Positions 1-64,000 of a DNA stretch of 64,000 nucleotides are shown in pieces (positions within the stretch are counted from its first letter, which is position 1; the number at the start of each line of letters is the position of its first letter). The stretch spans positions 38,993 through 102,992 of the forward strand of contig JAWCLZ010000002.1 in assembly GCA_038850275.1 (NCBI GenBank), in the 5' to 3' direction. The notes under the pieces are model-generated. The model did not search any database. It was not told the DNA's origin and saw only the letters and a list, made by a program, of their open reading frames with translations. The position numbers were made by a program, and so were the translations under genes. Source of the stretch: Methanocellales archaeon (GTDB lineage Archaea > Halobacteriota > JAWCLZ01).

Positions 1-2
1 CT

Positions 3-890
3 AAAGAAATTGCAAAGATTGGCCCTCGCAATGTATTGATTAAAGGGGGGCATCTAGCTAGCGAGATGGTTGTTGATGTCCTCTATGATGGTAAAGAATA
101 TACTTATTTCAAAGCCCCGAGGATTAAAACTAAAAATCTACATGGCACTGGCTGCACATTCTCAGCGAGCATAACAGCTTACTTAGCAAGGGGATGCAGC
201 GTTAAAGAAGCAGTTGAATTTAGCAAGCGATTCATGGAGAAAGCAATCAAGTATAGCTTCAACGTTGGCAAGGGAAGCGGTCCAGTGAATCCAATGGCAA
301 ATTTATACTATGAAGCAGCGAAGCAAAAAGCAATTGAGGATGTGCAGGATGCAGTGAAAATTGTGGAGCAAAGCGAGGCTCTCGCAATGCTTATCCCAGA
401 AGTGGGTATGAATATAGTTTCAGTGCCTGAATATAGTATACATGGAAATGAAGTTGTAGGCGTGGAGGGAAGATTAACCTCTGTTTTAGGTAGACCGAGG
501 TCTCGTGGGTTTGCAAAACCAGGGGCTTCCAAGCACGTTGCTAGTGCAGCTCTAGAGATTTATAAAAGAAATCCTAGTTATAGAGCTGCCTTGAATTTGA
601 AATTCTCAGAGGAAGCTCTAGCTATATGCAGGGAAATGGGCTTGTTAATTTCAAGCTATGATCGAGGTAAAGAACCAGAGGAAATAAAGTGCAAAGAAGG
701 AATGAGCATCATATGGGGAGTAGAGCAAGCTCTTCTACAAACAAGTGGAAATATTCCAGATGTCATATATCATCGTGGAGACTGGGGTAAAGAACCAATG
801 ATAACTCTATTTGGCAAAAATGCTAAGGAAGTTGCTAAGCGAGCGGTGGAAATTGCTGAGAAAATAAGGGAAATGAAGTCATGGAAATGA
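3..890 (+). CDS. thiDN: Bifunctional ThiD/ThiN protein (phosphomethylpyrimidine kinase C-terminal part fused to ThiN thiamine-phosphate synthase domain); 5' end lies outside the window
   Basis: In-frame translation from nt 3 gives KEIAKIGPRNVLIKGGHL...HGTGCTFSASITAYLARG (ThiD C-terminal motifs), followed by ~180 aa ThiN-like domain; the ORF track only starts it at TTG 36. Confidence 0.7.
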   Translation, partial: KEIAKIGPRNVLIKGGHLASEMVVDVLYDGKEYTYFKAPRIKTKNLHGTGCTFSASITAYLARGCSVKEAVEFSKRFMEKAIKYSFNVGKGSGPVNPMANLYYEAAKQKAIEDVQDAVKIVEQSEALAMLIPEVGMNIVSVPEYSIHGNEVVGVEGRLTSVLGRPRSRGFAKPGASKHVASAALEIYKRNPSYRAALNLKFSEEALAICREMGLLISSYDRGKEPEEIKCKEGMSIIWGVEQALLQTSGNIPDVIYHRGDWGKEPMITLFGKNAKEVAKRAVEIAEKIREMKSWK

Positions 891-993
891 AGTCATGGAA
901 ATGAGTCGTGGACATAGAAATGAATCGTGGACATAGAAATGAATCGTGGACATAGAAATGAATCGTGGACATAGAAATGAATCATAGCCATCC
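870..993. repeat. Tandem repeat array: 2 x 14-bp (gaaatgaagtcatg), 1 x 19-bp variant, 3 x perfect 19-bp (gaaatgaatcgtggacata), 1 degenerate unit
   Basis: Read directly. It overlaps the thiDN stop codon and the convergent 3' intergenic region shared with corA. Confidence 0.9.
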
Positions 994-1950
994 AGCCCTG
1001 CGGAAATACCAAAGCATGGCTAAGGCTGGAATAGCTGATATAATAAGGAGAATTATAAGAGTGGTATATGGACCTAGAAAAGTCCAAGGTCCAGTTTCAA
1101 CCCCACCTGGTAGGGGTATGTTCATTCCATAGATTTGGGCTATCACTGTGGCTGGGATGGAAAGGGTGAAGAAAATAGTGAGAACAGCTAGTATTTTATT
1201 AGTCTTTTCCGTGCTTAACATAAAGTCGGTATCTTTATAGATTTCTATGATCTCTTTGCATTCATCTAAAGTTGCCCATACCTTGTCTATGTGATCCTCA
1301 ACATCACTAAAGTAAATGGAGAGGTCATCTTTAATGTAATGAGAAATTTCCCTAGACAATTCCTCAATAACACGTTTAAGTGGATAGGTAACTCGCCTTA
1401 AGCGAGCTATCCTCCGCCTTAAAATGGTTACTTCACGCACTGCTTCTACTTTTTCATCAAAAACTTTATCCTCAATATCGTCCAAGTCGCTTATAATCTT
1501 ATCTAAAATTGGGAACAATGAATCAACTAGTTGATCTATTATATAATACAAAAGATAGCCAGGTGACCTCAAAACCTCCGAGCGTGCTCTCTCATCGATT
1601 TTACACTTTTGAAATACTTCTGATAAAGGTTTTAAATCACTTGTTGAAATTGTGACTAAGTAGTTTTTCCCTAGGAAAATCGATAGCTGACTCGAGAACA
1701 TTCGTCCTTCAGCGCTGAAGGCAGGGAAGTGGAGTACAATGAATAAGTAATCTTCATATTTATCCACCTTAGGTAGCTGAACCTTTGAAATGCAATCATC
1801 TAATGCGAGGGAATGAAAGTGGTAGTTTTGAGCCAAAAAATTTATTTCCCTCTCAGTAGGTGCTTCTATATATACCCAGTTTAATTCCCCTTGGCTAAGA
1901 ATTTCCATTTCTCTCTCCTTATCTAACTTTGCTGATAAAATCTTTTTCAT
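982..1950 (-). CDS. corA: CorA family Mg2+/Co2+ transporter
   Basis: 322 aa; YGMN signature (IYGMNIPLPG) followed by two C-terminal TM helices; large N-terminal soluble domain. Confidence 0.85.
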   Translation of the reverse strand: MKKILSAKLDKEREMEILSQGELNWVYIEAPTEREINFLAQNYHFHSLALDDCISKVQLPKVDKYEDYLFIVLHFPAFSAEGRMFSSQLSIFLGKNYLVTISTSDLKPLSEVFQKCKIDERARSEVLRSPGYLLYYIIDQLVDSLFPILDKIISDLDDIEDKVFDEKVEAVREVTILRRRIARLRRVTYPLKRVIEELSREISHYIKDDLSIYFSDVEDHIDKVWATLDECKEIIEIYKDTDFMLSTEKTNKILAVLTIFFTLSIPATVIAQIYGMNIPLPGGVETGPWTFLGPYTTLIILLIISAIPALAMLWYFRRAGWL

Positions 1951-2495
1951 TTTCCTTGTCTCACGGCGTTGAATATATCTTGAATATCTTGACTATAATC
2001 GATTTTGCCAGGTGGATATGCTTTTTTACCTTCTATTACTTCCACTATGCAGCTCGCTACCTCCTCAGGGGTCTTATCCGTGGTGTCTATTTCATGTATA
2101 TTCTCAAGTCTATGGCGCTCGAGAGTTTCTATTAAAATTATATTAAGTGCTTCTGCCTCTACATTTTCATTTATCTTTTCCTCACTCCATTTTTTGACCT
2201 TTAAGCGTTTTCTAAGCAAGCTTGGCTTGGTTCTAAGTATTATTATCAAGTCTAAATCAAGGTGGTGAGCGAGATGTCCTTCAACTATATATCCCCCTTT
2301 TAATTCAGCAAAATATTTTTTAAGCCTAGGTATATCAACTATTAATGTATCGCGCTTCAAATCCCTTCCAATATAAAACTTTTTCCTCTTAATCAATGCA
2401 TTTAAGTCTATGATTTTGTAATTATATTTAGATTTCAGCACATTGCAAACTTGAGTTTTACCTGTTCCTGGGGTACCTGTTATGCCAATTCTCAT
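1947..2495 (-). CDS. Fap7/adenylate kinase isoenzyme 6-like P-loop NTPase
   Basis: 182 aa; MRIGITGTPGTGKT Walker A at the extreme N-terminus, typical of archaeal Fap7/AK6; 4-nt overlap with hisC. Confidence 0.6.
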   Translation of the reverse strand: MRIGITGTPGTGKTQVCNVLKSKYNYKIIDLNALIKRKKFYIGRDLKRDTLIVDIPRLKKYFAELKGGYIVEGHLAHHLDLDLIIILRTKPSLLRKRLKVKKWSEEKINENVEAEALNIILIETLERHRLENIHEIDTTDKTPEEVASCIVEVIEGKKAYPPGKIDYSQDIQDIFNAVRQGK

Positions 2496-3568
2496 CTCGC
2501 TTTGAATTCCTTAAGTGCTTCAACCAAGCGTTTGTTTTGCTCTTCAGTGCCAATAGTTATTCGCACTAGAGATTTAGAAGCTCCTCTGAATGACTGGCAG
2601 TCTCTAACTATTATTCCTTTTTTGAGTAAATATTCACATACCTCCTTTGAAGTATATGGCTTGACATCTATTAAAACAAAGTTTGCTTGAGATGGATAGA
2701 CCTTGAAGGGTATATTTTCATATAGATATTCCCTTCCCTTTTTCACTAATTCTATACTTCGCTTCAAGTGGTCTTCATCCTCAAGAGCTGCGATCGCTGC
2801 CTTTATGGCTATATTGCTCACGCTGAAGGAAATCGAAGCTTTGAGGTATGCTCTTGAGATTTCTTCATCCATTAATGCATAGCCAATTCTAAGTCCAGCT
2901 AGGCCATACATTTTGGAGAAAGTGCGTAATACCACTAAATTGCTATATTTCCCTACTATGTCTATCACAGAGGTATTGCCGAAGTCAGCGTAAGCTTCAT
3001 CCACTACTACAATTGCATTTACATTTTTCAATATTCTCTCCACATCTCTTCTATTCATAGCTGTTCCAGTTGGATTGTTTGGGGAGCATAGGAAAATTAA
3101 GCTCGTTCTACGGCTCACTTTTGAGAGGAGTTTCTCTATAGCTATGTTGAAGTTTTTATCTCGTTTAATGAAAACTGGCTTGCCATTGTTTAATATAGTG
3201 AATACTTCGTAGTAGGAAAAAGTTGGAATGGGTATTATTGCTTCAAGTCCTCTATCAATGAAAACCTTGGCAAGGGTATCAAGTATGCCATCCCCGCCGT
3301 TGCCAACTACTACGTTCTCAAGCTTGACATTGTATTTTGAAGCTAATGCTTCACGTAGTGATCTAGCATCTGGCTCTGGATATAGATAGACTTTTGAGGC
3401 ATATTTTTTAATTGCCTCCACGGCTCTTGGGCTTGCTCCAAGTGGATTTTCATTTGAAGCAAGCTTTATGATTTCTTCAGGCTTATGGCCATATTTTCTT
3501 GCCACTTCTTCCACGCTCAGCCCAGGAATATATTCCTTTATTCGATTGACAGCGGAGCGCATCTTCAT
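2492..3568 (-). CDS. hisC: Histidinol-phosphate aminotransferase
   Basis: 358 aa class I/II aminotransferase; SPNNPTG and RTFSKMYGLAGLRIGY PLP-lysine region. Confidence 0.8.
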   Translation of the reverse strand: MKMRSAVNRIKEYIPGLSVEEVARKYGHKPEEIIKLASNENPLGASPRAVEAIKKYASKVYLYPEPDARSLREALASKYNVKLENVVVGNGGDGILDTLAKVFIDRGLEAIIPIPTFSYYEVFTILNNGKPVFIKRDKNFNIAIEKLLSKVSRRTSLIFLCSPNNPTGTAMNRRDVERILKNVNAIVVVDEAYADFGNTSVIDIVGKYSNLVVLRTFSKMYGLAGLRIGYALMDEEISRAYLKASISFSVSNIAIKAAIAALEDEDHLKRSIELVKKGREYLYENIPFKVYPSQANFVLIDVKPYTSKEVCEYLLKKGIIVRDCQSFRGASKSLVRITIGTEEQNKRLVEALKEFKAR

Positions 3569-4818
3569 GATTCAGCCTCCCTCTCCCTCTCCCTCTCTAT
3601 TTCCTCGCTGGTTACCCTAGCCACTTTCGCTAGCTGGCGCTTGGTTATCACTAGAGGTGGGAGGAATCTCAATATTCTCTCAGAAGTGCAGTTAATTAAA
3701 ACTCCCCTCTCTCTAGCTCGATTTATGATTCCACTGCCCTCTACATTTAACTCTATTCCTACCATGAGTCCCAGTCCTCTTATATCGCGTACCAAATTTG
3801 ATGTGCACTTCTCCCTGAGCAAGCCTATGAAATACCCCCCCTTCTCCTTAGCTTTCTCCACTAATCTATCTCTCTTAATTGCTTGAATCGTGGCTAGAGC
3901 TGCTGCGCATGCAAGGGGATTGCCCCCAAATGTCGAGGCGTGGTCGCCTTTTTCAAATTTAGAAGCAATTTCTTCCCTTGCTAGCATTGCTCCAATTGGG
4001 AAACCACTGCCAAGTGCTTTAGCAAGTGTTAATATATCTGGCTCAATGCCAAAGTGCTCATAAGCAAACCACTTGCCAGTGCGACCAAAGCCAGTTTGCA
4101 CTTCATCCAATATTAGTAGGACATTTTTTTCATCGCAAATTTCTCTAACTTGCTTGAGGTAGTCTTTATCTGGAACTATTACCCCTCCCTCTCCCTGCAC
4201 TGGTTCAAGTATAACTGCAGCTGTATCTTGAGTTATTGCACTTGAAATTGCTTCGGGATTATTGTATTTCACAAATTTTACGCATGGTATTAAAGGTTCA
4301 AATGGCTTGCGATATCTCTCTTTATGCGTTACACTTAAAGCACCCATAGTTCGCCCGTGGAAAGAGCCCTCGCAGGCGATGATTTCCTTTTTGCCAGTTG
4401 CTTTTCTAGCTAGCTTAAGAGCAGCTTCATTTGCTTCTGCACCGGAGTTTGCATAGAATACTCTATCAAGCTTAGTTAGTTCAACTAGAGCTTCAGCGAG
4501 TTTCACCTGCTCCTCAGTGTAGTAGATATTTGAAATGTGCATGAGTCTTTGTACTTGTAACTTAATTGCTTCAACCACGAGGTCGTGGCAGTGTCCAGTA
4601 CTGCAAACCGCTAATCCAGCGAAGCAGTCGAGGTATTCCCTGCCTTCAACATCCCAAACAAGCGCTCCCTTTCCACGTGCTATTACTAAAGGCTGCCTAG
4701 TATAGGTTTGCATTATGCATTTTGCTTCTCTTTCAATTATTTCTTTAGTTCTCTCAATTTTCTCTTTGGTTCTAATAAAATCAACTCCCTTAATCTCGAT
4801 ATGGAATTTCAATCTCAA
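3565..4818 (-). CDS. argD: Class III aminotransferase (acetylornithine/LysW-gamma-L-lysine aminotransferase ArgD/LysJ-like)
   Basis: 417 aa; LILDEVQTGFGRTG PLP motif; GSFHGRT. Confidence 0.75.
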   Translation of the reverse strand: MRLKFHIEIKGVDFIRTKEKIERTKEIIEREAKCIMQTYTRQPLVIARGKGALVWDVEGREYLDCFAGLAVCSTGHCHDLVVEAIKLQVQRLMHISNIYYTEEQVKLAEALVELTKLDRVFYANSGAEANEAALKLARKATGKKEIIACEGSFHGRTMGALSVTHKERYRKPFEPLIPCVKFVKYNNPEAISSAITQDTAAVILEPVQGEGGVIVPDKDYLKQVREICDEKNVLLILDEVQTGFGRTGKWFAYEHFGIEPDILTLAKALGSGFPIGAMLAREEIASKFEKGDHASTFGGNPLACAAALATIQAIKRDRLVEKAKEKGGYFIGLLREKCTSNLVRDIRGLGLMVGIELNVEGSGIINRARERGVLINCTSERILRFLPPLVITKRQLAKVARVTSEEIEREREREAES

Positions 4819-5704
4819 GTAGATCTCTAGCTACAAGTGAATTACTGAATACCTTTCTCGCTTCTTCGAGAAGGGGTGTTGGATCAGCTGAATATCTAGA
4901 GCTTATATGGGTTAATATAAGCTGCCTCACCCCTGCTTTCTTTGCAATCTCCGCTGCTTCAAAAGCTGTGCTGTGCTTGGTTTCAATCGCCCAATCCTGC
5001 ATATCACTGGTGAGAGTGCCATCGTGTATTAAGAGATCTGCATTTTTACTTGCATTTAAAATTGCTTCACAAGGTCTAGTGTCACCACTATAAACCACAA
5101 TTCTACCCGCTCTAGGTGGACCTATTACTTCCTCTGGCTTTATAACTTTACCTTTAATATTTATAGTTTCACCCCTTTGAAGTTTGCCGAAAAGCGGACC
5201 TGGAGGTATGCCCAGTTCTATAGCTCTCTCTCTATTGAATCTCCCTTGCCTTGGTTTCTCCCTCAATACATAGCCCAAGCTGGGCACGCTATGCTCAGTT
5301 TTAACTGCCTCTATCCAATATTCCCCTCTATCTAGAGTGTCCCCGTGTTTAAGCTCAATTGCTTTAACTTCAAATGCAACATCATTGAATCCTAGCTTGG
5401 ATAGCAATTCTATGAATTCTTTTGCATATCTAGGGCCGTATATCTCAAGAGGCTGCACTCTGCCTTGGAAATTCATGGTCTGAAGTAGCCCTGGTATCCC
5501 AAGCACGTGATCCGCGTGGAAATGGGTTATGAAAATAGCTGTTAGATTCATCATCCCTGTTTTCCCACGCATCATTTGCTGCTGCGTGCCCTCTCCACAG
5601 TCGAACATTATGAGTTCTCCTTTTCGATTGATCAATATAGAACTTGGGTTTCTCTCTATCGTTGGAAGTGCACCTGCTGTGCCTAGGAATGTTACTCGCA
5701 GCAT
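4790..5704 (-). CDS. rnz: Ribonuclease Z (tRNA 3' endonuclease), metallo-beta-lactamase fold
   Basis: 304 aa; FDCGEGTQQQMMR and THFHADH motifs. Confidence 0.8.
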   Translation of the reverse strand: MLRVTFLGTAGALPTIERNPSSILINRKGELIMFDCGEGTQQQMMRGKTGMMNLTAIFITHFHADHVLGIPGLLQTMNFQGRVQPLEIYGPRYAKEFIELLSKLGFNDVAFEVKAIELKHGDTLDRGEYWIEAVKTEHSVPSLGYVLREKPRQGRFNRERAIELGIPPGPLFGKLQRGETINIKGKVIKPEEVIGPPRAGRIVVYSGDTRPCEAILNASKNADLLIHDGTLTSDMQDWAIETKHSTAFEAAEIAKKAGVRQLILTHISSRYSADPTPLLEEARKVFSNSLVARDLLEIEIPYRD

Positions 5705-5804
5705 GCGTATTTTTTAATGAAATGTTGTGATATTTGTAGCTTTTCGCTGTTTTCGGTGTTTTTGCTGGCAAAGCTATTAATTCCTTTGAGAAAGATTTAA
5801 ATGG

Positions 5805-6605
5805 GTGGATATTTTGCCGCGTGAACTTGGACTTTACTACATCTCAAAGCCAGATTCAAAGCTTGCTTGGTTTAAATTTCAATTGAGAGACGAAAAAGGC
5901 GCTGTTGCGAGATGCACAGATGTATTAGCTAAGAGAGGCGCTGATTTGATCTTCGGTTATTTCGAAGTAATGGAGAGAGGTAGAACTGGGAAGTACATTG
6001 CATTTGCTGAATTAAAGAAAGAAGCTGATTTGAATAACTTGGTCAAGAATTTAAAGAGCTTAGATGTTGTTCTAGATCTAGAGTACCACACAGCTAAAAA
6101 AGTGATCTTCCAAACCGCGGAATTCCCACTTACATTGCTCGGTAGCAGGGCATTTATAGCTCGCTCTGAAACCTTTGTAGAGATGATGAAAACAATTGAA
6201 GAGAGCTCCCATAGGCCGAGTGAGTTAATTTTCCTATCAGGATTAAAATCAGGCATGAATACCGCGAGGCATTTTTCTGAGAAAATAGGGCTAACTAGGG
6301 AGAATGCAATTGAAATCTTAATTGGACTTCTATTTGCAGCTGGCTGGGGGAAGCTATATGTTGACTTAGATCTCGATTCACTATCAGGCTATATTACAGT
6401 TAAGGATTCATTCATCGCTGACGCCTATGGAGCTGCTGCCTCGCCTAAATGTAACTGGTTAAGTGGCTTCTTAAGTGGTTTTTTCACAGTGATATTCAAA
6501 GAAGAAATATTCGTAAAGGAGATAAAATGCAAAGCAGTCAAGGGAGATGCTTGTGTACATCGAATGATGCGCGCTAGAGATAAAGAAGCGGAGGGGAGAT
6601 TTTGA
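5805..6605 (+). CDS. Hypothetical protein (possible N-terminal ACT-like and C-terminal V4R-like Cys-containing domain)
   Basis: 266 aa ORF with its stop overlapping the start of the next gene; domain guess comes only from weak composition and Cys pattern. Confidence 0.3.
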   Translation: MDILPRELGLYYISKPDSKLAWFKFQLRDEKGAVARCTDVLAKRGADLIFGYFEVMERGRTGKYIAFAELKKEADLNNLVKNLKSLDVVLDLEYHTAKKVIFQTAEFPLTLLGSRAFIARSETFVEMMKTIEESSHRPSELIFLSGLKSGMNTARHFSEKIGLTRENAIEILIGLLFAAGWGKLYVDLDLDSLSGYITVKDSFIADAYGAAASPKCNWLSGFLSGFFTVIFKEEIFVKEIKCKAVKGDACVHRMMRARDKEAEGRF

Positions 6606-8545
6606 TACAGCAGCCAAATGCAATTCTCGGGAACTCAAGAATATTGGTAACCATCGGCTCCAGAGGAGAGCTTTTAGCTTTTTTTTATCCTCGCATTGAT
6701 TATGCTCAAAATATTGAAGAATCTCTGGCTGGGGTTTATTCTGAGGGGAGAATGCTATGGGTAAATGAGGAATGGGAATCAAGGCAAGTTTATTTAGAGG
6801 ATTTAAATATCCTTCATACCAATTTACATCACCCATTGGGAATTTACATAGAAATCGAGGATATGGTTCTCCCTGAGGGAGCTGTGTTGGTTAGGAGGTT
6901 TAAAATTTCTACATGCAGAAATTTGAAGGCGAAGTTCTTCTACTATTTAAATTTCACTATTGGTGAGCATAGAACTAAGAACTCTGGATTTTGCGATCCC
7001 TCTGGAATTATAATGCATTATTGGCAGAACATAAACATTGGCCTAGCGAGCAATCCCAGTTTTGAGGAGTGGCAGATTGGTAAAGCCATAGATACAGCTT
7101 GGTGGACAAATGCCAAGCTGGATTCAGAAGATGGCTTTCTTAGGGGAAATAGAGAGGAAATAGGCTATGTGAATGCAAGTGTAAGTTGGAAACTCGATTT
7201 AACGCCAGAATGCAAAATGGAAATAATATTATTTCTAGCGGCAGCGAGCAATCGCTTTAACTTGAAGAAGGAGATTCAAAGAATTAAGGAAATTCCATAT
7301 GAAGAATTACAGACTCAAACCAAGAATCATTGGCTTCAGTGGCTCTCGAGGGCTAGGGAACTTAAATTGAAGGAGTATCAATCCATTTATAAACGCTCAT
7401 TGCTTGTGCTCTCGCTATTAAGGGATAAACAATTTGGCAGCTTCATAGCTGCTCCTGAGTTTGACCATTTCTATGAAAAAAGCGGGGGATATGGTTATTG
7501 TTGGAATAGAGATGCCACGCATATGGCTCTTGCTCTTGATGCAGCTGGTTATATTGAAGCTGGCGAGGCCTTTGCAGCTTGGTGCAGAAAAATGCAGCTT
7601 GAAGATGGCTCTTGGTTTCAGAGGTATTGGGTAAATGGCGAGCTTGCACCAAGCTGGGGGAACTTTGATTTCTCAACTCAACTTGATCAAGTTGGCTGCA
7701 CCCTGCATTTTTACCTAGAGCACGCTAGATATCTTCCTGACAAGTTGGGATATTTTCAATCAATATGGAAAAGCGTAGAGAGAGGAGCTGAATATATAAT
7801 GAGGAGAACAGAAAGGGGATTGCATGATATCTGCGTTGATCTATGGGAGAGCCACTTTGGATCCTTCACTTATACCAATGCAGCTCTATATAGAGGACTA
7901 TTAAGCGCGGCTGAAATTGCAAGCGCAGTTGGAGAGAAAAACCTAGCTGAGAAATGGCGAGCGAGAGCGATGTTGATCAAGCAAGAGCTTTTAAATAAAT
8001 TCTGGCTAAAGGAGGGGTATTTTGCGAGGGGAATAATCAATGGAAAGTTGGATAAAACCTATGATGCAAGTTTCCTTGGACTGCTCGAGCCATTTGAATT
8101 GTTAGACTTGAGAAACAACGAGGAGCGATCCATGCTAGAACAAGCCATCCTTTTAATTGAAAAGAAACTCGGGATTTATGTGAATGAAGGAATTGGAATA
8201 AAGCGATTTGAGGGTGATGAATACATAGGAGGGAATCCTTGGACTATTACTACTCTTTGGTATGCAATTGTACTTCTAAAACTCGCTAGTTTTTACTTGA
8301 ATAGCGATCAAGACAAGGCAGATCACTATTTTAAAAAAGCAGTTGCATGTATGGAATGGTGCCAGCGAGGGAGCACTAGCACTGGGCTTCTACCTGAGCA
8401 AGTTGATCGCTTCACTGGCAAACCAACTTGGGCAACTCCAATTGGCTGGGCTCACGCTTTAGTCATCAAATGCCTTCTTTTAATGGAGGAATTAAAATTT
8501 AGAAAATTGGAAATTGGGAAATTAGAAATTAGAAATCAAAATTAA
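6602..8545 (+). CDS. Glycoside hydrolase family 15 (glucoamylase/glucodextranase/trehalase-like) with N-terminal beta-sandwich domain
   Basis: 647 aa; GYCWNRDATHMALAL (GH15 W-x-RD catalytic region); (alpha/alpha)6-barrel-like C-terminal half; C-terminus extended by a low-complexity repeat (KLEIGKLEIRNQN). Confidence 0.8.
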   Translation: MIQQPNAILGNSRILVTIGSRGELLAFFYPRIDYAQNIEESLAGVYSEGRMLWVNEEWESRQVYLEDLNILHTNLHHPLGIYIEIEDMVLPEGAVLVRRFKISTCRNLKAKFFYYLNFTIGEHRTKNSGFCDPSGIIMHYWQNINIGLASNPSFEEWQIGKAIDTAWWTNAKLDSEDGFLRGNREEIGYVNASVSWKLDLTPECKMEIILFLAAASNRFNLKKEIQRIKEIPYEELQTQTKNHWLQWLSRARELKLKEYQSIYKRSLLVLSLLRDKQFGSFIAAPEFDHFYEKSGGYGYCWNRDATHMALALDAAGYIEAGEAFAAWCRKMQLEDGSWFQRYWVNGELAPSWGNFDFSTQLDQVGCTLHFYLEHARYLPDKLGYFQSIWKSVERGAEYIMRRTERGLHDICVDLWESHFGSFTYTNAALYRGLLSAAEIASAVGEKNLAEKWRARAMLIKQELLNKFWLKEGYFARGIINGKLDKTYDASFLGLLEPFELLDLRNNEERSMLEQAILLIEKKLGIYVNEGIGIKRFEGDEYIGGNPWTITTLWYAIVLLKLASFYLNSDQDKADHYFKKAVACMEWCQRGSTSTGLLPEQVDRFTGKPTWATPIGWAHALVIKCLLLMEELKFRKLEIGKLEIRNQN

Positions 8546-8570
8546 AAATTAAAAATTAATTATTATCTAT
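8500..8570. repeat. Low-complexity gaaatt(g/a)g / aaaatt tandem repeats at the GH15 3' end
   Basis: Read directly: ggaaattgggaaattagaaattagaaatcaaaattaaaaattaaaaatt. Confidence 0.8.
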
Positions 8571-9817
8571 CGATGTCTTTGAATTACTTCTTCATAAACC
8601 CTTATGGTTTCTCTAGCGGTTTTTTCCCAAGTAAAGTTATCAAGCACCCTCGCTCTTGCATTTTCGCCCAAGATTTTTCTAGTTACATCGATCTTCAATA
8701 ATTCTATTGTAAATCTTGCGATATCATTTGGGTCATATGGATTTATATGCGCTCCACATCTATTTGTGCCACTTGGTATAACTTGTTCCCTCAACCCAGA
8801 GGTACCAGTTGCTCCCACTACCACTGGCTTAGCCATACTCATTGCTTCAGTGCATACAATTCCAAATGGCTCATATTTCGAGGGAAGAACAACTACATCG
8901 CTCGCTGCGTAGTGCAATATTCTTTCCTCCTCGCTTACATATTTAAATTCAAGCACCACGCGATTTTGAATACCCAAGCTTGAAACCATGTGCTTAATCA
9001 TATCCTCTTGATCGCCTCTGCCGAGGATGACGAGCTTTGCATTTGGCACTTCTTTTAAAATCAATGGCATGGCTTGAACTAGACTATCCGCTCCTTTAAC
9101 CCAAGTGAGGCGGCCTACAAAGAGAATCATAAGTTCTCCTTTCTCAATTCCAATTGCTTCTTTAAATTTTAAGATCTCTGCCTCTCCATATTTAGCTGGA
9201 TTATACTTCATAGGGTCAACGCCATTGTATATCACTCGAATTTTCTTTTCATCATAGCCAAGCCTCATTAGTTCATCCCGCATTGCATAGCTCACGGTTA
9301 TAATTAAATCTGCTTCATTAGCAGCAAGGCGCTCTATAGCTTTAATGGTTGGAGATCCATTCCAAGCTCTACCCTGCTCGGTGGAATGCAGGTGGAATAC
9401 AAATGGGAGCTTCAATGCTTTTCTCACGATCAATGCTCCAATTGCAGAAAGCCAGTCATTTGCTACAATTATATCAAAAGCTCGCTTTTCCTTTTTAACT
9501 AAGTCATTGAGGAGCTTTGTGGATGAGAGAAAATTATAGAGCATGGTCTCGCAAAATAGCTCCCTCGCTCCCTCTGACCATTTCTTCACATCCTCTGGAA
9601 TCATGAGGGGTAGTATATCAGTTGCATCCACTAATAAGGGTCTATGTACCTCTAAGCCTTGAGATCTATATACAGTTGGATCATCCCCAGTATTTCTCGA
9701 GAAAATAGTTAAATTATGCCCTGACTTTATGAATTGCTTAGACATCTCCATAGCATAAGTACCTAGCCCACCTCTGAAGTATGGCGGGAATTCATCTACG
9801 AAGTAAAGAATATTCAT
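8567..9817 (-). CDS. Family 4 glycosyltransferase (glycogen-synthase-like / GT4 retaining glycosyltransferase)
   Basis: 416 aa; N-terminal GGLGTY motif; C-terminal EPFGIVCTEAMSMAKPVV (GT-B E-x7-E region). Confidence 0.75.
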   Translation of the reverse strand: MNILYFVDEFPPYFRGGLGTYAMEMSKQFIKSGHNLTIFSRNTGDDPTVYRSQGLEVHRPLLVDATDILPLMIPEDVKKWSEGARELFCETMLYNFLSSTKLLNDLVKKEKRAFDIIVANDWLSAIGALIVRKALKLPFVFHLHSTEQGRAWNGSPTIKAIERLAANEADLIITVSYAMRDELMRLGYDEKKIRVIYNGVDPMKYNPAKYGEAEILKFKEAIGIEKGELMILFVGRLTWVKGADSLVQAMPLILKEVPNAKLVILGRGDQEDMIKHMVSSLGIQNRVVLEFKYVSEEERILHYAASDVVVLPSKYEPFGIVCTEAMSMAKPVVVGATGTSGLREQVIPSGTNRCGAHINPYDPNDIARFTIELLKIDVTRKILGENARARVLDNFTWEKTARETIRVYEEVIQRHR

Positions 9818-10875
9818 ATTTCCACTCTCTTTTTCTCCTTTTCTAACTCTTTTATTCCCTTATTCTTAAACTCGATTTTCTTTCTATAATAACTCAGCGG
9901 ATGCGTTATTGAACTGCAGATTTTATCCCTCCCCAAGCAGTTCCCGTAAGTTGCCATTGTTGAACAGCTAGGCGTGGTATACGCAGTTCCGCTTTTACCT
10001 GAGATATGCTCAACTTGATACCTAGTTTTTCCTTCATCGAAATCTGGAAGGGCTTTGAAAACCTCTATTACCTCCTCAACCTTCATGCCTATGTTAAGTA
10101 GAAAAGCAGTTAGCGCGAACCTCGCTGAATGCGGTAGATTTATTCCCATACTTGTATTTCTCAATAAAGAAGCCATGCAGGGGGGAAAGCAATCGACCTC
10201 TACGCTCTGTAGCTTCCCATGTTCATAGCGTGACTTCTGCTTGAGAAGCCTAGCGCTAACCATATTTACTTCGCTTGAGAGGAGCTTTCTTATTTCCATA
10301 GGCACTTCCAGTGGAAGTGAATTTTGAATTTTTCTGCGAATGGCTTCCTGCATTAGCCTAGCGATTTCATTCTTAGAGATTGCCACTTTACCTAACTGAA
10401 GCCTTCTATTAACCAATTTCCACTTGGCATCTTGAATTCCACTTGCTAGATGAAGGTAAATAGGGAAGGGGAGATAGATTTGTGAATTCCAAATAACTTT
10501 GATTTTCAAGTCCTCGCAGATTTCTCTTAAGACATCGTTTTCTTCTTCTTTTAAATATTGATATGCAGCTTTGGCCTCAGCAAGTGCATATCTCCGGGTT
10601 AAATAGGGATCGTTTAAAATGGATATAATTATCCTTGCAATTGGATATGAATAAAGCTCCACTTCCAATAGAATCTCTTCTTTAAAATTAGGCTTTTTGA
10701 TTTCTCCATCTAGGGCTTGAAGTATTCTCTCCACTGCTCTTCTTCTAACTTTTTTTGCAAAATAGTCATCAGTCAATAAACTTTCAATTTTCCTATTGGA
10801 TTGCCTCACGAATTCATGAACCTTGGTGGTGAAGGGATATTTTACTAAAAATGGAAGCATCTTAATCTGTTTCAA
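9814..10875 (-). CDS. priL: DNA primase large subunit PriL
   Basis: 353 aa; Fe-S domain Cys pattern including CFPPCM; overlaps PCNA by 14 nt and the GT4 gene by 4 nt. Confidence 0.7.
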   Translation of the reverse strand: MKQIKMLPFLVKYPFTTKVHEFVRQSNRKIESLLTDDYFAKKVRRRAVERILQALDGEIKKPNFKEEILLEVELYSYPIARIIISILNDPYLTRRYALAEAKAAYQYLKEEENDVLREICEDLKIKVIWNSQIYLPFPIYLHLASGIQDAKWKLVNRRLQLGKVAISKNEIARLMQEAIRRKIQNSLPLEVPMEIRKLLSSEVNMVSARLLKQKSRYEHGKLQSVEVDCFPPCMASLLRNTSMGINLPHSARFALTAFLLNIGMKVEEVIEVFKALPDFDEGKTRYQVEHISGKSGTAYTTPSCSTMATYGNCLGRDKICSSITHPLSYYRKKIEFKNKGIKELEKEKKRVEI

Positions 10876-11620
10876 TTCTAGGAGCTATGAGATAGCTCAC
10901 TGAGCCATTGCCATTTGCTATTTCAAAATCGAATTTAACTGGATAGTCCTTGCCTAGATAAATTGTTACCTCCTTTGCCTTAGCAATTGCTTTGCTCACA
11001 TCGCTTAAGTAATCCAAGGAAAAGAGAGAGCGTACATCCCCAGCGCTGGTGAGGCTTATTAGCTTGTCCCTTGAGATTTCAAGGCGAACTTTATCAGTAT
11101 CCCCCTCTGCCTCCATGTAGAAGATATCGCCTTTCACGCCAAGTGCCATGTGGTCTCCAATTTTCTCACTTGCCTTCACTGCTCTGCGAAGCTCACTACC
11201 ATCAACCACTATTCTCGCAGGTAGTTCTAAATTTGGCACCTTTGGTTCTTTCCTAATTGTAGAGGGATCAAGCAATGAAAGGGTGTAGATAAGCCCACCT
11301 ATTTTTATTTTAAGCTTGTGAGCAACCTCATCGAGCTCAAGTTCCACTAAATCACCCTTATTAGCCATTCCAAGTATATCCCCAAGCTTGATGAGATCAA
11401 TTCCAATCTCGCCCTCCGTGCTTTCATATGATGCAAAAGCTTGAGGGCTTAAGCTAAAAGACACCATAGCGACATTCGCGGGATCTACAGCTCTTAATGA
11501 AATTCCATCCTTGCTTAGTTTAAATTTGGCTTCATCAACAAGCGTGGCAATTGCCTCGATTGAGTCCTTCAAAATATCTGCTTCAATAACAGCTTTGAAC
11601 ATCTTTCTCCTCTCCATCAA
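10862..11620 (-). CDS. pcn: DNA polymerase sliding clamp PCNA
   Basis: 252 aa; MFKAV... N-terminus and the length and two-domain layout typical of archaeal PCNA. Confidence 0.8.
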   Translation of the reverse strand: MMERRKMFKAVIEADILKDSIEAIATLVDEAKFKLSKDGISLRAVDPANVAMVSFSLSPQAFASYESTEGEIGIDLIKLGDILGMANKGDLVELELDEVAHKLKIKIGGLIYTLSLLDPSTIRKEPKVPNLELPARIVVDGSELRRAVKASEKIGDHMALGVKGDIFYMEAEGDTDKVRLEISRDKLISLTSAGDVRSLFSLDYLSDVSKAIAKAKEVTIYLGKDYPVKFDFEIANGNGSVSYLIAPRIETD

Positions 11621-11697
11621 TCGAAATCAAAATACAATAGACAGATGCTAAGTTATATTTTTCGCTTGCTTATTATTCCTTAATTATATCCGCTTTT

Positions 11698-12024
11698 TTA
11701 ATTGTACTCCCGCCAAGTTCTCTTGCACTTTGTACAGCGGAAGAAGCGAACTTCACTTTCATCACTCCTACGAAGCTGACGGATCCACCAATAGGCTTCT
11801 GAGTTGCCGCACTCAGGGCATTTTGCATTAGTCACTGGGAGAACTGCGAATTCATCCTCAATTAAACGCTGCAGCTTTTCACGTCCCTCAGTCTTGGAAA
11901 TGTAATGATTATTGTTGAATGGTATTTCCTCTCCACATTTTCTACATCGATATATCTTGAGTTCTCCCTCCCTCATAGGTAGCATGAGGCTTTTGCATTT
12001 AGGGCAGAATTCCACCATGGTCAC
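11698..12024 (-). CDS. tfs: Transcription factor S (TFIIS-like; RNAP subunit M paralogue)
   Basis: 108 aa; N-terminal CPKC...CRKC zinc ribbon and C-terminal CPECG...RCTKC ribbon with acidic RSDE loop. Confidence 0.85.
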   Translation of the reverse strand: MTMVEFCPKCKSLMLPMREGELKIYRCRKCGEEIPFNNNHYISKTEGREKLQRLIEDEFAVLPVTNAKCPECGNSEAYWWIRQLRRSDESEVRFFRCTKCKRTWREYN

Positions 12025-12087
12025 CAGAATAAATTGTAGATTTTTAATTAGTTGTAATTAATTATAAGCTTGATGGTCTCCATATTT

Positions 12088-12717
12088 TTATCTCTTAACA
12101 CTTACCCTTCCCTTGCTTTCAACTAACTTCAAACCAAGCTTGTTTAGATATTCTGCAGCCTCCCCGCTGCCGTGGATTAATAGCTCAGCGATGTCCCACA
12201 CTTCATCGATATCGCACGCTGTATAAAATGAATCATATGCTTTAAAGGAAAGTCCAGCTTCCAAAGCGATTCTTTTATGCTTTAAATAGCTTATTTCATA
12301 ATAATCAGCTCTATATTTAGAAGGATGCCTTACTAGCATTATATTCGTGCCCCCTCCCTTCCCAAAGGCTATGACTATGTCTTCCTTGCAAGCAATGATT
12401 TCATCTATATGCCTAGGTTGAATTAGAGGTAGATCTGCCATTACAATTAAAATCTCTTCTTTTGCTTTAGCGAATTGCTCATTGATAGCTTCACTTAATC
12501 CTTTATCGCTCACTTCAACCTCAACCTCGGCTTCTATATCCTCCAGCCCTTCTCTACTCATAGCGAGTACTTTAACCTCGCTTACCTTTGATTTCTTAAG
12601 CGCTTTTATCACATCCTTCAGCATCGCTAGAGCGAATTTTTCCCTCTCCTCTTGATTGAGGAGTGAGGCTAGTCTTGATTTAGCGTTTTGCTTTTTAAAG
12701 GGTATGATTGCCTTCAT
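12088..12717 (-). CDS. cofC: 2-phospho-L-lactate guanylyltransferase (F420 biosynthesis)
   Basis: Likely start is MKAIIPFKKQNAKSRL (internal Met of the 221-aa ORF); MobA-like NTP-transferase fold; sits next to cofGH. Confidence 0.75.
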   Translation of the reverse strand: MKAIIPFKKQNAKSRLASLLNQEEREKFALAMLKDVIKALKKSKVSEVKVLAMSREGLEDIEAEVEVEVSDKGLSEAINEQFAKAKEEILIVMADLPLIQPRHIDEIIACKEDIVIAFGKGGGTNIMLVRHPSKYRADYYEISYLKHKRIALEAGLSFKAYDSFYTACDIDEVWDIAELLIHGSGEAAEYLNKLGLKLVESKGRVSVKR

Positions 12718-12754
12718 TTTACCACAGCTAAGTTTTAATCTCCATTTTACCAAA

Positions 12755-12797
12755 GCTAAGTTAAATTAGTGATCAGTATAATTTTTTTATTGCGACT
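12755..12797. promoter_or_regulatory. Divergent AT-rich promoter region between cofC(-) and cofG(+) with TATA-like agtataattttttta
   Basis: Position and composition only. Confidence 0.25.
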
Positions 12798-13865
12798 ATG
12801 AATGATATTAGTATAAAAAGACGTGCCCTTCAAATCCTTGAGACACCTGAGGAAAAACTTCCTCTTCATAGACCAAGCTATGTTTCCTTCTCAAGAAATG
12901 TTTTTATTCCCCTCACTAATGTATGTAGAAATAAATGCGGTTATTGTGGATTTAGAAGAGATATTAATAGCAATGAGGCATACTTGCTCACCCCTGAAGA
13001 AGTAATTTCCATTTTTAAACGAGGCAAAGCAGCTGGGGCTACTGAAGCTCTTTTTACATTTGGGGAGCTACCTGAGTTGATTCCTGAGTTCAAAGAATGG
13101 CTGGGTAAACTTGGCTATGATAGAACAGTGGACTACCTCCATGACTTATGTAAACTAGCTCTAGAATATGGTTTGCTGCCGCATTCTAATCCAGGGATTT
13201 TAAGTTTTAGTGATATGAAAAAACTTAAATCGGTGAATGCTAGCATGGGCTTAATGCTTGAAACAACTGCAAAACTTAAAGCACATCGCTTGAGCCCTGG
13301 GAAAGCACCGGAAGAGAGACTAAAGGTCATTGAAAACGCTGGCAAGCTTCAAATCCCATTTACCACTGGGCTATTGATAGGAATAGGTGAAACTTGGGAG
13401 GATAGAGTTGATTCCCTGCTTGCAATACGCAAGCTTCAAGATCAATATGATAATATTCAAGAGGTGATAATTCAAAACTTCGTGCCCAAGCCAAGAACTG
13501 AGATGAGCGATCATCCACCTCCTAGTTTCGAAACCATGAAGAGAATGGTGATACTTGCTAGAGCAATACTTCAACCTGAGATAGCAATTCAAGTCCCCCC
13601 AAATATCTTTCCATATTCACTAGTTAAATATGGGGCAAATGACTTTGGAGGTATATCAGAGGTAACAATTGACTATATAAATCCAGAGGCAGCTTGGCCT
13701 ATGCTTAGTGAACTCAAGCGCCTTGCCAATGGCATTCCTCTTAGGGAGAGGCTGCCAATTTATCCGCGCTTTGTAAAGCGAAAGTGGTATAGCGATTTAA
13801 TAGGAGAATTAATTGAAAAATTAGCGAATGAAGAGGGATTTCGATCAAATGAAGTTGATTTGTAA
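12798..13865 (+). CDS. cofG: FO synthase subunit 1 (7,8-didemethyl-8-hydroxy-5-deazariboflavin synthase), radical SAM
   Basis: 355 aa; [10 protein letters not shown] radical SAM cluster motif. Confidence 0.85.
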
Positions 13866-14877
13866 TTCAAAACAAGAGGCTAAAAAACTGCTTAAATTGA
13901 ATCCATTTAAGCTATTCGCCCTCGCGGATGAGTTGCGGGAGGAACTTGTAGGTGAAATTGTAACCTATGTTATTAATCGAAATATAAATTTCACAAACAT
14001 CTGCCAAGCTAAATGCAAATTCTGCGCTTTCCACTCTAGAGGTGGAGATGGCTTTTTTTTAAGCTTGGAGGGAATTTTGAAAAAAGTGGAGGAAGCTATA
14101 AAGTTGGGTGCAACTGAGGTATGCATCCAAGGTGGTTTATATCCTGGGATGAAGCTTGAGGATTATTGCAATATAATTAGAGCAATTAAGGAGAACTATG
14201 ATATTCACATTCACGCCTTCTCGCCAATGGAAGTTTTACACGCGGCTCGAAATTCCAAGCTCTCAGTGGAGAGTACTCTAAGGATTTTAAAACAAAATGG
14301 CCTTGATTCAATGCCTGGCACTGCAGCAGAGATATTAAACGACCGCATAAGAAGAGAAATATGCCCTCGGAAGCTAAAAACTAGCGAGTGGATTGCAATT
14401 GTGAAAAAAGCCCATGAACTGGGAATTCCAACAACTGCAACGATGATGTATGGTCATGTTGAAAGCCCTGAGGATAGAATAAACCACATGTTTTTAATTC
14501 GAAACCTTCAGCGAGAAACACATGGATTTACGGAATTCATTCCCCTCACGTTTATGTCAAAAAACAATCCACTAGGTGAGAAATCCCCAGGCGCTAGTGG
14601 TCTAGAGGATTTGAGAGTAATAGCCTTAGCTAGACTTATCTTCGCTGGCGATCTTAAAAATATCCAAGCCTCTTGGGTGAAACTCGGGGTAAAGCTAGCG
14701 CAAGTTGCACTTCACTGTGGAGCAAATGACTTGGGAGGTACATTGATGGAGGAAAATATATCTAAATCAGCTGGGGCTAAAACTGGGGAATATTTATCTC
14801 CACAGGAATTTGTCAAGTTAATTAAAGCAGCTGGTAGAGTGCCTAGGCAGAGGAGCACTTTATATGAACTACTATAG
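13828..14877 (+). CDS. cofH: FO synthase subunit 2, radical SAM
   Basis: 349 aa; [10 protein letters not shown] motif; overlaps cofG (alternative start MKLICN at 13849). Confidence 0.85.
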
Positions 14878-14888
14878 GGAATTGAGAT

Positions 14889-15950
14889 ATGCGCATACTT
14901 AAACACCGACTTAGGGATCAAGAGGGCGAGATAACTATTGTGCCTGAATCTCTAGATGATCTATGGCATTTGAAATATGTACTTGAGAAGGGCGATTTAA
15001 TTTATGCAGATACAATGCGTAGAGCAGAGGTACCGGGGGATAAAATTCGGCCTGAGAAGGCTGAAAAGCGACCTGTGCGCTTGGGATTGAGACTTGAAAA
15101 TGTGGAGTTCCATAAATTTGCAAATCGACTCAGGTTAAGCGGTGTAATAGAGCAAGGGGTGGACATTGGGAGCTATCATACCATTAATATTGAGCCAAAT
15201 TCTGAGCTCTCCATAGTTAAAAAATGGGAGAAGGATCAAATTGAGCGCTTGAATGAAGCAGTGAAAGCGAGTAATCAACCTAAAGTTGCAATTATAACTA
15301 TCGAGGATGGAGAAGCAGTCTTTGGATTGGTTAGGCAATATGGAGTGGAAGAAGTTGCTTATGTAAAAGGCTCCAGGGGTAAAAGAGGAGGAGGAGATCC
15401 TAGGGGGGAATTCTTTAGCGAAGTGCTTGAAAAACTCAATTTGCTAGCAGCGAGCGCTGAAGTTTTTGTAATCGCAGGTCCAGGTTTTACTAAGAAGGAT
15501 TTCATTGCTTATGTAAAAGAGCGAAAGCCTGAGCTTGCAAGTAAATTCATGATGGAGGACACTTCATCCATAGGGACGAGTGGCTTTCAAGAGGTATTAA
15601 GAAGAGGCGCCATAGATCGCATTATCAAGCATTCTCGAATTACACAAGAAGCTATCCTCATCGAAAAACTACTGCGGGAGATAGCTAGAGAAGAGGGAAA
15701 GGGAAAAGCTGCTTATGGTATGGCTGAGGTTATTAAAGCTAGTGAATATGGAGCGATAGAAACCCTGCTTATAGTGGATGAAACTCTTCGTGCAGCTAGG
15801 GGAGGCGAGGGAAAAAAGGTGGAAGAACTTTTGAAGAAAGTGGAGAAAGCGCAGGGGAGAGTAGTTATATTTAGCAGTGAGTTTGAACCTGGCAAGAGAT
15901 TGCAAGCACTTGGGGGGATAGCTGCACTATTGAGATTCAAAGTTGATTGA
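14889..15950 (+). CDS. pelA: Protein pelota (Dom34 homologue; mRNA surveillance/ribosome rescue)
   Basis: 353 aa; N-terminus MRILKHRL...ESLDDLWHLKYVLEKGD; central and C-terminal eRF1-like domains. Confidence 0.8.
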   Translation: MRILKHRLRDQEGEITIVPESLDDLWHLKYVLEKGDLIYADTMRRAEVPGDKIRPEKAEKRPVRLGLRLENVEFHKFANRLRLSGVIEQGVDIGSYHTINIEPNSELSIVKKWEKDQIERLNEAVKASNQPKVAIITIEDGEAVFGLVRQYGVEEVAYVKGSRGKRGGGDPRGEFFSEVLEKLNLLAASAEVFVIAGPGFTKKDFIAYVKERKPELASKFMMEDTSSIGTSGFQEVLRRGAIDRIIKHSRITQEAILIEKLLREIAREEGKGKAAYGMAEVIKASEYGAIETLLIVDETLRAARGGEGKKVEELLKKVEKAQGRVVIFSSEFEPGKRLQALGGIAALLRFKVD

Positions 15951-16034
15951 TAGTGAATTGTTTTCTCCATGCAATTGAGATTGAATTTGCAATAAGTCTT
16001 CTTATCACACCTTCGGATTGGATAGCTGTAGTTT

Positions 16035-16364
16035 TCAACCGTACATCCTCGATGTGTCAGATGTTTCTTTAGATACTCCCTTCTTCAAAGTTTCTTCGAG
16101 TTCTTTAATATGAGAGTTCATCCATTCAGCAATGCTCTTGAACTGCGCTGGTGACATGCGAATGTCTATTATCAACTCTCGATTGATCTTCTGAAGCTTC
16201 ATAGCTCCAGTTGGTTCTTCAAGCATCTCAGGTACAAGTCGATCTACATAGAAGATCATCCTTCCCTCATCAGGGCTTAATCCACCGAAAACGCCATTTA
16301 TATATATTACTTTATATTCAGGACTCTTGGTTAGTTCAAATTTTACCTTATGCAATAAAATCAC
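16035..16364 (-). CDS. Hypothetical protein (DUF3467-like)
   Basis: 109 aa; no recognisable catalytic motif. Confidence 0.3.
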   Translation of the reverse strand: MILLHKVKFELTKSPEYKVIYINGVFGGLSPDEGRMIFYVDRLVPEMLEEPTGAMKLQKINRELIIDIRMSPAQFKSIAEWMNSHIKELEETLKKGVSKETSDTSRMYG

Positions 16365-16419
16365 CCTCCAAGTTATTTAGCCTTCACTCTCCAAGTTATA
16401 TTTAGCGCCTTCGCCTCCT

Positions 16420-18159
16420 CTAAGTAACAATGCCTTTTAATTTTTCTCTATATAGCTTGAGCATTTCAAGTGCCTCCTCCTCGCTGAGCTTACCCTGGAG
16501 GCACTCTGCTTCAAAGAAGCGCTTGGGGATTCTTACCTCAGTTAAGCTGAAGCCCTCTCGCTTTTTAAATTCATATTTAAGCTTGAAGATCTCTCTTCCA
16601 ATGTCAGCAAGCTCTTCCTTGGTTTTCTTAATCCCAAGGGCATCAAGTGCCCTGGAAACAATTTCTTCGCTGTAGACATTCCTCGCAAAGAGGCAGATAA
16701 CTAGAGAGTTCAACATAGCGCGAGTATTATCCTCGCAAATAATTGCATCAATGATCTGCTCCTTACTTAAGCGCTGCTTAGCAGCCTTTTGATCAATACT
16801 ATAACCAGCGTTATCCAAGTGACCGTGCCTAGGACCCACGATATGTCCTATTAGATTGGCATAGCCAGTGTGATACCCAGCGATCTCTAGTCCACCAAGT
16901 GCAATGGCAAAGTCCTCCCCTCCATATTTCTTCGCCGCTGCTATTACTCCCTCAGCTAGAGTTTTGTAGAATTCATTTGGCTGTTTAACGATCAACTCTA
17001 TAGCTTTCAAGTAACCCTCTACATCTCCCCATCGCAGCTGTACATTCATGGTGTCTCTCTTCGAAATCAAATGATTCTCATATGCTTCCGTTGCCCAGCC
17101 AAGCACCACTCCAGTGCTCAATGCATCTAAACCAAGGTGATCAACTCGCTCAATAAGGCGAAGCACTCCCTCAGCAAGTGGTATTCCTAAAAAGCTACCT
17201 AGAGCATAGATTGGCTCATAATCATATGGTATTAATTTGGTTTCAAATTCAAAGCCCTCTGCAAATGGAATGCGAAGCATGGCTATATGTATGCAGCCAA
17301 CTGGACAGGGAACGCATGCCATATGCCTTGTTAAGTAGTTCTCAGCAAAATGCTCGCCTGATATATAATCTGCATATTCAAATTGAGCAGTTTGTAGATT
17401 CCTAGTTGGTAAGGCTTTAAGTCGATTGAGTGCATTTACATTTATCGAAGTACCATAGTCGTGATATTTCTTTAACAAATCAGTTCCCACGATTAAATCA
17501 TAGATCTCTTTATATACTTCTTTATATTTCTCTAAATTTGCAATTGGAATCTCATGCGAGCCTGAGATCACAATTGCCTTCAAATTTTTGCTTCCAAAAA
17601 CAGCTCCTAAGCCAAGTCTACCGAAATGGCGATAAGTATCCACGTTGACATTTGCATATCTAACTTTTCTCTCCCCAGCGACTCCAATTCTAATTATACT
17701 TCGCTTCCCAGCTCCTGGCTCAATTTTTCGCAATATTTGTCCAACTACATATGCACTGCTAATTCCCCATATAGAGGATGCATCTTTGAATTTTACCTCG
17801 CCATCGTGGATGGAGAGATAAACTGGGCGCGGGGCTTTGCCTTTGATCACAATCGCGCCATAGTTTGCAAAGCGCATGGCAGCTGCCAATCTCCCCCCTG
17901 CGTGGCTCTCTCCAAGTTCATTTGTAAGCGGTGATTTAAACATAGCTACAACCTTTGTGCAAGTGGGAAAGATTGCTGAAAGTGGTCCAATAGCTAAAAT
18001 AATGGGGTTCTCAGGCGAGAATGGATCTATCCTCGGAGGGCATTCTTCAAGCAATAGCTTTGTGGCAACTCCACTGCCTCCTAGATATTTCTCAAAGAGA
18101 TCATAGCGATTCTCGACCTTAACTTTCTCCTCGCCTAGATTTATATAGAGTACCCTCAT
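16420..18159 (-). CDS. aor: Aldehyde:ferredoxin oxidoreductase family tungstoenzyme
   Basis: 579 aa; AOR N-terminal MRVLYINLGEEKV...YLGGSGVATKLL and Fe-S/pterin-binding Cys residues. Confidence 0.85.
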   Translation of the reverse strand: MRVLYINLGEEKVKVENRYDLFEKYLGGSGVATKLLLEECPPRIDPFSPENPIILAIGPLSAIFPTCTKVVAMFKSPLTNELGESHAGGRLAAAMRFANYGAIVIKGKAPRPVYLSIHDGEVKFKDASSIWGISSAYVVGQILRKIEPGAGKRSIIRIGVAGERKVRYANVNVDTYRHFGRLGLGAVFGSKNLKAIVISGSHEIPIANLEKYKEVYKEIYDLIVGTDLLKKYHDYGTSINVNALNRLKALPTRNLQTAQFEYADYISGEHFAENYLTRHMACVPCPVGCIHIAMLRIPFAEGFEFETKLIPYDYEPIYALGSFLGIPLAEGVLRLIERVDHLGLDALSTGVVLGWATEAYENHLISKRDTMNVQLRWGDVEGYLKAIELIVKQPNEFYKTLAEGVIAAAKKYGGEDFAIALGGLEIAGYHTGYANLIGHIVGPRHGHLDNAGYSIDQKAAKQRLSKEQIIDAIICEDNTRAMLNSLVICLFARNVYSEEIVSRALDALGIKKTKEELADIGREIFKLKYEFKKREGFSLTEVRIPKRFFEAECLQGKLSEEEALEMLKLYREKLKGIVT

Positions 18160-18160
18160 T

Positions 18161-18571
18161 TTAAAGCACCTCTATGGTTTCAAGCGCGAGTACATCATGC
18201 GGGCAGAACTTGGCACACCAGCCGCAGTGCGTGCAAGTAAGCGGTCTCCCCTCCCTATCGATGGTTATAGCTCGGATTAAACAAGCCTTTGCACATTCTC
18301 CACAAGAGTTGCACTTTGAGGCATCGAATTTATTTCCCCCTCCATCTCTTGCTAGAAGGGCTCCAGTTTTACATGCTCTCACGCAAGCTGGATCAGCGCA
18401 AGCTCTGCAAGCTATAACATTGAACTCGCTTTCAATTCCCCCAGCTGTAACCACCTTTATAGCGCTGTCATCAAGTGATACTTTTTTAAATCTATTGCGA
18501 GCGCACGCGAAAACACAGCTTAAGCAGCCTATGCACCGCTCTGGATTTTTAACCTTGATTCTTTTAACCAT
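18161..18571 (-). CDS. 4Fe-4S ferredoxin (AOR-associated electron carrier)
   Basis: 136 aa with 4 CxxCxxCxxxC-type clusters (CIGCLSCVFAC, CRACADPACVRAC, CNSCGECAKAC, CTHCGWCAKFC); 1 nt from the aor stop. Confidence 0.75.
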   Translation of the reverse strand: MVKRIKVKNPERCIGCLSCVFACARNRFKKVSLDDSAIKVVTAGGIESEFNVIACRACADPACVRACKTGALLARDGGGNKFDASKCNSCGECAKACLIRAITIDREGRPLTCTHCGWCAKFCPHDVLALETIEVL

Positions 18572-18587
18572 ATAAACTTATCAATTC

Positions 18588-18606
18588 ATTTTAAAAATAT
18601 AAAAAT
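18588..18606. promoter_or_regulatory. TATA-box-like element (ttttaaaaatataaaaatt) in a divergent promoter
   Basis: Centred ~27 nt upstream of the ferredoxin start codon (-), consistent with a leaderless transcript; arsA (+) starts 50 nt further on, preceded by a GGAGG RBS. Confidence 0.3.
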
Positions 18607-18655
18607 TGCTTTTGTAGGCAAAAATTTAGATAGAACTATCGAGATAGGAGGAAAT

Positions 18656-19864
18656 GTGAAGATCCCAAGAGTAATACTCTACACCGGTAAAGGCGGCACT
18701 GGGAAGTCTGTCATAGCTAGTGCCACTGCTCTTAAAACTGCGAGCTTGGGATATAAAACTATCATAGTATCCTCGGATCCTGCTCATACACTTATGGATG
18801 CTTTTGAAAAGAAAATAAGTGATTCTCAAACTGAAATTTGCGAGAACTTGTGGGCGATTCAAATAGATTCTATTAAAGAGATGCAGAAGAACTACGCAGT
18901 TATTCAAGAGTATCTAACCTCTGTGCTTTCAGCTAAGGGAATAGAGGAAACCCTAGCCTATGAAATAGCCACAATGCCTGGGATGACTCATGTGTTTGCA
19001 CTTCTCAAAATCGAGGAACTATTGAGAGAACAGCAGTTTGAGGTAATAATTCTCGATACAGTTGCAGCGGGCGAAGCCCTTAGATATATACATTTCCCCA
19101 AACTCTTCGGGAGCATAAGCAGAAAACTGATGAACATCGCAGGCTCAGTAGCTAGTGCAGCAAGAGTTATACAACCCCTCATAGGACTGCCTGCTCCAAG
19201 AAAAGAGGTATTCCAATCTGAGGTGGAGTTCATTAAGAGGCTTGAAAAACTAGGGGATATTCTTAAAGATTCAAACATCACGAGTTTAAGGCTTGTGGTC
19301 AACCCTGATTCCTTTAGCATTGAAAATACTCGAAGAGCTCTATTGCTTTCAAACCTATATGGAATAAATGTAGATCTAGCTATAATCAACAAAATCTTGC
19401 CAGAAGGAATAGGCGATCCATTTTTTAAAAAATGGATTGAGCTTCAGAAGAAATATATAGCTGAAGCAGAATCAAGTTTTTATCCACTTCCCATTAAAAA
19501 GGTAATGCTCTTCGAATCAGAGCTAAAGGGCATTGCTAGACTTAAAAAATGTGGAGATGAATTATTCCAGAATGAAAATCCCGCTATAGTTTACTTCAAA
19601 GGTTCTCCATTCAAAATCATTACTAAGGATAAAGAACTTGTTTTAATGGTCAAAGTTCCCTATGTAAGTAGAGAGATGATAAACGATATTGAAAGAATCG
19701 GAGATGAACTCTTGGTAAAGATAAACACCGAAGTTGGAGATATAATACGAATCATACCCCTTCCAACAGCTGCACTTCAAATGAAACTCTCAAGAGCTAA
19801 GCTTATAAACGATGAACTGCATATTACCTTTATTGATGAGAGAGAGGGAGAGCAGCGCTATTGA
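18656..19864 (+). CDS. ArsA/GET3-family P-loop ATPase
   Basis: 402 aa; GTG start after GATAGGAGGA RBS; YTGKGGTGKS Walker A; DTVAAGEALRY in the position of the ArsA DTAPTGH signature (a variant). Confidence 0.7.
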   Translation: MKIPRVILYTGKGGTGKSVIASATALKTASLGYKTIIVSSDPAHTLMDAFEKKISDSQTEICENLWAIQIDSIKEMQKNYAVIQEYLTSVLSAKGIEETLAYEIATMPGMTHVFALLKIEELLREQQFEVIILDTVAAGEALRYIHFPKLFGSISRKLMNIAGSVASAARVIQPLIGLPAPRKEVFQSEVEFIKRLEKLGDILKDSNITSLRLVVNPDSFSIENTRRALLLSNLYGINVDLAIINKILPEGIGDPFFKKWIELQKKYIAEAESSFYPLPIKKVMLFESELKGIARLKKCGDELFQNENPAIVYFKGSPFKIITKDKELVLMVKVPYVSREMINDIERIGDELLVKINTEVGDIIRIIPLPTAALQMKLSRAKLINDELHITFIDEREGEQRY

Positions 19865-19892
19865 GGATATCGCAAGGGGTGTGGCGAAGTTA

Positions 19893-20105
19893 ATGGCATT
19901 GCCTTTTTCTGAGACATTTGACCAAGTTCTCATAGAGAGTTTACCTAAGAAATATGCTCAAACTACTGAGCATCTTATAAATGCAAGAATTGAGTTCTTA
20001 AGTGCACTAAAGAGCTTGTTGGACTTGAAAATAGAGAGACTTAAAGAAGTTAGAGAGAAAATCAAAGAAAAACCTGAGAAAAAGGAAAAGGTAAAAGTGG
20101 AGTAA
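19893..20105 (+). CDS. Hypothetical small protein (70 aa from the internal ATG; K/E-rich C-terminus)
   Basis: The ORF-track version (19812) overlaps arsA by 53 nt; the ATG at 19893 avoids the overlap. Confidence 0.25.
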   Translation: MALPFSETFDQVLIESLPKKYAQTTEHLINARIEFLSALKSLLDLKIERLKEVREKIKEKPEKKEKVKVE

Positions 20106-20106
20106 A

Positions 20107-20781
20107 CTATAGCAGGGATACTAGGTCTTGAAGCACCGCTTTAGGGTTCTTCGCCTTCACAACACCAGAAGCTAATAGAACTCCCTCGCTTCCTAGCTCA
20201 ATTGCTGCTTTCACGTCCTCCCCCGTGGTTATCCCCGCACCGCAGAGTACCGTGACATCTTTGTTAATTGCCTTAACTGCTTGCACAGTACCCCGAACTA
20301 TCTCAGGCTCAGCCTTTGAAACTGGAATTCCACTCCCTATGAGCTGAGGCGGCTCAACTGCTAGTGCATAGGGAGCTAATGCTGCTACTGCTTTGCTTAC
20401 CGCTAAATTATTGGTGCATACAATGGTGAGTAAATCCAGCGCTTTAGCTCTATTTATGATCTCATCTATATCAGCAATTCGAAGGCGATGCTCAGAGTGA
20501 TTTAGCAATGTACCAATTGCTCCAGCGCTTTTAATAGATTCAAGCGTTACCCAACCAGTGTAACTCCCAGGGGGAACTGCATCAACGTGCTGCGCTAAGC
20601 AGGGGATTTTTACTTGTCTAGCAATCCAAGCTAAATCAGCGGTTTGAGGACAGATTGCAATTGAGATACCACTTTCCATAGCTACTTCTTCACAGGCTCT
20701 CGCAAGAGTAAGTCCTTTTTCTCCTACACTCTCAAGATAGGCCTTTAAATTAAGCACAATTACCGGGGGCTTGATTTTCAT
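20107..20781 (-). CDS. tpiA: Triosephosphate isomerase (archaeal short form)
   Basis: 224 aa; MKIKPPVIVLNLKAY...; archaeal TIM length. Confidence 0.85.
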   Translation of the reverse strand: MKIKPPVIVLNLKAYLESVGEKGLTLARACEEVAMESGISIAICPQTADLAWIARQVKIPCLAQHVDAVPPGSYTGWVTLESIKSAGAIGTLLNHSEHRLRIADIDEIINRAKALDLLTIVCTNNLAVSKAVAALAPYALAVEPPQLIGSGIPVSKAEPEIVRGTVQAVKAINKDVTVLCGAGITTGEDVKAAIELGSEGVLLASGVVKAKNPKAVLQDLVSLL

Positions 20782-20787
20782 CCTTAA

Positions 20788-21906
20788 CTACTCCACTTTT
20801 TGAAAGCGCCCCTGCAGCTTGCTTAGAATTTTTGGGAGAGTGGTATACTCCATGTCCTCCAGAGGCAAGCGATGTGGTTCAAATGGGCCGTGTCTACGCA
20901 TATATTCAGTTATCTCTTGAGCTTTCCTACGCGTGAAATCAAAAGCAGGATCATCGAATAAATCAACTGGGCCAACTAGCAAGCCATTTGCAAGCTGAAA
21001 ACCAGCGGCCGCAACTCTAGGTGGTCCATCAAAGCGAGTGCAGCGAGCATTGGTGAAGGAAACAGGCATTAAAGGGCCATTATGGCTACCCCTCATCCAA
21101 CCACTCACTAAATGTGGAAATGCAAAGGGCTCTAGTATTTCTCCAAGAGCAGGCAGTCCAGACTGCGCTCTCACTAAAGCAACTGGATCGTCCTTTCCCA
21201 CGTATTCCCCTGCGATTTGATAAAGCTTTTCAGTGCTTACAACTGCAACTGGTTCATCCTTGGGTAATTTAGGGTGGTTCTCTTTGGGGTAAACGCGCTT
21301 GATCACATATCTCGATTTTGCTCCTATTAAAGCTAGCAAGTCATACATCTCCTCAGGTGAGTCCATGAATACGCGCTTGTGCTCCAAGATATCCCATATT
21401 TCAAATCTAAACCCACCGTGCAGAGTTGGGTCAATTATTAAGCCAGCGGTGTTGAATGGATCTGCAAACATTCGATAAACTGGTAGGTTAAATGCCCCTG
21501 GCTCTGTTTTATCCATCATAAAAGCAACTATTGGCTCAGCTTTCCTCTCAGTGAACTCCATCTCAGCAACCCCAGGCCCCATACCTCGAACGTTTCCTGA
21601 GAATGCATCGCTCAAGAGATCTTGACCAGCTCCATAGAGCTTTAACTTCTTCGCAACCTCAGTTGCTTTAGTAAATGCCTCCCAAGCTAGGCCGTGGATT
21701 TCTGAGCTATCAACGCCTTTTCTATGGGTCATGATCAATTGTAGATCATCTCCAGCTCCCATTACGTGAAAGTCAACAAGCAAGCCTTTTTCCTTGGCCT
21801 TCTTTAGCGTTGCACGTGCACTTGCAATTAAATCTTCGTGAACACTCGCATGCCCTGGGTAGCCTCCTACGTCTGCTTTGATCAAACTCACAGTTATTTT
21901 TTCCAT
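20788..21906 (-). CDS. fbp: Fructose-1,6-bisphosphate aldolase/phosphatase (class V FBPase)
   Basis: 372 aa; N-terminal SLIKADVGGYPGH signature of the bifunctional FBP aldolase/phosphatase; operon with tpiA. Confidence 0.85.
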   Translation of the reverse strand: MEKITVSLIKADVGGYPGHASVHEDLIASARATLKKAKEKGLLVDFHVMGAGDDLQLIMTHRKGVDSSEIHGLAWEAFTKATEVAKKLKLYGAGQDLLSDAFSGNVRGMGPGVAEMEFTERKAEPIVAFMMDKTEPGAFNLPVYRMFADPFNTAGLIIDPTLHGGFRFEIWDILEHKRVFMDSPEEMYDLLALIGAKSRYVIKRVYPKENHPKLPKDEPVAVVSTEKLYQIAGEYVGKDDPVALVRAQSGLPALGEILEPFAFPHLVSGWMRGSHNGPLMPVSFTNARCTRFDGPPRVAAAGFQLANGLLVGPVDLFDDPAFDFTRRKAQEITEYMRRHGPFEPHRLPLEDMEYTTLPKILSKLQGRFQKVE

Positions 21907-21991
21907 TTACATCTCCTCTCTATTTTTTATATTAACGATATAAAGTTATATGGTTTATCACTAAGCACTTTATCCAAGCCTGAGCCACGGT

Positions 21992-22597
21992 CTAGAAGCC
22001 AACACTCTCTAGCCAGCGGGCTAGCTTTGCTAAGGATTTACCTCTATGGGATACCTTGTTTTTCTCTTCAACTGTAAGCTCAGCGAATGTTTTAGCTCCA
22101 TATAAAAAAATCGGGTCAAAGCCAAAGCCAAAACTGCCTCTTGCTTCATAGCCTATTTTGCCTCTAACTATTCCACTGAAAATTTTTATTCTTTCACCAT
22201 TGTGATAAGCCACGATTGATTTAAAACAAGCTTCTCTATCTTCGATTCCCTGCATTAACTTTAGCAATCCAGTGTTGCCAATTGTTTTGAAAACATATGA
22301 GGAATAAGGGCCTGGGAAGCCATTTAATGACTTAATAAACAATCCTGAGTCCTCAACGAACAAGGGTTTTTTCAATTTAGAATAGCAATACTCAGCACCA
22401 TATCTAGCGATTTCCTCCAAGCTATTAGACTGGATCTCAGGGTACCTTAGATCTCGCTGTATAATTTCGATGTTAAGTTTGCTTAAAAATTCTCTTGCCT
22501 CTTCAACCTTGCCTTTGTTGCTGGTTATAAAAAAGAGTTTCGATGGTTTATTTGATGGTTTATTCAATGTTTTATTCAATGTTTTATTCAGCAACAA
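21992..22597 (-). CDS. Non-canonical purine NTP pyrophosphatase (Ham1/RdgB, dITP/XTP pyrophosphatase)
   Basis: 201 aa; FITSNKGKVEE N-terminal motif; N-terminal 18 aa (LNKTLNKTLNKPSNKPSK) are encoded by a 12-bp tandem repeat. Confidence 0.8.
   Translation of the reverse strand: MLLNKTLNKTLNKPSNKPSKLFFITSNKGKVEEAREFLSKLNIEIIQRDLRYPEIQSNSLEEIARYGAEYCYSKLKKPLFVEDSGLFIKSLNGFPGPYSSYVFKTIGNTGLLKLMQGIEDREACFKSIVAYHNGERIKIFSGIVRGKIGYEARGSFGFGFDPIFLYGAKTFAELTVEEKNKVSHRGKSLAKLARWLESVGF
22533..22592. repeat. 4 x 12-bp tandem repeat (gatggtttattt/gatggtttattc/aatgttttattc x2)
   Basis: Read directly; lies in the ham1 start / bud32 stop overlap. Confidence 0.85.
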
Positions 22598-23174
22598 TAT
22601 ACCTCCCTCTAGCTTCTATCTCTTTAACCCTAGAAAGCACTTCTTCAGCGTGTTTAAATGATGATTTATAGCCTTTGATGAAGCTTGCAACTAGTTTTTC
22701 ATAATTAGAATGAGTGCTCTTGAATGTCTGGAAGAGCACGTGTACATCTACACCTCTTGCTTCTAGCTCTTGGCTGTAGAATGCCAATCCGAAGTCTATG
22801 AAGTAGATTTTATTATCGCTAAGTATCATATTTGAAGTAGTTAAATCCCCGTGGATTATACCAGCGTTGTGTAATCTCCCGACGAGTACGCCAATCCTCT
22901 CGCTGAGTTCCTCATTAAGGATGTATTTAAGTTGCTCCCCAGGTATGTATTCCATGGTAATTTCAAATTCATCTACATCGAAAATAATTGGAGTTGGAAC
23001 ACCACTCTTTCTAGCGTCAGAAGTAATCTTAGCCTCAGTTTTATTCCTCTCCCTCCTTAACGCTATATCGATCGCTTGCAATCTATATCGCTTAGAAATT
23101 CTTCGCTTCACTACAAAATCGCCTTTGAATTCCACTATAGCCTCTGCACCTTGTGCTCTCTCCATTCTCTCCAT
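22584..23174 (-). CDS. bud32: Kae1-associated serine/threonine kinase Bud32 (KEOPS complex)
   Basis: 196 aa; minimal RIO-like kinase: AIVEFKGDFVVKRR, HGDLTTSNMI, DFGLA. Confidence 0.75.
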   Translation of the reverse strand: MERMERAQGAEAIVEFKGDFVVKRRISKRYRLQAIDIALRRERNKTEAKITSDARKSGVPTPIIFDVDEFEITMEYIPGEQLKYILNEELSERIGVLVGRLHNAGIIHGDLTTSNMILSDNKIYFIDFGLAFYSQELEARGVDVHVLFQTFKSTHSNYEKLVASFIKGYKSSFKHAEEVLSRVKEIEARGRYIVAE

Positions 23175-23185
23175 TTTTCATCGCC

Positions 23186-24313
23186 TCAATAAATTTTCCT
23201 CCCTAATTCGCCTGTAATAGGAATTTTTTCCCCGCATCGCCTGCAGATTTTCTCAGATGTTATATCGTGATAAATTAGATTAAACCCCCTTCGTTGGATT
23301 AAAAGTGCACCGCATTTAGGGCTATAGGTATTCTCATATCTGTGCCCGAATACATTGCCAATATAGGGATATTTCAAGCCCTCTTTTTTTGCAATTTCAA
23401 CTGCTTTCTCCAGTGTTTTAACTGGCGTGGGATAATGATGAGACATTTTATACATGGGTGTGAAGCGAGTGAAGTGAATAGGGGTATCTTGCCCGAGGTT
23501 TTCATATACCCATCTCGCTAGAGCTCGAATTTCCTCCTCAGAATCGTTTTTCTCAGGGATTATTAAATTGACCACTTCAACGTGCATTCCAAGTTCTCCA
23601 GCCCTCCTCGTAGATTCAAGCACTGGCTGGAGCTTTGCTGAGCAGATTTCTTCATAAAATCTATCGCTGAATGCCTTTATATCCACTCGAAATGCATCTA
23701 AATAAGGAGAAATGTATTCCAATGCTTTAATTGTTATATAGCCATTGGTTACATAAACTGTGTATAAGCCAGCTTTCTTCGCAAGTTTTGCAATGTCATA
23801 GGTGTATTCAAACCAAATCGTTGGCTCGTTATACGTCCATGCGATACCCTTGCTTCCACTTGCAATTGCATATTCAATTACCTCTTCAGGTGGAATTTCA
23901 ACCACTAGACTTAGATCGGGTTTAGCATGGGAAATCCTCCAATTTTGACAGTGGATGCATCTAAAATTACATCCCAATGTGCCAAGTGAATATACCAAGC
24001 TCCCGGGGTGAAAATGATAAAGCGGTTTTTTCTCAATTGGATCTACATTTTCTGAGGAAACCCAGTTATATATGATGGAGTAAAGCTTGCCCTCTATATT
24101 CTCCCGAGTTAAGCAAAAACCTTTTTTACCCTGAGCGATGATGCATTCTCTAGCGCAGATATTGCATTTAACTTTATCCCCATCTCCATCGAGCTTTTCA
24201 TAGAGATAGGCTTCTTTCATTGATTCAAAAATAACTCTCTCCCTATATCTCTTTTTCTTGTGTTTTCGCAATATTATGTTTTCGCATAATCTCTTTTTCT
24301 TGTGTTTTCGCAA
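23186..24313 (-). CDS. AmmeMemoRadiSam-system radical SAM enzyme (AmrS-like, PFL-activase family)
   Basis: GCNFRCIHCQNW radical-SAM cluster; N-terminal CNICARECIIAQGKKGFCLTREN Cys-rich domain; probable true start is MKEAYLYEKL at 24220, since the upstream extension is encoded by a promoter-region repeat. Confidence 0.7.
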   Translation of the reverse strand: MRKHKKKRLCENIILRKHKKKRYRERVIFESMKEAYLYEKLDGDGDKVKCNICARECIIAQGKKGFCLTRENIEGKLYSIIYNWVSSENVDPIEKKPLYHFHPGSLVYSLGTLGCNFRCIHCQNWRISHAKPDLSLVVEIPPEEVIEYAIASGSKGIAWTYNEPTIWFEYTYDIAKLAKKAGLYTVYVTNGYITIKALEYISPYLDAFRVDIKAFSDRFYEEICSAKLQPVLESTRRAGELGMHVEVVNLIIPEKNDSEEEIRALARWVYENLGQDTPIHFTRFTPMYKMSHHYPTPVKTLEKAVEIAKKEGLKYPYIGNVFGHRYENTYSPKCGALLIQRRGFNLIYHDITSEKICRRCGEKIPITGELGRKIY

Positions 24314-24314
24314 T
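24248..24314. repeat. 26-bp direct repeat (tctctttttcttgtgttttcgcaata) x2 separated by 15 bp, plus a third gttttcgcataat half-site
   Basis: Read directly; lies in the divergent promoter between amrS(-) and gltX(+). Confidence 0.85.
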
Positions 24315-24365
24315 AATTACATAATTAATAAATTTATACTACATATTGGCAAAAATTATATCACA

Positions 24366-26066
24366 ATGCTTGATGTCAAGCGGTTAATTGAAAAATATGC
24401 TCTTCAAAATGCAATTAAATATGACTCAATACCCCTAGCTAGCGCTGTTATTGGCAAGGTAATGGCTGAACACCATGAGTTGAGATCTAGGGCAAAAGAA
24501 ATATCCACTCTAGCTAGGGAAGTAATCGCAAATGTGGAGAAATTATCTAAAGAAGAGAGAATCGCTCGACTAAAGGAAATTGCCCCTGAATTGCTAGAGA
24601 AAATGTGGATGGAGAAACATAGAGAGCATGGTTTACCTGAGCTAAAGGGAGTCACGCCAAATGGAAAAGTTGTGCTTAGAATCGCACCCAATCCAAATGG
24701 TCCACCGACTCTTGGCAATGCCCGAGGGATAATAATAAATCATGAATATGCAAAGCGCTACAATGGGAAATTTATAATGCGCTTCGACGACACTGATCCC
24801 GTGACTAAGAGACCAATGCTTGAAGCATATCAATGGTATTTAGAGGATGCTGAGTGGTTAAATGCAAAGCCTGATGAAGTTGTAATAGCTTCAGACCGCA
24901 TAGAGTTATATTATAAATATGCTGAGGAACTCATCAAACTTGGAAAGGCCTATGTATGCTTTTGCCCAAGGGAAGAGTTTAAAAAGCTAAAAGATGCAAT
25001 GCATCCTTGTCCCCATCGTGAAACTTCAATTGAGGAAAATTTAAAGCACTGGCAGAGCATGCTCAAGGGAGACTATGATACAGGGCAAGCTGTGCTACGC
25101 ATTAAAACAGATATCCAACATAAAGATCCAGCTCTTAGAGACTGGGTGGCATTTAGAGTCATAAAGGCAGATCATCCAAGAGTGGGGAGGAGATATATAG
25201 TCTGGCCAACGTTGGACTTTGAATCTGCAATTGAAGATCACTTGCTTGGCACTACGCATATAATACGCGGGAAGGATCTCATGGATAGCGAGAAAAGACA
25301 GAGATATATCTATGAATACTTTGGATGGTCTTATCCAATTACATTGCACTGGGGAAGAATTAAGATACATGAATTTGGCAAATTCAGCACAAGTGCAACT
25401 AGAAAGGCAATCGAAGAGGGAATATATACAGGCTGGGACGATCCTCGACTACCTATTATAAGAGCGCTTAAGCGCAGGGGCATAGCTCCTGAGGCAATTC
25501 GCCGCTTTATAATTGAAATGGGTATAACTGAAGCGGATATAGCTGTTAGCATGGAAACTTTATATAGTATAAATAGAAGTATCATAGATTCAAAAGCAAA
25601 TCGCTATTTCTTTGTCCACAATCCAGTTAAGATGCAAATCCTAGATTCGAGTCCAGTATTGGTAAAAGCACCTCTTCATCCTAAGGAGAAACGTGGATTT
25701 AGAGAAATTCAAGTTGGCAGCGAGGTATACATAAGTGAATTAGATTATAATAGCCTAGCAATTAAGCAAAAACTACGCTTGAAAGACCTATATAATATTG
25801 AGATTGAGAGTTTAAAGCCACTTGTTGCAAGATACATAGGTAATGACTTAAATTTAGTTAAACAAGGAGCGATGATAATACACTGGGTACCAGTTGATGG
25901 TATAAAGGTAAAGGTAATAGCACCAGATGGAATCTACGAGGGCATTGGGGAGAGAAATATCTTGAATGAAAAGGTGGATAGCATTGTGCAATTTGAGCGA
26001 TTTGCATTCTGTAGAATAGATAAAATAAGCGAGAGTGAGGTAATCGCTTATTGGACGCATAAGTAG
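24366..26066 (+). CDS. gltX: Glutamyl-tRNA synthetase (archaeal/eukaryotic type)
   Basis: Start at the MLDVKRLIEKYAL Met (24366); RIAPNPNGPPTLGNARG (HIGH-region equivalent); KFSTS (KMSKS equivalent). Confidence 0.85.
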   Translation: MLDVKRLIEKYALQNAIKYDSIPLASAVIGKVMAEHHELRSRAKEISTLAREVIANVEKLSKEERIARLKEIAPELLEKMWMEKHREHGLPELKGVTPNGKVVLRIAPNPNGPPTLGNARGIIINHEYAKRYNGKFIMRFDDTDPVTKRPMLEAYQWYLEDAEWLNAKPDEVVIASDRIELYYKYAEELIKLGKAYVCFCPREEFKKLKDAMHPCPHRETSIEENLKHWQSMLKGDYDTGQAVLRIKTDIQHKDPALRDWVAFRVIKADHPRVGRRYIVWPTLDFESAIEDHLLGTTHIIRGKDLMDSEKRQRYIYEYFGWSYPITLHWGRIKIHEFGKFSTSATRKAIEEGIYTGWDDPRLPIIRALKRRGIAPEAIRRFIIEMGITEADIAVSMETLYSINRSIIDSKANRYFFVHNPVKMQILDSSPVLVKAPLHPKEKRGFREIQVGSEVYISELDYNSLAIKQKLRLKDLYNIEIESLKPLVARYIGNDLNLVKQGAMIIHWVPVDGIKVKVIAPDGIYEGIGERNILNEKVDSIVQFERFAFCRIDKISESEVIAYWTHK

Positions 26067-26073
26067 TGATAAA

Positions 26074-26679
26074 ATGCTTCCTGAACATCTCCTTGCCTTC
26101 GCGGTTCTCATGACCCTTGCTTGCATTCTCTGGTCGATCTCAAGCTATAGCTTGCGAAGGGCTAAGCGTGTTACAATTTCTCATCTTGAAAAATTCGCGA
26201 ACCAAGTTAATGCAGTGCATAGTTATAGCTTATTGTTGGATTACGATAAAGCAAATGGAGTGCATCGCAACCATTGCTTTGAATATAAGCTCTATGAACA
26301 CCGAGGGGCTTGGCTATGTTTAACCATATTTCTCCAACAAACTTTTGATTTTTATATTAGAATTGCGAGGAAGTCCCTCAGGGAATCTATAGTAAAGGGA
26401 AAAAAAATAGATTTAGGAAGAGGAGATTTAATGCCTTTTATTGAAAACACAATTGCAATTAAAACTAGTGACTCAAAAATGGCTCAAAAACTACTTGATT
26501 TGACCACGCAGTCAATTGTTCTTCGCTTGTTTGAAGAATTCAAGATTGCTAAAATGGAGATAAATCAAGGAAAGATGAGGATAAACATAAGCGATCCAGA
26601 AATTGCGAGTGAAAAATACTTCAGTGAACTTCTTAATATAGCGATTGATTTAGCAGAACAAGTTGAAACTAGAGCTTGA
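26074..26679 (+). CDS. Hypothetical protein with N-terminal TM/signal-anchor
   Basis: 201 aa; hydrophobic N-terminus; no recognisable motifs. Confidence 0.3.
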   Translation: MLPEHLLAFAVLMTLACILWSISSYSLRRAKRVTISHLEKFANQVNAVHSYSLLLDYDKANGVHRNHCFEYKLYEHRGAWLCLTIFLQQTFDFYIRIARKSLRESIVKGKKIDLGRGDLMPFIENTIAIKTSDSKMAQKLLDLTTQSIVLRLFEEFKIAKMEINQGKMRINISDPEIASEKYFSELLNIAIDLAEQVETRA

Positions 26680-26737
26680 TTGATATTAAAAGAAAAATAT
26701 TTATTCAAATATGCTAATCAATCTATGAGGTAATTGG

Positions 26738-27988
26738 ATGGCAAAAATTTCATTGAAATATGGCAAAAGTGAAGTTGAAATTGAAATTCCAAGTCAGAAT
26801 CTACAGCAAATATTGAAACCCAATGAAATTCCTGCTCTTGGAGATGGAGAGATTGAGCGTGCTCTTCAAAATCCAGTTGCTTCAAAGCGGCTATCTGAAA
26901 TTGTAAAGCAGGGAGATAAAGTAGCGATAATTGTTAGCGATATTACACGTCCAGCTCCATCTAAGAAAATGCTACCACCCTTGCTTCAGGAATTGAACAA
27001 GGGGGGAGTAGCGGATGAAGATATCACTATTATCTTTGCATTGGGCATCCATCGCAAGCATACTATTGAGGAGCAAAAAAACTTGGTTGGAGAAGCGATT
27101 TATAATAGAATTAAATGCATCGATCACGATCCTCAGAATGTTGTAAGCATTGGTAGAACAAAGAATGGCACGCGAATTGAAGTATTCAAACCAATTTTCG
27201 ATGCAGATGTTGTAGTATGCACAGGGAATATTGAGTTCCACTACTTCGCAGGCTATAGCGGTGGAGCCAAAGCTATTATGCCAGGTGTATGCTCCAAGAC
27301 AACCATTCAAGATAACCATAGTCAAATGCTCCATCCAAAAGCAAGTGCTGGCATAATTGAAGGCAATCCTGTTCGCGAGGATATGGAGGAAGTGGGAGAG
27401 AAAGTTGGCATAGATTTTATTTTAAATGTGGTATTGAATGAGAAGAAGGAAATTGTAAAAGCAGTTGCAGGTCATCCTGTGCTTGCTCATCGCGAGGGCT
27501 TGAGATATGTGGATGCTATGTATAAAATACCCATTGAAAAGCCTGCGGATATAGTAATAGCCTCAGCCGGTGGCTTTCCAAAGGATATTAATCTCTATCA
27601 AGCTCAAAAAGCGCTTGAGAATGCTAAAAATGCAGTGCGTGAAGGAGGCACGATAATACTCCTTGGCGAGTGCAGCGATGGACTTGGCGAGCGGGTTTTT
27701 GAACGCTGGATCGAAGAGGCTTCCAATCCAGAGGATGTGCTTCAAAAGATTAAAACAAAATTCGAACTAGGCGGCCATAAACTCGGGGCAATAGCACTGG
27801 TGCGGAAGAAAGCTGAAATCTATATTGTATCAAAGCTATCAGAGGAACTCGCGAGGAAAGCATTTCTAACTCCATTTAGAGATGTACAGAGTGCTTTAAA
27901 AAATGCAATGCATAAGCATGGCAAAGATGCAAATATAATTGTCATGCCATATGGCGGCTCAACGCTGCCATTCCCTAGGAGGATATAA
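26738..27988 (+). CDS. larA: LarA-family protein (nickel-pincer-cofactor-dependent lactate racemase family; DUF2088 N-terminal domain)
   Basis: 416 aa; IIVSDITRPAPS and EFHYFAGYSGGAKAIMPG align with L. plantarum LarA VIISSDHTRPVPS / ESHFFAGFSGGRKSVLPG. Confidence 0.75.
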   Translation: MAKISLKYGKSEVEIEIPSQNLQQILKPNEIPALGDGEIERALQNPVASKRLSEIVKQGDKVAIIVSDITRPAPSKKMLPPLLQELNKGGVADEDITIIFALGIHRKHTIEEQKNLVGEAIYNRIKCIDHDPQNVVSIGRTKNGTRIEVFKPIFDADVVVCTGNIEFHYFAGYSGGAKAIMPGVCSKTTIQDNHSQMLHPKASAGIIEGNPVREDMEEVGEKVGIDFILNVVLNEKKEIVKAVAGHPVLAHREGLRYVDAMYKIPIEKPADIVIASAGGFPKDINLYQAQKALENAKNAVREGGTIILLGECSDGLGERVFERWIEEASNPEDVLQKIKTKFELGGHKLGAIALVRKKAEIYIVSKLSEELARKAFLTPFRDVQSALKNAMHKHGKDANIIVMPYGGSTLPFPRRI

Positions 27989-27989
27989 T

Positions 27990-28490
27990 ATGATTAGAAT
28001 AGATGACATCGATCTTAAAATCCTAGATTTACTAGTGCATGATTCCTCAAAAACTTTCAAGCAGATGGCGGAAGAGCTAGACATAGACCAACGCACAGTT
28101 AGCTCTAGGGTGAAGAAGCTTAAGAAATGTGGGATAATAGAGGAAATGGGTGCGCATATTAACTTCCAAAAGCTTTGGGGTGTATCAGTTGTCATAGGAA
28201 TCAATTTAGACCTTCAAAAGTCAAGCACAACTGCTTTTTTCAAAGAACTTATGTCCAAGGTGAAGAACAATCGCATTCGCTCTGTTTACGAAGGCTTCGG
28301 CAGCCACGATTTAATAATAATAATGACTGCTATTGACAATCAAGAGCTCAATGATATGCTTATGATAATTAAAAGCTTGAGTGGGATAAAGGACATAAAG
28401 GTAACGACCATTACCAATACATTAAGGCATCTCCACGTAGTACCAGATCCCGAGGATCTTAAGAAAGCTAGAATGAGGATTTTTGAGTGA
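27990..28490 (+). CDS. Lrp/AsnC family transcriptional regulator
   Basis: Start MIRIDDIDLKILDLL (HTH) with a C-terminal RAM domain; 1 nt after the larA stop. Confidence 0.75.
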   Translation: MIRIDDIDLKILDLLVHDSSKTFKQMAEELDIDQRTVSSRVKKLKKCGIIEEMGAHINFQKLWGVSVVIGINLDLQKSSTTAFFKELMSKVKNNRIRSVYEGFGSHDLIIIMTAIDNQELNDMLMIIKSLSGIKDIKVTTITNTLRHLHVVPDPEDLKKARMRIFE

Positions 28491-28921
28491 GGTATAGAGT
28501 GAGGCAGATATTCATAGCAGTTGGCGCAGTGATTAAAAATAGCGAAGGAAAGATATTACTTGTGCAGCATAAACCTGAGCGAGGGGGATATTGGAGAGGG
28601 AAGTGGATTTGCCCTGGGGGAAGATTGAGGCTAGGGGAATCCATTGAAGCTGGGATCAAGCGCGAGGTTAAGGAGGAAACTAATCTAGAGATCGAGCTTG
28701 AAGAACCATTAGTTCCCTTTGAGAGAATAGTTAAAAGAGGTAATAAGATAGAGCTCCACGTTATATATATAGATTACATTGCAACTATAGCTGGTGGGGC
28801 TCTAAAGGTTGGAAGCGATGTGGGAAAAGCTAAGTTTGCAAGCTGCGATGAAATTCGCGAGATGTGGAGCGAGCTTCACGAGGATACTCAAAAGCTATTG
28901 AAAATCGCAGGAATAATTTAA
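28487..28921 (+). CDS. NUDIX hydrolase
   Basis: 144 aa; Nudix box GGRLRLGESIEAGIKREVKEETNLE. Confidence 0.75.
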   Translation: MRYRVRQIFIAVGAVIKNSEGKILLVQHKPERGGYWRGKWICPGGRLRLGESIEAGIKREVKEETNLEIELEEPLVPFERIVKRGNKIELHVIYIDYIATIAGGALKVGSDVGKAKFASCDEIREMWSELHEDTQKLLKIAGII

Positions 28922-29063
28922 CCAAGGATAATTAATTAAAAGCAAATATTTTACTAATATTAGAAATTTTACCAAGATTTAGCTCTCAATTGTTAAAGAT
29001 TTCAAAAATTTTATATATTGCTTCATCATAATATGTTTTTAAAGATAAAAGGGGGAGTATAAA

Positions 29064-30236
29064 ATTCTCCTTGGGTTTACAAAGGAAAAGGAAGATGAAG
29101 AGATTAAAGCGTGGGAGCTCTATCAAGATTTATTTGAAAATACTCAGGATGCAATATTCAACTTAGATTTTAATGGCAACTTCACAGCAGTTAATAAAAA
29201 AACCGAGGAAATAACTGGCTACAGGCGAGAGGAATTAATTGGCAAATCCGTAGTTACAATTCTCCCAAATAGACTTCACGATCGAGCTATATCTAAAATC
29301 GCAGAACTAGAGAGTGGAAAATTACTTGGGCCTTTTTTGATTGAGCTTAAAACAAAAAAAGGCGCCAAGCCAGTTGAAATCACAGCTAGGTTGGTTAAAA
29401 TCAGGGATAAAATGATCGCCATTCAATGCATAGCTCGAGATGCAACAATAAGAGTTGAAATGGAGCGGGAACTTAAAGAAACTAGAGATCTTCTGGATAT
29501 AATCTTAAGCAACATAGATGAATCCATCTTAGTGGTAAATCGAAATTATGAGATTTCAAAAATCAAAATTAAAAATAACAATAAAGAGAAGGGAATAATA
29601 GGTAAATCTTGCTATGAATATCTCCATAATTTAGCTAATCGCTGCACGCAATATCCATGTCCAGTGGAAAGAGTATTTGAAACTGGCAAGCCATTTAGCA
29701 CAACTCACGTTCACTTCATAGAGGGCCAGCCACATATAGTGGAAATAGAAGCATATCCTCTATACGACTCAAGGGGAGTGGTGATTAAGGTAATTAAAGT
29801 CATGAGAGATGTTACAATAAAAAGAGAACTGGAACGCCAAGCTAGAGAGAGTAAAGAATTTTTAGATCAAGTTATCGAGAATGCATATGATATCATATTT
29901 GCACTTGACTGCGAGGGGAAATTTAAATTAATAAATCAAGCAGCGGAAAAAATAACTGGATATAAACGAGAAGAATGGATAGGAAAGCCCTTCTCAGAAA
30001 TCATAGCATCTGGATATCTCTCTATAGCTCTAGACAAATTCAAAAGGGCATTGAATGGTAGAGAGGTCAAGCCATTTGAAATTGAGATAAATAGCAAAGA
30101 TGGTAAAAGAATACCGCTAGAGATAAACGCAAGGCCAATCCGACAAGATGGAAAGATCTCAAGCGTGGTTTGCATAGCTCGAGATATCGCTGAAAGGAAA
30201 ACTGAACAAAAAGTGGAGGAATATGCTTCTCAATAA
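29064..30236 (+). CDS. PAS-domain sensor protein (>=3 PAS/PAC domains, no output domain); start codon unresolved
   Basis: The reading frame is open from the TAA at 29046. It encodes PAS S-box sequence (DAIFNLDFNGNFTAVNKKTEEITGYRREELIGKS) upstream of the first canonical start (TTG 29337). An AAAGGGGGAG RBS lies 6 nt before an in-frame ATT at 29064. Confidence 0.55.
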   Translation: MLLGFTKEKEDEEIKAWELYQDLFENTQDAIFNLDFNGNFTAVNKKTEEITGYRREELIGKSVVTILPNRLHDRAISKIAELESGKLLGPFLIELKTKKGAKPVEITARLVKIRDKMIAIQCIARDATIRVEMERELKETRDLLDIILSNIDESILVVNRNYEISKIKIKNNNKEKGIIGKSCYEYLHNLANRCTQYPCPVERVFETGKPFSTTHVHFIEGQPHIVEIEAYPLYDSRGVVIKVIKVMRDVTIKRELERQARESKEFLDQVIENAYDIIFALDCEGKFKLINQAAEKITGYKREEWIGKPFSEIIASGYLSIALDKFKRALNGREVKPFEIEINSKDGKRIPLEINARPIRQDGKISSVVCIARDIAERKTEQKVEEYASQ

Positions 30237-30375
30237 ACGTGAAAATATATTTGATTGGAAAAAGCTCACAATTGTAATTGAAAACTCATGCCTAAGCTGA
30301 ATAATCTGAATAAATCAAGCGAAATGGCAAATAGTGGGAGGCCCATCAGAGAGATTAAAGACCTAGGAGGGAACT

Positions 30376-31101
30376 ATGGAAGGTCTTAAAAAAGTAATGA
30401 TTGTTGACGATGAAAAAGATGTAGTGAATTTATTTGAGGAAATGCTCTCAGATAACTATCAAGTTATAAAGGCATATAGTGGTAAAGAATGCCTTGAAAA
30501 ACTTAAACTTCATAAGCCAGATTTAATTCTGCTTGATATATTGATGCCTGAGATGGATGGCTGGCAAGTACTTGATAAGATAAAGCAGGATGGGGAATTC
30601 AAGGATATACCAGTGATTATGCTAACAGCAGTTAAACCAGATTTCAGCATACTTCAAAAAGGCATTGAAAACTACATAGTTAAACCAGTGTCACGGAGCG
30701 ATCTCTTAAACACAATTAATAATTTCTTCCAAGCTAAAGAAAAAATGGCGCAGTTTGAAGCAAGAGCTCTAGCTATTGGCGTGGCAAGGAATTTGATAGA
30801 GGAATACAAGGAAAAAGCTAGGCGACTCGATGTTATCGAGAAACTATCAACACTTCTCAAGCAAATCTTCACCCAGAAAGCAATGGAAAGCAAAGAAAGC
30901 ACTCAAAACTTAATGAAGAGTTTGGATAGGGCAATTGATCTACAGAGAGAGGAAGTACATCGCCTTCAAGTTGAAATTGAAAAATACTTCAAAGACCCAA
31001 GTGAGCTAAGTGCATTCTTCGATGTTGTAGAGTGGAGTGCAAGGAAAAAGAAATATGAAGTAGCAGGCTTAGGGTATAAGCGAAGACAGTGGTTTAGCTA
31101 G
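30376..31101 (+). CDS. Response-regulator receiver (CheY-like) protein with a C-terminal helical (HalX-like) domain
   Basis: 241 aa; VMIVDDEKD, DLILLDILMPEMDG (phospho-acceptor Asp), KP; C-terminal ~110 aa predicted coiled-coil. Confidence 0.75.
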   Translation: MEGLKKVMIVDDEKDVVNLFEEMLSDNYQVIKAYSGKECLEKLKLHKPDLILLDILMPEMDGWQVLDKIKQDGEFKDIPVIMLTAVKPDFSILQKGIENYIVKPVSRSDLLNTINNFFQAKEKMAQFEARALAIGVARNLIEEYKEKARRLDVIEKLSTLLKQIFTQKAMESKESTQNLMKSLDRAIDLQREEVHRLQVEIEKYFKDPSELSAFFDVVEWSARKKKYEVAGLGYKRRQWFS

Positions 31102-31102
31102 G

Positions 31103-31378
31103 CTATGGCTTCTTCAAAGGGATTTCTATGAATGAAACCTTGACCTTCTCTCCCTTCTCACTCTGCACTTCCTCAGTACCAATTTTAATGTCCCCCACTG
31201 TTAAATCCTGCATGAATCTATTCCTAGCCACTTCCACCACGTCTACCGCTCTCGAGATTGCCCTTCCCCTTGCTTTAACAACAACTTCTTTTGCACCTTC
31301 ATTGAACTGCGTTACAGTTGCAAGTACATAGTTCATTATGGGTTTATCTCCAACGCGAATAACATTATCTTCTGGCAT
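31103..31378 (-). CDS. albA: DNA/RNA-binding chromatin protein Alba
   Basis: 91 aa; [14 protein letters not shown]...[18 protein letters not shown]. Confidence 0.85.
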
Positions 31379-31454
31379 CTTCGAAACCTCTGTGCAAATA
31401 TTCTATTTTGGATTAGATAAACCTTATCTCTTTTAAGCAGCAATTCGATATTCT

Positions 31455-32549
31455 GTGGTTAGTTTAGAGGAGAAGATAAAGGCAATAGAGGAAGAGCTTA
31501 GATGCACACCTTATAACAAAGCCACTGAAGCGCACATAGGGCGCTTGAAAGCTAAATTAGCTAGACTGCGCGAGGAATTAGAATCACAAGCTGCTAGGAG
31601 AACAATTTCGAGAGGGGCTGAGATAAAGCGCTGTGGTGATGCAAGAGTGGTTATAGTTGGCTTTCCATCTGTTGGGAAATCAACTTTGTTGAATAAAATT
31701 ACTAATGCAAAATCAGAGGTAGGCGAGTATGATTTTACCACTCTTAAAATAATTCCAGGTATAATGCTGCATAAGGGAGCGAGGATTCAAGTGCTGGATA
31801 CACCTGGATTAATAGAGGGCGCGGCTTCAGGAAGAGGTAGAGGTAGAGAGGTGATCTCCATCATAAGGAATTCTGATTTAATACTTCTTTTAATAGATGT
31901 CTTCAATCCACAGCAGCTGGAAATAATTAAGAGAGAGTTATACACTGCTGGGATTAGGATCAATGAAAAACCTCCTGAAGTATTTATAAGGAAAAAGGCC
32001 TCGGATGGTATAAAAATAAATTCTTTGGTGGAGCAAGAGTTGGATGAAAAAACTATAAAAAATGTGCTTAATGAGTATAGAATACATAGCGCTGAGGTAA
32101 TCATACGCCAGAAAATAACTCTAGAGCAGCTCATAGATGCAATTCTAGGTAATAGGAAATACATTCCCGCGATTGTAGCAATAAACAAAATTGACCTAGC
32201 AAGCAGGGAATACCTAGAGGCCGTAAAACTACCTGAGGATGCAATCTTGATCTCTGCCGAGAGAGAAATCGGCTTAGAGAAACTTAAGGATGAGATCTAC
32301 CGTGCTCTTGACTTCATAAGAGTCTATTTAAAGCCACCTGGCGAGAAAGTAGATATACAAGAGCCAATGATCCTCAAAAAAGGTGCTACGGTAGCAGAGG
32401 TCTGCGATCGCTTGCATGGAGAATTCAAGCAAAATTTCAGATATGCTCAAGTCTGGGGGGAATCTGTTAGATATAAAGGACAGAGAGTTGGGCTGAATCA
32501 CGAGTTGAAGGATGGAGATATATTAACAATTTTCATCAAACAGCGCTGA
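31455..32549 (+). CDS. DRG-family (Obg-like) GTPase with C-terminal TGS domain
   Basis: 364 aa; G1 GFPSVGKST, G3 DTPGLIEGA, G4 NKID. Confidence 0.8.
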   Translation: MVSLEEKIKAIEEELRCTPYNKATEAHIGRLKAKLARLREELESQAARRTISRGAEIKRCGDARVVIVGFPSVGKSTLLNKITNAKSEVGEYDFTTLKIIPGIMLHKGARIQVLDTPGLIEGAASGRGRGREVISIIRNSDLILLLIDVFNPQQLEIIKRELYTAGIRINEKPPEVFIRKKASDGIKINSLVEQELDEKTIKNVLNEYRIHSAEVIIRQKITLEQLIDAILGNRKYIPAIVAINKIDLASREYLEAVKLPEDAILISAEREIGLEKLKDEIYRALDFIRVYLKPPGEKVDIQEPMILKKGATVAEVCDRLHGEFKQNFRYAQVWGESVRYKGQRVGLNHELKDGDILTIFIKQR

Positions 32550-32621
32550 GATAAAAAATCGAAGACCTTTATATAAAATCAAAAACCTTATGAGAATAGA
32601 TAAGCTAATATAAAACAGAGC

Positions 32622-33569
32622 ATGCCCCTTCCAGATGTTCAAGCTACGAGGCCTGAGATATCCATAGATTTAACTAGGGTAGGTGTTACTGATGTTAAAA
32701 AAATTGTAGAAGTAGCTAGGGATGGGAAGCGCCCAATCGTGCTTATGTCAACCTTCAGTATTTTTGTAGACTTGCCTTCAAATAGGAAGGGTGCAAATCT
32801 TTCTCGAAATTTTGAAGCAATCGACGAGGTTCTAGAGGAAGCACTTGCCTCCCCTGTTTACGAGATCGAAGAGCTGTGCAGCGAAGTCGCTAGGCGTCTT
32901 TTATTGCGACATGAATATGCATCTCGCTCTGAGGTGAGGATGAAGAGCGAGTTGATGATTAAAAAGAAAACTCCAAAGACAGCTCTAGCTTGCCAAGAAG
33001 TAGTTGACATATATGCGCAGGCTGTGGCAACTAGAAAAAACGGCACGACTAAGGTTAAGAAAACCATAGGCGTGGAGAAACTTGGGATAACCGCTTGTCC
33101 ATGCGCTCAGGAGATCTCTAGGAAAAAAGCTAGAGATAAACTCAGGCAGCTTGGAATGGATGAGAAAAATGTGGAAATTTTCTTAAGAGAAATTCCAATG
33201 GCAACTCATAATCAGCGTGGTCGAGGTATAATCTTCATAGAAGTGGACGATGGATATGAAGTTCCAATTGAAAAGTTAATAGCAATTATTGAGCAATCCA
33301 TGAGTTCGCAAACATTTGAGCTACTAAAGCGGAAGGATGAAGCTGAGATCGTTGAAACAGCTCATAAAAATCCAAGGTTTGTTGAGGATTGCGTTCGCTT
33401 AATGGCTCAAAAAATCGTTAAAACTTTTCCAAAGCTCCCTGATGATGCAGTGGTAACTATAAGGCAGATAAATGAAGAAAGCATACATCGCCATAACGCA
33501 TTTGCTGAGCGCGTTGCCTCAATGGGGGAATTGAGAAAAGAATTAATTGCAGAAAGTAAGGCTTTTTGA
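32622..33569 (+). CDS. mptA: GTP cyclohydrolase MptA/FolE2 family (archaeal Fe(II)-dependent GTP cyclohydrolase for methanopterin/folate biosynthesis)
   Basis: 315 aa; N-terminal [20 protein letters not shown] resembles the FolE2/MptA N-terminus; CPCAQE Cys pair. Confidence 0.65.
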
Positions 33570-33595
33570 AATAAAATAAAAAATTAAATATAAAT

Positions 33596-34135
33596 TTATT
33601 TTTTAAGTGATTCCAGCGCTATTTGAACCATTTGCTTATACTGCTCAAGCTCACAGTTATAATGCTGCTTTGCCTTCAAAGCTTCTTCGCTATTTGAATT
33701 AAATATGCGCTCTAGTGTTTGTTTAGCAGTATCAAAAACCCAGATGTCCCGCGCAGATTCCTCTACAGCTTGAATTACCTCTGGTCTTATAGTTATAACC
33801 TCGCCATTCTCCGTCTTATAAAAAGCTGGTTTACCCACGACTGCTATGAAGCAAGGTGGATTCAACTTTGCAAGTGCTTGTGCAGCCTCAGGCTGATATT
33901 GCCCTGCGTGGATTGTGAAAGCACCAGTTGGATCAGCTATTCTAGCACGCCATGAATCGCTGCTTATGTTTTCCTTCTCAAGCAAGGTGCCAATTATGAA
34001 TAATCGATTGCATTTCGCACCAGTGGGAGTTAGCAGATATATAGGTGAATATTGATCCTCGCTTTCCTTGAAGATTAAATTTGAATCACTAAATTCCCTC
34101 GCGAAAACTCGCCTTGCGATTTCTCTCCTCTGCAT
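33596..34135 (-). CDS. rpap: RPA-associated protein (RPAP, COG3390 OB-fold protein)
   Basis: 179 aa; REIARRVFAREF...LLTPTGAKCNRLFIIGTL...DPTGAFTIHAGQYQPEAA pattern of haloarchaeal/methanogen RPAP; 4 nt from the rpa start. Confidence 0.7.
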   Translation of the reverse strand: MQRREIARRVFAREFSDSNLIFKESEDQYSPIYLLTPTGAKCNRLFIIGTLLEKENISSDSWRARIADPTGAFTIHAGQYQPEAAQALAKLNPPCFIAVVGKPAFYKTENGEVITIRPEVIQAVEESARDIWVFDTAKQTLERIFNSNSEEALKAKQHYNCELEQYKQMVQIALESLKK

Positions 34136-34138
34136 TTC

Positions 34139-35077
34139 CTATCCCTCCATAGCGGCGATTAATTCATCCACGCCGTCCTCGTAGAAGTTTTCAAGTCGAT
34201 ATACTTCCTCTGCAAGTATATATCTCCCAACCCTAGGCCCTCTTACTCGGAAATAGCGTCCCACTATTTCCCCTTTGATTTCATCTAATACAGCATTCGC
34301 ATCCAATGCAGCTAGAGCCATTTCCTTTGCGCTCTCCAACGTGGTTCCAGTGATTTGCTCCACCATTGCTCTATTTAGAATTATATCTTGTGTCTCTCTA
34401 CCAGTATCAATTACTGCTTTCACACGCAAGTCGTATTCCCCAGTAATTGACCCATGTTCAGCACAGATACCTCGAGTAAGAACGCGCTTGCAACTTGGAC
34501 AGCGCTTGATCAATCCACTTCCAGTTTGAATATCGATGAGCGCTCCCTCAAGCTCAACGATTGGATTGCTCACCTCAATCTCTTCAGCTATCTCCTTAAC
34601 TTTAGTTTTTCTATTGAATTTAACACTAAACCTTCCCTGCCATTCATCGCTCACAGCTCTTTTAATGTGATAGCACTTCCCCTCCTCAAGAGGTGGTAGA
34701 TTTGATTTAACCCAGTTGATGAATTTTATAACCCCTGTTTCATCGCCAAGCAAGCCCACTTGTTTTATCGCAGGATTCTCAGGCATCCAAAGCTGTATAA
34801 CTCTAACTTTCAAATCTACCCAGCTACCAGCTGCTTGAATCTGCTCAATCTTAGTTATACTTTCAGCTGGACTGTAAAATTGCTCCTTGGATAACTTAGA
34901 ACTGCGGAGCATTTGAGCTATTATGCTCTTCTTAGCCTCCTCCAGCGGCACTTTGAATTCATCGGTTAAGATCCTAAGCTTATCCTCTATATCCTTTTCA
35001 TTGCATTCAACTCCAAGTTCAGTGAAGCGATGACATAGCTCTTCAGTGATCTTCTTAGTTTCATTCATCTCCATCAC
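34139..35077 (-). CDS. rpa: Replication protein A (single OB fold + C4 zinc finger; RPA3-type)
   Basis: 312 aa; OB fold followed by CPSCKRV...CAEHG zinc ribbon; operon with rpap. Confidence 0.7.
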   Translation of the reverse strand: MMEMNETKKITEELCHRFTELGVECNEKDIEDKLRILTDEFKVPLEEAKKSIIAQMLRSSKLSKEQFYSPAESITKIEQIQAAGSWVDLKVRVIQLWMPENPAIKQVGLLGDETGVIKFINWVKSNLPPLEEGKCYHIKRAVSDEWQGRFSVKFNRKTKVKEIAEEIEVSNPIVELEGALIDIQTGSGLIKRCPSCKRVLTRGICAEHGSITGEYDLRVKAVIDTGRETQDIILNRAMVEQITGTTLESAKEMALAALDANAVLDEIKGEIVGRYFRVRGPRVGRYILAEEVYRLENFYEDGVDELIAAMEG

Positions 35078-35182
35078 CTTTTTTGCATTTTTTTGAACAC
35101 AAATTTTAAACTAGCTTGTGGGGTAATAAAGGTATGGATAGCGTAGTGAAAATAATATTCTTGTGCTAGGTTTGCTATTAAT

Positions 35183-35228
35183 TAATATTCCTAATGAGAA
35201 ATATTCCTAATGAGAAAACCTAATGAGT
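35183..35228. repeat. Tandem repeat tattcctaatgagaaa x2 + cctaatgag in the 3' UTR of the ACD-alpha gene
   Basis: Read directly. Confidence 0.8.
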
Positions 35229-35249
35229 GCTATCTAGAACTCAAGATTC

Positions 35250-36659
35250 TCAACTCAAGTTCCTCAACTTCCCAGCGTATTTAGCCCACTTATATAGAGC
35301 TGCTAGAGCAGCAACTGCCTTTTCAGGTGCGTAGAGATAGCATGGTATTCCCCTATCCTCGAGATATCTAGCAGCTTCTTCCACTTCTATATCTCCTGAA
35401 AGCGAGGCCACAATTGGCTTCAAAAGGCCTTCTTTTCTGCTTTCCTCCACTGCTTCAGCAATAACCCTAGCAAATACCCTAGGAGGGGTTATAACTGTAT
35501 GCCAATATCCAAATATTATAGCATGCACTCTAGGATCTCTAATTGCAATCTTTGCGGTTTCTGCTTGGACTTCTGGTGTTGAAGAGCCTGTTACATCCAC
35601 TGGATTTTTAGTGGAGCCAAATGGAGGTATATATTTGCGAAGTGCTTGCTCTAAATCAATGGGTATCTCCATCGCTTTTAATCCATAGTCATATAATGCA
35701 TCTGCAATTATAACCCCTAGGCCACCTGCGCTAGTATGGATCAAGATATTCTCACCCTCAGGTGGAGGGAGCATATAAAGTGCTCTTGCCCAGTCGAGGA
35801 ATTCATCTAGAGTTCGAGCTCTTATAACTCCACTTTGCTTGAATGCTGCTTCAAATATCTCATCTGCACCAGCTAATGCTGCAGTATGCGATGCTGCTGC
35901 TCTCCTTCCTAAAGGTGTTCGCCCTGCTTTAAAAGCTATGACTGGTTTGTTCTTTGAAACTTTCCTTGCAGCTTTAACAAATGCAAGTCCATCTTTAACA
36001 TCCTCCATGTGAATAGCGATCACCTTTGTATTTGGGTCTTGAGCGAAGAACTCTAGAAGATCGTCTTCATCGATATCAACTTTATTTCCCAAGCCAACGA
36101 TGGCTGAAACCCCTATCCCTCTAGATCGAGTGAAGCCAATTGCAGCCATTCCAACTCCACCGCTTTGACATATAAGGGCAATTCCACCTCTCTTTGTATA
36201 GGGCGTGCAAAAAGTTGCACATAAATCATTATAGGTGTAGTAATACCCAAAGATATTTGGGCCGAGGATTCTCACCCTAGCTTTTTTAGCGGTTTCAATT
36301 AACTGTTGCTGCAATTCCACGTTGCCAATCTCGGAGTAGCCAGAGGTAATTATAACAGCAGTTGGCACTTCTTTTCTACCCAGCTCAATAATTACCTCAT
36401 TGACCAAGCGAGCTGGCACTGCAATTATCGCTGTGTCAATGCTCTCAGGAATCTCTCCTACATTTCCATAGTACTTATATCCAAAAAGCTCTTCACCTGC
36501 TCTCGCTGGATTCACAGGGTATATTCTTCCCTTAAACCCGCCATCGATGATATTCTTCACAATTGAATAACCAACTTTACCAGGCTCACTACTGGCACCA
36601 ATTATAGCAATTGATCTAGCATTGAACATGCGATTTAAAATATCTATAGCGTTGTTCAT
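35250..36659 (-). CDS. Acetyl-CoA synthetase (ADP-forming) alpha subunit / CoA-binding succinyl-CoA-synthetase-like protein
   Basis: 469 aa; N-terminal RSIAIIGASSEPGKVGYSIVKN CoA-binding Rossmann motif; no fused beta (ATP-grasp) domain. Confidence 0.7.
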   Translation of the reverse strand: MNNAIDILNRMFNARSIAIIGASSEPGKVGYSIVKNIIDGGFKGRIYPVNPARAGEELFGYKYYGNVGEIPESIDTAIIAVPARLVNEVIIELGRKEVPTAVIITSGYSEIGNVELQQQLIETAKKARVRILGPNIFGYYYTYNDLCATFCTPYTKRGGIALICQSGGVGMAAIGFTRSRGIGVSAIVGLGNKVDIDEDDLLEFFAQDPNTKVIAIHMEDVKDGLAFVKAARKVSKNKPVIAFKAGRTPLGRRAAASHTAALAGADEIFEAAFKQSGVIRARTLDEFLDWARALYMLPPPEGENILIHTSAGGLGVIIADALYDYGLKAMEIPIDLEQALRKYIPPFGSTKNPVDVTGSSTPEVQAETAKIAIRDPRVHAIIFGYWHTVITPPRVFARVIAEAVEESRKEGLLKPIVASLSGDIEVEEAARYLEDRGIPCYLYAPEKAVAALAALYKWAKYAGKLRNLS

Positions 36660-36722
36660 AAGTTAAACTAATTTTACTTCATATTCTTATCCATTTTTGA
36701 TTTAATTTATATTTTTTATTTT

Positions 36723-37829
36723 TTAATTTGCACTCAAGATCTTGCTTCTCTTTCCAGCGTTGAGTTCAATTTCTCCATTGAAGCCTGCTTTGGCATAGCA
36801 ATCTAGAATTTTAACCTTGCATCCAACTTTAGGCTTAAGCTTGAGAAATTCATCTATCTTATCCATCCAGAGCGCGACTCTAATTGCCTCCCCACTTTTA
36901 TCTTTTATTTTAATATTCAAAACCCTTCCCTTGCTACCATCCCTTCGGGTGAATTCTCTAGGGAGTTCTATGTTAACGATTTCCCCTTCAATGTTATAGC
37001 TTTTATTAGCCTCTATCTCGCTAAGAAGAGTTATATTCTCACTATAATTAACATCAGTAGAAACCTTATGAATCTCCCCCCCTCTTCCAAGGTATAGCTC
37101 TATTCTACCATATTTCTCCTTAGAATAGACATTCTTGATTTCAATAACATCCCCGATCTTTAAATTCTCTACCTCAGTAGCTACATCGTTCCAGAGAGTG
37201 AGATATGCTTTACCTGTTTCATCTCCTAGTGTTAAACTTGCTAATTTGCCTTCTTTTCCATCTCGCCTTTGAAATGTCTTAACAGGTGTAATTTCCAAGA
37301 TCTTAGCGGTTAAATTAACCCCGAGCATCCCTGGTTTTATCTGAGCTATCTTCAGCTTTTCTACTTCTTGCTGCAGCTTGATGATCTCGAGCGATCCATT
37401 TCTACCAACGCTCACCTCTATCCCTAGAGTGCCTTTTTTAACATATCCATTAACTCTTATTCGACTCCCAACTTTAAGCTCGCCTGTTTTAACGAGATCT
37501 GCATATTCATCCCAGAGGGCAACTTTTATGGAGCCAGTTTCATCTTGGACTATGATATTAACAACTCTGCCAATGCTACCATTCTCGCGATTAAATTCCC
37601 TGCCCTCGAATATGTTCTTCACATATCCAGATAAGGTAATTCTCTTTTTCTCCTCGGTGATCTCAGCTATCTTCACAGTATTATCGTATCCTAAATCGTG
37701 TGCAACTAACAGCGCTGCTGTGATTTCATCGCATAGCCCACCCAATAATTCAATTTTCTCTGCAACGCGCTTGTTAAATTCCTCCAGAGAAATTCCCTCA
37801 AGTTTTTCATAGATCTCAAGCAAGTTCAT
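36723..37829 (-). CDS. Replication factor A-like ssDNA-binding protein with tandem OB folds
   Basis: 368 aa; three OB-fold-like repeats (GSIKVALWDE..., GKAYLTLWND..., GEAIRVALWMD...); no zinc finger. Confidence 0.6.
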   Translation of the reverse strand: MNLLEIYEKLEGISLEEFNKRVAEKIELLGGLCDEITAALLVAHDLGYDNTVKIAEITEEKKRITLSGYVKNIFEGREFNRENGSIGRVVNIIVQDETGSIKVALWDEYADLVKTGELKVGSRIRVNGYVKKGTLGIEVSVGRNGSLEIIKLQQEVEKLKIAQIKPGMLGVNLTAKILEITPVKTFQRRDGKEGKLASLTLGDETGKAYLTLWNDVATEVENLKIGDVIEIKNVYSKEKYGRIELYLGRGGEIHKVSTDVNYSENITLLSEIEANKSYNIEGEIVNIELPREFTRRDGSKGRVLNIKIKDKSGEAIRVALWMDKIDEFLKLKPKVGCKVKILDCYAKAGFNGEIELNAGKRSKILSAN

Positions 37830-37932
37830 TAGGAGGCTAAATGTTCTTCTGGATAATTAAGTTTATCCTCGAAAAATATTCTCGAAAAATATTTATCTTC
37901 CTTTCATTAAACCCAGAAATGGGGAAAATCAT

Positions 37933-39204
37933 TTGGTAGATTTTTCACCTGAAAATTTAAGGGTTATATTCCCAGTTGGAGGAGAGGCAAAGCGATTGCG
38001 CCCTCTTACCTCTGAGGTTTCCAAGGCTTGCGTTAGACTTGTGAATAGACCTTTAATTGAGATCTCCATGGCTAGTTTAGCTAAACAAGGGGTTCGCAAC
38101 TTCATCTTCGGTGTAAAGGGCTATGTGAATTATAAAAGCCTACATGATTATTTTAAAGAAGGAATTGGCTTTTCAACGCAATATAAGATTGAGCCAAGGG
38201 TTCACATCAAATATGCACCGAATGAAGATGACGTTGGAAGCGCTGATTGCGTGCGGAGATGCATTGAATATTACGATATACAAGAGCCTGTATTTGGGGT
38301 TCAAGGTGATAATATATTTGATATAGACCTTCAAGATTTAATTAACTACCACTGTGAGAAACAGGCTTTAATGACCATCGGGCTTACCAATGTAGAACAA
38401 GTTGAGGACTATGGAATTGCTGATTTGGATAAAAATCTTAGGATTAAAAAATTCGTGGAGAAGCCTAAGAAGGAAGAGGCTCCGAGTACTCTCGCTAATA
38501 CTGGGATATATCTCCTTAGCCCTCAAATTAGAGAAGTCTTTAAGGAAAAGCCCGTTAAAGATATGATCTTTAAGCAAAAGCGCCTTGACTTTGGCATGGA
38601 CTTCATTCCATATTTAATTGAAACCCAGAGAGAGGTATATGGGTATATCTTGAGGGGCACTTGGTATGATGTAGGTACACCTAAGCGCTATCTCGATGCA
38701 ATGATTCAAATTTTACACGGGCACTTAAAGTGCTTGAGTGATTTTGGAGGTAGAATCTCTGAGGATGAAGATATCTGGATTGAATGCTTGAGTTTAGAGT
38801 CAGAGAAAAGGAAAAATGAAATAATTGAGAAAATTCGCAGGGAGAAAATAAAAATCGAGGGCCCGGTTTTAATAGGGAGGCATTGTCAAATAGGGGATGG
38901 GGTTACAATTAAGAGTTCCTGCATCGATAACTTCACCATAATTGGTGATGGCTGCTATATAGAAAAAGCTGCTATTTTAGATCGAGCTAGAATTGGTGAA
39001 TATGCTGAGATTCAAGAGAGCATCATAGGGAGGCATTCAATAGTGAAATCCTCAAAGGCGAAGCCTACTAAAATCAAAGCAATAAGCGTGTTGGGCGATG
39101 ATGTTATCGTGGAGGAAGGCTGTGAGATCATTGCCTCTAAGATATATCCACATTTATGCGTTATTAGCGGTAAGAAACTGCTCTATGAAGACGTGGTTTC
39201 TTAG
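37933..39204 (+). CDS. Sugar-phosphate nucleotidyltransferase with C-terminal left-handed beta-helix domain
   Basis: 423 aa; VIFPVGGEAKRLRPLT...PLIE NTP-transferase signature; hexapeptide repeats in the C-terminal third. Confidence 0.7.
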   Translation: MVDFSPENLRVIFPVGGEAKRLRPLTSEVSKACVRLVNRPLIEISMASLAKQGVRNFIFGVKGYVNYKSLHDYFKEGIGFSTQYKIEPRVHIKYAPNEDDVGSADCVRRCIEYYDIQEPVFGVQGDNIFDIDLQDLINYHCEKQALMTIGLTNVEQVEDYGIADLDKNLRIKKFVEKPKKEEAPSTLANTGIYLLSPQIREVFKEKPVKDMIFKQKRLDFGMDFIPYLIETQREVYGYILRGTWYDVGTPKRYLDAMIQILHGHLKCLSDFGGRISEDEDIWIECLSLESEKRKNEIIEKIRREKIKIEGPVLIGRHCQIGDGVTIKSSCIDNFTIIGDGCYIEKAAILDRARIGEYAEIQESIIGRHSIVKSSKAKPTKIKAISVLGDDVIVEEGCEIIASKIYPHLCVISGKKLLYEDVVS

Positions 39205-39461
39205 TTTTTCCTTTTCTTCCCATTTCTCTTTCTTTGTCTATCTAAGAATTTTAGGAATTCAGCTGTGGCATCGCAGCATTTCTGAATTTGTTCAATAGTG
39301 AAGCCCTCATGCTTGTTGCAGAAAATAGGAGTATCTTCTTTTTCACCCTCTATAAGCCCTGCCCATATTTCTTTAGAAACATCTGAATCGCATTCAGCGA
39401 GACATTCAAATCTCACATTACCAACTCTAATGATCTTATACTTCCCTTTTTTAAGTTCCAA
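39201..39461 (-). CDS. Hypothetical small protein with basic C-terminal tail
   Basis: 86 aa; Cys residues and a KRKRNGKKRKN tail; 4-nt overlap with the upstream gene. Confidence 0.3.
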   Translation of the reverse strand: MELKKGKYKIIRVGNVRFECLAECDSDVSKEIWAGLIEGEKEDTPIFCNKHEGFTIEQIQKCCDATAEFLKFLDRQRKRNGKKRKN

Positions 39462-39573
39462 TACCTCGATCTTCAGTTTTCGAACAATTTTATCCTCAAT
39501 CCATTCCTATGTTACTATTAATATTTAAATTAACCCCAAAAATTATAAATTATTTTTTAATATTAATTTAATA

Positions 39574-40989
39574 TTAAAATTGAGTTAACTTCAGCTGCAT
39601 AGCTCTGCATTTCTCCCCAGGTATCTCAATTGGGTAAATCCCAGTTATGCATCCAAGGCATAAATCGTCAGCTGGAATTCCTATGGATTTGATCAAGCCA
39701 TCAAAGCTGATGTAATGGAGGGAATCAGCGCCCATTAAATATTCCACTGCTTCAATTGTTTTATGTGCTGCAATTAACTCTTCCCTAGTTGCCATATCTA
39801 TACCTAGATAACAAGGGGAGATGATTGGAGGGCTTCCAACGCGATAGTGCACTTTCTTAGCCCCTCCTTCTTTAAGCATGTTTATTATTCTACGTGAAGT
39901 AGTGCCTCTAACAATGCTATCATCCACTACTATAAGTCTTTTATTCTCAATATTCTGGCGAATTACATTCAGCTTGAGTAAAACTGCTGTTTCACGCATT
40001 TCTTGAACTGGCATGATGAATGTTCGACCGACATACCGATTTTTCATGAAAGCTTCAATAAAAGGTATTCCTGAGTACCGTGAATAGCCAATTGCAAAAG
40101 TAGTCCCTGAGTCTGGCACTGGTGCAACTGCATCTGCTTCAACCCCTGCTTCTCTAGCTAGGGTTTCACCTATTCTCAAGCGAACATCGTAAACCAAGCG
40201 ACCATCAATTATAGAATCAGCTCTTGCAAAATAAACAAATTCGAAGAAGCAATGAGCTGAATTCTTAGCTTTATAAAGATGATGGAATTCAGGTGGACTT
40301 CCATCGTTTCTCAGAATCACAACTTCACCTGGTTTTACATCTCTTATTAACTTTCCCTTAAGCGTGTCTATAGCCACGCTTTCACTAGCAATGATATAGC
40401 CATCATCGATCTTGCCGATGCAAAGAGGTTTAAAGCCACAGGGGTCTCTAATTCCAATTACCATTCCATCTATAAGTACAGTTATGGAATAAGATCCATT
40501 TAAACGGCGCATCAAAATGCGAATGGCCTCCAATGGATCATTTGTCTTTATTAATTCCTTTACCAAAATATGGGCAATAACTTCGGTATCCGAGGTTGAT
40601 AGAAAAACCCTCCCCTCTGCTTCTAATTCTCTGCGGAGTTCTCTAGAGTTAACTAAATTGCCATTGTGAGCAATAGCTAGCGTGCCATTTTTATAGTTAA
40701 CTAGCATTGGCTGGGAATTCTCTAAACTTGAGCTACCTGTTGTGGAGTAGCGTACGTGTCCAATGCCAATGTTGCCCTTCAATTGAGCAAGGCGAGCTTT
40801 ATCAAAAACCTCAGGTACAAGGCCCATGCCTTTATGGAAATTCATAGTATTAGAAAAAGTAGCTATACCTGCGCTCTCTTGGCCTCTGTGCTGCACAGCA
40901 TAGAGAGCATAGTAGATGTTTAATGCAGCTAGGTAGTCGTCTTTACCCGAGTTAAGGGCAACTCCAACTACTCCGCATTTATCATGCAA
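39574..40989 (-). CDS. purF: Amidophosphoribosyltransferase
   Basis: 471 aa; N-terminal MHDKCGVVGV (Ntn Cys), PRTase domain, C-terminal Fe-S Cys residues. Confidence 0.85.
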   Translation of the reverse strand: MHDKCGVVGVALNSGKDDYLAALNIYYALYAVQHRGQESAGIATFSNTMNFHKGMGLVPEVFDKARLAQLKGNIGIGHVRYSTTGSSSLENSQPMLVNYKNGTLAIAHNGNLVNSRELRRELEAEGRVFLSTSDTEVIAHILVKELIKTNDPLEAIRILMRRLNGSYSITVLIDGMVIGIRDPCGFKPLCIGKIDDGYIIASESVAIDTLKGKLIRDVKPGEVVILRNDGSPPEFHHLYKAKNSAHCFFEFVYFARADSIIDGRLVYDVRLRIGETLAREAGVEADAVAPVPDSGTTFAIGYSRYSGIPFIEAFMKNRYVGRTFIMPVQEMRETAVLLKLNVIRQNIENKRLIVVDDSIVRGTTSRRIINMLKEGGAKKVHYRVGSPPIISPCYLGIDMATREELIAAHKTIEAVEYLMGADSLHYISFDGLIKSIGIPADDLCLGCITGIYPIEIPGEKCRAMQLKLTQF

Positions 40990-41053
40990 ACTTCCACCTT
41001 AATTAAAATTAATTGACATTTGCTTACAAATATATTTCTAAAGATGATAGTAA

Positions 41054-41227
41054 CTAGTGAAGACCTGCTTTATCCTGCCATTCATAGCTCCTCCAGCGCT
41101 TCGATCTACCAAAGCCACATGAGGCGCAATAGCGCTTGCTTATGTTATAAGAAACGCTACCACAGCGCCTACATTTAACATGCACTGGAGTATGCCTCTT
41201 GCCCTTAGATGGCGTTCCTTTGCTCAA
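41054..41227 (-). CDS. rpl37e: 50S ribosomal protein L37e (TTG start; absent from the ORF track)
   Basis: Minus-strand translation from TTG 41227 gives (M)[56 protein letters not shown]. This matches the L37e C4 zinc-ribbon family. It sits immediately downstream of the Sm gene, as is usual in archaea. Confidence 0.8.
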
Positions 41228-41239
41228 TTCATCTCCTCC

Positions 41240-41458
41240 TTATGGTGAGACATAAACAATGGTATCTCCTCTTACCACGATTGTACCGAGTTTCTTGATC
41301 ACTTGACCATTGACTAATTCTTCAGCTTTATCCAAGACTAAGTTCATGTGTGGATCATAGCCTTGAAGTTCACCTCTGAACTCCCTTCCACCCTTGAGTC
41401 TAACTATCACAGGCATATTCAATGCTGCATTTAATATATCAAGAGGTCTCTGAGCCAT
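41240..41458 (-). CDS. Sm-like archaeal protein (SmAP/LSm)
   Basis: 72 aa; Sm1/Sm2 motifs ([26 protein letters not shown] ... [12 protein letters not shown]). Confidence 0.85.
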
Positions 41459-41653
41459 TGCTTTCCTCCATACCTCATTTGTATTCCCTTTATATATCTT
41501 ATATATATCTCTATATCTATATCTCTATCCCCACTGGCATTTATAAAGCCTTTGAGGGTTTAAATAAGCTTCGCTGATGAATTCTTTGGGTAAAACAAAA
41601 AATTTAAACTAATGGAATTATATATAACTTGAGAAAACTGGAGCGTTATATGA

Positions 41654-42142
41654 GTGAGAATTAAATCCCGTCATTTCTTGAGAGATGATGTGGCCAAGAA
41701 AATCATAAACCAGCTAGTGAATATCTTTGGTTCAGAGATCGCGAAGTTCTTTGAAGGCAAGCAGCTTGAGTTAGCTGAAACTGATGAGCAAAGTAAATTT
41801 GTTTTAGTGGATGGTGAACCATTGATTTTCCTATTTGAAGACCAGCCTTTCCTCACACTCAAGGGCGCGTTGAAATTGAAGCCCAAGAAGAGGAGAGTTG
41901 TGATCGACATGGGCGCAGTGAAATTCATCTCCAAGGGTGCAGATATAATGTGCCCGGGAATAGTGGATGCTGATCTTGATATTCAAAAGGGTGACTTAGT
42001 GATCGTTGTAGATGAAGTGCATGGCAAGCCGCTTGCAATAGGGAGGGCTTTGATCTCAGGTGATGAAATGATGAGCGATAGGGGAAAAGCCATTAAGTCA
42101 ATGCACTACGTGGGCGATAGAATCTGGAGGATGGAGATCTAG
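41654..42142 (+). CDS. PUA-domain RNA-binding protein (MCT-1/Tma20-like)
   Basis: 162 aa; GTG start; C-terminal PUA domain (ISKGADIMCPGIV...). Confidence 0.6.
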   Translation: MRIKSRHFLRDDVAKKIINQLVNIFGSEIAKFFEGKQLELAETDEQSKFVLVDGEPLIFLFEDQPFLTLKGALKLKPKKRRVVIDMGAVKFISKGADIMCPGIVDADLDIQKGDLVIVVDEVHGKPLAIGRALISGDEMMSDRGKAIKSMHYVGDRIWRMEI

Positions 42143-42206
42143 ATCAATGCTTTAAGCAGAAAATCATAGTCCCAGCTATAGCTATAGAGCTGAGAGTTGC
42201 ATTAAA

Positions 42207-42746
42207 ATGGCTTGGGCAATTTGGATAACTGGTTTACCTAGTTGTGGGAAAACTACTATTGCAATTAAAACTAGAGAGATGCTTGAAAAAAACGGTGTAA
42301 AGGTGAAAATTCTTCAGCTTGATGAAATTAGAAGGGTTATAACTCCCAAGCCAAGGTATACAGAGGAGGAAAGGGATATAGTTTATGCTTCACTTGCATA
42401 TATGGCTAAGCTATTAACAGAATCAGGTGTGAATGTGATCATCGATGCCACTGCGCATAAGCAGAGATATAGAGATCTCGCAAGACAACTCATCCCCAGC
42501 TTTTTAGAGATCTATGTTAAATGCCCACTTGAGATCTGCATTGAGAGGGAGAGGACAAGATTCGCGGAGTATTCACCTCGAGATATATATAAAAAAGCTC
42601 GATTGCCAAGTGCAACTGTGCCAGGAGTAAACGTGGTTTATGAAGAGCCAGAGAATGCGGAGGTAACAATTGATTCAAGCAAACTCAGCCCTGAGGAGGC
42701 TGCGGATAGAATTATTAATGCAATTTTAGAGAAAGGATGGATTTGA
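42207..42746 (+). CDS. Adenylylsulfate (APS) kinase-like P-loop kinase
   Basis: 179 aa; ITGLPSCGKTT Walker A, LDEIRR and DATAHKQRYRD align with CysC GLSGSGKST / LDGDNVR / SFISPYRADR. Confidence 0.6.
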   Translation: MAWAIWITGLPSCGKTTIAIKTREMLEKNGVKVKILQLDEIRRVITPKPRYTEEERDIVYASLAYMAKLLTESGVNVIIDATAHKQRYRDLARQLIPSFLEIYVKCPLEICIERERTRFAEYSPRDIYKKARLPSATVPGVNVVYEEPENAEVTIDSSKLSPEEAADRIINAILEKGWI

Positions 42747-43564
42747 AGATGAATATTGAAAAATCAATCATAGAGATAGCGCAAGAAGTTCGAGATCGAG
42801 TTAGAGATTATGTCAAAGTGGATAAAACTTTTGGAGAGGAAATTGCCCGCCGAGGCAGCGATGTTACTAGGAAAATGGATTTATATGCAGAGAAAGCATT
42901 AGATGAGGCCTTAATGGCTCGTGATATACGGGCAAGGATAATCTCCGAGGAACTTGGGGAGAGAATAGTACCGCAGGATAAAAAGCCAGAGTGTACCTTG
43001 GTTTTTGACCCAGTGGATGGCTCAACCAATGCATTACTTGGCATTCCATATTACTGTGTCTCCCTAGCCTATTCCCCAAAGGTCAAAGATGTTTCATTTC
43101 ACGACATAGAGATAGGCGTAGTATGCGATGCTAGTGGCAAAACATATAGCGCGGTCAAGGGCAAAGGAGCAGCTTTAAATGGAAATAAGTTGTTCCCGAA
43201 GAAGTATCAAAAGCACAAGTTAGTGATGGCAATTTATACATATGGTGCAAGTAAAATACCAATGGGAGTAATCGAGCTTGAGAAAAAAGTCATCGTGCGC
43301 ATCTTCGGTGCAATTGCACTTGACCTCTGCTTGCTAGCTGAGGGCAAGCTGGATGCTGTGATTGAATCGAGGAATTTAATTAGCGCCCACGATGTACTAG
43401 CAGCTTGGCTCATTTTAAAAGAAGTAGGGGGGAGGATAACGGATTTGAATGGGAACGAGCTTGATTTAGAGGTGACTGCGAGGGGTTTCTCTTTAATTGC
43501 AACAATTGATGAAGCAACGCGGAGTGAGATATTTGAAAAGCTCAAGCTCAAGGGATTTGTTTAG
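42737..43564 (+). CDS. Inositol-monophosphatase/FBPase/CysQ family phosphatase
   Basis: 275 aa; DPVDGSTNA and the WDxAAG-equivalent (AHDVLAAWLI) IMPase-family motifs; overlaps the APS-kinase-like gene. Confidence 0.75.
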   Translation: MDLKMNIEKSIIEIAQEVRDRVRDYVKVDKTFGEEIARRGSDVTRKMDLYAEKALDEALMARDIRARIISEELGERIVPQDKKPECTLVFDPVDGSTNALLGIPYYCVSLAYSPKVKDVSFHDIEIGVVCDASGKTYSAVKGKGAALNGNKLFPKKYQKHKLVMAIYTYGASKIPMGVIELEKKVIVRIFGAIALDLCLLAEGKLDAVIESRNLISAHDVLAAWLILKEVGGRITDLNGNELDLEVTARGFSLIATIDEATRSEIFEKLKLKGFV

Positions 43565-44114
43565 TTGAAAAACTCAATAGCAGTTCTTCAAAGGAATCAT
43601 AAACCAACTTCCATTTTCCCATGGACTCAGTTCTCATTAAAATAGTATTCAGCTCTGGAAAAATACCATTGATGGCTTTTAAATCTCTGACTTCATCATC
43701 TATAAAAAAAGCCTCCCTTGGATCTATATTATAGCTTGTGAGATAATGACGCACACACTCAGCCTTGGTATAGCAGCCATAGGAGTTATAAGGCATTAGA
43801 TATATTCGCTCGATTTCATATTCATTCTTAGCCTCATAATATCTCTTGAAAAATCTATCAAGCGCGATCTTAGGGTGCTCTAAGATTTGGGTAACTATTT
43901 TCCAGTGGTTCTCGCAGATTAATACAATTTTAACATTGCTGAGTACTAAAAATTGAAGGAAATCACTTGCTCCTCGCGTTTTTATTATAATTCCATCTTC
44001 AATGTTCCTATTAAGCTGAAGTCTATTCATAAGAGAGGTGAAGCAATATTTCCCATCGCTTCTGCGCCAGAGCGTTCCATCGCCATCGAGAAAAGCAACT
44101 TTATAAGCATTCAT
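43548..44114 (-). CDS. HAD-superfamily hydrolase
   Basis: 188 aa; motif I FLDGDGTLW. Confidence 0.6.
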   Translation of the reverse strand: MNAYKVAFLDGDGTLWRRSDGKYCFTSLMNRLQLNRNIEDGIIIKTRGASDFLQFLVLSNVKIVLICENHWKIVTQILEHPKIALDRFFKRYYEAKNEYEIERIYLMPYNSYGCYTKAECVRHYLTSYNIDPREAFFIDDEVRDLKAINGIFPELNTILMRTESMGKWKLVYDSFEELLLSFSTKQIP

Positions 44115-44126
44115 TTACAATCAAAG

Positions 44127-44687
44127 TTATATTTGCAATTTTAAATAACTTTTTAAAATGGGAATACCCCATATGGCAATTAAACCTAGGGTTATAATGA
44201 TCTTTCTAAGCAATGGTATACCTTTGATTATATTCCAAATCGCTTCAGCCATCGATTGAGTCTTGGAGACTCCCCCGTAAGCGATGTTATCACGCTGCAC
44301 ATAAACATGATCTATCTGCACAATCAAAGTTGAGTTAATCTTAAGGTATTCCTGGACAGATTTAATTAGAATTGCTCTATCCTCGCAATCTCCCCTTCCA
44401 TTCTTCAAGGTCTCGCTAGGAGTTGCCCAATATTCTAAGTTGTAATAAACATCATAGTCACTTGCATAGGGTATCTTGCTCAACACATATTCCTCAACTG
44501 AGCTATTGCTATTTGTAGCTTCCATGGCAAGTTCAATCACACTTGGGTCAAATGGGTCTATGAGGGACTCTAAGCCACGTTGTGCTCTATTGATCTGCTC
44601 TATAGCTAATGATATATTTGGGAAGAGCACTATTAACACTAATGAAATTGAAATTATGAACTTGGCTGCTATAAATTTAAGCCTCAT
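44127..44687 (-). CDS. Secreted protein with transglutaminase-like core (Cys-containing GRGDCEDRAIL)
   Basis: 186 aa; N-terminal signal peptide MRLKFIAAKFIISISLVLIVLFPNISLA. Confidence 0.4.
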   Translation of the reverse strand: MRLKFIAAKFIISISLVLIVLFPNISLAIEQINRAQRGLESLIDPFDPSVIELAMEATNSNSSVEEYVLSKIPYASDYDVYYNLEYWATPSETLKNGRGDCEDRAILIKSVQEYLKINSTLIVQIDHVYVQRDNIAYGGVSKTQSMAEAIWNIIKGIPLLRKIIITLGLIAIWGIPILKSYLKLQI

Positions 44688-44753
44688 GCCACGAATTTTA
44701 GTTAAGAATTTATGCGATAAAATTTTTACCTAAGACCGATAGATTAATTTTGA

Positions 44754-45245
44754 ATGTCTCAGAAGTCTCAAAAATCTATTAAACCAGAGGATCAAAGGAT
44801 AATATCTGAGCACGAGCGATGGCAGCTGCTATGTAAGCTTGAGAAAGAATTAACATTCGCAGGGGTAAGTGTGCCTGAGTCCCTGGAGATCAAAAATGAA
44901 GTTTTCCCTCTTAAGAACTATATCTTTGAAATGGTGAAGCGAAAGGGAACGATTTCAAAGGAGGAGCAAGAAGCTGCTTATAGCTTAATTGCTGAGTTAA
45001 AGCGTAAGAGGAAAGCCTTAATTGAGGAGATAAAAAAAGCTCCTATAACTAAGGAGATGGGAAATCAACTTCTCCAGCAGATATTTGGAATCGATCGCGC
45101 CATAGAGATCCTCTATAACTTAGATAAACCCAAGCCATCACTCGTTGAAGAGGTGAAGAAAGCTAGAGTTGCTGATGAACGAAGATGGCTTGATTTAATA
45201 AAGAGGATCTCCAAAAAAGACCAATGGGATGAGAAATTGCTTTAG
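44754..45245 (+). CDS. Hypothetical coiled-coil protein
   Basis: 163 aa; K/E-rich helical; no motifs. Confidence 0.3.
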   Translation: MSQKSQKSIKPEDQRIISEHERWQLLCKLEKELTFAGVSVPESLEIKNEVFPLKNYIFEMVKRKGTISKEEQEAAYSLIAELKRKRKALIEEIKKAPITKEMGNQLLQQIFGIDRAIEILYNLDKPKPSLVEEVKKARVADERRWLDLIKRISKKDQWDEKLL

Positions 45246-45271
45246 TTTATTGATAGGTTTTAAGCTTTAAT

Positions 45272-46087
45272 TTATTGATAGGTTTTAACAACCATCACTT
45301 GACAAGGTGATTCCGCGACTACTTTATCTGCAACTGCATCTAGCAAAGCAGCATAGTTTCTATCTCTCTCAGTTGAACCAAGCATTATCAAGTTATATTT
45401 CCCCTCCCTAGCTTCTCTCAAGATCTCCTCGCTTGGCGAGCCAAATAAAACCTTTGCTTGACTTGGTACATTCAATCTCTCAAAGTGAATCTTAGCTCTA
45501 TTAATTATATTCTCAGCACTTGAGCCTCCCTCCCTCAAATTCGCTACATATAAGACAGTTGCTCTCCCTCCGTGTTTTTTAGCTAAATTAGCAGCTATTT
45601 CAGCTGCTTTCTCCGCGTGTTTATATCCAGAGGTTGGCACTAGAATTTGATTGCAATCCAAGCTTACATATTTGCGATAGCTCACCACTGCAACATCACA
45701 AGTGGCATAGCGAAGCACTTCATCCACGATATTTCCAAACAACACACCCTCAGGTTCTAAGCGCTGGCTCGAGCCCATTAAAATTAAATCGCAGCGGTCA
45801 ATCCTCGCTTCCTTAACTATTACTTCTGGGATCGATCTTGCTATGACGATTTTTGGTCTAGCTGCAATACCATTTTCAATTGCAACCGCTGCTGCTTCCT
45901 TCACTAAGTTGCGCGCTCTATCTAGTTTTTCCTCAGCTAGAGTTAATGGATGAGGCTGAGGCACAGCTATGACGTGTAATATTGTTAATCGAGCATTTGA
46001 AGTTAATAGATCCAAGGCTAATCTCACTAGTTCTCTCGCGGTGAGAACATTGCTCACTGGAATGAGGATATTTTTATACATATCCAA
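45272..46087 (-). CDS. Tandem universal stress protein (two UspA domains)
   Basis: 271 aa; two repeats each with ILVPTSG/ATCDVAVV-type Usp motifs. Confidence 0.75.
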   Translation of the reverse strand: MDMYKNILIPVSNVLTARELVRLALDLLTSNARLTILHVIAVPQPHPLTLAEEKLDRARNLVKEAAAVAIENGIAARPKIVIARSIPEVIVKEARIDRCDLILMGSSQRLEPEGVLFGNIVDEVLRYATCDVAVVSYRKYVSLDCNQILVPTSGYKHAEKAAEIAANLAKKHGGRATVLYVANLREGGSSAENIINRAKIHFERLNVPSQAKVLFGSPSEEILREAREGKYNLIMLGSTERDRNYAALLDAVADKVVAESPCQVMVVKTYQ

Positions 46088-46198
46088 CTATTAATTACAA
46101 TTACAATACTTAAATGCTACGTACTATTAGAATACATGTACTATAGATACATGCAATACTCGAACTAGAATTATAAATTCAAATTGCTCAGCTTATTT

Positions 46199-46855
46199 TT
46201 AAGCGCCAAATCTTCGGTTTCTACGTTGGAAATCTCTAATTGCTCTTAGAAAATCTATTTTTCTAAAGTCCCTCCAGCTGATATCTGTGAAGTAAAGCTC
46301 TGAGTAAACTGCTTGCCAAATTAAAAAATCAATCAAGCGCTTGCTATCTGCCCTTATTATTAAATCTGGCTCTATCTTGAAGGTTAAATGGGCCTCGATT
46401 AATTTCTCATCTATATCTTCAACTTCTATCTCCCCCGCTTTGACCTTCTTCATTATCTCTCTAATAGCATTTGTTAATTCATATTTACCTCCATATCCAA
46501 TTACTATTGTGAGCTGAGGCTGACCAGTTTTAATCTCTTGCTGCTTACCCTTGGTAAATATCGCTATGCCTATTTTAGCCATTGAGAATACTTTAGATGC
46601 AGTACTCAAAAGACTTTCCTCAACTTTTTTATTAAGATCCCCTACTTCAACAATGCTAATGTAAACAGTAATATTTTGAATTCCAATTTCACTGCACCAT
46701 TCAACAAATGCTTTAAGGCGCTTCCAAGCATTTTCCTCCATCAAGTTATCCTCAGATATAACTAAAATAATATGCTTGGGGACTCTGCCTTTTTTAACCT
46801 GCTCTAGGATTCTCCTCTCATATATCGCGGTAGCTATTTCTTTCACTATCCTCAA
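46199..46855 (-). CDS. cis-Prenyltransferase (UppS) family protein with degenerate catalytic motifs; candidate non-catalytic Nus1/NgBR-like subunit of a heteromeric cis-prenyltransferase
   Basis: 218 aa. The C-terminal half aligns with E. coli UppS (TIVIGYGGK; DLIIRADSKRLIDFLIWQAVYSELYFTDISWRDF; terminal RFG as in the R-x-G motif). The N-terminal DGNGRWA and FSSENW motifs are replaced (ISEDNLMEENAW; ISIVEV). Confidence 0.6.
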   Translation of the reverse strand: MRIVKEIATAIYERRILEQVKKGRVPKHIILVISEDNLMEENAWKRLKAFVEWCSEIGIQNITVYISIVEVGDLNKKVEESLLSTASKVFSMAKIGIAIFTKGKQQEIKTGQPQLTIVIGYGGKYELTNAIREIMKKVKAGEIEVEDIDEKLIEAHLTFKIEPDLIIRADSKRLIDFLIWQAVYSELYFTDISWRDFRKIDFLRAIRDFQRRNRRFGA

Positions 46856-46890
46856 CTCTACAGAAAGTTTATTGACTTTTAAGGATTTAA

Positions 46891-48204
46891 ATGATTAGCG
46901 TGCGCGAGGAAGTTAAAAAGCAACTTTCTTATATATCACTTGGCTTTTCAGCACTCGCGATTCCCTTTCTTGAACCTTGGCAGATTATATTCGCAATTGC
47001 TATCATTACCATCTTAATCATATACATTCCACCTAGAACTAGGTTTTTCACAGCAATAGCTCGAGAGATAGATTTAAAAGCGGGTTTTTTAATCAATGCA
47101 ACGCGTTATAGCCTCTCATTTCTCATCCTAGCGATTCTTGTTTTGATAAACTTCCCCTTGTATTTACTTAGTGCTACAATTGCAATCGTTGCATTTGGAG
47201 ATGGATTAGCTACCGTAGCTGGCTTGGTAGGAGATTTAAAGCAGGAGAAAACTCTTAGAGGTAGCCTTACCTTTTTAATCTTAGGAAGCATAGCTGCATA
47301 TCTATCTTGCTCTTGGTATATACATTGGAGAGCTACTCAAGTATCTCTTGAATCCATATTCTTCTTAGCTGTAGTAGGAAGCGCAGTTGGAGCTTTGATA
47401 GAAGCTGTTTCCACTCAAACTAACCAAGGTTTAACAGTTCCAATTGGTAGCGCTATGGCAATGTGGTTTTTTTCAACCTTGAATTACTCAGTCTCCCCTA
47501 TTTATTTGCTACTTGCGCTATCATTAACGCTTTCAATTGGCATTGCATCTTATAAATCAAATATAGCTGATTTAAGCGGCGTGTTAAGCGGCACGCTTTT
47601 GGGCATGCTGATAATCATATTCACCGATCTACGTTGGTTTCTAGTTCTCCTAGCTTTTTTAATCCTTGGGTCTGGGTTCACCAAGTATAAATATGCCTAC
47701 AAGCTCTCCATAGGCGTGGCTCAGAGCAAGGGAGGTGCTAGGGGGGCGAGTAATGTCTTTGGCAATGGATTATCTGCCTTGTTTTTTGCAATTGCATATG
47801 GTGTTTATAAACAGGAGTTATTCCTATATGCCTTTTTAGGGGCAATATCAACTGCCACTGGTGATACACTAGCGAGTGAAATTGGAGGAACAAGTAAAAA
47901 ACTCCCTGTTTTAATTACTAATTTAAAGCCAGTGCCCCATGGTACAAGTGGGGGGATAACCCTACTTGGCGAGCTTGCTTGCGCACTTGGAGCTGCTTCG
48001 ATTGGGATGTTAGCTATAGCCTTGGCAATGGGTAGTGATTTAGAGCTATTGATATTCACTTTAATAAGTGGAATAGCCGGTGCTAATATAGATAGCTTGC
48101 TTGGAGCCACTCTTGAGAAAAAATATCTCTCGAACTCGATGACAAATCTAGCTGCCACTTTCTTTGGAGGATTAACCTCAGCTACCTTCTTCCTCCTCCT
48201 TTGA
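46891..48204 (+). CDS. Polytopic membrane protein (>=10 TM); C-terminal half DUF92/COG1836-like
   Basis: 437 aa; very hydrophobic; SKGGARGASNVFGNG region resembles DUF92; starts 35 nt from the cis-PT-like gene in divergent orientation. Confidence 0.4.
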   Translation: MISVREEVKKQLSYISLGFSALAIPFLEPWQIIFAIAIITILIIYIPPRTRFFTAIAREIDLKAGFLINATRYSLSFLILAILVLINFPLYLLSATIAIVAFGDGLATVAGLVGDLKQEKTLRGSLTFLILGSIAAYLSCSWYIHWRATQVSLESIFFLAVVGSAVGALIEAVSTQTNQGLTVPIGSAMAMWFFSTLNYSVSPIYLLLALSLTLSIGIASYKSNIADLSGVLSGTLLGMLIIIFTDLRWFLVLLAFLILGSGFTKYKYAYKLSIGVAQSKGGARGASNVFGNGLSALFFAIAYGVYKQELFLYAFLGAISTATGDTLASEIGGTSKKLPVLITNLKPVPHGTSGGITLLGELACALGAASIGMLAIALAMGSDLELLIFTLISGIAGANIDSLLGATLEKKYLSNSMTNLAATFFGGLTSATFFLLL

Positions 48205-49765
48205 GGATATAAACTAGAGCTAAAATTGCAATTACTGCAATTGCAACCTCGAATCCAGGTGCTACTCTACGAGTGGGTGTTGGTTGGGGAGGCGTGGGAG
48301 TTTGAGTTGGCAAGCTAGTTGGAGTTGGGGTTACCTCATCGAGATTTGTGATCGCAATTGTACTTGATTTTGCTATAGCGCGATAGTTTTTAATATCCAT
48401 ATAGGTTGAGGTTGCTTGAGGTAGAGTAAAAGAACGATTAGTTATGATCTCGATCTCATATTTCAATGAAGCACTTTCACCTGCCTTTAAAACCAAGGTG
48501 TTTGAAACTAAACTACCATTAATTAACTTAGTGCTTTCCAAGGGTATTTCATCTGAGATGTTAACAGCACAGGTTCTATCCCCTGAGTTCATAGCGGTAA
48601 TCGTTATGTTAATTCTACTCCCATTTTTAACAACTGTATTATCAGCTGTCTTCGTCAGCTCAATATATGGCCCGTGGACGATTAATTTGGGCTCCTCAGA
48701 TTCGATTGAGTAATTAACTCCATTGTAAGTAAAATTGGCAGTTGCCTTTGGAAGAGTATAAGTACCTGGTTTTAATGGTATCATCACATAAAATGGAATT
48801 AATCTCTCTTTCTCAACCCCTGGTTCAAGTACATCGATCTTCATATTAGTCTGACCGCTTTTGAGTTTGAATTCACTTAAAAGGGAATCGTTTATTACCA
48901 CGTCGTAGACTGGGAAGCTTCCATGGTTGCGTATAACCACAGTTACCCCTGAGGTTTCATCCATATATATACCTGTTTCAGTTGGAGTTGGAGTTAAATA
49001 TCCCACGCTACCGGAAACCAATTTTATTATTTCAATCATGGATTCTATCTCTATTGCCTTTGAACCACTCCAAGTATAGGATATATTCTTTGCATCATAG
49101 CCAGTGGCAGTTACATTTATGTAGAGCGTGGTTTTATTAAGCAGTGATGGAGCATTTAATGTTAAGAGTATATCTGGTACTTGCTCACCTCTTTTTATCT
49201 CACTATAGCTCTTAGTTGTCTCCCCCATTATCACTTGCATACCACTAGTATCGATGTTCAATTTAACATCCCCAGCTCTCGCTCCTTTATATGAACCTGG
49301 AGAATCGCTCCCAGTGTTTTTGACCTTCACTGTTACTTGAATATATCTATTTGCTTTATAGCTATTTGCATCAGTGGTTACCTCTATGGAGAGCTCAGGT
49401 AATCCTCTTAAGGTAACATATAGATCGACATAGGCTTTATTAGGGGGCTCGATATATACATTGGAAACATCTATCCAGATTTCATCTTCTCCATTGTAAT
49501 TCCAATGATTGCTTGGATAAACATTCATAATTCTCTGGTCGAGGTAAACCCCATCTTTATAGAGCTTTAGCTTAACACTTTTAATATCACCACTTACAGT
49601 GAAATCCGCGGCTTCAATTGTATAATTTCTAAAATTAGCTTTATCCCCCCAGTAAAGCTTTGCAGATTGCTGAGATTCCATCTCAATTGGAGCTGAGTAG
49701 CTTTTGCAGATATATGGAAGGGTAAATGCAAATAAAGCAAGGAATAACGCTATTCTCCAGTTCAT
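48182..49765 (-). CDS. Secreted surface glycoprotein with PGF-CTERM archaeosortase sorting signal
   Basis: 527 aa; N-terminal signal peptide; >=12 N-x-S/T sequons; TPTPT...PTPPQPTPT linker; C-terminal VAPGFEVAIAVIAILALVYIL + GGGRR (PGF motif, TM helix, basic tail). Confidence 0.7.
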   Translation of the reverse strand: MNWRIALFLALFAFTLPYICKSYSAPIEMESQQSAKLYWGDKANFRNYTIEAADFTVSGDIKSVKLKLYKDGVYLDQRIMNVYPSNHWNYNGEDEIWIDVSNVYIEPPNKAYVDLYVTLRGLPELSIEVTTDANSYKANRYIQVTVKVKNTGSDSPGSYKGARAGDVKLNIDTSGMQVIMGETTKSYSEIKRGEQVPDILLTLNAPSLLNKTTLYINVTATGYDAKNISYTWSGSKAIEIESMIEIIKLVSGSVGYLTPTPTETGIYMDETSGVTVVIRNHGSFPVYDVVINDSLLSEFKLKSGQTNMKIDVLEPGVEKERLIPFYVMIPLKPGTYTLPKATANFTYNGVNYSIESEEPKLIVHGPYIELTKTADNTVVKNGSRINITITAMNSGDRTCAVNISDEIPLESTKLINGSLVSNTLVLKAGESASLKYEIEIITNRSFTLPQATSTYMDIKNYRAIAKSSTIAITNLDEVTPTPTSLPTQTPTPPQPTPTRRVAPGFEVAIAVIAILALVYILKGGGRR

Positions 49766-49952
49766 CTTCTATCTTATCATAATTATGATTGATTTCTATA
49801 TATATTTTTTGAGTTTTCAAACAAAAAATTCATAAAATTTATAATATATATCAAATTTCTAATTTTTTTTGATTTTAGATTTCTCTTTGCATAAACTTTT
49901 TATGCATTGTAGATGAATTCACTTGAACTAAAAGTAAAATAAGGGTGAAAAA

Positions 49953-50210
49953 TTGGGTAGAAAAGAAGTGATTCAAGAAATGCTTAAATTACTAGAGAAA
50001 TATCCAGATAAAGCACCTCATCTACCATGGGGCTTGAAAAACTGCCCAATGTGTAGAAGCGACTGCTGCAAATGGATAAGCAAATGCAGAGCTCGAGATC
50101 GCTATCTAGAGCCTCCTTATTGCAAAGTGGTATTCTATGAAGATGGCGAGTGGAATATTGAAAAATTGAGGCAGTACTTGCGTGGGTTAATCAATGCAGA
50201 ACAAACATAA
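49953..50210 (+). CDS. Hypothetical Cys-rich small protein
   Basis: 85 aa; CPMCRSDCCKWISKC. Confidence 0.3.
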   Translation: MGRKEVIQEMLKLLEKYPDKAPHLPWGLKNCPMCRSDCCKWISKCRARDRYLEPPYCKVVFYEDGEWNIEKLRQYLRGLINAEQT

Positions 50211-50244
50211 AGCTTATTGGATAAGAGAGTGCAAATGTTCTTAA

Positions 50245-50319
50245 GGGGCAGTGGGGTAGCCTGGTCTATCCTCGAGCCTTTGGGAGGCTTGGACCGCAGT
50301 TCAAATCTGCGCTGCCCCA
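50245..50319 (+). tRNA. tRNA-Pro (anticodon UGG), no encoded CCA
   Basis: Manual fold: acceptor GGGGCAG/CTGCCCC, D-loop AGCCTGGTCTA, anticodon stem GAGCC/GGCTT with loop TTTGGGA (U33, UGG, G37), T-arm CGCAG-TTCAAAT-CTGCG, discriminator A. Confidence 0.8.
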
Positions 50320-50457
50320 TTTTTGATAATTCAATTTTAATTTTAATTTCAAAATTAAATTTTAATTTTTTAAAATGATGATATTATGATGAGTTTATTA
50401 TCAATTTTGATATTGTGATAACAAAATTTATTTTATAAAAATTAGATTTTATTTATA

Positions 50458-51597
50458 ATGATTGCAGATGCAAAAGCTCAGTTGAGCATGGACTTCCTAG
50501 GTGGATTTGTAATACTCTTCTTCAGTTTAGTAACAGTTTTAATATTTCTACCAACTTTATTCAGCACTCTTCAAAACCCAAGCATAGATCTCCACCCAGT
50601 GGCATATAGAACAAGTGTATTACTCGCAGAAGACCCAGGTTGGTGGAGCAATATCACAGTTGGCGAGCAAGGCTACAACTGGGAAGATCACTTGAACTAT
50701 ACTAGTAGAATTGGCCTTGCAAGCGTTAAATATGGAAAGGGAGATGCATGTATATTGGATAGAAATAAAACTCTAGCGCTTCTCACTCTATATAATAAAT
50801 CGGATTCCACAAGCTATGGAAAAATTCAAGATCTCTTGGGCTTGAAAAGCTCAACGCGAAAATACGACTACAATATAACATTCAAAATCCTGCCATCGGG
50901 AGCGATATGGAAAATTAAGCGGAATGAAAGCGGAGTATATAAAGAATATAATATGACATTTGGCAGAGAAATACCAAACTCTGGCAATGTGGAGAAAGTG
51001 GTGCGCATATTAAGAATTTATAAAGGATTTTACCCTGAATACATGCCATACATAGTCCCAGGTATAAACCCAGAGGAGAGGTGGTATCCAAACTGGCCAG
51101 ATGGATATTATCCCTTTGATGATATAAATGACGATGACAAAGGACAGTTTGACCACCCGCTCTTACTGAGCTATCCACTGGGGTATTTCAAGATATATAA
51201 TTTCGGCAGAGAGCCAAGTGCTACAGCTGTAGACGATCTCGACCTATATGTAACAACTGATCTCACTCAAACTGAAAATCGTTTATTGCACGCGAATCCC
51301 AACCTCGTGGTTTCTTGGAACAACAACACCGGCTGGAGCGGGCCATATTGGAATGGCACTGATTGGAGCATAGACCCAGGTACTGGTTTGAAGTCACGCA
51401 ATTTCGAAGAAGAAATCAATAGCAAACTTGAAGACCTAAATGCTAGCGATGGACAGCTATTTTTGCTTTCAATTAAATATCACAATGCACAAGGAGATGT
51501 CTCTGCACCCAATGCAGTGACTTGGCTTGAAGATCCTTGGCTGCCAACGGGAGAAGACATTCGTGGATTATTCAAACTGGAGGTATGCATATGGTAA
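50458..51597 (+). CDS. Class-III-signal (type IV pilin-like) secreted protein, gene A of the pilin/adhesin operon
   Basis: 379 aa; N-terminus MIADAKAQLSMDFLGGFVILFFSLVTVLIF fits the archaeal prepilin Q-x-S-x-[ED]-F-L + hydrophobic helix pattern; many N-glycosylation sequons; W/Y/D-rich ectodomain. Confidence 0.5.
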   Translation: MIADAKAQLSMDFLGGFVILFFSLVTVLIFLPTLFSTLQNPSIDLHPVAYRTSVLLAEDPGWWSNITVGEQGYNWEDHLNYTSRIGLASVKYGKGDACILDRNKTLALLTLYNKSDSTSYGKIQDLLGLKSSTRKYDYNITFKILPSGAIWKIKRNESGVYKEYNMTFGREIPNSGNVEKVVRILRIYKGFYPEYMPYIVPGINPEERWYPNWPDGYYPFDDINDDDKGQFDHPLLLSYPLGYFKIYNFGREPSATAVDDLDLYVTTDLTQTENRLLHANPNLVVSWNNNTGWSGPYWNGTDWSIDPGTGLKSRNFEEEINSKLEDLNASDGQLFLLSIKYHNAQGDVSAPNAVTWLEDPWLPTGEDIRGLFKLEVCIW

Positions 51598-52187
51598 AAA
51601 GCGAAGCACAGGTTTTCACCCTCGAGGGCTTGGGCGCGGCTGTGATAATAATGCTTGCATTATACTTCATGCTTCAATCCCCAGTTATCTTCACCCCTCC
51701 AACTGCGCAGCATTTAAATGTTCAACTTTCCCAACTCGGTAGAGATGCACTTCTAGCGCTTGATATAGAAGTGCCTAGCAATAGTACTCTTGCTAATTAT
51801 ACTTTGAAGAGCTATTTAAAAGCAATTAATAAAAGCGACCTTAAGATTCCAACTCAAATGAGAAAAGACCTATGCTCTCTTCTCCCGAGGAATGTGATGT
51901 TTAACGTGGTTTTAAGCTATGTTAATTTAAGCGGGGTAAACATAAGCGAGGGGAATTATACCATGCTAAATATCACCACTCTTATCTTAAATTCTGATAA
52001 TACTACTGAATTCATAACCAATCTCACGCCTCCTCAGGATTCCACAACTGCTAGCCATTTAGTAGTGCTCTACGATAGCGAGCTTAGCGAGGACTCGCCA
52101 TTCAAAGTAAATGCAACTGAAATGGGAACTGAGCCTGAGAGAATACCCCACGTTATAGAGGTGAGACTTGAGCTATGGTATGTTTAA
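51585..52187 (+). CDS. Class-III-signal pilin-like protein, gene B
   Basis: Start MHMVKSEAQVFTLEGLGAAVIIMLALYFML; ~11 sequons in ~200 aa; overlaps gene A by 13 nt. Confidence 0.5.
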   Translation: MHMVKSEAQVFTLEGLGAAVIIMLALYFMLQSPVIFTPPTAQHLNVQLSQLGRDALLALDIEVPSNSTLANYTLKSYLKAINKSDLKIPTQMRKDLCSLLPRNVMFNVVLSYVNLSGVNISEGNYTMLNITTLILNSDNTTEFITNLTPPQDSTTASHLVVLYDSELSEDSPFKVNATEMGTEPERIPHVIEVRLELWYV

Positions 52188-52600
52188 GAAATGAAGAAGG
52201 GCAGATCATAATATTATTTGGATTTTTAATAGCAGCTAGCTTAATCGTATTAGCTGTGCTTTTAAATACTGTGCTATTCTCAGGCCAGCAGGCAGTCGTT
52301 GGGGAGTTTACCTTCCCTAAATATGAGATACAGGATATAAGGCTTCAAACTCTAGAGCAAGCTAAAATTGCGGCAAATCGCTCGGAGTTTAAAAATGAAA
52401 CTATATTTAATGAGATAATTGAGCTATATAGTAAGCAAATCCTAGCATTATATAGCGAGAGGGGTGCTTATGCTTTAGTCACAATTAAGCCTGTGAAGAG
52501 TGGAGAGAATATAACTTGGGCTCAAGTCAAGGTAATCTACAACGATATGTATACTGATTACAAAAGTGTGGATGTGATCTATGATTTAAAGGGGGAATAA
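52175..52600 (+). CDS. Class-III-signal pilin-like protein, gene C
   Basis: 141 aa; RNEEGQIIILFGFLIAASLIVLAVLL (KGQ-type prepilin cleavage context + hydrophobic helix); overlaps gene B by 13 nt. Confidence 0.5.
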   Translation: MVCLRNEEGQIIILFGFLIAASLIVLAVLLNTVLFSGQQAVVGEFTFPKYEIQDIRLQTLEQAKIAANRSEFKNETIFNEIIELYSKQILALYSERGAYALVTIKPVKSGENITWAQVKVIYNDMYTDYKSVDVIYDLKGE

Positions 52601-52607
52601 TTGGAAT

Positions 52608-55600
52608 ATGAATAAAATGAAGAAGAATATGAATAGTAATACTAAGTGGAATAAATTTGTTAATAATACTCAAGCGGTAACTCCAACCTATGAATATATA
52701 ATACTCATTGGAATTTTAATCGTCTATATCACTCTCTTCCTCACTATTTACGCTGATGAATTTGGAATAGCACCTTTGAGAATCGCAATGCAAACGCAGT
52801 TCGAGGATATTGGCAATGATATTAGCTCAAAAGTCGTGGATATGTATATAATTGCACCTGAATCAGGCTATTTAAAAACCAAATTCTACATGCCTCAAGC
52901 AGTTGGTAAATATGAATATAAAGTTGAATTCAAAGAAATAGGACTTGACCAGCAAATTTTGGTTTCAGCGCTGAGGTTTGAGAAAGAAGTAATGATCACT
53001 TTAAATAAAATAGGCTCAAGCTTAGGACTAACTGGCTCTACTTATAGTTCCACTCCTGAGCACTGGCTTATCTATAGCATGAGCTCGCAATATGATCTAA
53101 CTCCAATTGCAGTTGCATATCCAAGGGAAGTCTCTTATAACCTCACTTCTGGGTGGAGTGATATAGTTGTTTTCGATGGAAGTGATTCAAAAGGTATAGG
53201 CGAGCTTCAATATAAATGGGACTTCAATGGCGATGGAATTGTAGACGCGACTAATGCAACTGAATATTATCAATACTCAGCTCCAGGTGTTTACAATGCA
53301 ACTTTAACAATCTATGATCCAATTTTAGATAGAGAAGCTTCAACAACTGTTCAAGTAAATGTTACCACTAGTTATATCGAGCCATCCATAGATGCCTATA
53401 AATATGTATCTCCAAGGAGCTTTGGAGTGGGTAAACCAAGTTATACAACTATAGTGCTCTATGGCAAGGGAATACCTCAAAATGAATCCCATATTGATGT
53501 AATGCAAGTGATAGATGTCTCAGGAAGTATGGATCCAGATTGGCTAAAGATAGCTGGCGGTGATCCAGAAACAGGCTACACTCCATTCTCAAATAAGAGT
53601 ATAAAGGGAACCGCTGGAAGCAAGATCTGGACTGAGAGCTTTAGTTTAACAAGCGCTGCTAATGAAACAATTGAAAAACTTCACGTTGAACTCTGGAATG
53701 TAAGCGGGAGTAATAATGTTGATCTCTACGTCAAGCCCCCAGGTGGAATTGCTGAGAGAGCGCAGACTATAACTCCTTGGTATGAGCGCTATGAAAAAGC
53801 AAATCCACCCTTAGGTAGCTATACCATCTACGTACTTGGAGACTTCCCAGTTGGGAGCCAGTCGTTTAAAGTGAATGTAAACAAGACCTCAAAGATTAGT
53901 ATAAGTGGAGCTGTGGATACCTACACTTGGAGCAATACCACTTATAATTTGAACGTGGCTAAGTGGATGGAGACATATATAACTTGGCCCACTAGCTCAG
54001 TCGATCTAAATCTATATTTAACCGACCCGAGCTCAGCAACTTATGCTCCAACTTCAGCAAATCTCTCTTCGCCCTCTCGCAATTGGGAGCGAATTTATCT
54101 CACTAATATAAAAGCTGGGGACTGGACAGTTGCAGTTTACAACAATGGGTCTTACCCCACTTATAATGTTACAATTCAAGCTTGGTGCATCGAAGAAAAC
54201 AAGGATCCCAAAGTGGATATAACCATGGATGGCTCTTCAACTGGTAAAAAAACCCCACATACCTTCACAGGTTTAACAGGCACTCATACCTTCACTGTGC
54301 CCAGCAGCGATTCAAAAGGACATCAATTTTGGAAGTGGAATGAAACTGGCTCTACAAGTAGAACGATAAGTGTGAGTTCAAGTGGAACTTATACCGCTGT
54401 ATATCGCCAGCCTCCACCTACCCCTACACCAACACCAACTTTCACAATTTCAAATCCAGGAGAGCAGACTGTGTATCGAGGCAGCTCGAAATCAATAAGT
54501 ATAACGGTAACAAGTTATTATGGCTATAACAAAGAGGTTAGTTTAAACGCTAGCGGAATGCCAAGTGGCACTACAATTACCTTCACTCCCGATAAAAAAA
54601 CGCCCACATTTAGCTCTACAATGACTATAAATGTGAGCGCGAGTACGCCAACTGGAAATTATCCAATAACAATCATTGGCACTGGGAGCGATGGATTAGT
54701 TAAAACTCAAACATTCACATTATATATACCTGATTTCTCAATAAGTGCTTCTCCCTCTTCGGGGAGTGTTAAAACCACGGGCGGGAGCACCAATTATACC
54801 ATTACCTTAACCTCGCTATATAAATTCGCAGGCAGCATCTCGCTCTCAATCTCAGGATTGCCAGCAGGTGCTAGTGCCACATTCAGCCCTAATCCAGTTA
54901 GCCTATCAGCTGGGCAAACTAAGACCTCAACCCTCACTGTTTCAGTGCCCCCTGGAACTCCAGTTGGAGATTATACCTTAACCATAACTGGCATAAGTGG
55001 AAGCCTCAGCCATTCAACAAGCGTAACTCTTAAAGTCATAATACCCCCACCTGGCTTGCTCTACTGGCTAGCTAGACTATATGAAATCTCACTCCCAAGT
55101 CCATGGATCAGCGCTAGAGCTGCTCCAGGTGTAGAGAGCTTCACTGGATATATACGCCTTGGCGAAACTCCAGTAACAAACTTTAGCGGCAATATAACTG
55201 CAAGCGAGCCGCCTAGGTGGGATAATACTGAGAGTCCAATCTTGATTAATGAATCCATTGAGAACTTCAAGATAAGTTTGAATTACTACGATGAATATGG
55301 GAATGAAAGTTTGCACTTCTGGGTAAGTAAAAATGGCGCTCCTCCAGTGCTAGTAGCTGGATTAATGGGTGAGTACTATGACAACATGGATTTAACCAAT
55401 TTGAAATTAACTAGACTAGACCCAGTGGTAGACTTCAACTGGGGCTCAGGCTCACCACATTCTTCAATTGAAGCTGATACCTTCTCAGTTAGATGGACTG
55501 GCTATGTTAAAGTGGATAGGTCTGAGACTTATACATTTTATGTAGTTACAGACGATGGAAGTAGGGTATGGGTTGATGATACGCTTATCATCGATTCTTG

Positions 55601-56792
55601 GATTAATCAATCAACGACTGAGCGCAGTGGAAGTATTTATCTCGCTGAGGGCTGGCATAAGATAAAATATGAATATTATGAGAACACTGGAAGTGCAACT
55701 GCTAGATTGCTATATTCCTCTCCAAGCACGCCTAAACAAGTTATACCGCAGGATCACCTGAGCCCAGTTAATATGAAGGGCAATGTATGCATAAATTATA
55801 CTGAGACAAATGTAATTGCACCTGCTACTTACACTATTTATATAACTGGAACTTTCCTCAGCGGTACAAAGGATTTTGAACTGCAAACCTATATGGCTAA
55901 ACTAGATGCAGCTAGGATAAGTGGTAAAACCTTTGAGGATATGTTGAATAGCTCTTCAGATAAATCTGGATTAGTTTCATTTGGTGGCAATGCAACTATT
56001 ATTAACCAATCAGATGTGAGGTTGATTCAAAGTCTAACTTATAGCCATAGCCTTGTTAAAGCTGGCTTCGATTTATTAGAGGCGCATAATGGCACGCCAG
56101 TGGGTGAAGCCATCTATGTTGCAGTTCAAGAGCTAAATAATTCCTCGGAGTTCTTCACTGAGAATGATCGCACTCGAGTGCCTGTGATAATCTTGCTCTC
56201 AGATGGACTGCCAACCCTCCCAGCAACCCTTGAGGAGATCTCTGAAAATAATTATACTCGAGCTATTCAATATGCCCTTGAGCAGGCTAATATTGCGAAG
56301 AGCATGGGTATTTTGATCTATGCAATTGGATTTGGAGTTGATGCTGACATGAATTTCCTCGCTAACATCTCAAGTGGCGAGGGCTTTTACTTCTTCGCTG
56401 CTACTAAAGAAGAGCTTCAAGCGATTTATCTGCAAATAGTTAAGGAACTTAGGGAATATGCTGGTAGAAATGTAGTGATCACTGATGTAGTGCCAGCTGG
56501 TATAAATGTAGTAAGCGCACCAGGAGCGAGTGAGATAATTAATAATGATGATGGAACTACAACTATTATCTGGAGAGTAGGTGGAGTTAAAATTTATAGA
56601 CATGGTCAAACACCACTGGTGAGGAGATTGGTGATATCAACTATGAGCACTGGTTCCACTAATGCCAATGTATATGGTCTCTCCAATGTTACTTATACCA
56701 ATGTTATCACAGGTGATCTAACCACTTTTGTATTTCCTGAGACGAATATCTACGTTAAACCAGTTGGCAGTGGACAGATGAGTATGGAGTGA
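52608..56792 (+). CDS. Giant (1394 aa) surface adhesin with pilin-like N-terminal TM segment, MIDAS motif, PPC-like beta-sandwich repeats, TP-linker, PA14 domain and vWA domain
   Basis: N-terminus ...TQAVTPTYEYIILIGILIVYITLFL is pilin-like. DVSGSMD is a MIDAS D-x-S-x-S motif at aa ~302. VDLYV / VDLNLYLT are PPC-type motifs. PPPTPTPTPT is a linker. The PA14 domain (aa ~917-1040) contains GEYYDNMDL...FSVRWTGYVK...YTFYVVTDDGSRVWVDD...GWHKIKYEYYE. The vWA C-terminal half (aa ~1100-1290) contains GNATI...NGTPVGEAI...ILLSDGLPT...ILIYAIGFG. Confidence 0.7.
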   Translation: MNKMKKNMNSNTKWNKFVNNTQAVTPTYEYIILIGILIVYITLFLTIYADEFGIAPLRIAMQTQFEDIGNDISSKVVDMYIIAPESGYLKTKFYMPQAVGKYEYKVEFKEIGLDQQILVSALRFEKEVMITLNKIGSSLGLTGSTYSSTPEHWLIYSMSSQYDLTPIAVAYPREVSYNLTSGWSDIVVFDGSDSKGIGELQYKWDFNGDGIVDATNATEYYQYSAPGVYNATLTIYDPILDREASTTVQVNVTTSYIEPSIDAYKYVSPRSFGVGKPSYTTIVLYGKGIPQNESHIDVMQVIDVSGSMDPDWLKIAGGDPETGYTPFSNKSIKGTAGSKIWTESFSLTSAANETIEKLHVELWNVSGSNNVDLYVKPPGGIAERAQTITPWYERYEKANPPLGSYTIYVLGDFPVGSQSFKVNVNKTSKISISGAVDTYTWSNTTYNLNVAKWMETYITWPTSSVDLNLYLTDPSSATYAPTSANLSSPSRNWERIYLTNIKAGDWTVAVYNNGSYPTYNVTIQAWCIEENKDPKVDITMDGSSTGKKTPHTFTGLTGTHTFTVPSSDSKGHQFWKWNETGSTSRTISVSSSGTYTAVYRQPPPTPTPTPTFTISNPGEQTVYRGSSKSISITVTSYYGYNKEVSLNASGMPSGTTITFTPDKKTPTFSSTMTINVSASTPTGNYPITIIGTGSDGLVKTQTFTLYIPDFSISASPSSGSVKTTGGSTNYTITLTSLYKFAGSISLSISGLPAGASATFSPNPVSLSAGQTKTSTLTVSVPPGTPVGDYTLTITGISGSLSHSTSVTLKVIIPPPGLLYWLARLYEISLPSPWISARAAPGVESFTGYIRLGETPVTNFSGNITASEPPRWDNTESPILINESIENFKISLNYYDEYGNESLHFWVSKNGAPPVLVAGLMGEYYDNMDLTNLKLTRLDPVVDFNWGSGSPHSSIEADTFSVRWTGYVKVDRSETYTFYVVTDDGSRVWVDDTLIIDSWINQSTTERSGSIYLAEGWHKIKYEYYENTGSATARLLYSSPSTPKQVIPQDHLSPVNMKGNVCINYTETNVIAPATYTIYITGTFLSGTKDFELQTYMAKLDAARISGKTFEDMLNSSSDKSGLVSFGGNATIINQSDVRLIQSLTYSHSLVKAGFDLLEAHNGTPVGEAIYVAVQELNNSSEFFTENDRTRVPVIILLSDGLPTLPATLEEISENNYTRAIQYALEQANIAKSMGILIYAIGFGVDADMNFLANISSGEGFYFFAATKEELQAIYLQIVKELREYAGRNVVITDVVPAGINVVSAPGASEIINNDDGTTTIIWRVGGVKIYRHGQTPLVRRLVISTMSTGSTNANVYGLSNVTYTNVITGDLTTFVFPETNIYVKPVGSGQMSME

Positions 56793-56796
56793 TGAG

Positions 56797-57588
56797 ATGC
56801 TAAACTCAAGAGAAGCAGTATCAGAAGTAGTTGGATATATGTTGATCTTCACCATAGTGGTGCTCTCCATAGGATTGATGTATGTCTATGGCTATCCCAT
56901 TTTAGAGGACCTTCAAAATAGAATTCGCTTTCAAAACGCTGAGCAGGGATTTGCAACTCTACAGGCTGATTTAGATAGAGTGGTATTTGACCAAGCACCT
57001 ATTAAGACCACGAGGATAAACACAGGTGGGGGATCCATTCAAGCTGCTTCCTCAGGGGATAGAATTAACATAGTGGTTAACATTAGCGGGGAGAAGAAAT
57101 ATGAAGTTACAAGGGAACTTGGAATCGTGGAATATCGCCACTTGGGGAAGAGAATTGCCTATATAGATGGCGGGGTATTCATAAAAGAGGGCGAGCGCTC
57201 TTATCTTCGAATTCCACCTAAGATCTATGTTTACAATGACACTGAGACCTCTAATCTAACAGTTATAATCTCAATTTTCTCGATATACTGCAAATATCCC
57301 ACGATGGGTGGGGGCGAGAGGGTATCAGTGTTGAGTAAATTTAATAGGTCGAGCACGAGTGCTTATATCAATCAAAGCTTTAACTCTAGCTTGAGCAATG
57401 TAACCATAGTTATAAATAGTAGTTTATACGCTGATGCTTGGGAAATGCACTTTAGCAATCTCAAAGAGCGGGCATACGTTGGGATAGAGGTCACGAGGTT
57501 GAATTCCACTCACGTGAGAGCAGTAATTCCATTCAATAGAGTGGTCATCGCTGAGAATAAAGCTGATGTAGAGGTATTCTCTAGTTAA
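56797..57588 (+). CDS. Type IV pilin-like protein (DUF1628-like N-terminal domain), gene E
   Basis: 263 aa; MLNSREAVSEVVGYMLIFTIVVLSIGLMYV closely resembles the haloarchaeal/euryarchaeal pilin consensus R-A-V-S-E-V-I-G-V + hydrophobic helix; starts 5 nt after the adhesin stop. Confidence 0.55.
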   Translation: MLNSREAVSEVVGYMLIFTIVVLSIGLMYVYGYPILEDLQNRIRFQNAEQGFATLQADLDRVVFDQAPIKTTRINTGGGSIQAASSGDRINIVVNISGEKKYEVTRELGIVEYRHLGKRIAYIDGGVFIKEGERSYLRIPPKIYVYNDTETSNLTVIISIFSIYCKYPTMGGGERVSVLSKFNRSSTSAYINQSFNSSLSNVTIVINSSLYADAWEMHFSNLKERAYVGIEVTRLNSTHVRAVIPFNRVVIAENKADVEVFSS

Positions 57589-57595
57589 TTTATTT

Positions 57596-57631
57596 GATGA
57601 AGCTCTCTAGTTAATGAAGCTCTCTAGATTC
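57596..57631. repeat. 18-bp direct duplication of a start-codon region (atgaagctctctagtt / atgaagctctctagat)
   Basis: Read directly; the first copy encodes MKLSS* and the second is the start of the radical SAM gene. Confidence 0.8.
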
Positions 57632-58492
57632 AAGTCTCCTCAGCAAGCACTTTGCACTTGCTTGCCAAAGTATAACTTGAATCCCTATCTAGGGCGCTGT
57701 GAGCACGCTTGCATATATTGCTATAGCGTGAAATTCCCAAGTTTCAGGGGCAAGACTAGGCCTAGATTGAATCTTATTGATGATATTGAATCAATGGCTA
57801 GGAATACCAAGCCCAAGCTACCTATTATGATCAGCGATGCCACTGATCCCTATCAACCGCTTGAGAAGCAATATGAGATCACGAGATATTGCTTGAAAGT
57901 GTTGATAAAATATGGCTATCCCCTTTTGATTTTAACTAAATCTGATCTTATAACTCGCGATATTGATATTCTCAAGAGCGCTCGATGCATAGTTGGAATC
58001 ACGATTACAACTCTAGATGAAGAGCAAGCTAAGATGATTGAGCCAAATGCTCCATCACCTATCAAGCGCCTTGCAGCACTTGAAAAACTTACCGAGGCTG
58101 GCCTGCGTACCTTTGCAAGGATAGATCCAGTTATTCCTACTTTTAATGATCGCGAGGAAATGCTAGAGAAATTAATCAATGAAATTGCTATTGCTGGGGC
58201 TAAGCAAATAACTGTGAGTACCTTGAAACCAGTTCGAGGTTTTTTCACCTCACTTGCTAGAATTGATTTGGAGCTTTCAAAGCGCTTGCGCTCAATTTAT
58301 GATCAAGGGGAGTGCATTCTTGGGTATAGATATTTACCAATTGAGATTCGCAGGAGTATTATTTTAAGGCTATATAGAATTGCCTCCAAGTTTAACCTAG
58401 CATTTGCATCTTGCAGAGAGGGTTTATCGCATTTGAATACTACTCTCTGCGATGGCTCAAGCGAGCTGCGGTTTATCGAAAAATATATTTAG
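57614..58492 (+). CDS. Radical SAM protein, SplB/DNA-repair-photolyase-like family (COG1533)
   Basis: 292 aa; CEHACIYCYS (C-x3-C-x-YC) cluster motif. Confidence 0.6.
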   Translation: MKLSRFKSPQQALCTCLPKYNLNPYLGRCEHACIYCYSVKFPSFRGKTRPRLNLIDDIESMARNTKPKLPIMISDATDPYQPLEKQYEITRYCLKVLIKYGYPLLILTKSDLITRDIDILKSARCIVGITITTLDEEQAKMIEPNAPSPIKRLAALEKLTEAGLRTFARIDPVIPTFNDREEMLEKLINEIAIAGAKQITVSTLKPVRGFFTSLARIDLELSKRLRSIYDQGECILGYRYLPIEIRRSIILRLYRIASKFNLAFASCREGLSHLNTTLCDGSSELRFIEKYI

Positions 58493-58526
58493 TTTGTTCG
58501 CTTATATTCGAACAAATGTGATTAAT

Positions 58527-58988
58527 ATGGCAAGTCCAATGGAAGTCTTTCAACTCTTACCTAAAACAAACTGCAAGCTATGTGGAGAGCCAAGTTGCAT
58601 GGCCTTTGCATTTAAACTCATCTCTAAAGAACATAAATTAGAGGACTGTCCCCCGCTTTACCAAGAGAAAAAATATGCTTCAAATAGAGAAAAACTTGAG
58701 GCAATCTTCAAAAAAGTGGAGAAAGCAGTTGAAACAGGCTTGATAATTCACTCTGAAAAATGCTTTGGATGTGGAAACTGCGTTGTAGCTTGCCCTGTGA
58801 ATGTAGCTGAGGACCCAACTGGCTCAGCTCTTGGTCTAGGGCCTAAAAACGATAAGGTAATATTGAAGGTAGTGAAAGGAGTTATTACCGCTAACAATGT
58901 TCAAAAATGCCGTAGATTTGGGCCAGATAGAATACTTTGCAATGGCTGCATCGTAACTTGTCCAAGCGAGGCAATTGAATTTGTTTAG
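58527..58988 (+). CDS. Ferredoxin-type Fe-S protein: N-terminal CdhE/AcsC-like putative Fe-S domain (PF04060-like) + 2x[4Fe-4S] domain (FwdG-like)
   Basis: Start MASPMEV; LPKTNCKLCGEPSCMAFAFKL resembles the N-terminal Fe-S domain of corrinoid Fe-S protein; CFGCGNCVVACPVN and CNGCIVTCP clusters. Confidence 0.55.
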   Translation: MASPMEVFQLLPKTNCKLCGEPSCMAFAFKLISKEHKLEDCPPLYQEKKYASNREKLEAIFKKVEKAVETGLIIHSEKCFGCGNCVVACPVNVAEDPTGSALGLGPKNDKVILKVVKGVITANNVQKCRRFGPDRILCNGCIVTCPSEAIEFV

Positions 58989-58996
58989 GTGAGAAA

Positions 58997-60181
58997 GTGG
59001 CTCTCTGTCCAGTTTGCTCTTGCCTATGTGATGATATTGAAGTTGTGAAAAGTGCTAACAATATAGAAAGCTTGAGCAACGCGTGTAGAAGAGGCACAGC
59101 TTACTTCTTAAACTTCAACGTTGATCGCCTAGAGCCAAGTATAGATGGTAAAAAAGTGGAGGTTGAGGAGAGCATAAAAAGTGCAATTACGCTGCTTAAA
59201 AATTCTAGAAAGGTATTGATCTATGGCCTAGCAAATGTAGATGATGAAGCGCAGAAAATAGCTTTTGAAATAGCAGATAAAATCCCCTCAATTCTAGGAG
59301 ATTCCTCTGTTTATAGCTTTCTTGTCAAAAAGATTTTAGCACGCGAGATAAAAACTAATACCCTTGACTATGTGAGAGACCACGCGGATACAATTATCTA
59401 TTGGGGCTCAGACCCAAGTAATTCCCACCCTCGCCATCTCTCGCGATATACCTATTATCCCAGAGGTAAATATAGACAGCGCGGTTGGGAGGAGGATAGA
59501 TATTTAATTGGCATTGATGTTAGGGATTCCTCAACTTCTAAGATGTTCAAAAAATTTTTAAAGATCAAGCCAAGTGAAGATGTGGATTTGATAAAAGCAT
59601 TGATAATCTCCCTCAGCGGTAAAATTCCAAATACCACTTTAGATAAAAAAACAATTTTAGAGCTCACTAGCCAGCTTAAAAAAGCAAAACATGGCGTGAT
59701 CTGCGCTGGATTTGGACTAGCGCAAGCGATATATAATAATCTCGAGCTCTTTAAGGAACTCCTTGCTAAGCTCAATGAAATTGGAGAATACATTGTAATT
59801 CCAATGCTCGAAGGAGCCAATGCCTTTGGATTTGAAAAGCTGATGTATGAGAAAAAAATTGACTCCACACTTGAGCAACTCCATAGGGCAATTTTAAATA
59901 GCGAAGTAGACCTAGCGCTTATCATAAAGTCAGACCCAGTTTCAGAACTGCCCAATCCTCTTCAAAAAGCTCTCTTAAAGATCCCCTTGATTGCAATTGA
60001 CTCCCGTAGGACTCTCACTTCAAGCAAGGCAAAGATTACAATACCAAGTGCAGCTGCAAGCATAGAGTTCAGCTGCTCCCTATATAGAATGGATGGAGTT
60101 ATGGTAAGAGGCGAAAAACTATTAGACTCTAGAGCAATGAGTGACGCAGAGGTCTTGAGAAGATTAAGAGAAGGGATTTAA
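58997..60181 (+). CDS. fwdB: Formylmethanofuran dehydrogenase subunit B-like molybdopterin oxidoreductase (FwdB/FmdB paralogue), possibly non-canonical
   Basis: 394 aa; N-terminal MALCPVCSCLCDDIEVV (FwdB C-P-x-C-x-x-L-C-D-D-I Fe-S motif); IIYWGSDPSNSHPRHLSR aligns with FwdB VVYWGCNPMHAHPRHMSR; the position of the W/Mo-ligating Cys (SVC) reads SVY here. Confidence 0.65.
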   Translation: MALCPVCSCLCDDIEVVKSANNIESLSNACRRGTAYFLNFNVDRLEPSIDGKKVEVEESIKSAITLLKNSRKVLIYGLANVDDEAQKIAFEIADKIPSILGDSSVYSFLVKKILAREIKTNTLDYVRDHADTIIYWGSDPSNSHPRHLSRYTYYPRGKYRQRGWEEDRYLIGIDVRDSSTSKMFKKFLKIKPSEDVDLIKALIISLSGKIPNTTLDKKTILELTSQLKKAKHGVICAGFGLAQAIYNNLELFKELLAKLNEIGEYIVIPMLEGANAFGFEKLMYEKKIDSTLEQLHRAILNSEVDLALIIKSDPVSELPNPLQKALLKIPLIAIDSRRTLTSSKAKITIPSAAASIEFSCSLYRMDGVMVRGEKLLDSRAMSDAEVLRRLREGI

Positions 60182-60182
60182 C

Positions 60183-60575
60183 ATGCCAATTAGCGAGTTC
60201 TTAATACACCCGGAGCATGAATTAACTCTTATTTTATATAGAGATATCTTCGTGGATGAAGCCATGCTTAAGAATAGATTCTCAAGCGAGCTTAAGCAAG
60301 CAGCGGCGTTTATTAGGCTTGATGAAGTGGATATTAAAAAAATTGGATTGAGGGAAGGCGGCAATGCAAGGATAAGTGGTTCTTCAAAAACCATTGTTGC
60401 GAGGGTGATAAAGGATCAAAAGCCCCATCAAGGATATGCATATATGCCCCTGAGTCCATGGTCAAACTCACTCTTGCACTTCGATGGCAAAAATTTAGCA
60501 GCCACGCGCGTGGCAAAGGTAAAAATATCCTACACCACGCTGCCTGTGACTGAGCTCAAAGAACTGCTAAGTTAA
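60183..60575 (+). CDS. fwdD: Formylmethanofuran dehydrogenase subunit D-like (molybdopterin dinucleotide-binding domain)
   Basis: 130 aa; immediately after the fwdB-like gene (1-nt gap); size and position typical of FwdD. Confidence 0.55.
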   Translation: MPISEFLIHPEHELTLILYRDIFVDEAMLKNRFSSELKQAAAFIRLDEVDIKKIGLREGGNARISGSSKTIVARVIKDQKPHQGYAYMPLSPWSNSLLHFDGKNLAATRVAKVKISYTTLPVTELKELLS

Positions 60576-60614
60576 ATTTTAGTTTTATATATTTCAAAAA
60601 CAAATTATTAGATA

Positions 60615-61742
60615 ATGAGGATATTTACCCAGTTAAGACCAGCGAAATGTGCGCTTTGTGGTGAGAGCTCGCTATTTATATCTGAGTTCTTAGGTGTTTG
60701 TGGTAACTGCATTAAAACTAAGTGGGATGAAAGCTTGCTCTATATTAAGAGGGCTCATAAAATAAGTAGAGAGCGATTCAACCTCCCCCTTGAGCCTCCG
60801 AGTAATGGGGTTAGCTGTGATTTCTGCGTTAATAAATGCAAGATTCCACTAGGTGGAGTGGGATACTGCGGCTTAAGGATGAATGAAGGAGGAAGGCTAA
60901 AGCACATAGCTGGCACACCGGAAATTGGAATACTGGAGTGGTATTACGATCCCCTTCCCACGAATTGCGTGGCAAATGAAATTTGCCCTGGATGTGCGGG
61001 CACTGGATATCCTAAGTATTCCTATTCGCAATATAAACCAGAATATGGCTATAAAAACCTCGCTGTATTCTACGGCGCTTGTACATTTAACTGCTTATTC
61101 TGCCAAAACTGGCATTATCGCTATCTCACTAATAAACGCGCACCTAGTTATTCAGCTAGAGAACTAGCAAGCAAGGTCGATCCTTTTACTTCTTGCATTT
61201 GCTACTTCGGTGGAGATCCAACGCCTCAACTTCCCCACGCTATTCAAACATCTAAAATAGCTCTTGAGGAAAACAAGAATAAAATCCTTCGAATTTGCTT
61301 TGAATCAAATGGTAGTATGTCGCGGTCTCTCTGCAAGCAAATCGCTGAGCTCTCGCTTACAAGTGGGGGTAATATAAAGTTTGATCTTAAAAGCTATGAT
61401 GAACATTTGAACATCGCTCTATGTGGAGTTACCAACAAGCAAACTCTTGAGAATTTCCAATACCTTGCTGAATTTGGTAAGCAGCGCAGGGAGCCAAGGT
61501 TTTTAACCGCGAGTACATTATTGATACCTGGCTATATTGATGCAAGCGAGGTTGAACAACTCGCGAAGTTCATAGCATCTCTAGACCCAGAGATACCTTA
61601 TTCTCTACTTGCTTTTTACCCTCAATTTTTCTTCACAAATCTCCCAACTACACCTAGGAAGCAAGCTGAGGAGTGCTTAGAAGTAGCGAGGAAAGCTGGG
61701 CTTAAAACTGTTTGGATAGGAAATATTCATCTACTTAGTTGA
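60615..61742 (+). CDS. Divergent AmrS/PFL-activase-family radical SAM enzyme with two extra N-terminal Cys clusters
   Basis: 375 aa; GACTFNCLFCQNW radical SAM motif; CDFCVNKCKIPLGGVGYCGLRMNEGGRL is homologous to the AmrS N-terminal domain of ORF 23186; additional CALCGE...CGNC zinc ribbon and CVANEICPGC cluster. Confidence 0.6.
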   Translation: MRIFTQLRPAKCALCGESSLFISEFLGVCGNCIKTKWDESLLYIKRAHKISRERFNLPLEPPSNGVSCDFCVNKCKIPLGGVGYCGLRMNEGGRLKHIAGTPEIGILEWYYDPLPTNCVANEICPGCAGTGYPKYSYSQYKPEYGYKNLAVFYGACTFNCLFCQNWHYRYLTNKRAPSYSARELASKVDPFTSCICYFGGDPTPQLPHAIQTSKIALEENKNKILRICFESNGSMSRSLCKQIAELSLTSGGNIKFDLKSYDEHLNIALCGVTNKQTLENFQYLAEFGKQRREPRFLTASTLLIPGYIDASEVEQLAKFIASLDPEIPYSLLAFYPQFFFTNLPTTPRKQAEECLEVARKAGLKTVWIGNIHLLS

Positions 61743-61765
61743 GAGATAAACAAAGAGGTGATTAA

Positions 61766-62680
61766 TTGGAGTCAGAGACCAAAAAATTGACTTACTCAGA
61801 CTATGTTGCTATCCTCGGAATGGGCTTTTTTCTTTTAATAGTGGAGTCCCTTGCATTATTTCTAGTGAGGCCTTTTCAAGAGAATAATATGCAGGTCTTT
61901 GAAGAACCAACGTCGATGTGGAATCCAGTTGCCTATATTTCAATAATCCTTTGCTTCACTATTTTCATATTAATAACCCTTCGATATGGGAAAAATTGGA
62001 TGATACAAGCTTTCATTGGATTCGCGGTGGTAACTACGCTTTTAATAATCTTCGATGTCTTCACCTCAAGATTACTTCCAAATACAATAGCTTTCCCTAT
62101 TGCTATTGCACTCACGGTTTCCTCAACTGTGCTTCTCTATAAATACCCAGAGTGGTATGTTGTAGATACCATTGGTGTAGTGATAGGTGCAGGTGCAGCA
62201 TCGCTATTTGGAATCTCCCTTGCAATAATCCCAACCATTGTTCTATTAATTACCCTCGCAGTTTACGATGCAATCTCAGTTTATAAAACCAAGCATATGA
62301 TTAAACTAGCTGAGGGGGTGCTTGCCCTTAAAATTCCAGTGTTACTCGTGATTCCTAAGAAGCGCAGTTTTTCCTATAGAAGACAAGCATCTCTAGGTAA
62401 AACTGGAGAGCGCGAGGCATATTTCATGGGCCTTGGGGATGCAGTTATACCTGCTATTTTAGTGGTATCAGCAAATGTTTTCATAGAAGAAGCCCCAGGG
62501 ATAATTGCAGCGATTAACTATCCAGCGCTTGGTGCAATGATTGGCTCGCTCATTGGTTTTTCAATGCTCATGACCTTCGTGGTCAAAGGCAAGCCTCAAG
62601 CTGGTTTGCCGTTGCTTAACACTGGTGCAATTTCAGGCTTCCTATTGGGGTGCTTTGCAAGTGGAATTATTCCCTTTTAA
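61766..62680 (+). CDS. Presenilin/signal-peptide-peptidase family intramembrane aspartyl protease (PSH-like)
   Basis: 304 aa; ~9 TM; catalytic YD (LAVYDAISVY), GLGD (FMGLGDAVIPAIL) and PAL (NYPALGAM) motifs in the canonical order. Confidence 0.7.
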   Translation: MESETKKLTYSDYVAILGMGFFLLIVESLALFLVRPFQENNMQVFEEPTSMWNPVAYISIILCFTIFILITLRYGKNWMIQAFIGFAVVTTLLIIFDVFTSRLLPNTIAFPIAIALTVSSTVLLYKYPEWYVVDTIGVVIGAGAASLFGISLAIIPTIVLLITLAVYDAISVYKTKHMIKLAEGVLALKIPVLLVIPKKRSFSYRRQASLGKTGEREAYFMGLGDAVIPAILVVSANVFIEEAPGIIAAINYPALGAMIGSLIGFSMLMTFVVKGKPQAGLPLLNTGAISGFLLGCFASGIIPF

Positions 62681-62688
62681 GTTGATCA

Positions 62689-63651
62689 TTATATTTGGTT
62701 CGCCCTTTCTTGCTTTTGATTTATAAGCGCTGCTAATCTGCTTTTAACCTCCTCGATCCCTTCTCCAGTGAGGGAGGACATCTTGAGTTCAGCAATGCTT
62801 GGCGTTTTTTGAAGTAAATCAGCTTTATTTGCAACCACTAGCACTGGGACTGTGATGAGCTCTTTTAACTCAGTAAGGAGATTAAGCTGTGCCTCTAGGG
62901 TATAGCCGCAGGTTTCAGTGGGATCTATTATGAAGAGAATCACATCTCCCACGTGGCGAATGGCAGCTATCGCTTGTCTTTCAATTTGATTCCTCTGGCT
63001 AAGTGGGCGGTCAAGGAGGCCTGGGGTGTCTATTACTTGATAGCGTTTTTTGCCAATGTGAAAATGTCCAACCATTATTCCCTTAGTGGTGAAGGGATAC
63101 TCAGCTATCAATGGCTTAGCGCTACTTACTCGCGCTACAAAACTTGATTTACCTACATTTGCATAGCCAGCGACTACGATGGTTGGCTCATCAGATATAG
63201 TTGGTATTCTCCGTAGTTTTTCCCTAGCTTCCGATAGAAACTCTAACTCAGCTTTAATATCGCTTATAACTGAGGCCATCCTCCCAAATGCTTGCCTCCT
63301 GAGTTTGGATGCATCTTCGCTCTCTTTTATTAAACCAATGTATTTGCGGGATAATTCCTTTATCTTCTTGGAAGCCCAGTTTACATTACATAGCGATTTC
63401 TTCAGCTTGTCAACTCCAACTAGGATATCCGCAAGTTCTCTATAGAAATCAGGTAGCTTATCCAAGCTCGGGAATTTCCTCACAACTAGGGATAGATTAT
63501 CTGCGAGTATATTGCCAGCTGTTAATACACTTGCTCTCTCGGCATCACTTATAGAGGTTGAAATTTTTCCCTTCCTTGCTCTCGCTGCTCTTCTAAAAGC
63601 TTTATCTATGAGTTCTTGAGCAAGTGGTATACTTGGTATTTGCTTGAACAT
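62689..63651 (-). CDS. NOG1-like GTP-binding protein (archaeal Nog1 family GTPase)
   Basis: 320 aa; N-terminal NOG1-type helical domain followed by G-domain G1 GYANVGKSS, G3 DTPGLLD, G4 NKAD. Confidence 0.75.
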   Translation of the reverse strand: MFKQIPSIPLAQELIDKAFRRAARARKGKISTSISDAERASVLTAGNILADNLSLVVRKFPSLDKLPDFYRELADILVGVDKLKKSLCNVNWASKKIKELSRKYIGLIKESEDASKLRRQAFGRMASVISDIKAELEFLSEAREKLRRIPTISDEPTIVVAGYANVGKSSFVARVSSAKPLIAEYPFTTKGIMVGHFHIGKKRYQVIDTPGLLDRPLSQRNQIERQAIAAIRHVGDVILFIIDPTETCGYTLEAQLNLLTELKELITVPVLVVANKADLLQKTPSIAELKMSSLTGEGIEEVKSRLAALINQKQERANQI

Positions 63652-63725
63652 ATTCCCTATTCTATCTCATTTCCATCAGAAAGAAGAAATTAACTTAAAA
63701 ATATATAAAAAATAATATAAAATAT

Positions 63726-64000
63726 TTACTTCTTCACATACAGCGTTCCTTTTCCATCTACTGATAAATCACCTGTGTACTTTAAATATTCTTTGCCATC
63801 TAAGATCTCTATGCCTTCAAATTTGAATGCAGGCAGCATTTCTAAGACTTTTCCCTCAATTCTAATTTTACCTCCCTTCATCTCTCCACCTGGAATTGTG
63901 GCATTGCCTTTTATTATTATCTCTCCACCACTCATGCTTAAACCAGCTAATATACCTGCGTTTCCATGGATTTCGATCTTACCCCCTGCCATTTTCTCGC
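63726..64000 (-). CDS. GXGXG-repeat protein (FwdC/glutamate-synthase domain-3-like), C-terminal part only; N-terminus lies outside the window
   Basis: Repeated G-x-I-x-I-x-G-N-A-G / MSGGEIIIKGNA / MKGGKIRIEG beta-helix repeats. Confidence 0.5.
   Translation of the reverse strand, partial: EKMAGGKIEIHGNAGILAGLSMSGGEIIIKGNATIPGGEMKGGKIRIEGKVLEMLPAFKFEGIEILDGKEYLKYTGDLSVDGKGTLYVKK

Follow-up and report, generated by a model that had tools for sequence, protein, structure and literature searches.

The 64-kb stretch of DNA analysed here (the window) consists to ~95% of open reading frames (ORFs), and its median spacer measures 11 nt. It contains at least 15 short tandem arrays, with unit lengths of 11-42 bp and up to 4.7 copies (Table 1). 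The names of the genes at these arrays were verified against Pfam. The first-pass annotation had described six of these loci, and all six were recovered at their places by TRF, sequence or translation. Two of them differ slightly from their description: the repeat between amrS and gltX, given as two 26-bp units, consists of two perfect 27-nt copies 42 nt apart, and the duplication that creates an MKLSS* mini-ORF at a radical SAM (rSAM) gene start measures 17 instead of 18 bp. Having missed at least nine further arrays, the original observation was understated.

Table 1. Short tandem arrays identified in the 64-kb window.
Position	Strand	Array	Location and support
869..983	.	compound array, 14-bp x3.2 (GGAAATGAAGTCAT) then 19-bp x4.7 (CATAGAAATGAATCGTGGA), 97% matches	TRF 74 and 166
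4729..4773	-	21-bp x2.1 in-frame repeat (RTKEKIE/RTKEIIE)	TRF 62; Pfam
8490..8559	.	degenerate AT-rich array, 7/13/20-bp periods	across GH15 stop (8543-8545); TRF 45-64; Pfam
9824..9866	-	degenerate 22-bp x2 repeat	last ~17 codons (K/E-rich tail) of PriL; TRF 56
22539..22590	-	12-bp x4.3 array	bud32-like kinase stop / Ham1 start; TRF 69
24247..24315	.	two perfect 27-nt copies, 42-nt period	amrS/gltX divergent spacer; family D12, 100% identity
32551..32589	+	20-bp x2 repeat	begins 2 nt past GTPase stop, upstream of folE2; TRF 57
35184..35227	.	16-bp x2.9 array (AATATTCCTAATGAGA)	spacer downstream of ACD alpha-subunit gene; TRF 68
35238..35269	-	14-bp x2.3 repeat	across ACD stop (35250-35252); TRF 50
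37864..37893	.	perfect 13-bp x2 duplication	divergent spacer, RPA-like / NTP-transferase genes; TRF 53
39556..39577	.	perfect 11-bp x2 duplication	contains purF stop (39574-39576)
41491..41528	.	TATATC/14-bp array	divergent spacer upstream of LSm and L37e genes; TRF 55
45239..45288	.	25-bp x2 duplication, 96% identical	TRF 93; repeat family D17
46121..46153	.	15-17-bp x2.1 repeat	spacer between Usp start and prenyltransferase stop; TRF 52
57597..57630	+	17-bp duplication of radical SAM gene start (ATGAAGCTCTCTAG)	translation, ORF list; below TRF threshold

At a counting threshold of TRF score ≥50 and period ≥10, the window yielded 12 arrays, compared to a mean of 0.41-0.50 and a maximum of three in block shuffles that keep the local composition (n = 200). 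This corresponds to 18.8 arrays per 100 kb, against 2.9 in 1.15 Mb of loci from other archaea (Poisson p ~6e-7). Perfect duplications of ≥10 bp reach a density of 9.4 per 100 kb versus 1.2 in other archaea, and all six in the window lie at boundaries. A spacer or gene end is touched by 9 of the 12 TRF arrays (1.03 expected), and 11 of 12 are at a boundary if a 15-nt margin is allowed (1.47 expected; binomial p ~1e-9); in the other archaeal loci, only 8 of 33 arrays make such contact. Boundary arrays per junction amount to 0.16 in the window and 0.007 in other archaea, a density per gene junction ~23 times that of the archaeal comparison set.

The arrays had been described as located exactly at gene termini. 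This pattern is largely due to the short median spacer, but arrays enclosing a complete stop codon are in real excess: 6 of 14 in the window (p = 0.04) and 13 of 26 in the clade (p = 5e-4), against 20% expected under a model of uniform input and protein neutrality. The period is divisible by three in only two arrays (21 and 12 bp), both within ORF calls. Of the 13 remaining arrays, 12 are placed in spacers or span terminal codons, and the lone exception is the degenerate repeat at 9824 in the PriL tail.

The largest arrays are found at convergent junctions (115, 70 and 50 nt in the window; 178 nt in the relative L090). The compound array at 869-983, with perfect runs at 869-904 and 906-983, occupies all of the 91-nt spacer that separates the thiDN stop (888-890) from the convergent CorA stop (982-984). 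The thiDN tail ends in ...REMKSWK*, and both repeat units are similar to the stop-stop junction ...AAATGAATCATAG. This array is missing from L001 and L002 (~80% nucleotide identity), and L002 has a separate 14-bp x2.1 array on the CorA stop. The array at 8490-8559 encodes the GH15 tail KLEIGKLEIRNQN* and ends 8 nt short of the convergent GT4 stop. Both stops of the convergent genes DUF5788 (45243-45245) and Usp (45272-45274) are included in the duplication at 45239-45288; minus one copy, they would be 1 nt apart. The same junction is single-copy in L089 and L095 and carries a 30-bp x6 array in L090 and L091. Despite the duplications, Usp, DUF5788 and CorA retain their termini.

At other stop and start codons, the arrays involve the gene ends in different ways. 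The in-frame repeat at 4729-4773 lies at the N-terminus of an ORF for a class III aminotransferase, 17 nt past the stop of the upstream gene, and its period is a multiple of three, as expected for an array within an ORF. The PriL-tail repeat lies 7-10 nt from the ATGA stop/start overlap of the genes for the primase large subunit PriL and GT4; a different 9-bp repeat is found at this position in L090. Each unit of the array at 22539-22590 (translated: LNKTLNKTLNKPSNKPSK) repeats the kinase stop (TAA) together with a Ham1 TTG start (TTGAATAAA). Here, L087 (86% identity) has a single copy and L086 (92%) ~2.7 diverged copies, and an unrelated hexamer repeat lies at the kinase terminus of L088 (79%). 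The ACD stop falls at the junction between the two copies at 35238-35269, which we classed as stop-containing. The purF duplication is a 19-nt insertion relative to L089, which has its own 12-bp x2 repeat at this site. At the rSAM gene, MKLSS* is encoded by the first copy; the TAA that ends it shares bases with the true ATG at 57614 (TAATG). No array was found at the L087 junction orthologous to 32551-32589.

Within spacers and promoter regions, the amrS/gltX duplication copies part of a block conserved upstream of amrS, is accompanied by a third partial GCGAAAACA copy, and occurs only in the window; it is missing in L086, L087 and L088, which have shorter spacers. The first 2.1 copies at 35184-35227 are perfect. 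L089 (90%) contains exactly one copy of the 13-bp unit at 37864-37893, leaving a clean 13-nt alignment gap. The array at 41491-41528 falls in a TATA-like region and becomes longer in steps, from L083 through L089 to the window. The L095 junction orthologous to 46121-46153 showed no array.

We compared these arrays with those of related genomes. 'Methanocellales archaeon' MAGs of the same uncultured clade have ~10 times the per-junction array density of other archaea. Four of five relatives of ≥80% identity have 0.06-0.25 boundary arrays per junction; the per-junction count was zero for L089 (10 kb, ≥80%), and relatives of 72-79% identity have 0-0.02. The copy-number variation among close relatives for which the first-pass annotation had suggested looking was found: at 86-92% identity, arrays are missing or of other copy number. 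In 60 orthologous-junction comparisons, an array was present in both genomes in 5 cases, in the window only in 8, in the relative only in 2 and in neither in 45, which represents significant recurrence at the same junctions (Fisher p = 0.004; 0.013 without the shared array). Even populations >99% identical differ, with three or four copies of an 18-bp unit and two or one of a 7-bp unit. The population pair L096/L097 (20.9 kb) shows 48 SNPs and only three tiny indels; therefore, tandem-repeat indels are not the dominant form of variation everywhere.

The source is a MAG, and three relative contigs terminate inside the 178-bp array of 30-bp units, indicating that the arrays disturb assembly. That they are themselves artefacts of short-read metagenome assembly, as had been considered, is nevertheless very improbable. 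Arrays at the same junctions occur in independent assemblies (L086, Logan run SRR32459164; L090 and L091, two JGI metagenomes) made from different samples by different pipelines, and the copies carry substitutions relative to each other. Window arrays do not exceed 115 bp, probably within the reach of one or two short reads, and assemblers tend to collapse, rather than create, tandem repeats. The excess is also missing from other MAGs of the same hot-spring studies. The arrays are real and clade-specific; they are enriched at boundaries, have a recent origin, recur, differ from one another in sequence and vary in copy number.

With regard to sequence, the window arrays have no 8-mers in common beyond chance, and no dispersed repeat families or shared ends were found among them, which points to independent origins. 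The two-copy perfect duplications have only 0-2 nt of flanking microhomology, and in this they resemble target-site duplications. Transposon footprints are of fixed length per element family and comprise exactly two copies, whereas the lengths here vary from 11 to 42 bp, many arrays exceed two copies (up to 4.7-6), and neither terminal inverted repeats nor element remnants were found. Phase-variable contingency loci of bacteria share with the clade's arrays a high-frequency change in copy number, seen here within a relative population, and a location partly in promoters or gene 5' ends; a few window arrays (22539, 24247, 57597) touch coding ends or promoters. But contingency repeats usually consist of many copies of 1-7-nt units and belong to surface, restriction or virulence genes, where they lie within the ORF or separate promoter elements. 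The units here are longer than such microsatellites and few in number, and most follow the stops of housekeeping genes or lie between convergent ones, where copy number cannot switch expression. Both origins, excision footprints of a mobile element and phase-variable contingency loci, had been suggested for the arrays, and we regard them as highly improbable. The distinct units, the differences between relatives, the recurrence and the population variation therefore make artefact, transposon footprints and phase variation unlikely.

The duplications are real and unusually frequent, yet of an ordinary mutation type. Among the origins offered by the first-pass annotation, replication slippage hotspots fit best to unique, young and copy-unstable units that recur at the same junctions. 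We therefore think that the arrays are probably young, unstable, minisatellite-like tandem duplications that arise at a high, clade-wide rate of slippage-type events and are filtered by purifying selection. The molecular step is presumably slippage or template switching, and most arrays would be neutral. A slippage-type copying error in replication or repair would both duplicate and contract sequences, at an unusually high rate in this clade. Inside a gene, a duplication would shift the frame or add residues and nearly always be lost; in a spacer, it would do no harm to proteins. Duplications that include a whole stop or start codon would be harmless as well, since the gene end stays intact in one copy while the other is turned into spacer. 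Those that survive would thus be found at gene ends. Both the restriction of periods divisible by three to arrays within ORF calls and the unaltered termini of Usp, DUF5788 and CorA are in line with such selection. Once two copies are present, the array could easily expand and contract, which would explain why some arrays have 3-6 units and why relatives differ. The most permissive sites would be 3' ends, convergent pairs above all, where arrays make up most of the spacer DNA.

Like slippage products and VNTRs, the arrays are local, are arranged head to tail, gain and lose whole units, differ in copy number between close relatives and, when older, decay by substitution. Archaeal PolB and PolD slip in vitro on direct repeats flanking a hairpin (PMC4134008), which supports the feasibility of this process; most window units, judged by eye, have no evident hairpin potential. 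Two observations fit less well. Classic slipped mispairing predicts more microhomology than the 0-2 nt observed, and the excess of whole-stop arrays argues against uniform input combined with protein neutrality. That excess implies either a much greater tolerance of 3' ends compared to 5' spacers, or a hotspot or positive selection. Slippage also leaves the clade's 10-20 times excess over other archaea without explanation.

Positive selection would be involved if the arrays were functional spacers or regulatory elements that separate abutting or overlapping genes. They could leave space for transcripts of convergent genes to terminate, or alter promoter spacing or translation initiation, as at the TATA-like region, the MKLSS* mini-ORF and the TTG starts. 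The excess of stop-containing arrays, the independent arrays at the same junctions in different genomes and the size of those at convergent junctions are in line with this. Moreover, array-free convergent pairs abut or overlap (gaps of 1, 1, -4, -17, -23 and 8 nt), and three of the five convergent spacers >20 nt consist of arrays, a fourth having a weak one (33569-33598). We still consider such a role rather unlikely: unit sequences differ between relatives, close relatives keep the single-copy state at the same junctions, and no motif is common to the arrays. In our own tally, arrays are about as frequent at convergent (3 of 12) as at divergent (3 of 11) and co-directional junctions (~9 of 45), and by a rough estimate the recurrence is about that expected by chance if insertions are tolerated at only about half of the junctions.

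The closest analogue of the arrays is found in the Borgs, extrachromosomal elements of Methanoperedens that carry tandem direct repeats (Schoelmerich et al. 2023, PMC9879509; Table 1 of PMC11208441). In both, each locus has its own unit, of similar size (~10-30 nt), and arrays are found between genes or begin inside the end of a gene; spacer units are mostly not multiples of three, whereas those in ORFs are. Both are missing or different in close relatives, and both Borg repeats and the clade's arrays vary in copy number within populations and give rise to assembly errors. A dedicated, Borg-like process, for example enzyme-mediated blunt copy-and-paste of 11-30-bp units at A-rich gene ends, could produce these features, and would also be consistent with the near absence of microhomology, the fast evolution and the partial copies flanking arrays. 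The sense-strand A trend points in the same direction but is weak and, unlike that of Borg repeats, not significant (0.43 vs 0.36, p = 0.06). Such a process is decidedly unlikely in our view, as frequent slippage explains the same features and no candidate enzyme was seen in the window. Unlike Borgs, which are giant linear elements, the DNA studied here belongs to a cellular chromosome and carries housekeeping genes on both strands, and Borg hosts have been reported to contain hardly any such repeats (PMC9879509; PMC11208441). Most window arrays have just 2-3, often imperfect copies, and only one in 64 kb (906-983) reaches the ≥3 perfect units and ≥50 nt by which Borg repeats are defined (PMC9879509). 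Arrays encoding amino acid repeats inside ORFs, about half of all Borg repeats, are nearly missing here. The share of sequence within arrays is of the same order, although measured differently: ~0.9-1.1% of the window by loose TRF criteria and 0.3-1.0% of Borgs for perfect repeats of ≥3 units.

A TRF search of the 64-kb window returned 12 non-overlapping arrays with a score of at least 50 and a period of at least 10. Their periods span 11-42 bp, with up to 4.7 copies. Most arrays consist of two or three copies with 80-96% matches, the extremes being perfect arrays and the weakest TRF rows with 72-83% matches. Perfect duplications of 10 bp or more number six in the window, all of them located at boundaries, that is, in a spacer or at a gene end. 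The first-pass annotation had listed six repeat loci, all of which were located by TRF and sequence inspection, and the peptides it had quoted were verified by translation (REMKSWK, KLEIGKLEIRNQN and MKLSS, each followed by a stop, and LNKTLNKTLNKPSNKPSK). Its count was understated, since at least nine more arrays of like kind are present (see table). Pfam-backed gene assignments were obtained for ThiD/ThiN, CorA, GH15, GT4, Ham1, the RIO/Bud32-like kinase, the radical SAM protein (AmmeMemoRadiSam), GluRS, and ACD; the thiDN gene is incomplete, because the start of the window cuts into it.

Tandem arrays and other features of the window
Feature	Positions	Description
Array	869-983	compound, 14-bp x3.2 then 19-bp x4.7
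Array	8490-8559	degenerate, AT-rich
Array	22539-22590	12-bp x4.3
Array	24247-24315	pair of perfect 27-mers, 42 nt apart
Array	35184-35227	16-bp x2.9
Array	57597-57630	17-bp duplication
Additional array	4729-4773
Additional array	9824-9866
Additional array	32551-32589
Additional array	35238-35269
Additional array	37864-37893
Additional array	39556-39577
Additional array	41491-41528
Additional array	45239-45288
Additional array	46121-46153
Sub-threshold array	33569-33598	12-bp x2.5, TRF score 39, AAATTAAATAAA
Hexamer array	50333-50369	(AATTTT)x6
tRNA-Pro(TGG)	50245-50319	sole tRNA of the window
Convergent pairs	20105-20107, 31101-31103, 39201-39204, 43548-43564, 48182-48204	1-nt gap or 4-23-nt overlap
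Longest region lacking ORFs of 70 aa or more	28922-29336	415 nt
L37e gene	41000-41240	downstream of LSm
APS kinase gene	42207-42746
GT4/PriL/PCNA	8567-10875
Cluster with 1394-aa ORF	50458-57588	includes DUF7289 protein

The number of arrays and their positions both deviate strongly from chance. Compared to the 12 arrays of the window, shuffled sequences contained a mean of 0.41-0.50, with a maximum of 3 in 200 block shuffles that keep the local composition. Positions were scored against a deliberately generous ORF map made of the longest ORFs, in which 5.1% of the DNA is non-ORF and the median spacer measures 11 nt. A spacer or gene end is touched by 9 of the 12 arrays (1.03 expected), and with a margin of 15 nt this applies to 11 of the 12 (1.47 expected, p about 1e-9). 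Overall, ∼11% of the non-ORF bases of the window are part of an array.

Convergent genes that abut or overlap, together with a median spacer of 11 nt and ∼95% ORF, show extreme streamlining. The largest stretch without a longer ORF contains only ORFs of 31-48 aa; it is flanked by a 144-aa ORF, whose positional ortholog in the relative L087 (86% identity) is a NUDIX protein, and by an ORF that the L087 neighbourhood suggests to be a PAS-type sensor. Neither this stretch nor any other part of the window matched an Rfam family. The small ribosomal protein L37e gene, which the ORF list omits due to its 70-aa minimum, is conserved in the relatives L083 and L089. Behind the tRNA-Pro gene, the only hit of the tRNA search, the (AATTTT)x6 array follows after 14 nt and could represent a T-rich terminator or a further slippage product.

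We compared the window with 1.15 Mb of control loci from ∼80 genomes of other archaea, including many hot-spring MAGs. Array density was 18.8 per 100 kb in the window versus 2.9 per 100 kb in the control, where 8 of 33 arrays were located at boundaries (5-6 expected). Boundary arrays per junction amounted to 0.16 in the window, 0.06-0.25 in four of five relatives with 80-92% protein identity (none in the 10-kb L089), 0-0.02 in relatives at 72-79% identity, and 0.007 in other archaea. The array excess is a property of this lineage and not of archaea generally. Both strands of the window code for housekeeping proteins, among them GluRS, PurF, L37e, LSm, PriL, RPA, TIM, and FBPase, and the window is syntenic with the MAG chromosomes of relatives; by gene content and synteny it is part of a cellular chromosome. 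As to the sampling of relatives, the closest species in the thiDN genome scan was only ∼80% identical, with synteny lost past CorA, and the PurF metagenome scan provided one useful relative fragment only (L083).

Different arrays have no 8-mers in common beyond chance, and neither dispersed repeat families nor inverted-repeat ends were found in the window. Therefore, the arrays arose independently, and a shared motif or mobile element was ruled out as their source. Several of them are young. At 37864, the relative L089 (90% identity) carries exactly one 13-bp copy, and the outgroup confirms a clean 13-nt duplication. The window contains insertions of 19 nt (39556) and 15 nt (41491) made of local copies, and the 24247 array is restricted to the window among the relatives compared. 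At the kinase/Ham1 junction (22539), the 4.3 copies of the window correspond to ∼2.7 diverged 12-bp copies in L086 (92% identity) and to a single ancestral TTGAATAA stop/start overlap in L087. In L088 (79% identity; 6820-6860), the tail of the Bud32-like kinase is a hexamer repeat ACCGAG/ACTGAG/ACGGAG (TETETE), at the terminus where the window has its 12-bp array.

Arrays also recur at the same places. The convergent Usp/DUF5788 junction (45239) contains a 25-bp unit twice in the window, a different 30-bp unit six times in L090 and L091 (87% identity), and one copy in L089 and L095. Different arrays were likewise found at thiDN/CorA in L002, at the purF stop in L089, and in the PriL tail of L090. 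In 60 comparisons of orthologous junctions, an array was present in both sequences in 5, in the window only in 8, in the relative only in 2, and in neither in 45 cases. This co-occurrence is significant (Fisher p=0.004), also without the one shared array (p=0.013). The first-pass annotation had considered assembly artefacts, but independent assemblies contain diverged arrays at the same junctions and contradict this explanation.

The first-pass annotation had further proposed comparing relatives for copy-number variation, and copy numbers do differ at 22539, at 45239, and within the L090-L094 population (>99% identical, five samples), where an 18-bp unit is present three or four times and a 7-bp unit twice or once. 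The array regions of this 87% relative (JGI 3300043569 and others; L090 5032-5087 and 5477-5572, L092 6531-6608) comprise the 18-bp array inside an ORF, with three or four copies between samples, and, upstream of Usp, an 11-bp x∼9 array in the divergent spacer; gene calls near both arrays vary from sample to sample. The contigs L092, L093, and L094, which represent one species from different samples, end within the 30-bp x6 array after Usp, and the L094 contig begins within the 18-bp array. Tandem arrays thus fragment assemblies of this clade. A 1-kb region had pointed to tandem-repeat indels as the dominant variation. This idea was dropped based on a second population pair of the same species, in which 48 SNPs stand against just 3 tiny indels over 20.9 kb: array instability is local, not global. 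Gene order differs as well: the APS kinase gene adjoins GT4, PriL, and PCNA in L090 (9091-11976) and lies ∼32 kb away from them in the window, indicating a rearrangement within the clade.

Other known repeat classes do not fit these arrays. Contingency repeats are located inside an ORF or between promoter elements, where a change in copy number switches expression. Phase variation had been one of the initial interpretations, but most arrays follow stop codons or sit between convergent genes. Contingency loci were also rejected on the basis of the flanking genes (thiDN, CorA, GH15, GT4, PriL, Ham1, GluRS, ACD, PurF, LSm, Usp, and others), which lack the association with surface, restriction-modification, or environment-facing functions. 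By their position, the arrays at 22539, 24247, and 57597 are putative exceptions that could affect expression. Target-site duplications and excision footprints, the latter also suggested initially, always have two copies, their length is fixed for each element, and element remnants or occupied sites are expected elsewhere; periods of 11-42 bp, up to 4.7 copies, and the lack of dispersed repeats or inverted-repeat ends in the window speak against both. In CRISPR arrays, identical repeats alternate with unique spacers of similar length. They were ruled out since the copies are contiguous; the only array with an intervening stretch (15 nt) is 24247-24315, and this stretch is itself a partial copy.

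Why do the arrays accumulate at gene ends? A duplication is harmless to the protein if it falls within a spacer, or if it includes the complete terminal codon, so that one copy provides the intact gene end and the other turns into spacer. The 45239 unit includes the two stop codons (TAG, and TAA on the opposite strand); the ends of both proteins match those in the relatives, and with one copy removed the stops are 1 nt apart. Judged by their sequence, the thiDN/CorA units likewise appear to derive from the stop-stop junction AAATGAATCATAG. When all possible duplications of the observed sizes were enumerated, only 6.5% of positions proved protein-neutral; given such a compact genome, this alone explains the boundary pattern. 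Periods divisible by 3 are limited to those of 21 and 12 bp, both within ORF calls; the exception inside an ORF is the degenerate 22-bp repeat in the K/E-rich PriL tail.

A simple protein-neutrality filter does not explain everything. A complete stop codon is included in 6 of 14 window arrays (p=0.04) and in 13 of 26 arrays of the clade (p=5e-4), more than the ∼20% predicted by the model. Most simply, 3' flanks would be the DNA under the least constraint, as the short 5' spacers are packed with promoter sequence. A 3'-end hotspot, or selection for spacer between convergent genes, is a less likely alternative. The longest arrays are located at convergent junctions. Convergent genes without arrays are directly adjacent or overlapping, with gaps of 1, 1, -4, -17, -23, and 8 nt. 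Three of five convergent spacers >20 nt are built of arrays and a fourth has the weak array at 33569-33598, which fills the 26-nt spacer from the folE2 stop to that of the convergent neighbour. Arrays are about equally frequent at convergent, divergent, and co-directional junctions (array counts by hand tally). Therefore, a preference for one junction type was dropped, only array length being larger at convergent junctions. Spacer lengths of orthologous junctions with and without arrays were compared as well (Mann-Whitney p=0.36), but ambiguous ORF starts make this comparison too noisy to be informative.

The arrays grow by local head-to-tail copying, gain and lose whole units, and decay with age. 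Slippage or template switching during replication or repair probably generates them, a plausible step given that slippage of archaeal PolB and PolD has been observed in vitro (PMC4134008). The initial suggestion of slippage hotspots is supported by arrays that are independent, young, recurrent, and unstable in copy number. The five two-copy perfect duplications, a small sample, show only 0-2 extra matching bases of microhomology. Such short matches seem to agree poorly with classic slipped mispairing and make other routes conceivable, about which we can only speculate: unprocessed flaps might be ligated, staggered breaks might be filled in, or an enzyme might act. The arrays represent an ordinary mutation class at unusual clade-specific density, whose position has a clear selective explanation; two points stay outside this picture, namely the surplus of arrays at 3' ends and the missing microhomology.

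In a literature search, no cellular archaeon was found for which tandem duplications enriched at gene boundaries had been described. The closest published match is the tandem repeats of Borg elements (PMC9879509; PMC11208441). As in Borgs, the unit is unique to each locus, and the arrays lie in spacers or begin in gene ends (six window arrays contain a stop codon). Spacer arrays mostly have periods not divisible by 3 and ORF arrays divisible ones, with the 22-bp PriL repeat deviating. Rapid turnover, within-population variation, and assembler trouble are further similarities. Borg repeats are defined as perfect arrays with 3 or more units and a length of 50 nt or more (PMC9879509), and among Borgs listed in Table 1 of PMC11208441 there are 3.8-6.9 such regions per 100 kb, whereas the 64-kb window contains one, 906-983 (19 bp x4.1, perfect). 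Unlike Borgs, the window lacks abundant amino-acid repeats inside ORFs. Borg repeats are enriched in adenine on the coding strand; in the window, the mean A content per unit of 0.43 versus 0.36 in spacers outside arrays is only a trend (n=16 arrays, p=0.06; 0.45 versus 0.38 weighted by array length). Finally, the window is chromosomal, whereas Borg repeats sit on a giant linear extrachromosomal element of Methanoperedens and were described as nearly absent from host chromosomes (PMC9879509).

We consider it rather improbable that an active, possibly enzyme-mediated blunt copying of 11-30-bp units, without microhomology and preferring 3' gene ends, operates in a cellular archaeal clade and not in Borgs only, and supplies most of the new spacer DNA to a chromosome that is otherwise streamlined to the maximum. 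Such copying would move adjoining convergent genes apart and at times alter the wiring of promoters and start sites, and comparative genomics of the clade versus Borgs could then reveal the repeat-forming machinery. In any case, the arrays are a cellular counterpart to the Borg repeats, through which a 95%-coding archaeal chromosome gains non-coding DNA: they make up most of the longer convergent spacers, as tandem copies of the gene ends themselves, at no cost to the proteins. The clade-specific 10-20 fold excess points to a heritable change affecting replication or repair, for which comparative genomics could search. The arrays disrupt metagenome assemblies and would serve well as strain markers. 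Moreover, they shift called gene starts and ends, as for the thiDN and GH15 tails, the Ham1 N-terminus, and the radical SAM gene with its preceding decoy mini-ORF.

The 17-bp duplication at the radical SAM start is located directly downstream of the cluster with the 1394-aa ORF. The orthologous cluster in the relatives L091, L092, and L099 contains DUF7287, DUF7288, and DUF7289 genes, and this gene set probably encodes a pilus-like or surface structure.

Follow-up and report, generated by a model that had tools for sequence, protein, structure and literature searches.

How archaea proceed from the product of a cis-prenyltransferase (cis-PT) to the dolichyl phosphate used in N-glycosylation is poorly defined, and we know of no archaeal gene for a dolichol or polyprenyl-phosphate kinase that has been characterized. 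A 2026 review on polyisoprenoids treats dolichol kinase for eukaryotes only (PMC13586052). The locus studied here, from a Methanocellales archaeon, raises the question of whether two divergently transcribed genes act together along this route. They lie within a 64-kb stretch of DNA that was analysed as a whole (hereafter, the window). One encodes a 218-aa cis-PT homolog on the reverse strand (46199..46855; recognized by Pfam PF01255 and a residue map) and the other a two-domain, polytopic membrane protein of 437 aa on the forward strand (46891..48204; delimited from its open reading frame and an AF2 model). Both ORFs, their divergent orientation and the 35-bp gap between them were found as described in the first-pass annotation. 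The 218-aa ORF starts with TTG and the 437-aa ORF with ATG. An alternative GTG start at 46846, three codons later, gives a protein of 215 aa and is the one annotated by NCBI for P0001 ([quoted passage not shown]), to which the sequence is 100% identical; with this start the spacer measures 44 bp, compared to 35 bp with TTG. The 437-aa protein matches P0121 (“DUF92 domain-containing protein [Methanocellales archaeon]”) at 100% identity. On reading the sequence, the AT-rich spacer (46856..46890) appears as a putative back-to-back archaeal promoter region from which both genes might be co-regulated; a scan of the locus for sigma-70 promoters and terminators, which is not applicable to archaea, gave background level only. 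No glycosylation or lipid genes were found among the neighbours in the window.

The cis-PT affiliation of the 218-aa protein is supported by the Pfam family Prenyltransf (PF01255, E=2.4e-33, 116 bits, the cut-off being 27), whose strongest stretch covers aa 109-217, that is, the C-terminal half. This E-value, as well as the Pfam E-value of the neighbouring membrane protein given below, is far past chance. All the C-terminal UppS motifs GYGGK (120-124), FLIWQ (177-181), ELYFTD (186-191) and RFG (215-217) are present, as had been noticed at first reading; of the “RxxxR” also listed then, the pair of arginines stands but not the spacing, which is R168-x4-R173 as against R194-x5-R200 in E. coli. 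The two motifs initially described as missing, DGNGRWA and FSSENW, are indeed absent. In place of the first, the protein carries HIILVISEDNL (aa 28-38; 46742..46774, reverse strand), a degenerate P-loop region that replaces HVAIIMDGNGRWA according to the MAFFT alignment, the residue map and an alignment with NgBR. In place of the second it carries ITVYISIVEVGD (aa 62-73; 46637..46672, reverse strand), a degenerate IPP-site motif that replaces LTLYAFSSENWNR according to the alignment and the residue map.

A residue-level MAFFT alignment with E. coli UPPS, whose sequence was verified, as reference for the residue map confirmed that catalytic positions are lost and R-x-G is retained. D26, R30, S71, N74, W75 and R77 are all substituted, the changes at the IPP site being S71 to I68, N74 to V71, W75 to G72 and R77 to L74. 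The R30 position is occupied by Leu or Met, and that of D26 by S34 or E35, given a one-residue ambiguity of the alignment; E35, a conserved acidic residue with D36 and N37 as neighbours, lies at or beside this position. A 12-residue deletion after the P-loop region eliminates the R39-H43 loop, H43 included, and helix α3 is shortened by about 22 residues. The equivalents of R194, R200 and E213 are kept, together with FLIWQ and the C-terminal R215-F216-G217 (46205..46213, reverse strand), with a single residue between it and the stop codon. The same pattern of loss and retention occurs in 8/8 members of this short family that were aligned and also in a 20-member alignment, where the R-x-G motif is invariant (20/20).

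Such a protein might in principle be a self-sufficient small homodimeric cis-PT, binding Mg2+ via E35/D36 and making short or irregular products in the manner of the versatile M. mazei enzyme MM_0014. The retained R194, R200 and E213 equivalents and RXG motif would fit this possibility, and so would the conserved Glu at or near the D26 position, the name “polyprenyl diphosphate synthase” given to some orthologs in databases and a score above the cut-off of the NCBIfam uppS equivalog (TIGR00055; 111.2 against 109.55). Passing this threshold is misleading here, however, because the score comes wholly from the C-terminal half (aa 113-217); these presumably non-catalytic proteins clear the uppS equivalog threshold and are being labelled synthases, which matters in practice for annotation. 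A homodimer would also have to work with R30, H43, S71, N74 and R77 all lost and with a truncated α3 tunnel helix. Moreover, E35 aligns with the Glu of the non-catalytic “VITE” of NgBR, MM_0014 matches the 218-aa protein with E=0.001 only, the short family co-occurs with, and often adjoins, a DHDDS-type paralog without RXG, and the enzymes of Methanosarcina and Archaeoglobus are reported to be heteromers. We thus regard a self-sufficient enzyme as highly improbable.

By contrast, the 218-aa protein is very probably the non-catalytic accessory subunit of a heteromeric cis-PT of the DHDDS/NgBR type. The partner-subunit reading, already advanced in the first-pass annotation, gains support from the lost catalytic residues, the kept RXG, the NgBR-like P-loop and the DHDDS-type paralogs found in relatives, as well as from published biochemical work on archaeal heteromers and on the RXG mechanism. 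There is no novelty in this part, since archaeal subunits of this class have been demonstrated experimentally before; the 218-aa protein is a further member of a family of ~215-aa proteins. Heteromeric cis-PTs that pair a catalytic with an accessory subunit have been reported in Methanosarcina and Archaeoglobus, for which association of the two subunits and an activity dependent on both are published; the heteromer of Methanosarcina mazei, correctly adduced in the first-pass annotation, consists of MM_1083 (catalytic) and MM_0618 (accessory) (PMC13586052, PMC8131916). Other archaeal pairs are MA3723/MA4402 in M. acetivorans and, in A. fulgidus, the accessory subunit Af0707 with its partner Af1219, and the accessory subunit of Methanosarcina has been described as TM-less (PMC12998183). 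Like the 218-aa protein, these archaeal accessory subunits (MM_0618, MA3723/MA4402 pair, Af0707) are soluble, have no TM anchor and combine a cis-PT homology domain devoid of catalytic residues with a C-terminal RXG. A member of the ~215-aa family encoded in a Methanosarcina sp. genome (L041) shows 36% identity with the 218-aa protein (E=1e-51). The 218-aa protein would be the Methanocellales ortholog, its orthology to MM_0618 and Af0707 being deduced via the family.

The resemblance extends to eukaryotic NgBR/Nus1 (PDB 6Z1N, 6W2L), in which, just as in the 218-aa protein, “VI(S/T)E” replaces the P-loop, the loop ahead of the “WC” helix is deleted, the Asn general base is lost and the C-terminus carries RXG. 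According to the NgBR/DHDDS structure paper, this RXG completes the active site of the partner. Nevertheless, NgBR/Nus1 possesses an N-terminal membrane region whereas the 218-aa protein begins directly with the cis-PT domain and, unlike NgBR, keeps the R194/R200/E213 equivalents. Its C-terminal half matches bacterial UPPS with E about 1e-22 to 1e-27, compared to about 6e-4 for NgBR; full-length NUS1 sequences match the 218-aa protein with E about 6e-4. A euryarchaeal origin has been proposed for the eukaryotic DHDDS/NgBR system (PMC12998183), and the occurrence of both the P-loop replacement and the loop deletion of NgBR in an archaeal accessory subunit bears on this question.

In many relatives, the gene of the DHDDS-type partner adjoins that of the accessory subunit, whereas for the 218-aa gene no such catalytic partner was found, either adjacent or elsewhere in the 64-kb window. 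A catalytic-type paralog occurs at a distance of up to 6 kb in 23/48 accessory loci, mostly in convergent orientation (e.g. L005 and L004). The adjacent long paralogs, encoded just downstream of the accessory gene, have intact DGNRRYA and STENF motifs and find their best PDB match in human DHDDS (7e-49). They lack RXG, a defect complementary to that of the short accessory family.

Turning to the 437-aa membrane protein, the likeness of its C-terminal half to DUF92/COG1836, also noticed at first reading, was confirmed by HMM search (PF01940, E=5.4e-59, aa 212-417, 200 bits against a cut-off of 27.5). TIGR00297 yields 205.2 bits, marginally under its cut-off of 205.85, and the whole DUF92/TIGR00297/COG1836 (VTE6-like) domain spans aa 210-429 (47518..48177, forward strand). 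This half contains 70 positions conserved at 90% or more. Polar or charged residues occupy 27 of these (K271, R284, N288, N292, D325, E330, E361 and D401 among them), compared to only 2 conserved polar positions in the N-terminal half. The AF2 model of the protein has 17 helices (pLDDT 88, pTM 0.86), and its pTM suggests that the two halves are packed in a fixed arrangement. A Foldseek search of the full-length model against the PDB retrieved no significant match, the best probability being that of TmCdsA (0.41). We also considered an internal duplication, given that the stretches GDGLATVAG and GDTLASEIG of the two halves align, but hhalign gave a probability <2% and this idea was rejected.

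Plant VTE6 is the only DUF92 protein reported as characterized; its substrate is C20 phytyl phosphate, and VTE5 and VTE6 act in plants as sequential kinases that prefer CTP (PMC9782597). The full-length DUF92 domain is shared between the C-terminal half of the 437-aa protein and this phytyl-phosphate kinase, known from plants and cyanobacteria and belonging to the same family as human TMEM19. Compared to VTE6, the 437-aa protein has an additional N-terminal domain of ~205 aa, occurs in a non-photosynthetic archaeon and is encoded next to a cis-PT gene instead of in a tocopherol/chlorophyll gene context. In addition, VTE6 acts on a C20 substrate and not on C55 carriers. We predict, with a confidence that falls slightly short of even, that the DUF92 half is a polyprenyl-(phosphate) kinase.

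The N-terminal domain (aa 1-205; 46891..47505, forward strand) is, from its sequence relationships in phmmer and hhalign comparisons, a degenerate dolichol/phytol-kinase-like domain of the COG0170/CTP_transf_1 superfamily, which was missed at first reading and is newly recognized here. With this domain as query, phmmer produced 144 matches, including standalone proteins of 190-250 aa, and hhalign related it to 24 motif-bearing standalone proteins at 99.9% (E=8e-36). In databases, the homologs appear under the names COG0170, “dolichol kinase” or “phosphatidate cytidylyltransferase”, and some standalone members reach PF01148 (e.g. P0251, which scores 26.8 bits where the cut-off is 24). The N-terminal half itself had no direct match when scanned with Pfam and NCBIfam models, and a word-indexed search with this half alone returned nothing, not even the self-match. 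The family profile retrieved a chance match only among PDB sequences, and Foldseek with the N-domain-only model found nothing significant in the PDB, the matches to TRIC and rhodopsin being generic helical-bundle noise. The affinity of the membrane protein to DUF92 thus shows as a direct HMM match, and that of its N-terminal half to CTP_transf_1 through the standalone homologs.

The motifs tell how far this domain has decayed. The CTP-binding motif of DOLK is DXXAXXXGXXXGX8KKTXEG (PMC13586052). The standalone homologs, akin to DOLK/Sec59 and VTE5/FOLK (COG0170, PF01148 superfamily), carry the near-canonical form DXXAXXXGXXXGX8(K)K(T/S)XEG plus DDN, an E...DDN motif being conserved at 90% or more in the standalone family. 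Compared with the published DOLK motif, that of the 437-aa protein (aa 104-124; 47200..47262, forward strand) is eroded to D-G-L-A-T-V-A-G-L-V-G-x5-K-T-L-R-G, shortened (GxxG, x5) and with Arg in place of Glu. E171 is kept and DDN has become N178-Q179-G180, with Q179 and G180 each unique among 64 fused proteins. Because none of these 64 proteins has a complete CTP motif and the fused family retains almost no conserved polar residues in this domain, it is best seen as a degenerate relative, not to be classified among the kinases. The domain is more probably inactive than active in catalysis, although some residual activity may persist in the clade of the 437-aa protein, since this clade keeps part of the CTP motif.

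Are the two genes functionally linked? The divergent pair occurs in about 32/59 accessory-subunit loci and in 0/20 canonical cis-PT loci (Fisher p=7e-6). It is kept in Methanocellales, Methanoperedens, Methanothrix, Argoarchaeum, other Methanosarcinales and haloarchaea, spans at least three orders and has variable flanking genes. At the loci compared, ANME-1, Syntrophoarchaeum, Methanosarcinaceae and Methanomicrobiales lack the divergent arrangement. The link with the DUF92 gene, suggested in the first-pass annotation, gains support from this synteny conserved across several orders, and we consider a functional connection between the 218-aa and 437-aa genes reasonably likely. In the literature, we found no publication on the linkage of an accessory cis-PT gene with a DUF92 fusion.

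The absence of the pairing from several lineages would be expected if it were just a bidirectional promoter kept by inertia and the DUF92 fusion were a phosphatase, a flippase/scramblase or a cytidylyltransferase, or had no role in carrier lipids. To our knowledge, no archaeal DUF92 protein has been characterized biochemically, which leaves room for such activities; the lack of significant structural matches for the full and N-domain models, the cytidylyltransferase TmCdsA as top-probability match of the former and the weak matches of single standalone homologs to CarS or CdsA models point in the same direction. Nonetheless, the pair is conserved in three or more orders despite differing flanks and is seen at 0/20 canonical cis-PT loci. 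In addition, the DUF92 half is rich in invariant charged residues, as is typical of enzymes, and the characterized members of both domain families are polyprenol or polyprenyl-P kinases. A non-kinase function thus seems quite improbable.

Alternatively, although we find it unlikely, the 437-aa protein might be a C20 salvage enzyme converting, as VTE6 does, GGP or phytyl phosphate into the diphosphate, and thereby providing GGPP for membrane lipids and as allylic primer for the cis-PT, with the N-terminal half as the remnant of a geranylgeraniol kinase. A VTE5-like plus VTE6-like fusion would mirror the two-step salvage pathway, and some archaeal cis-PTs bear the database name “GGDP specific”, which would provide a reason for the linkage. 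Yet de novo GGPP is abundant in archaea, the domain for the first step has decayed, and the linkage concerns specifically the cis-PT accessory gene and not genes for GGPP synthase or lipid synthesis. The C20 monophosphate substrate of VTE6, as the characterized DUF92 protein, agrees with salvage, as do the geranylgeraniol kinase and GGP kinase activities of Sulfolobus, to which a review reports no assigned genes; the GGP kinase activity was, however, located in the cytosolic fraction and not in membranes (PMC9782597).

We therefore favour, with moderate confidence, a carrier-lipid supply module composed of a heteromeric cis-PT and a polyprenyl-(phosphate) kinase. From homology, motif states and synteny we infer its heterodimerisation, kinase chemistry, substrate and co-regulation. 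In such a module, the 218-aa protein, with a cis-PT fold but presumably no working active site of its own, would dimerize with a DHDDS-type catalytic paralog encoded elsewhere in the genome. Its R215-F-G217 tail would enter the active site of the partner and bind the IPP diphosphate and Mg2+, and the heteromer would thus make the C50-C60 polyprenyl diphosphate from which the glycosyl carrier lipid derives. The 437-aa protein would be a membrane-bound enzyme acting in this pathway. Its DUF92 half would most likely phosphorylate polyprenyl/dolichyl (mono)phosphate or the alcohol in an NTP-dependent, probably CTP-dependent, reaction, so as to keep the carrier lipid or the allylic primer phosphorylated and usable, and its decayed N-terminal half would now mainly assist the DUF92 half structurally or in lipid binding.

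More speculatively, the fused protein might be the missing archaeal dolichol/polyprenyl-phosphate kinase and belong to an ancestral three-gene module of Halobacteriota (DUF92 fusion, accessory cis-PT and catalytic cis-PT), in which both enzymes would consist of an active domain and a decayed, paralog-like partner with a structural or substrate-presenting role; we hold this combined proposal to be doubtful. The cross-order association of the accessory gene with a DOLK-like/VTE6-like fusion offers in any case a specific candidate for the carrier-lipid step. If the fusion is indeed an archaeal kinase, its characterization would open a first biochemical access to the DUF92/TMEM19 family outside plants, and the carriers of the pair or of a fused ortholog include groups with genetically tractable species, such as haloarchaea and Methanosarcina.

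The cis-prenyltransferase (cis-PT) homolog of 218 aa (46199-46855, minus strand, TTG start) and the DUF92 membrane protein of 437 aa (46891-48204, plus strand, ATG start) are encoded divergently on either side of an AT-rich spacer of 35 bp; both the ORFs and the sequence reading bear out the positions, orientation and spacing in the first-pass annotation. Each protein is 100% identical to a database entry (P0001 and P0121, respectively) from a Methanocellales archaeon MAG (126-kb contig), and the NCBI start of the shorter one is a GTG three codons downstream of the TTG. The window has a G+C content of ~40% and the neighbours are of archaeal character (e.g., a PGF-CTERM surface protein and a DUF5788 protein).

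The 218-aa protein matches Pfam Prenyltransf with E=2.4e-33, the top-scoring stretch covering only aa 109-217, and bacterial UPPS enzymes in the PDB match its C-terminal half (1e-22 to 1e-27). The match to human NUS1/NgBR in the PDB is weak (~6e-4) but spans aa 24-217. To map its motifs, we aligned it with E. coli UPPS (a reference sequence identical to PDB 1JP3), seven short orthologs and two long paralogs. E. coli D26 falls on S34 or E35, the alignment being ambiguous by one residue, R30 is replaced by Leu or Met, the R39-H43 loop lies within a 12-residue deletion, S71, N74, W75 and R77 correspond to I68, V71, G72 and L74, and ~22 residues of helix α3 are absent. Retained are R194 (as R168), R200 (R173), FLxWQ, E213 (E186) and RFG at 215-217, followed by one further residue before the stop. 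These losses and retentions are common to the short family (degenerate proteins of ~215 aa), in which R214-x-F216-G217 is invariant in a 20-member alignment. The single caveat to active-site loss is E35, a conserved Glu near the D26 position. This ambiguity is resolved toward the NgBR type because the window protein and NgBR both have hydrophobic-(S/T)-E in place of the P-loop and a short link to the ‘WC’ helix, in contrast to DHDDS, which needs 11 inserted residues to align over the same stretch. The window segment VPKHIILVISEDNLMEENAWKRLKAFVEWCSEIGIQNITVY aligns with a 39-residue stretch of human NgBR, an N-half alignment that is weak alone (E ~0.3) and leans on the significant full-length match (~6e-4). 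Judged from its sequence, the 218-aa protein is a cis-PT homolog without an active site. The first pass had proposed the loss of the catalytic motifs with the C-terminal half kept, as the alignment to E. coli UPPS confirms, and had read the protein as Nus1/NgBR-like, a likeness supported by the RFG tail, the lost catalytic residues and the shared P-loop replacement. NgBR itself, whose site is distorted, ‘lacks most catalytic residues’, and its RXG tail lies in the DHDDS active site, binding the IPP β-phosphate and, via water, Mg2+ (NgBR/DHDDS structure paper). Because of its C-terminal half alone, the window protein exceeds the equivalog cut-off of NCBIfam TIGR00055 ‘uppS’ (111.2 vs 109.55 bits). 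Public names of orthologs include ‘polyprenyl diphosphate synthase’ and ‘Tritrans,polycis-undecaprenyl-diphosphate synthase (GGDP specific)’. Accessory subunits, the window protein and its homologs P0011, P0012 and P0023 among them, thus seem to be systematically mis-annotated as enzymes.

A second Prenyltransf gene (306-312 aa) occurs at two related loci, directly downstream of the short gene and convergent with it in L005 (Methanocellales), and ~2 kb from it in L004 (Methanosarcinales Met12). Both long paralogs contain IIQDGNRRYA and STENF, lack the C-terminal RXG; their top PDB match is human DHDDS (7e-49). In a survey of 80 loci, one genome per species and typed with local HMMs, the degenerate short type was found at 65 (in Methanoperedens, Methanocella, Argoarchaeum, Methanothrix, Syntrophoarchaeum, ANME-1, Methanohalophilus, Methanosarcina, haloarchaea and Methanomicrobiales). 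Downstream flank of at least 4 kb was available at 48 short-type loci, and 23 of these contained a DHDDS-type paralog, convergent in most cases and often separated by 7-100 bp. No second cis-PT was detectable within the 64-kb window, and we therefore infer that the DHDDS-type partner is encoded elsewhere in this Methanocellales genome. The slot of the catalytic paralog in many relatives, directly downstream of the accessory cis-PT, is filled here by a tandem universal stress protein gene (45272-46087, minus strand; 271 aa, two Usp domains).

Heteromeric cis-PTs have been biochemically characterised in M. acetivorans (MA3723/MA4402) and A. fulgidus (Af1219/Af0707). The M. mazei heteromer mentioned in the first pass corresponds to a published, biochemically characterised pair, catalytic MM_1083 and accessory MM_0618, with C45-50 products (PMC13586052, PMC8131916), and a TM domain is absent from the characterised archaeal proteins (PMC12998183). 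One member of the short family, L041, comes from a Methanosarcina sp. (36% identity, E=1e-51 to the window protein), and placement through this family points to MM_0618 as the ortholog of the window protein. MM_0014 was ruled out as its ortholog (E=0.001). Since the class is biochemically known and a Methanosarcina sp. has a short-family member, the cis-PT half of our finding is not new: the window accessory subunit joins an experimentally known class.

In the 437-aa protein, aa 212-417 match Pfam DUF92 directly (5.4e-59), as the first-pass annotation had claimed for the C-terminal half, and the TIGR00297 score is 205.2 bits (cut-off 205.85). The N-terminal half (aa 1-205) has zero Pfam or NCBIfam matches and does not match CTP_transf_1 directly, yet some of its homologs reach this family (PF01148). 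Searched by index-free HMMER with aa 1-202 as the query (E<=1e-3), 1.84 billion representatives yielded 144 proteins, many of them standalone (190-250 aa), with the standalone consensus ‘LAFGDGxATxxGxxxG...K(S/T)xEGS...VESxP...DDNxxVP’ and G103, D104, G124, E171, D179 and N180 each at least 90% conserved. Source names for these standalone homologs, where given, are ‘COG0170’, ‘dolichol kinase’ or ‘phosphatidate cytidylyltransferase’. PF01148 was matched by 7 of 49 N-half homologs, P0251 being above threshold (26.8 vs 24 bits), and the standalone P0257, with GDGFATLVGKKWG-x8-NKTVEGS, is a near-exact fit to the DOLK CTP-binding motif, DXXAXXXGXXXGX8KKTXEG (review PMC13586052). Because 24 motif-bearing standalone proteins, all without a DUF92 domain, match the N-domain profile of 64 fused proteins in hhalign (99.9%, E=8e-36, 198 columns), the N-half is, at the level of sequence profiles, homologous to the dolichol/phytol-kinase family.

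None of the 64 fused proteins has the full DOLK motif and only 6 keep DxxAxxxG; D104 is kept in 28, E171 in 46, D179 in 38 and N180 in 44. The window version reads D104-G-L-A-T-V-A-G111-L-V-G114-x5-K120-T-L-R123-G124, differing from the DOLK motif by a shortened loop and an Arg for the motif Glu, and the DDN of the standalone family is replaced by N178-Q179-G180, Q179 and G180 each being unique among the fused proteins. Across the fused family, the N-domain has 24 positions at least 90% conserved, 2 of them polar or charged, versus 70 and 27 in the DUF92 half (K271, R284, N288, N292, D325, E330, E361 and D401 among the conserved polar residues). Mean pairwise identity is 40.9% versus 57.5%, and in 98% of sequence pairs the DUF92 half is better conserved than the N-domain. 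By these measures, the N-domain of the fused family is degenerate. Its ‘GDGLATVAG’ (aa 104-112, 47200-47226) and the invariant ‘GDTLASEIG’ of the DUF92 half (aa 325-333, 47863-47889) are both DxxAxxxG and collinear in hhalign, a likeness of the two halves without statistical support (probability <2%); DUF92 may share very remote ancestry with the CTP-transferase/kinase superfamily.

The fused DUF92 gene (400-480 aa) sits right next to the short cis-PT gene, on its upstream side and divergently oriented, in Methanoperedens (L001, L008-L010, L016, L018), Methanocellales (the window, L005, L014 and the cultured Methanocella conradii, L006), Methanothrix (eight loci), Argoarchaeum and other Methanosarcinales, and haloarchaea (Haloarcula, Haloquadratum, Halobaculum, Halobellus), and the other flanking genes vary among paired loci. 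Automatic scoring detected the pairing at 30 of 59 accessory-type loci having at least 1.5 kb of upstream sequence; it is also present in L038 and L046, hidden from scoring by long spurious ORFs. By contrast, none of the 20 loci encoding canonical full-motif cis-PTs had a DUF92 gene nearby (Fisher's exact p=7e-6, phylogeny not corrected for). Among the loci surveyed, those of ANME-1, Syntrophoarchaeum, Methanosarcinaceae and Methanomicrobiales lack the pairing, and in Methanolobus the fused gene stands alone. A divergent arrangement kept across groups and specific to the accessory cis-PT supports the earlier proposal of a linked pair. A full-text literature search found no published description of the cis-PT/DUF92 linkage or of the fusion, and the conserved linkage of an accessory cis-PT to a degenerate-DOLK-like/VTE6-like fusion appears undescribed.

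Haloarchaea (L037-L043 and L046, including Haloarcula, Haloquadratum, Halobaculum and relatives) have a full three-gene set, with the fused DUF92 gene divergent upstream of the accessory cis-PT and a DHDDS-type gene convergent 7-100 bp downstream (~1 kb in L046); the module is therefore older than the methanogen/haloarchaeon split or has moved as a unit. In L017 (4621-6046) the N-domain and DUF92 domain occupy two overlapping ORFs, a split gene or frameshift, and in L021 (5222-5983) a DUF92-only gene (~254 aa) without the N-domain lies divergent beside the accessory cis-PT, pointing to the DUF92 half as the one on which the linkage depends. The gene immediately following the accessory cis-PT of M. 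conradii, in the same orientation, encodes an LPG_synthase_TM (PF03706) membrane protein (L006, 4263-5318), a candidate further lipid-handling neighbour. A few kb beyond the pair, on its downstream side, Methanoperedens nitroreducens (L001, 9532-12645) carries contractile-injection-system-type genes (Pvc16_N, phage sheath, T4 gp19-like tube, AAA ATPase).

VTE5 phosphorylates phytol and VTE6 then phytyl-P, both being membrane-bound kinases that prefer CTP (PMC9782597), and the last step of Dol-P synthesis is carried out by DOLK, which is CTP-dependent (PMC13586052). Starting from the observed fold families, motif states and synteny, we propose that the window accessory subunit would dimerise with a distal DHDDS-type subunit to produce a carrier-lipid precursor, its RXG completing the active site of the catalytic subunit as in homologs. 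The DUF92 half would be an NTP-dependent polyprenyl-(phosphate) kinase of the same pathway, a candidate role, drawn by analogy, to which we give slightly less than even chances; the predicted substrate could be a C50-60 carrier, or a C20 primer or salvage substrate. The decayed DOLK-like half might act as a structural or lipid-binding partner, and the 35-bp spacer would hold putative back-to-back promoters. The first-pass observation is thus confirmed overall and its interpretation supported, the linkage offering a testable candidate for an uncharacterised step in archaeal carrier-lipid metabolism.

Convergent with the DUF92 gene, and overlapping its 3' end by 23 bp, a gene at 48182-49765 (minus strand) codes for a 527-aa predicted surface protein with DUF11/CARDB/TRAP_beta-like domains, 12 N-x-S/T sequons and weak matches to S-layer and PGF-CTERM. 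This protein could be a candidate N-glycosylation client; its gene was not seen beside the DUF92 gene at the other loci examined. Further along (50458-57588, plus strand), DUF7287, DUF7288 and DUF7289 proteins around a 1394-aa protein (PKD, NPCBM_assoc, PA14 and VWA domains) look like an archaeal pilin-like or adhesin operon. On the other side (42207-43564, plus strand), an APS-kinase-like gene (179 aa) and an inositol-monophosphatase/CysQ-like gene (275 aa) overlap and may form a PAPS/PAP-handling pair in this methanogen-related archaeon.

Follow-up and report, generated by a model that had tools for sequence, protein, structure and literature searches.

Genes A to E of the 64,000-nucleotide stretch of DNA analysed here (the window), which comes from an uncultured methanogen of the Methanocellales, probably constitute, with a likelihood that we put at roughly 0.6, the cassette of pilin genes belonging to a euryarchaeal ‘clade 2/system 2’ type IV filament, a priming/tip complex that would be served in trans and would display the product of gene D. 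A PibD/FlaK-type peptidase would cleave all five proteins at a conserved [A/G]↓[Q/V] site, and their N-terminal helices would then join them into one hetero-oligomeric priming/tip complex seated on a PilB/PilC machine whose genes would lie elsewhere in the genome, while a PilA-type major pilin with a separate gene of its own would form the filament shaft. Within this complex, the pilin module of D could dock with its partners while an extension of ~1230 residues projects outward and binds through a metal-dependent vWA MIDAS site and a Ca2+-dependent PA14 lectin domain. The locus is a good example of a catalogued archaeal pilin system, known from genes, in which D has grown to a 1394-residue adhesin pilin.

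The five plus-strand open reading frames (50458-57588) are tightly packed downstream of tRNA-Pro(UGG) (Table 1). Genes A and B overlap by 7 nt and B and C by 13 nt, and gaps of 7 nt and 4 nt separate C from D and D from E, an overlapping or nearly abutting arrangement that suggests co-translation. These coordinates and junctions agree with the same-strand array described in a sequence-only reading of the window. That reading also linked the array to the tRNA. The adjacency itself is real and recurs at the closest orthologous locus (L009), but a wider association does not hold, as the tRNA precedes the cassette at 0 of 9 other loci scanned for tRNAs; the link is one of local synteny only. Immediately upstream, the cassette is flanked by a gene for a PGF-CTERM surface glycoprotein and by lipid-carrier genes.

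Table 1 Features of the cassette and of gene D (window coordinates)
Feature	Coordinates	Strand	Basis or remark
tRNA-Pro(UGG)	50245..50319	+	ARAGORN; sole tRNA in window; neighbour, no functional part in module
Gene A, 379 aa	50458..51597	+	DUF7287-family pilin-like protein
Gene B, 198 aa	51591..52187	+	DUF7288-family pilin-like protein; alternative starts 51585, 51537
Gene C, 141 aa	52175..52600	+	DUF7261-family pilin-like protein
Gene D, 1394 aa	52608..56792	+	Modular pilin/adhesin, DUF7266/arCOG03926 family
D 1-160, class-III-type N-terminus and complete pilin module	52608..53087	+	Alignment A7
D 186-250, PKD domain	53163..53357	+	Pfam PKD_4 186-247, 2.3e-7
D 295-313, vWA first strand and MIDAS DxSxS	53490..53546	+	Motif search, alignment
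D 314-1094, ~780-aa insertion inside vWA domain	53547..55889	+	Orthologue alignment
D 917-1057, PA14 lectin-type domain	55356..55778	+	Pfam PA14 917-1049, 3.7e-26
D 1095-1290, rest of vWA (alpha1 onward)	55890..56477	+	Pfam VWA 1114-1274, profile positions 34-172
D 1291-1394, C-terminal beta-rich domain	56478..56789	+	Kept in all orthologues (alignments)
Gene E, 263 aa	56797..57588	+	DUF7289-family pilin

In each of the five proteins, a short polar stretch at the N-terminus leads to a conserved [A/G]↓[Q/V] site, and a hydrophobic helix follows. Every N-terminal string singled out by the sequence-only reading is present, and the class-III-type pattern is conserved family by family, with the site and hydrophobic stretch kept within each family (10-20 homologues per family) and acidic residues at +3 to +6 after the small-residue↓Q/V junction in the family alignments. 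The putative cleavage sites are KA↓QLSMDFL in A (Asp at +5 invariant), EA↓QVFTLEG in B (Glu at +6 invariant; T10 and E12 invariant in alignment A8), EG↓QIIILFGF in C (Q10 invariant in alignment A6), QA↓VTPTYEY in D (Glu at +6) and EA↓VSEVVGY in E. The five proteins are also as rich in sequons as had been claimed, at 2.1-5.1 per 100 aa against a median of 0.25 for the 55 other window ORFs, or 8-20 times the typical window ORF; gene A has 10 sequons and gene B 5.05 per 100 aa. The single further ORF with more than 2 per 100 aa encodes the neighbouring PGF-CTERM surface protein, and the richness of A to E is as expected for extracellular glycoproteins.

The family assignments, in DUF7287, DUF7288, DUF7261, DUF7266 and DUF7289, some of them T2SSE/T2SSF-linked elsewhere, support the earlier view of the genes as a type-IV-pilin-like set. 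Gene A matches DUF7287 over residues 5-59 (1.1e-6; 2.3e-39 in its haloarchaeal counterpart), and its homologues occupy the first cassette position in nine loci. Gene B matches DUF7288 over its full length (2.5e-18). The window protein of gene C has no Pfam match; DUF7261 is recognized, however, in 5 of 12 aligned homologues (best 1e-6) and in haloarchaeal counterparts (7e-13). The N-terminus of D matches DUF7266 weakly (0.002-0.02), and E matches DUF7289 (9.2e-28) together with a weak Pilin_N hit. By position, the arCOG equivalents are arCOG06117 for A, arCOG04652 for B, arCOG07777/06552 for C and, for E, arCOG02911, the ‘signature minor pilin’ of euryarchaeal systems. An exhaustive search places the E family at 1814 clusters of 50% identity. 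The AlphaFold model of E (pLDDT 91.7) is a ‘lollipop’, in which a beta domain comes after a helix spanning 4-64; the globular fold gave no pilin match, and the N-terminus of the family profile matched archaeal pilins of solved structure (8fj5, 9myg and 8gi2), with marginal E-values. An hhalign comparison of D with the E family (93% probability over the N-terminal 60 residues) indicates that the two probably have homologous Pilin_N-type N-termini.

The A-B-C-D-E order recurs in Methanocellales, Methanohalophilus, Methanoregulaceae, other Methanomicrobiales and Geoglobus, and the five Pfam families stand in identical order in Halovenus; across the sequences compared, which span Methanocellales, other Methanomicrobia, Archaeoglobi and Halobacteria, the families occur together and their order is constant. 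Family members in some lineages directly adjoin a filament ATPase and platform protein. At two Halorubrum loci (L014 and L025), DUF7261 and DUF7289 genes, with DUF7288 in L025, lie directly downstream of T2SSF and a T2SSE that carries PilB3_N/C domains, and in a Thermoplasmatales MAG cassette-family genes adjoin T2SSE and two T2SSF genes (L027). These linkages bear on the least probable reading of the locus, that A to E are ordinary N-terminally anchored surface glycoproteins, S-layer-associated for example, unrelated to type IV filaments. The ‘unknown function’ label on all five Pfam families, the glycoprotein and lipid-carrier genes upstream and the globular fold of E would suit such proteins. 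Against them speak the physical linkage to T2SSE/T2SSF in Halobacteria and Thermoplasmatales, the placement of the small-residue↓Q/V site right before the hydrophobic helix with acidic residues at +3 to +6, the similarity of the N-termini to solved archaeal pilins, and the FlaFind-positive status of most cassette arCOGs in the table of Makarova, Koonin & Albers 2016 (PMC4858521).

Gene D is, as judged from its sequence, a modular pilin, in which adhesion modules are attached to a pilin module. Over the first ~157 aa, D can be aligned along the full length of stand-alone D-family pilins of 147-157 aa (alignment A7). The MIDAS, PA14 and vWA elements proposed earlier are all found, although the MIDAS DxSxS motif (D303, S305 and S307) lies ~800 residues before the remaining vWA domain, which carries the MIDAS Thr (NGTP) and Asp (LSDG). 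When residues 289-314 are spliced onto 1095-1300, the VWA match covers profile positions 1-172 and rises from 36.2 to 46.2 bits, pointing to a split vWA domain with a complete MIDAS. The intervening insertion comprises beta-sandwich modules, a PT-rich linker, Ig-like (NPCBM_assoc) repeats at ~610-813 (Pfam 742-794, 2.3e-8) and the PA14 domain, nested in the last sandwich. These sandwiches had been called PPC-like; the model of a 786-aa orthologue (P0157) confidently places two beta-sandwiches in the stretch that separates strand 284-290 from helix 507-520, whereas Pfam found no PPC match. In that model the N-terminal part has a pLDDT below 50, and the equivalent of the C-terminal domain forms beta strands (680-785) at low confidence. 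A 790-aa Archaeoglobus veneficus protein is an orthologue of D (E 9e-101). Seven D orthologues are built on one scaffold in which the central insert varies from ~0 to ~820 aa, and the extension of the pilin module ranges from 0 to ~1400 aa across homologues.

The PA14 domain of D is ~60% identical to PA14-A of Clostridium thermocellum RsgI3 (PDB 6qe7, E 2e-74) and, like the clostridial RsgI3/RsgI4 biomass sensors, retains the DcisD calcium motif (TDDG). Those sensors carry tandem PA14 dyads on anti-sigma factors, whereas D has a single PA14 nested in an adhesin. CBL2 loop signatures of QHVRA and NNTGN mark pectin and xylan specificity, respectively (PMC6852018); the equivalent loop in D, ENTGS, resembles the xylan type more than the pectin type, which by analogy would suggest xylan-type specificity. 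Because PA14 domains 55-60% identical to that of D are widespread in bacteria, the donor cannot be named.

The sequence-only reading cast D as an analogue of PilY1. We reject a PilY1-like identity, as Pfam found no PilY1/PilC beta-propeller and D starts with its own D-family pilin module. By analogy, D appears closest in logic to PilB of Streptococcus sanguinis, which with PilC belongs to the modular minor pilins bearing a grafted vWA (or lectin) module. Both PilB and D combine a pilin module with a vWA domain that has a complete MIDAS and inserted ‘arms’ beside it, and both are encoded together with other minor pilins. PilB is, however, bacterial, much smaller and of another pilin N-terminal family (IPR012902), whereas PKD, Ig-like and PA14 modules are further parts of D, whose vWA is split by ~780 aa; moreover, the role of PilB has been demonstrated experimentally and that of D is a prediction. 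The vWA adhesins ITIH1, CMG2, SpaC and Mfa5 were matched when the D-orthologue model was searched with Foldseek. Two of these, SpaC, which like RrgA belongs to sortase pili, and Mfa5 of type V pili, are tip adhesins in which arms are inserted around the MIDAS, but they depend on unrelated assembly systems and have no pilin module.

The vWA-bearing S. sanguinis pilin is predicted to fit solely at the pilus tip (PMC8179133), which bears on the possibility, very unlikely in our judgement, that the cassette encodes the filament itself, with D as the major subunit coating the whole fibre with adhesion domains. Makarova et al. label the D family (arCOG03926) a ‘predicted major pilin’ related to PilA (PMC4858521), and D shares its Pilin_N-type N-terminus with E. 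Yet the label does not fit giants like D, whose ~1230-aa extension is sterically implausible in helical packing when the far smaller PilB already clashes everywhere but at the tip. In addition, among close relatives the length of D varies tenfold and the remaining four genes are constant, the pattern expected of a peripheral rather than a core subunit.

Novelty had been overstated: the cassette, models of archaeal pili that include sets of minor pilins and PilY-like adhesins at the tip, and a FlaFind-positive PA14 protein beside pilins in Methanocella (in the supplement) all appear in Makarova et al. 2016 (PMC4858521). In order and in size, A to E correspond to the ‘clade 2’ pilin set (arCOG06117-04652-07777/06552-03926-02911), with a direct sequence link for D only, the 790-aa A. 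veneficus orthologue fitting in length the 2373-nt arCOG03926 gene (99386..101758) of their table. That set, of the Haloferax volcanii PilB4 type (their Fig. 4B model), has five pilin-like genes in the order and sizes seen here. The gene at the D position is small in some species and encodes 790-959 aa in A. veneficus and A. fulgidus; D of the window is larger still, its vWA domain also housing a PA14 lectin, Ig-like repeats and one more beta-sandwich.

The clade-2 set stands beside TadC and an ATPase in A. profundus and alone in A. fulgidus, and the window cassette is alone too. As the sequence-only reading had noted, neither a T2SSE ATPase nor a T2SSF platform protein was found by a Pfam scan of 53 of the 66 window ORFs of at least 130 aa, which took in every ORF of at least 300 aa; the window reaches 6.4 kb past gene E, and both are also absent from 10 kb downstream of a syntenic relative (L002). 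The cassette likewise stands alone in other methanogens and in Archaeoglobi, and an ATPase and platform protein encoded elsewhere must therefore serve it, consistent with the dependence proposed earlier. Cultured Methanocella genomes have three clade-2 ATPases.

There is no major-pilin gene in or near the cassette either, and an unlikely possibility is that A to E form a short cell-bound pseudopilus or stalk, bindosome- or type II secretion-like, that lifts the giant adhesin through the S-layer with no long pilus. Five single-copy subunits in fixed order recall the GspH-K pseudopilus tip set; among the five H. volcanii pil clusters visible pili come from pilBC3 only, with the PilB4-type having no known filament; and the display of binding proteins has been proposed, in a recent preprint, as a use of archaeal type IV filament machines. 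However, euryarchaeal major-pilin genes usually stand alone, so their absence here says little, and adhesin display cannot be the general role of the cassette because D is only ~150 aa in most lineages.

For the preferred reading, a priming/tip complex, we infer the minor-pilin/tip placement of the cassette proteins. A useful comparison is the bacterial FimU-PilVWX-PilE and PilY1 complex (PilHIJK and PilC), in which a conserved operon also encodes four or five low-copy pilins and a large adhesin. The likeness would be functional analogy only, as sequence and domain kinship are lacking and the cassette adhesin is itself a pilin. At the tip of type IV filaments, minor pilins make up a complex whose capping subunit lacks Glu5 (PMC10191384), and both the bacterial complex and the cassette have one subunit without a conserved acidic residue. 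In the cassette this is family C, alone of the five in lacking such a residue near the mature N-terminus and for that reason the best candidate for a capping subunit comparable to bacterial GspK/PilK-type subunits. Finally, a related Methanocellales MAG carries two paralogous cassettes with differing adhesin parts (L008 and L010), recalling the alternative minor-pilin/PilY1 clusters of Myxococcus xanthus.

Genes A–E, the five pilin-like genes downstream of tRNA-Pro(UGG) in this Methanocellales MAG, form a conserved set of constant order; the encoded proteins are class-III-type and sequon-rich, and one of them, D, joins a pilin to adhesion domains. It is very probable that this cassette encodes the pilin set of a type IV filament. 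The fuller explanation, to which we assign a probability of roughly 60%, is that the five proteins form a priming/tip complex that displays D and is served in trans by a machine encoded elsewhere in the genome. The tight packing proposed in the sequence-only reading was borne out, as A/B and B/C overlap by 7 and 13 nt and C/D and D/E are separated by 7 and 4 nt, and the N-terminal strings it quoted were all found in the ORF translations. Its remark on sequon richness also held, with 2.1–5.1 N-x-S/T sites per 100 aa in A–E versus a median of 0.25 in the 55 other window ORFs, among which only an adjacent PGF-CTERM surface protein exceeds 2.

Coordinates of the cassette and of neighboring features in the window
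Feature	Positions	Strand	Product or remark
cis-prenyltransferase gene	46199–46855	-	
DUF92 gene	46891–48204	+	integral membrane protein
Surface-protein gene	48182–49765	-	527 aa
Cys-rich ORF	49953–50210	+	85 aa
tRNA-Pro(tgg)	50245–50319		sole tRNA in window (ARAGORN)
Gene A	50458–51597	+	379 aa
Gene B	51591–52187	+	198 aa; start could also be 51585 or 51537
Gene C	52175–52600	+	141 aa
Gene D	52608–56792	+	1394 aa
Gene E	56797–57588	+	263 aa
Radical SAM gene	57614–58492	+	PA0069/Rv2578c-like, with DUF1848-like region
Three genes past radical SAM	58452–60575	+	Fe-S protein; 394-aa protein without Pfam match; molybdopterin-binding-domain protein
GxGD protease gene	61766–62680	+	presenilin/SPP-type intramembrane protease (PF06550, 1.6e-89)

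Several neighbors deserve mention in their own right. The surface protein, encoded divergently from the cassette, combines DUF11, CARDB and TRAP_beta with a weak, sub-threshold PGF-CTERM match, carries 2.28 sequons per 100 aa and occupies the same place in the related locus L002; S-layer-like proteins are frequent companions of some pilus loci (Makarova et al., PMC4858521). The upstream cis-prenyltransferase/DUF92 pair, also present in L002, may be linked to the lipid carrier of N-glycosylation, which would fit the sequon-rich neighbors, and coincidence is equally possible. Directly 5′ of tRNA-Pro lies a Cys-rich ORF (CPMCRSDCCKW...) without a family match; L002 has a 90-aa ORF in that position. 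We considered whether tRNA-Pro marks an island or served as a site of integration and rejected both ideas: GC content is flat throughout the cassette region, housekeeping genes in conserved synteny lie on either side, and the tRNA is missing at nine other scanned loci. The radical SAM gene, which begins 25 nt past gene E, recurs in L006 and L007, is absent from that position in L002 and L009 (the closest orthologous locus), and probably lies outside the pilin module. The three genes beyond it look like a formylmethanofuran-dehydrogenase-type group, consistent with a methanogen.

All five N-termini, together with those of 10–20 homologues per family, show the class III-type arrangement claimed from the sequence, in which a conserved A/G–Q/V site precedes a hydrophobic stretch. 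The residue after the conserved small residue is Q in families A, B and C and V in families D and E, and conserved acidic residues lie near the mature N-terminus of A (Asp +5), B (Glu +6), D (Glu +6) and E (Glu +3), with none in C. A hand-written FlaFind-like pattern, distinct from formal FlaFind, matched only some of the proteins and homologues; in the table of Makarova et al. (PMC4858521), arCOG04652, 07777, 06552, 03926 and several members of arCOG02911 are FlaFind-positive. By Pfam, A is DUF7287, B is DUF7288 and E is DUF7289 with a weak Pilin_N match, the N-terminus of D weakly matches DUF7266, and C itself has no match, DUF7261 being matched by 5 of its 12 aligned homologues. All of the families so assigned are labeled as of unknown function, and DUF7287, DUF7288, DUF7289 and DUF7266 are named in no paper that we found.

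The E family is large (an exhaustive profile search, cut off at an E-value of 0.001, gave 1814 clusters at 50% identity), and its profile finds the solved archaeal pilins 8fj5, 9myg and 8gi2 at their N-termini with marginal E-values; PDB-sequence profile searches with families A, B and C returned nothing meaningful. Comparison by hhalign identifies the N-terminal segments of D and E as homologous (93% over 60 residues) and gives low probabilities for B with E, C with B and A with B. Judged from these profiles, demonstrable N-terminal relatedness appears confined to D with E, and A, B and C appear to constitute a separate type with Q at +1, weakly similar to one another. Their N-termini may recall the EppA-type substrates of Methanococcus. 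The model of E (pLDDT 91.7) places a helix at residues 4–64 ahead of a beta domain and has no significant fold match, and its predicted likeness to a pilin is therefore one of shape only; the pilin part of the modeled D orthologue falls below pLDDT 50.

Pfam confirmed the PA14 and vWA domains ascribed to D and found PKD and Ig-like NPCBM_assoc as well. Residues 1–157 align end to end with stand-alone proteins of 147–157 aa from the same cassette position in other genomes, and on this alignment D is predicted to consist of a complete pilin module and an extension of ~1230 aa. Seven orthologues have in common an N-terminal region of ~430 aa and a C-terminal region of ~330 aa, between which lies an insert of ~0 aa in the 786- and 853-aa forms, ~630 aa in the window and ~820 aa in the 1565- and 1586-aa forms. 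A DxSxS motif occupies residues 303–307, and the Pfam VWA match, at residues 1114–1274, starts only at profile position 34. Joining residues 289–314 to 1095–1300 yields a match to VWA positions 1–172 at 46.2 bits, as compared with 36.2 bits for the C-terminal part by itself, and this full-length match of the spliced sequence points to a vWA domain interrupted just past the MIDAS loop by ~780 residues. The proposed MIDAS motif was upheld, as D303/S305/S307, the Thr of NGTP and the Asp of LSDG are kept in eight orthologues; D thus appears to hold a vWA domain with a complete MIDAS on a Rossmann-like alpha/beta fold, and metal binding is predicted.

A model of the 786-aa orthologue, built from an eight-sequence alignment, has an overall pLDDT of 58.7; two beta-sandwiches at 308–506 are confident and sit between a strand (284–290) and a helix (507–520). 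In the PDB it is matched best by vWA adhesion domains, among them those of the pilus tip adhesins SpaC and Mfa5. The regions that had been called PPC-like are beta-sandwiches in this model, and the PPC assignment itself failed, since neither full-length D (E up to 1) nor residues 315–864 (E up to 0.1) gave a PPC match. Comparison with the short orthologues places PA14 (917–1057; Pfam 3.7e-26) within the last beta-sandwich of the insert. This domain shares ~60% identity with the PA14-A module of RsgI3 from C. thermocellum (6qe7, E 2e-74), keeps the DcisD calcium motif (TDDG) and has ENTGS at the position of CBL2, which determines specificity; the loop appears closer to the xylan-type signature NNTGN than to the pectin-type QHVRA (PMC6852018). 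We dropped the idea of PA14 transfer from cellulolytic Clostridia; PA14 domains of 55–60% identity are widespread in bacteria, for example in cyanobacteria, and no donor can be named for that reason. Proteins P0161–P0193, considered as D-type pilin heads with other adhesin modules, proved to match only the Ig-like repeats or PA14.

The locus is a member of the ‘clade 2’ pilin cassettes in the supplement of Makarova, Koonin & Albers 2016 (PMC4858521), which comprise arCOG06117-arCOG04652-arCOG07777 (or 06552)-arCOG03926-arCOG02911; D belongs by sequence, and A, B, C and E were equated with their arCOGs by position and size. The five-family order and sizes match the rows for A. fulgidus, A. profundus, A. 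veneficus and A. sulfaticallidus, and D corresponds to arCOG03926 because it matches the 790-aa A. veneficus protein (E 9e-101). The arCOG03926 gene encodes ~130 aa in A. profundus, 959 aa in A. fulgidus and 790 aa in A. veneficus, and the string stands alone beside ribosomal protein genes in A. fulgidus and adjoins TadC in A. profundus (PMC4858521). According to the published label of arCOG03926, ‘predicted major pilin’, D would be the major subunit of the fiber; this label does not fit proteins of 790–1586 aa, and we regard such a role as very improbable.

The novelty suggested in the sequence-only reading was too strong. Archaeal minor-pilin sets with large adhesins, the gene set itself, giant genes at the D position and a Methanocella PA14 protein beside pilins are already published, and the main text of Makarova et al. 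(PMC4858521) models clade 1 archaeal pili with sets of five or more minor pilins together with tip adhesins resembling PilY. The gain is incremental, since both concept and gene set are in the literature; what is new here is that the D head corresponds end to end to small pilins and that its domains are laid out in split and nested form, along with the pattern of acidic residues across the five families and the reading of the lectin loop. The proposed analogy to PilY1 did not stand. The IPR008707/Neisseria_PilC beta-propeller is absent from the 13 Pfam hits to D at E up to 1, and D starts as a pilin, whereas the bacterial PilY1/PilC proteins of T4aP have a C-terminal propeller and are not themselves pilins. 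D instead fits the definition of a modular pilin, a pilin module with one or more attached domains not specific to type IV filaments (Raynaud et al. 2021), as its residues 1–157 are followed by PKD, vWA, Ig-like and PA14 domains. That dataset is built on the bacterial IPR012902 motif, which D lacks, and D is therefore an archaeal counterpart rather than a member. In function, the closest counterpart of D is PilB of S. sanguinis, a modular pilin with a vWA domain, and not PilY1.

Comparison with 26 further loci (L002–L027), collected from close-homologue lookups and one GTDB species-genome scan with a seq alignment of seven members, shows how the cassette is distributed. By BLAST against locus ORFs, the A-B-C-D-E order recurs in orthologous Methanocellales loci, Methanohalophilus, Methanoregulaceae, other Methanomicrobiales and Geoglobus, where one locus (L023) matches all five window proteins; in Candidatus Mnemosynella (L024) only B and E find matches and unmatched ORFs fill the remaining positions. 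In Halovenus, the five Pfam families are present in identical order. One related Methanocellales genome (MAG JZ-2_201705_bins_258) has two cassettes, one orthologous to the window locus and encoding a D of 1586 aa (L008), the other a paralogue of ~40% identity whose 887-aa D lacks PA14 (L010).

The sequence-only reading noted no assembly ATPase or platform gene nearby, and a Pfam scan of 53 of the 66 window ORFs of at least 130 aa, taking in every ORF of at least 300 aa, found neither T2SSE nor T2SSF. On this result, the window cassette must rely on machinery encoded at another place in the genome. At the remaining methanogen and Archaeoglobi loci that we looked at, the cassette likewise has no T2SSE/T2SSF neighbors and lies by itself among unrelated housekeeping genes. 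The families are linked to type IV filament machinery in Halorubrum (L014, L017 and L025) and in a Thermoplasmatales MAG (L027): the Halorubrum DUF7288, DUF7261 and DUF7289 genes directly follow a long T2SSE ATPase (PilB3_N plus PilB3_C) and T2SSF, and family relatives in the Thermoplasmatales locus adjoin T2SSE and two T2SSF genes. This association with T2SSE and T2SSF/TadC, which holds at the family level, speaks against the alternative that A–E are ordinary surface glycoproteins anchored in the membrane and have no relation to type IV filaments, the least probable of the readings we considered. ATPase/TadC modules serve pilin sets encoded in trans (Makarova et al., PMC4858521), and three clade-2 ATPases occur in cultured Methanocella genomes. 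In size and extra N- and C-terminal domains, the L014 and L017 ATPases fit PilB4 as Makarova describes it, a comparison made by description; the haloarchaeal PilB4-type system has no function assigned. The window encodes no A24 prepilin peptidase, and its only GxGD protease, 4 kb 3′ of the cassette and syntenic in L002, belongs to a different family.

In the priming/tip explanation, a prepilin peptidase would cleave A–E, which would then assemble into one complex on the machine encoded elsewhere, with the extension of D displayed outward. A single stoichiometric complex is suggested by genes that are single-copy, overlapping and fixed in order. D shows a tenfold range of lengths against constancy in the other four genes, which we count in favor of such a complex. 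Minor pilins of bacteria assemble into tip complexes in which the capping subunit lacks the conserved acidic residue (PMC10191384), and by analogy C might be the capping subunit. A vWA-bearing pilin fits sterically only at the tip (PMC8179133), and D would be placed there for that reason. Display of the adhesin could also be the sole function of a short, bindosome-like surface stalk, an alternative we consider unlikely.

No pilus of the widespread euryarchaeal clade-2 system has been characterized so far, and little is known of what minor pilins do in archaea or of how archaeal pili adhere. The locus offers a clear, testable case, in that the set of five pilins is fixed and its fourth member can be anything from a bare pilin of 150 aa to a multi-domain adhesin of 1400–1600 aa, a range that argues against the major-pilin label and for a tip/priming complex like those of bacteria. 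If the explanation is correct, the bacterial strategy of mounting adhesion modules on a pilin carrier operates in archaea too, and a carbohydrate or metal-dependent ligand would be indicated for methanogen attachment. More speculatively, and doubtful as a whole, Methanocellales and some Archaeoglobi might tip a generic type IV filament with exchangeable five-pilin cassettes, using the giant fourth subunit (here with a vWA MIDAS and nested xylan-type PA14) to attach to plant cell-wall polysaccharide or glycan-coated syntrophic partners; two paralogous cassettes per genome would then be alternative specificities on one shared machine.

Other loci show different arrangements of adhesive modules. 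In Methanohalophilus (L012, 10701–15899, - strand), D is small (147 aa), and two large proteins of 743 and 967 aa, encoded convergently right after E, are both BLAST-similar to the vWA region of D, the larger having Big_1 and VWA by Pfam; some lineages may therefore have vWA functions joined to the pilin, and others may encode them separately. The Thermoplasmatales locus (L027, 4458–14151, + strand) encodes, along with its T2SSE and two T2SSF proteins, one protein of 1282 aa that has a HINT/intein-like domain and resembles DUF7289 in its C-terminal part, and another of 1572 aa in which a DUF7266 head precedes beta-helix, PKD and DUF2341 regions, the last of these linked to PilY adhesins (Makarova et al., PMC4858521). 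Halobacteria have a second DUF7289 pilin, which is fused to DUF7305 (L015, 11014–12444, and L014, 9279–10841, both - strand); the L015 protein also carries a pAdhesive_15 ‘ice-binding-like adhesive’ domain, and here the adhesive module rides on an E-type rather than a D-type carrier.
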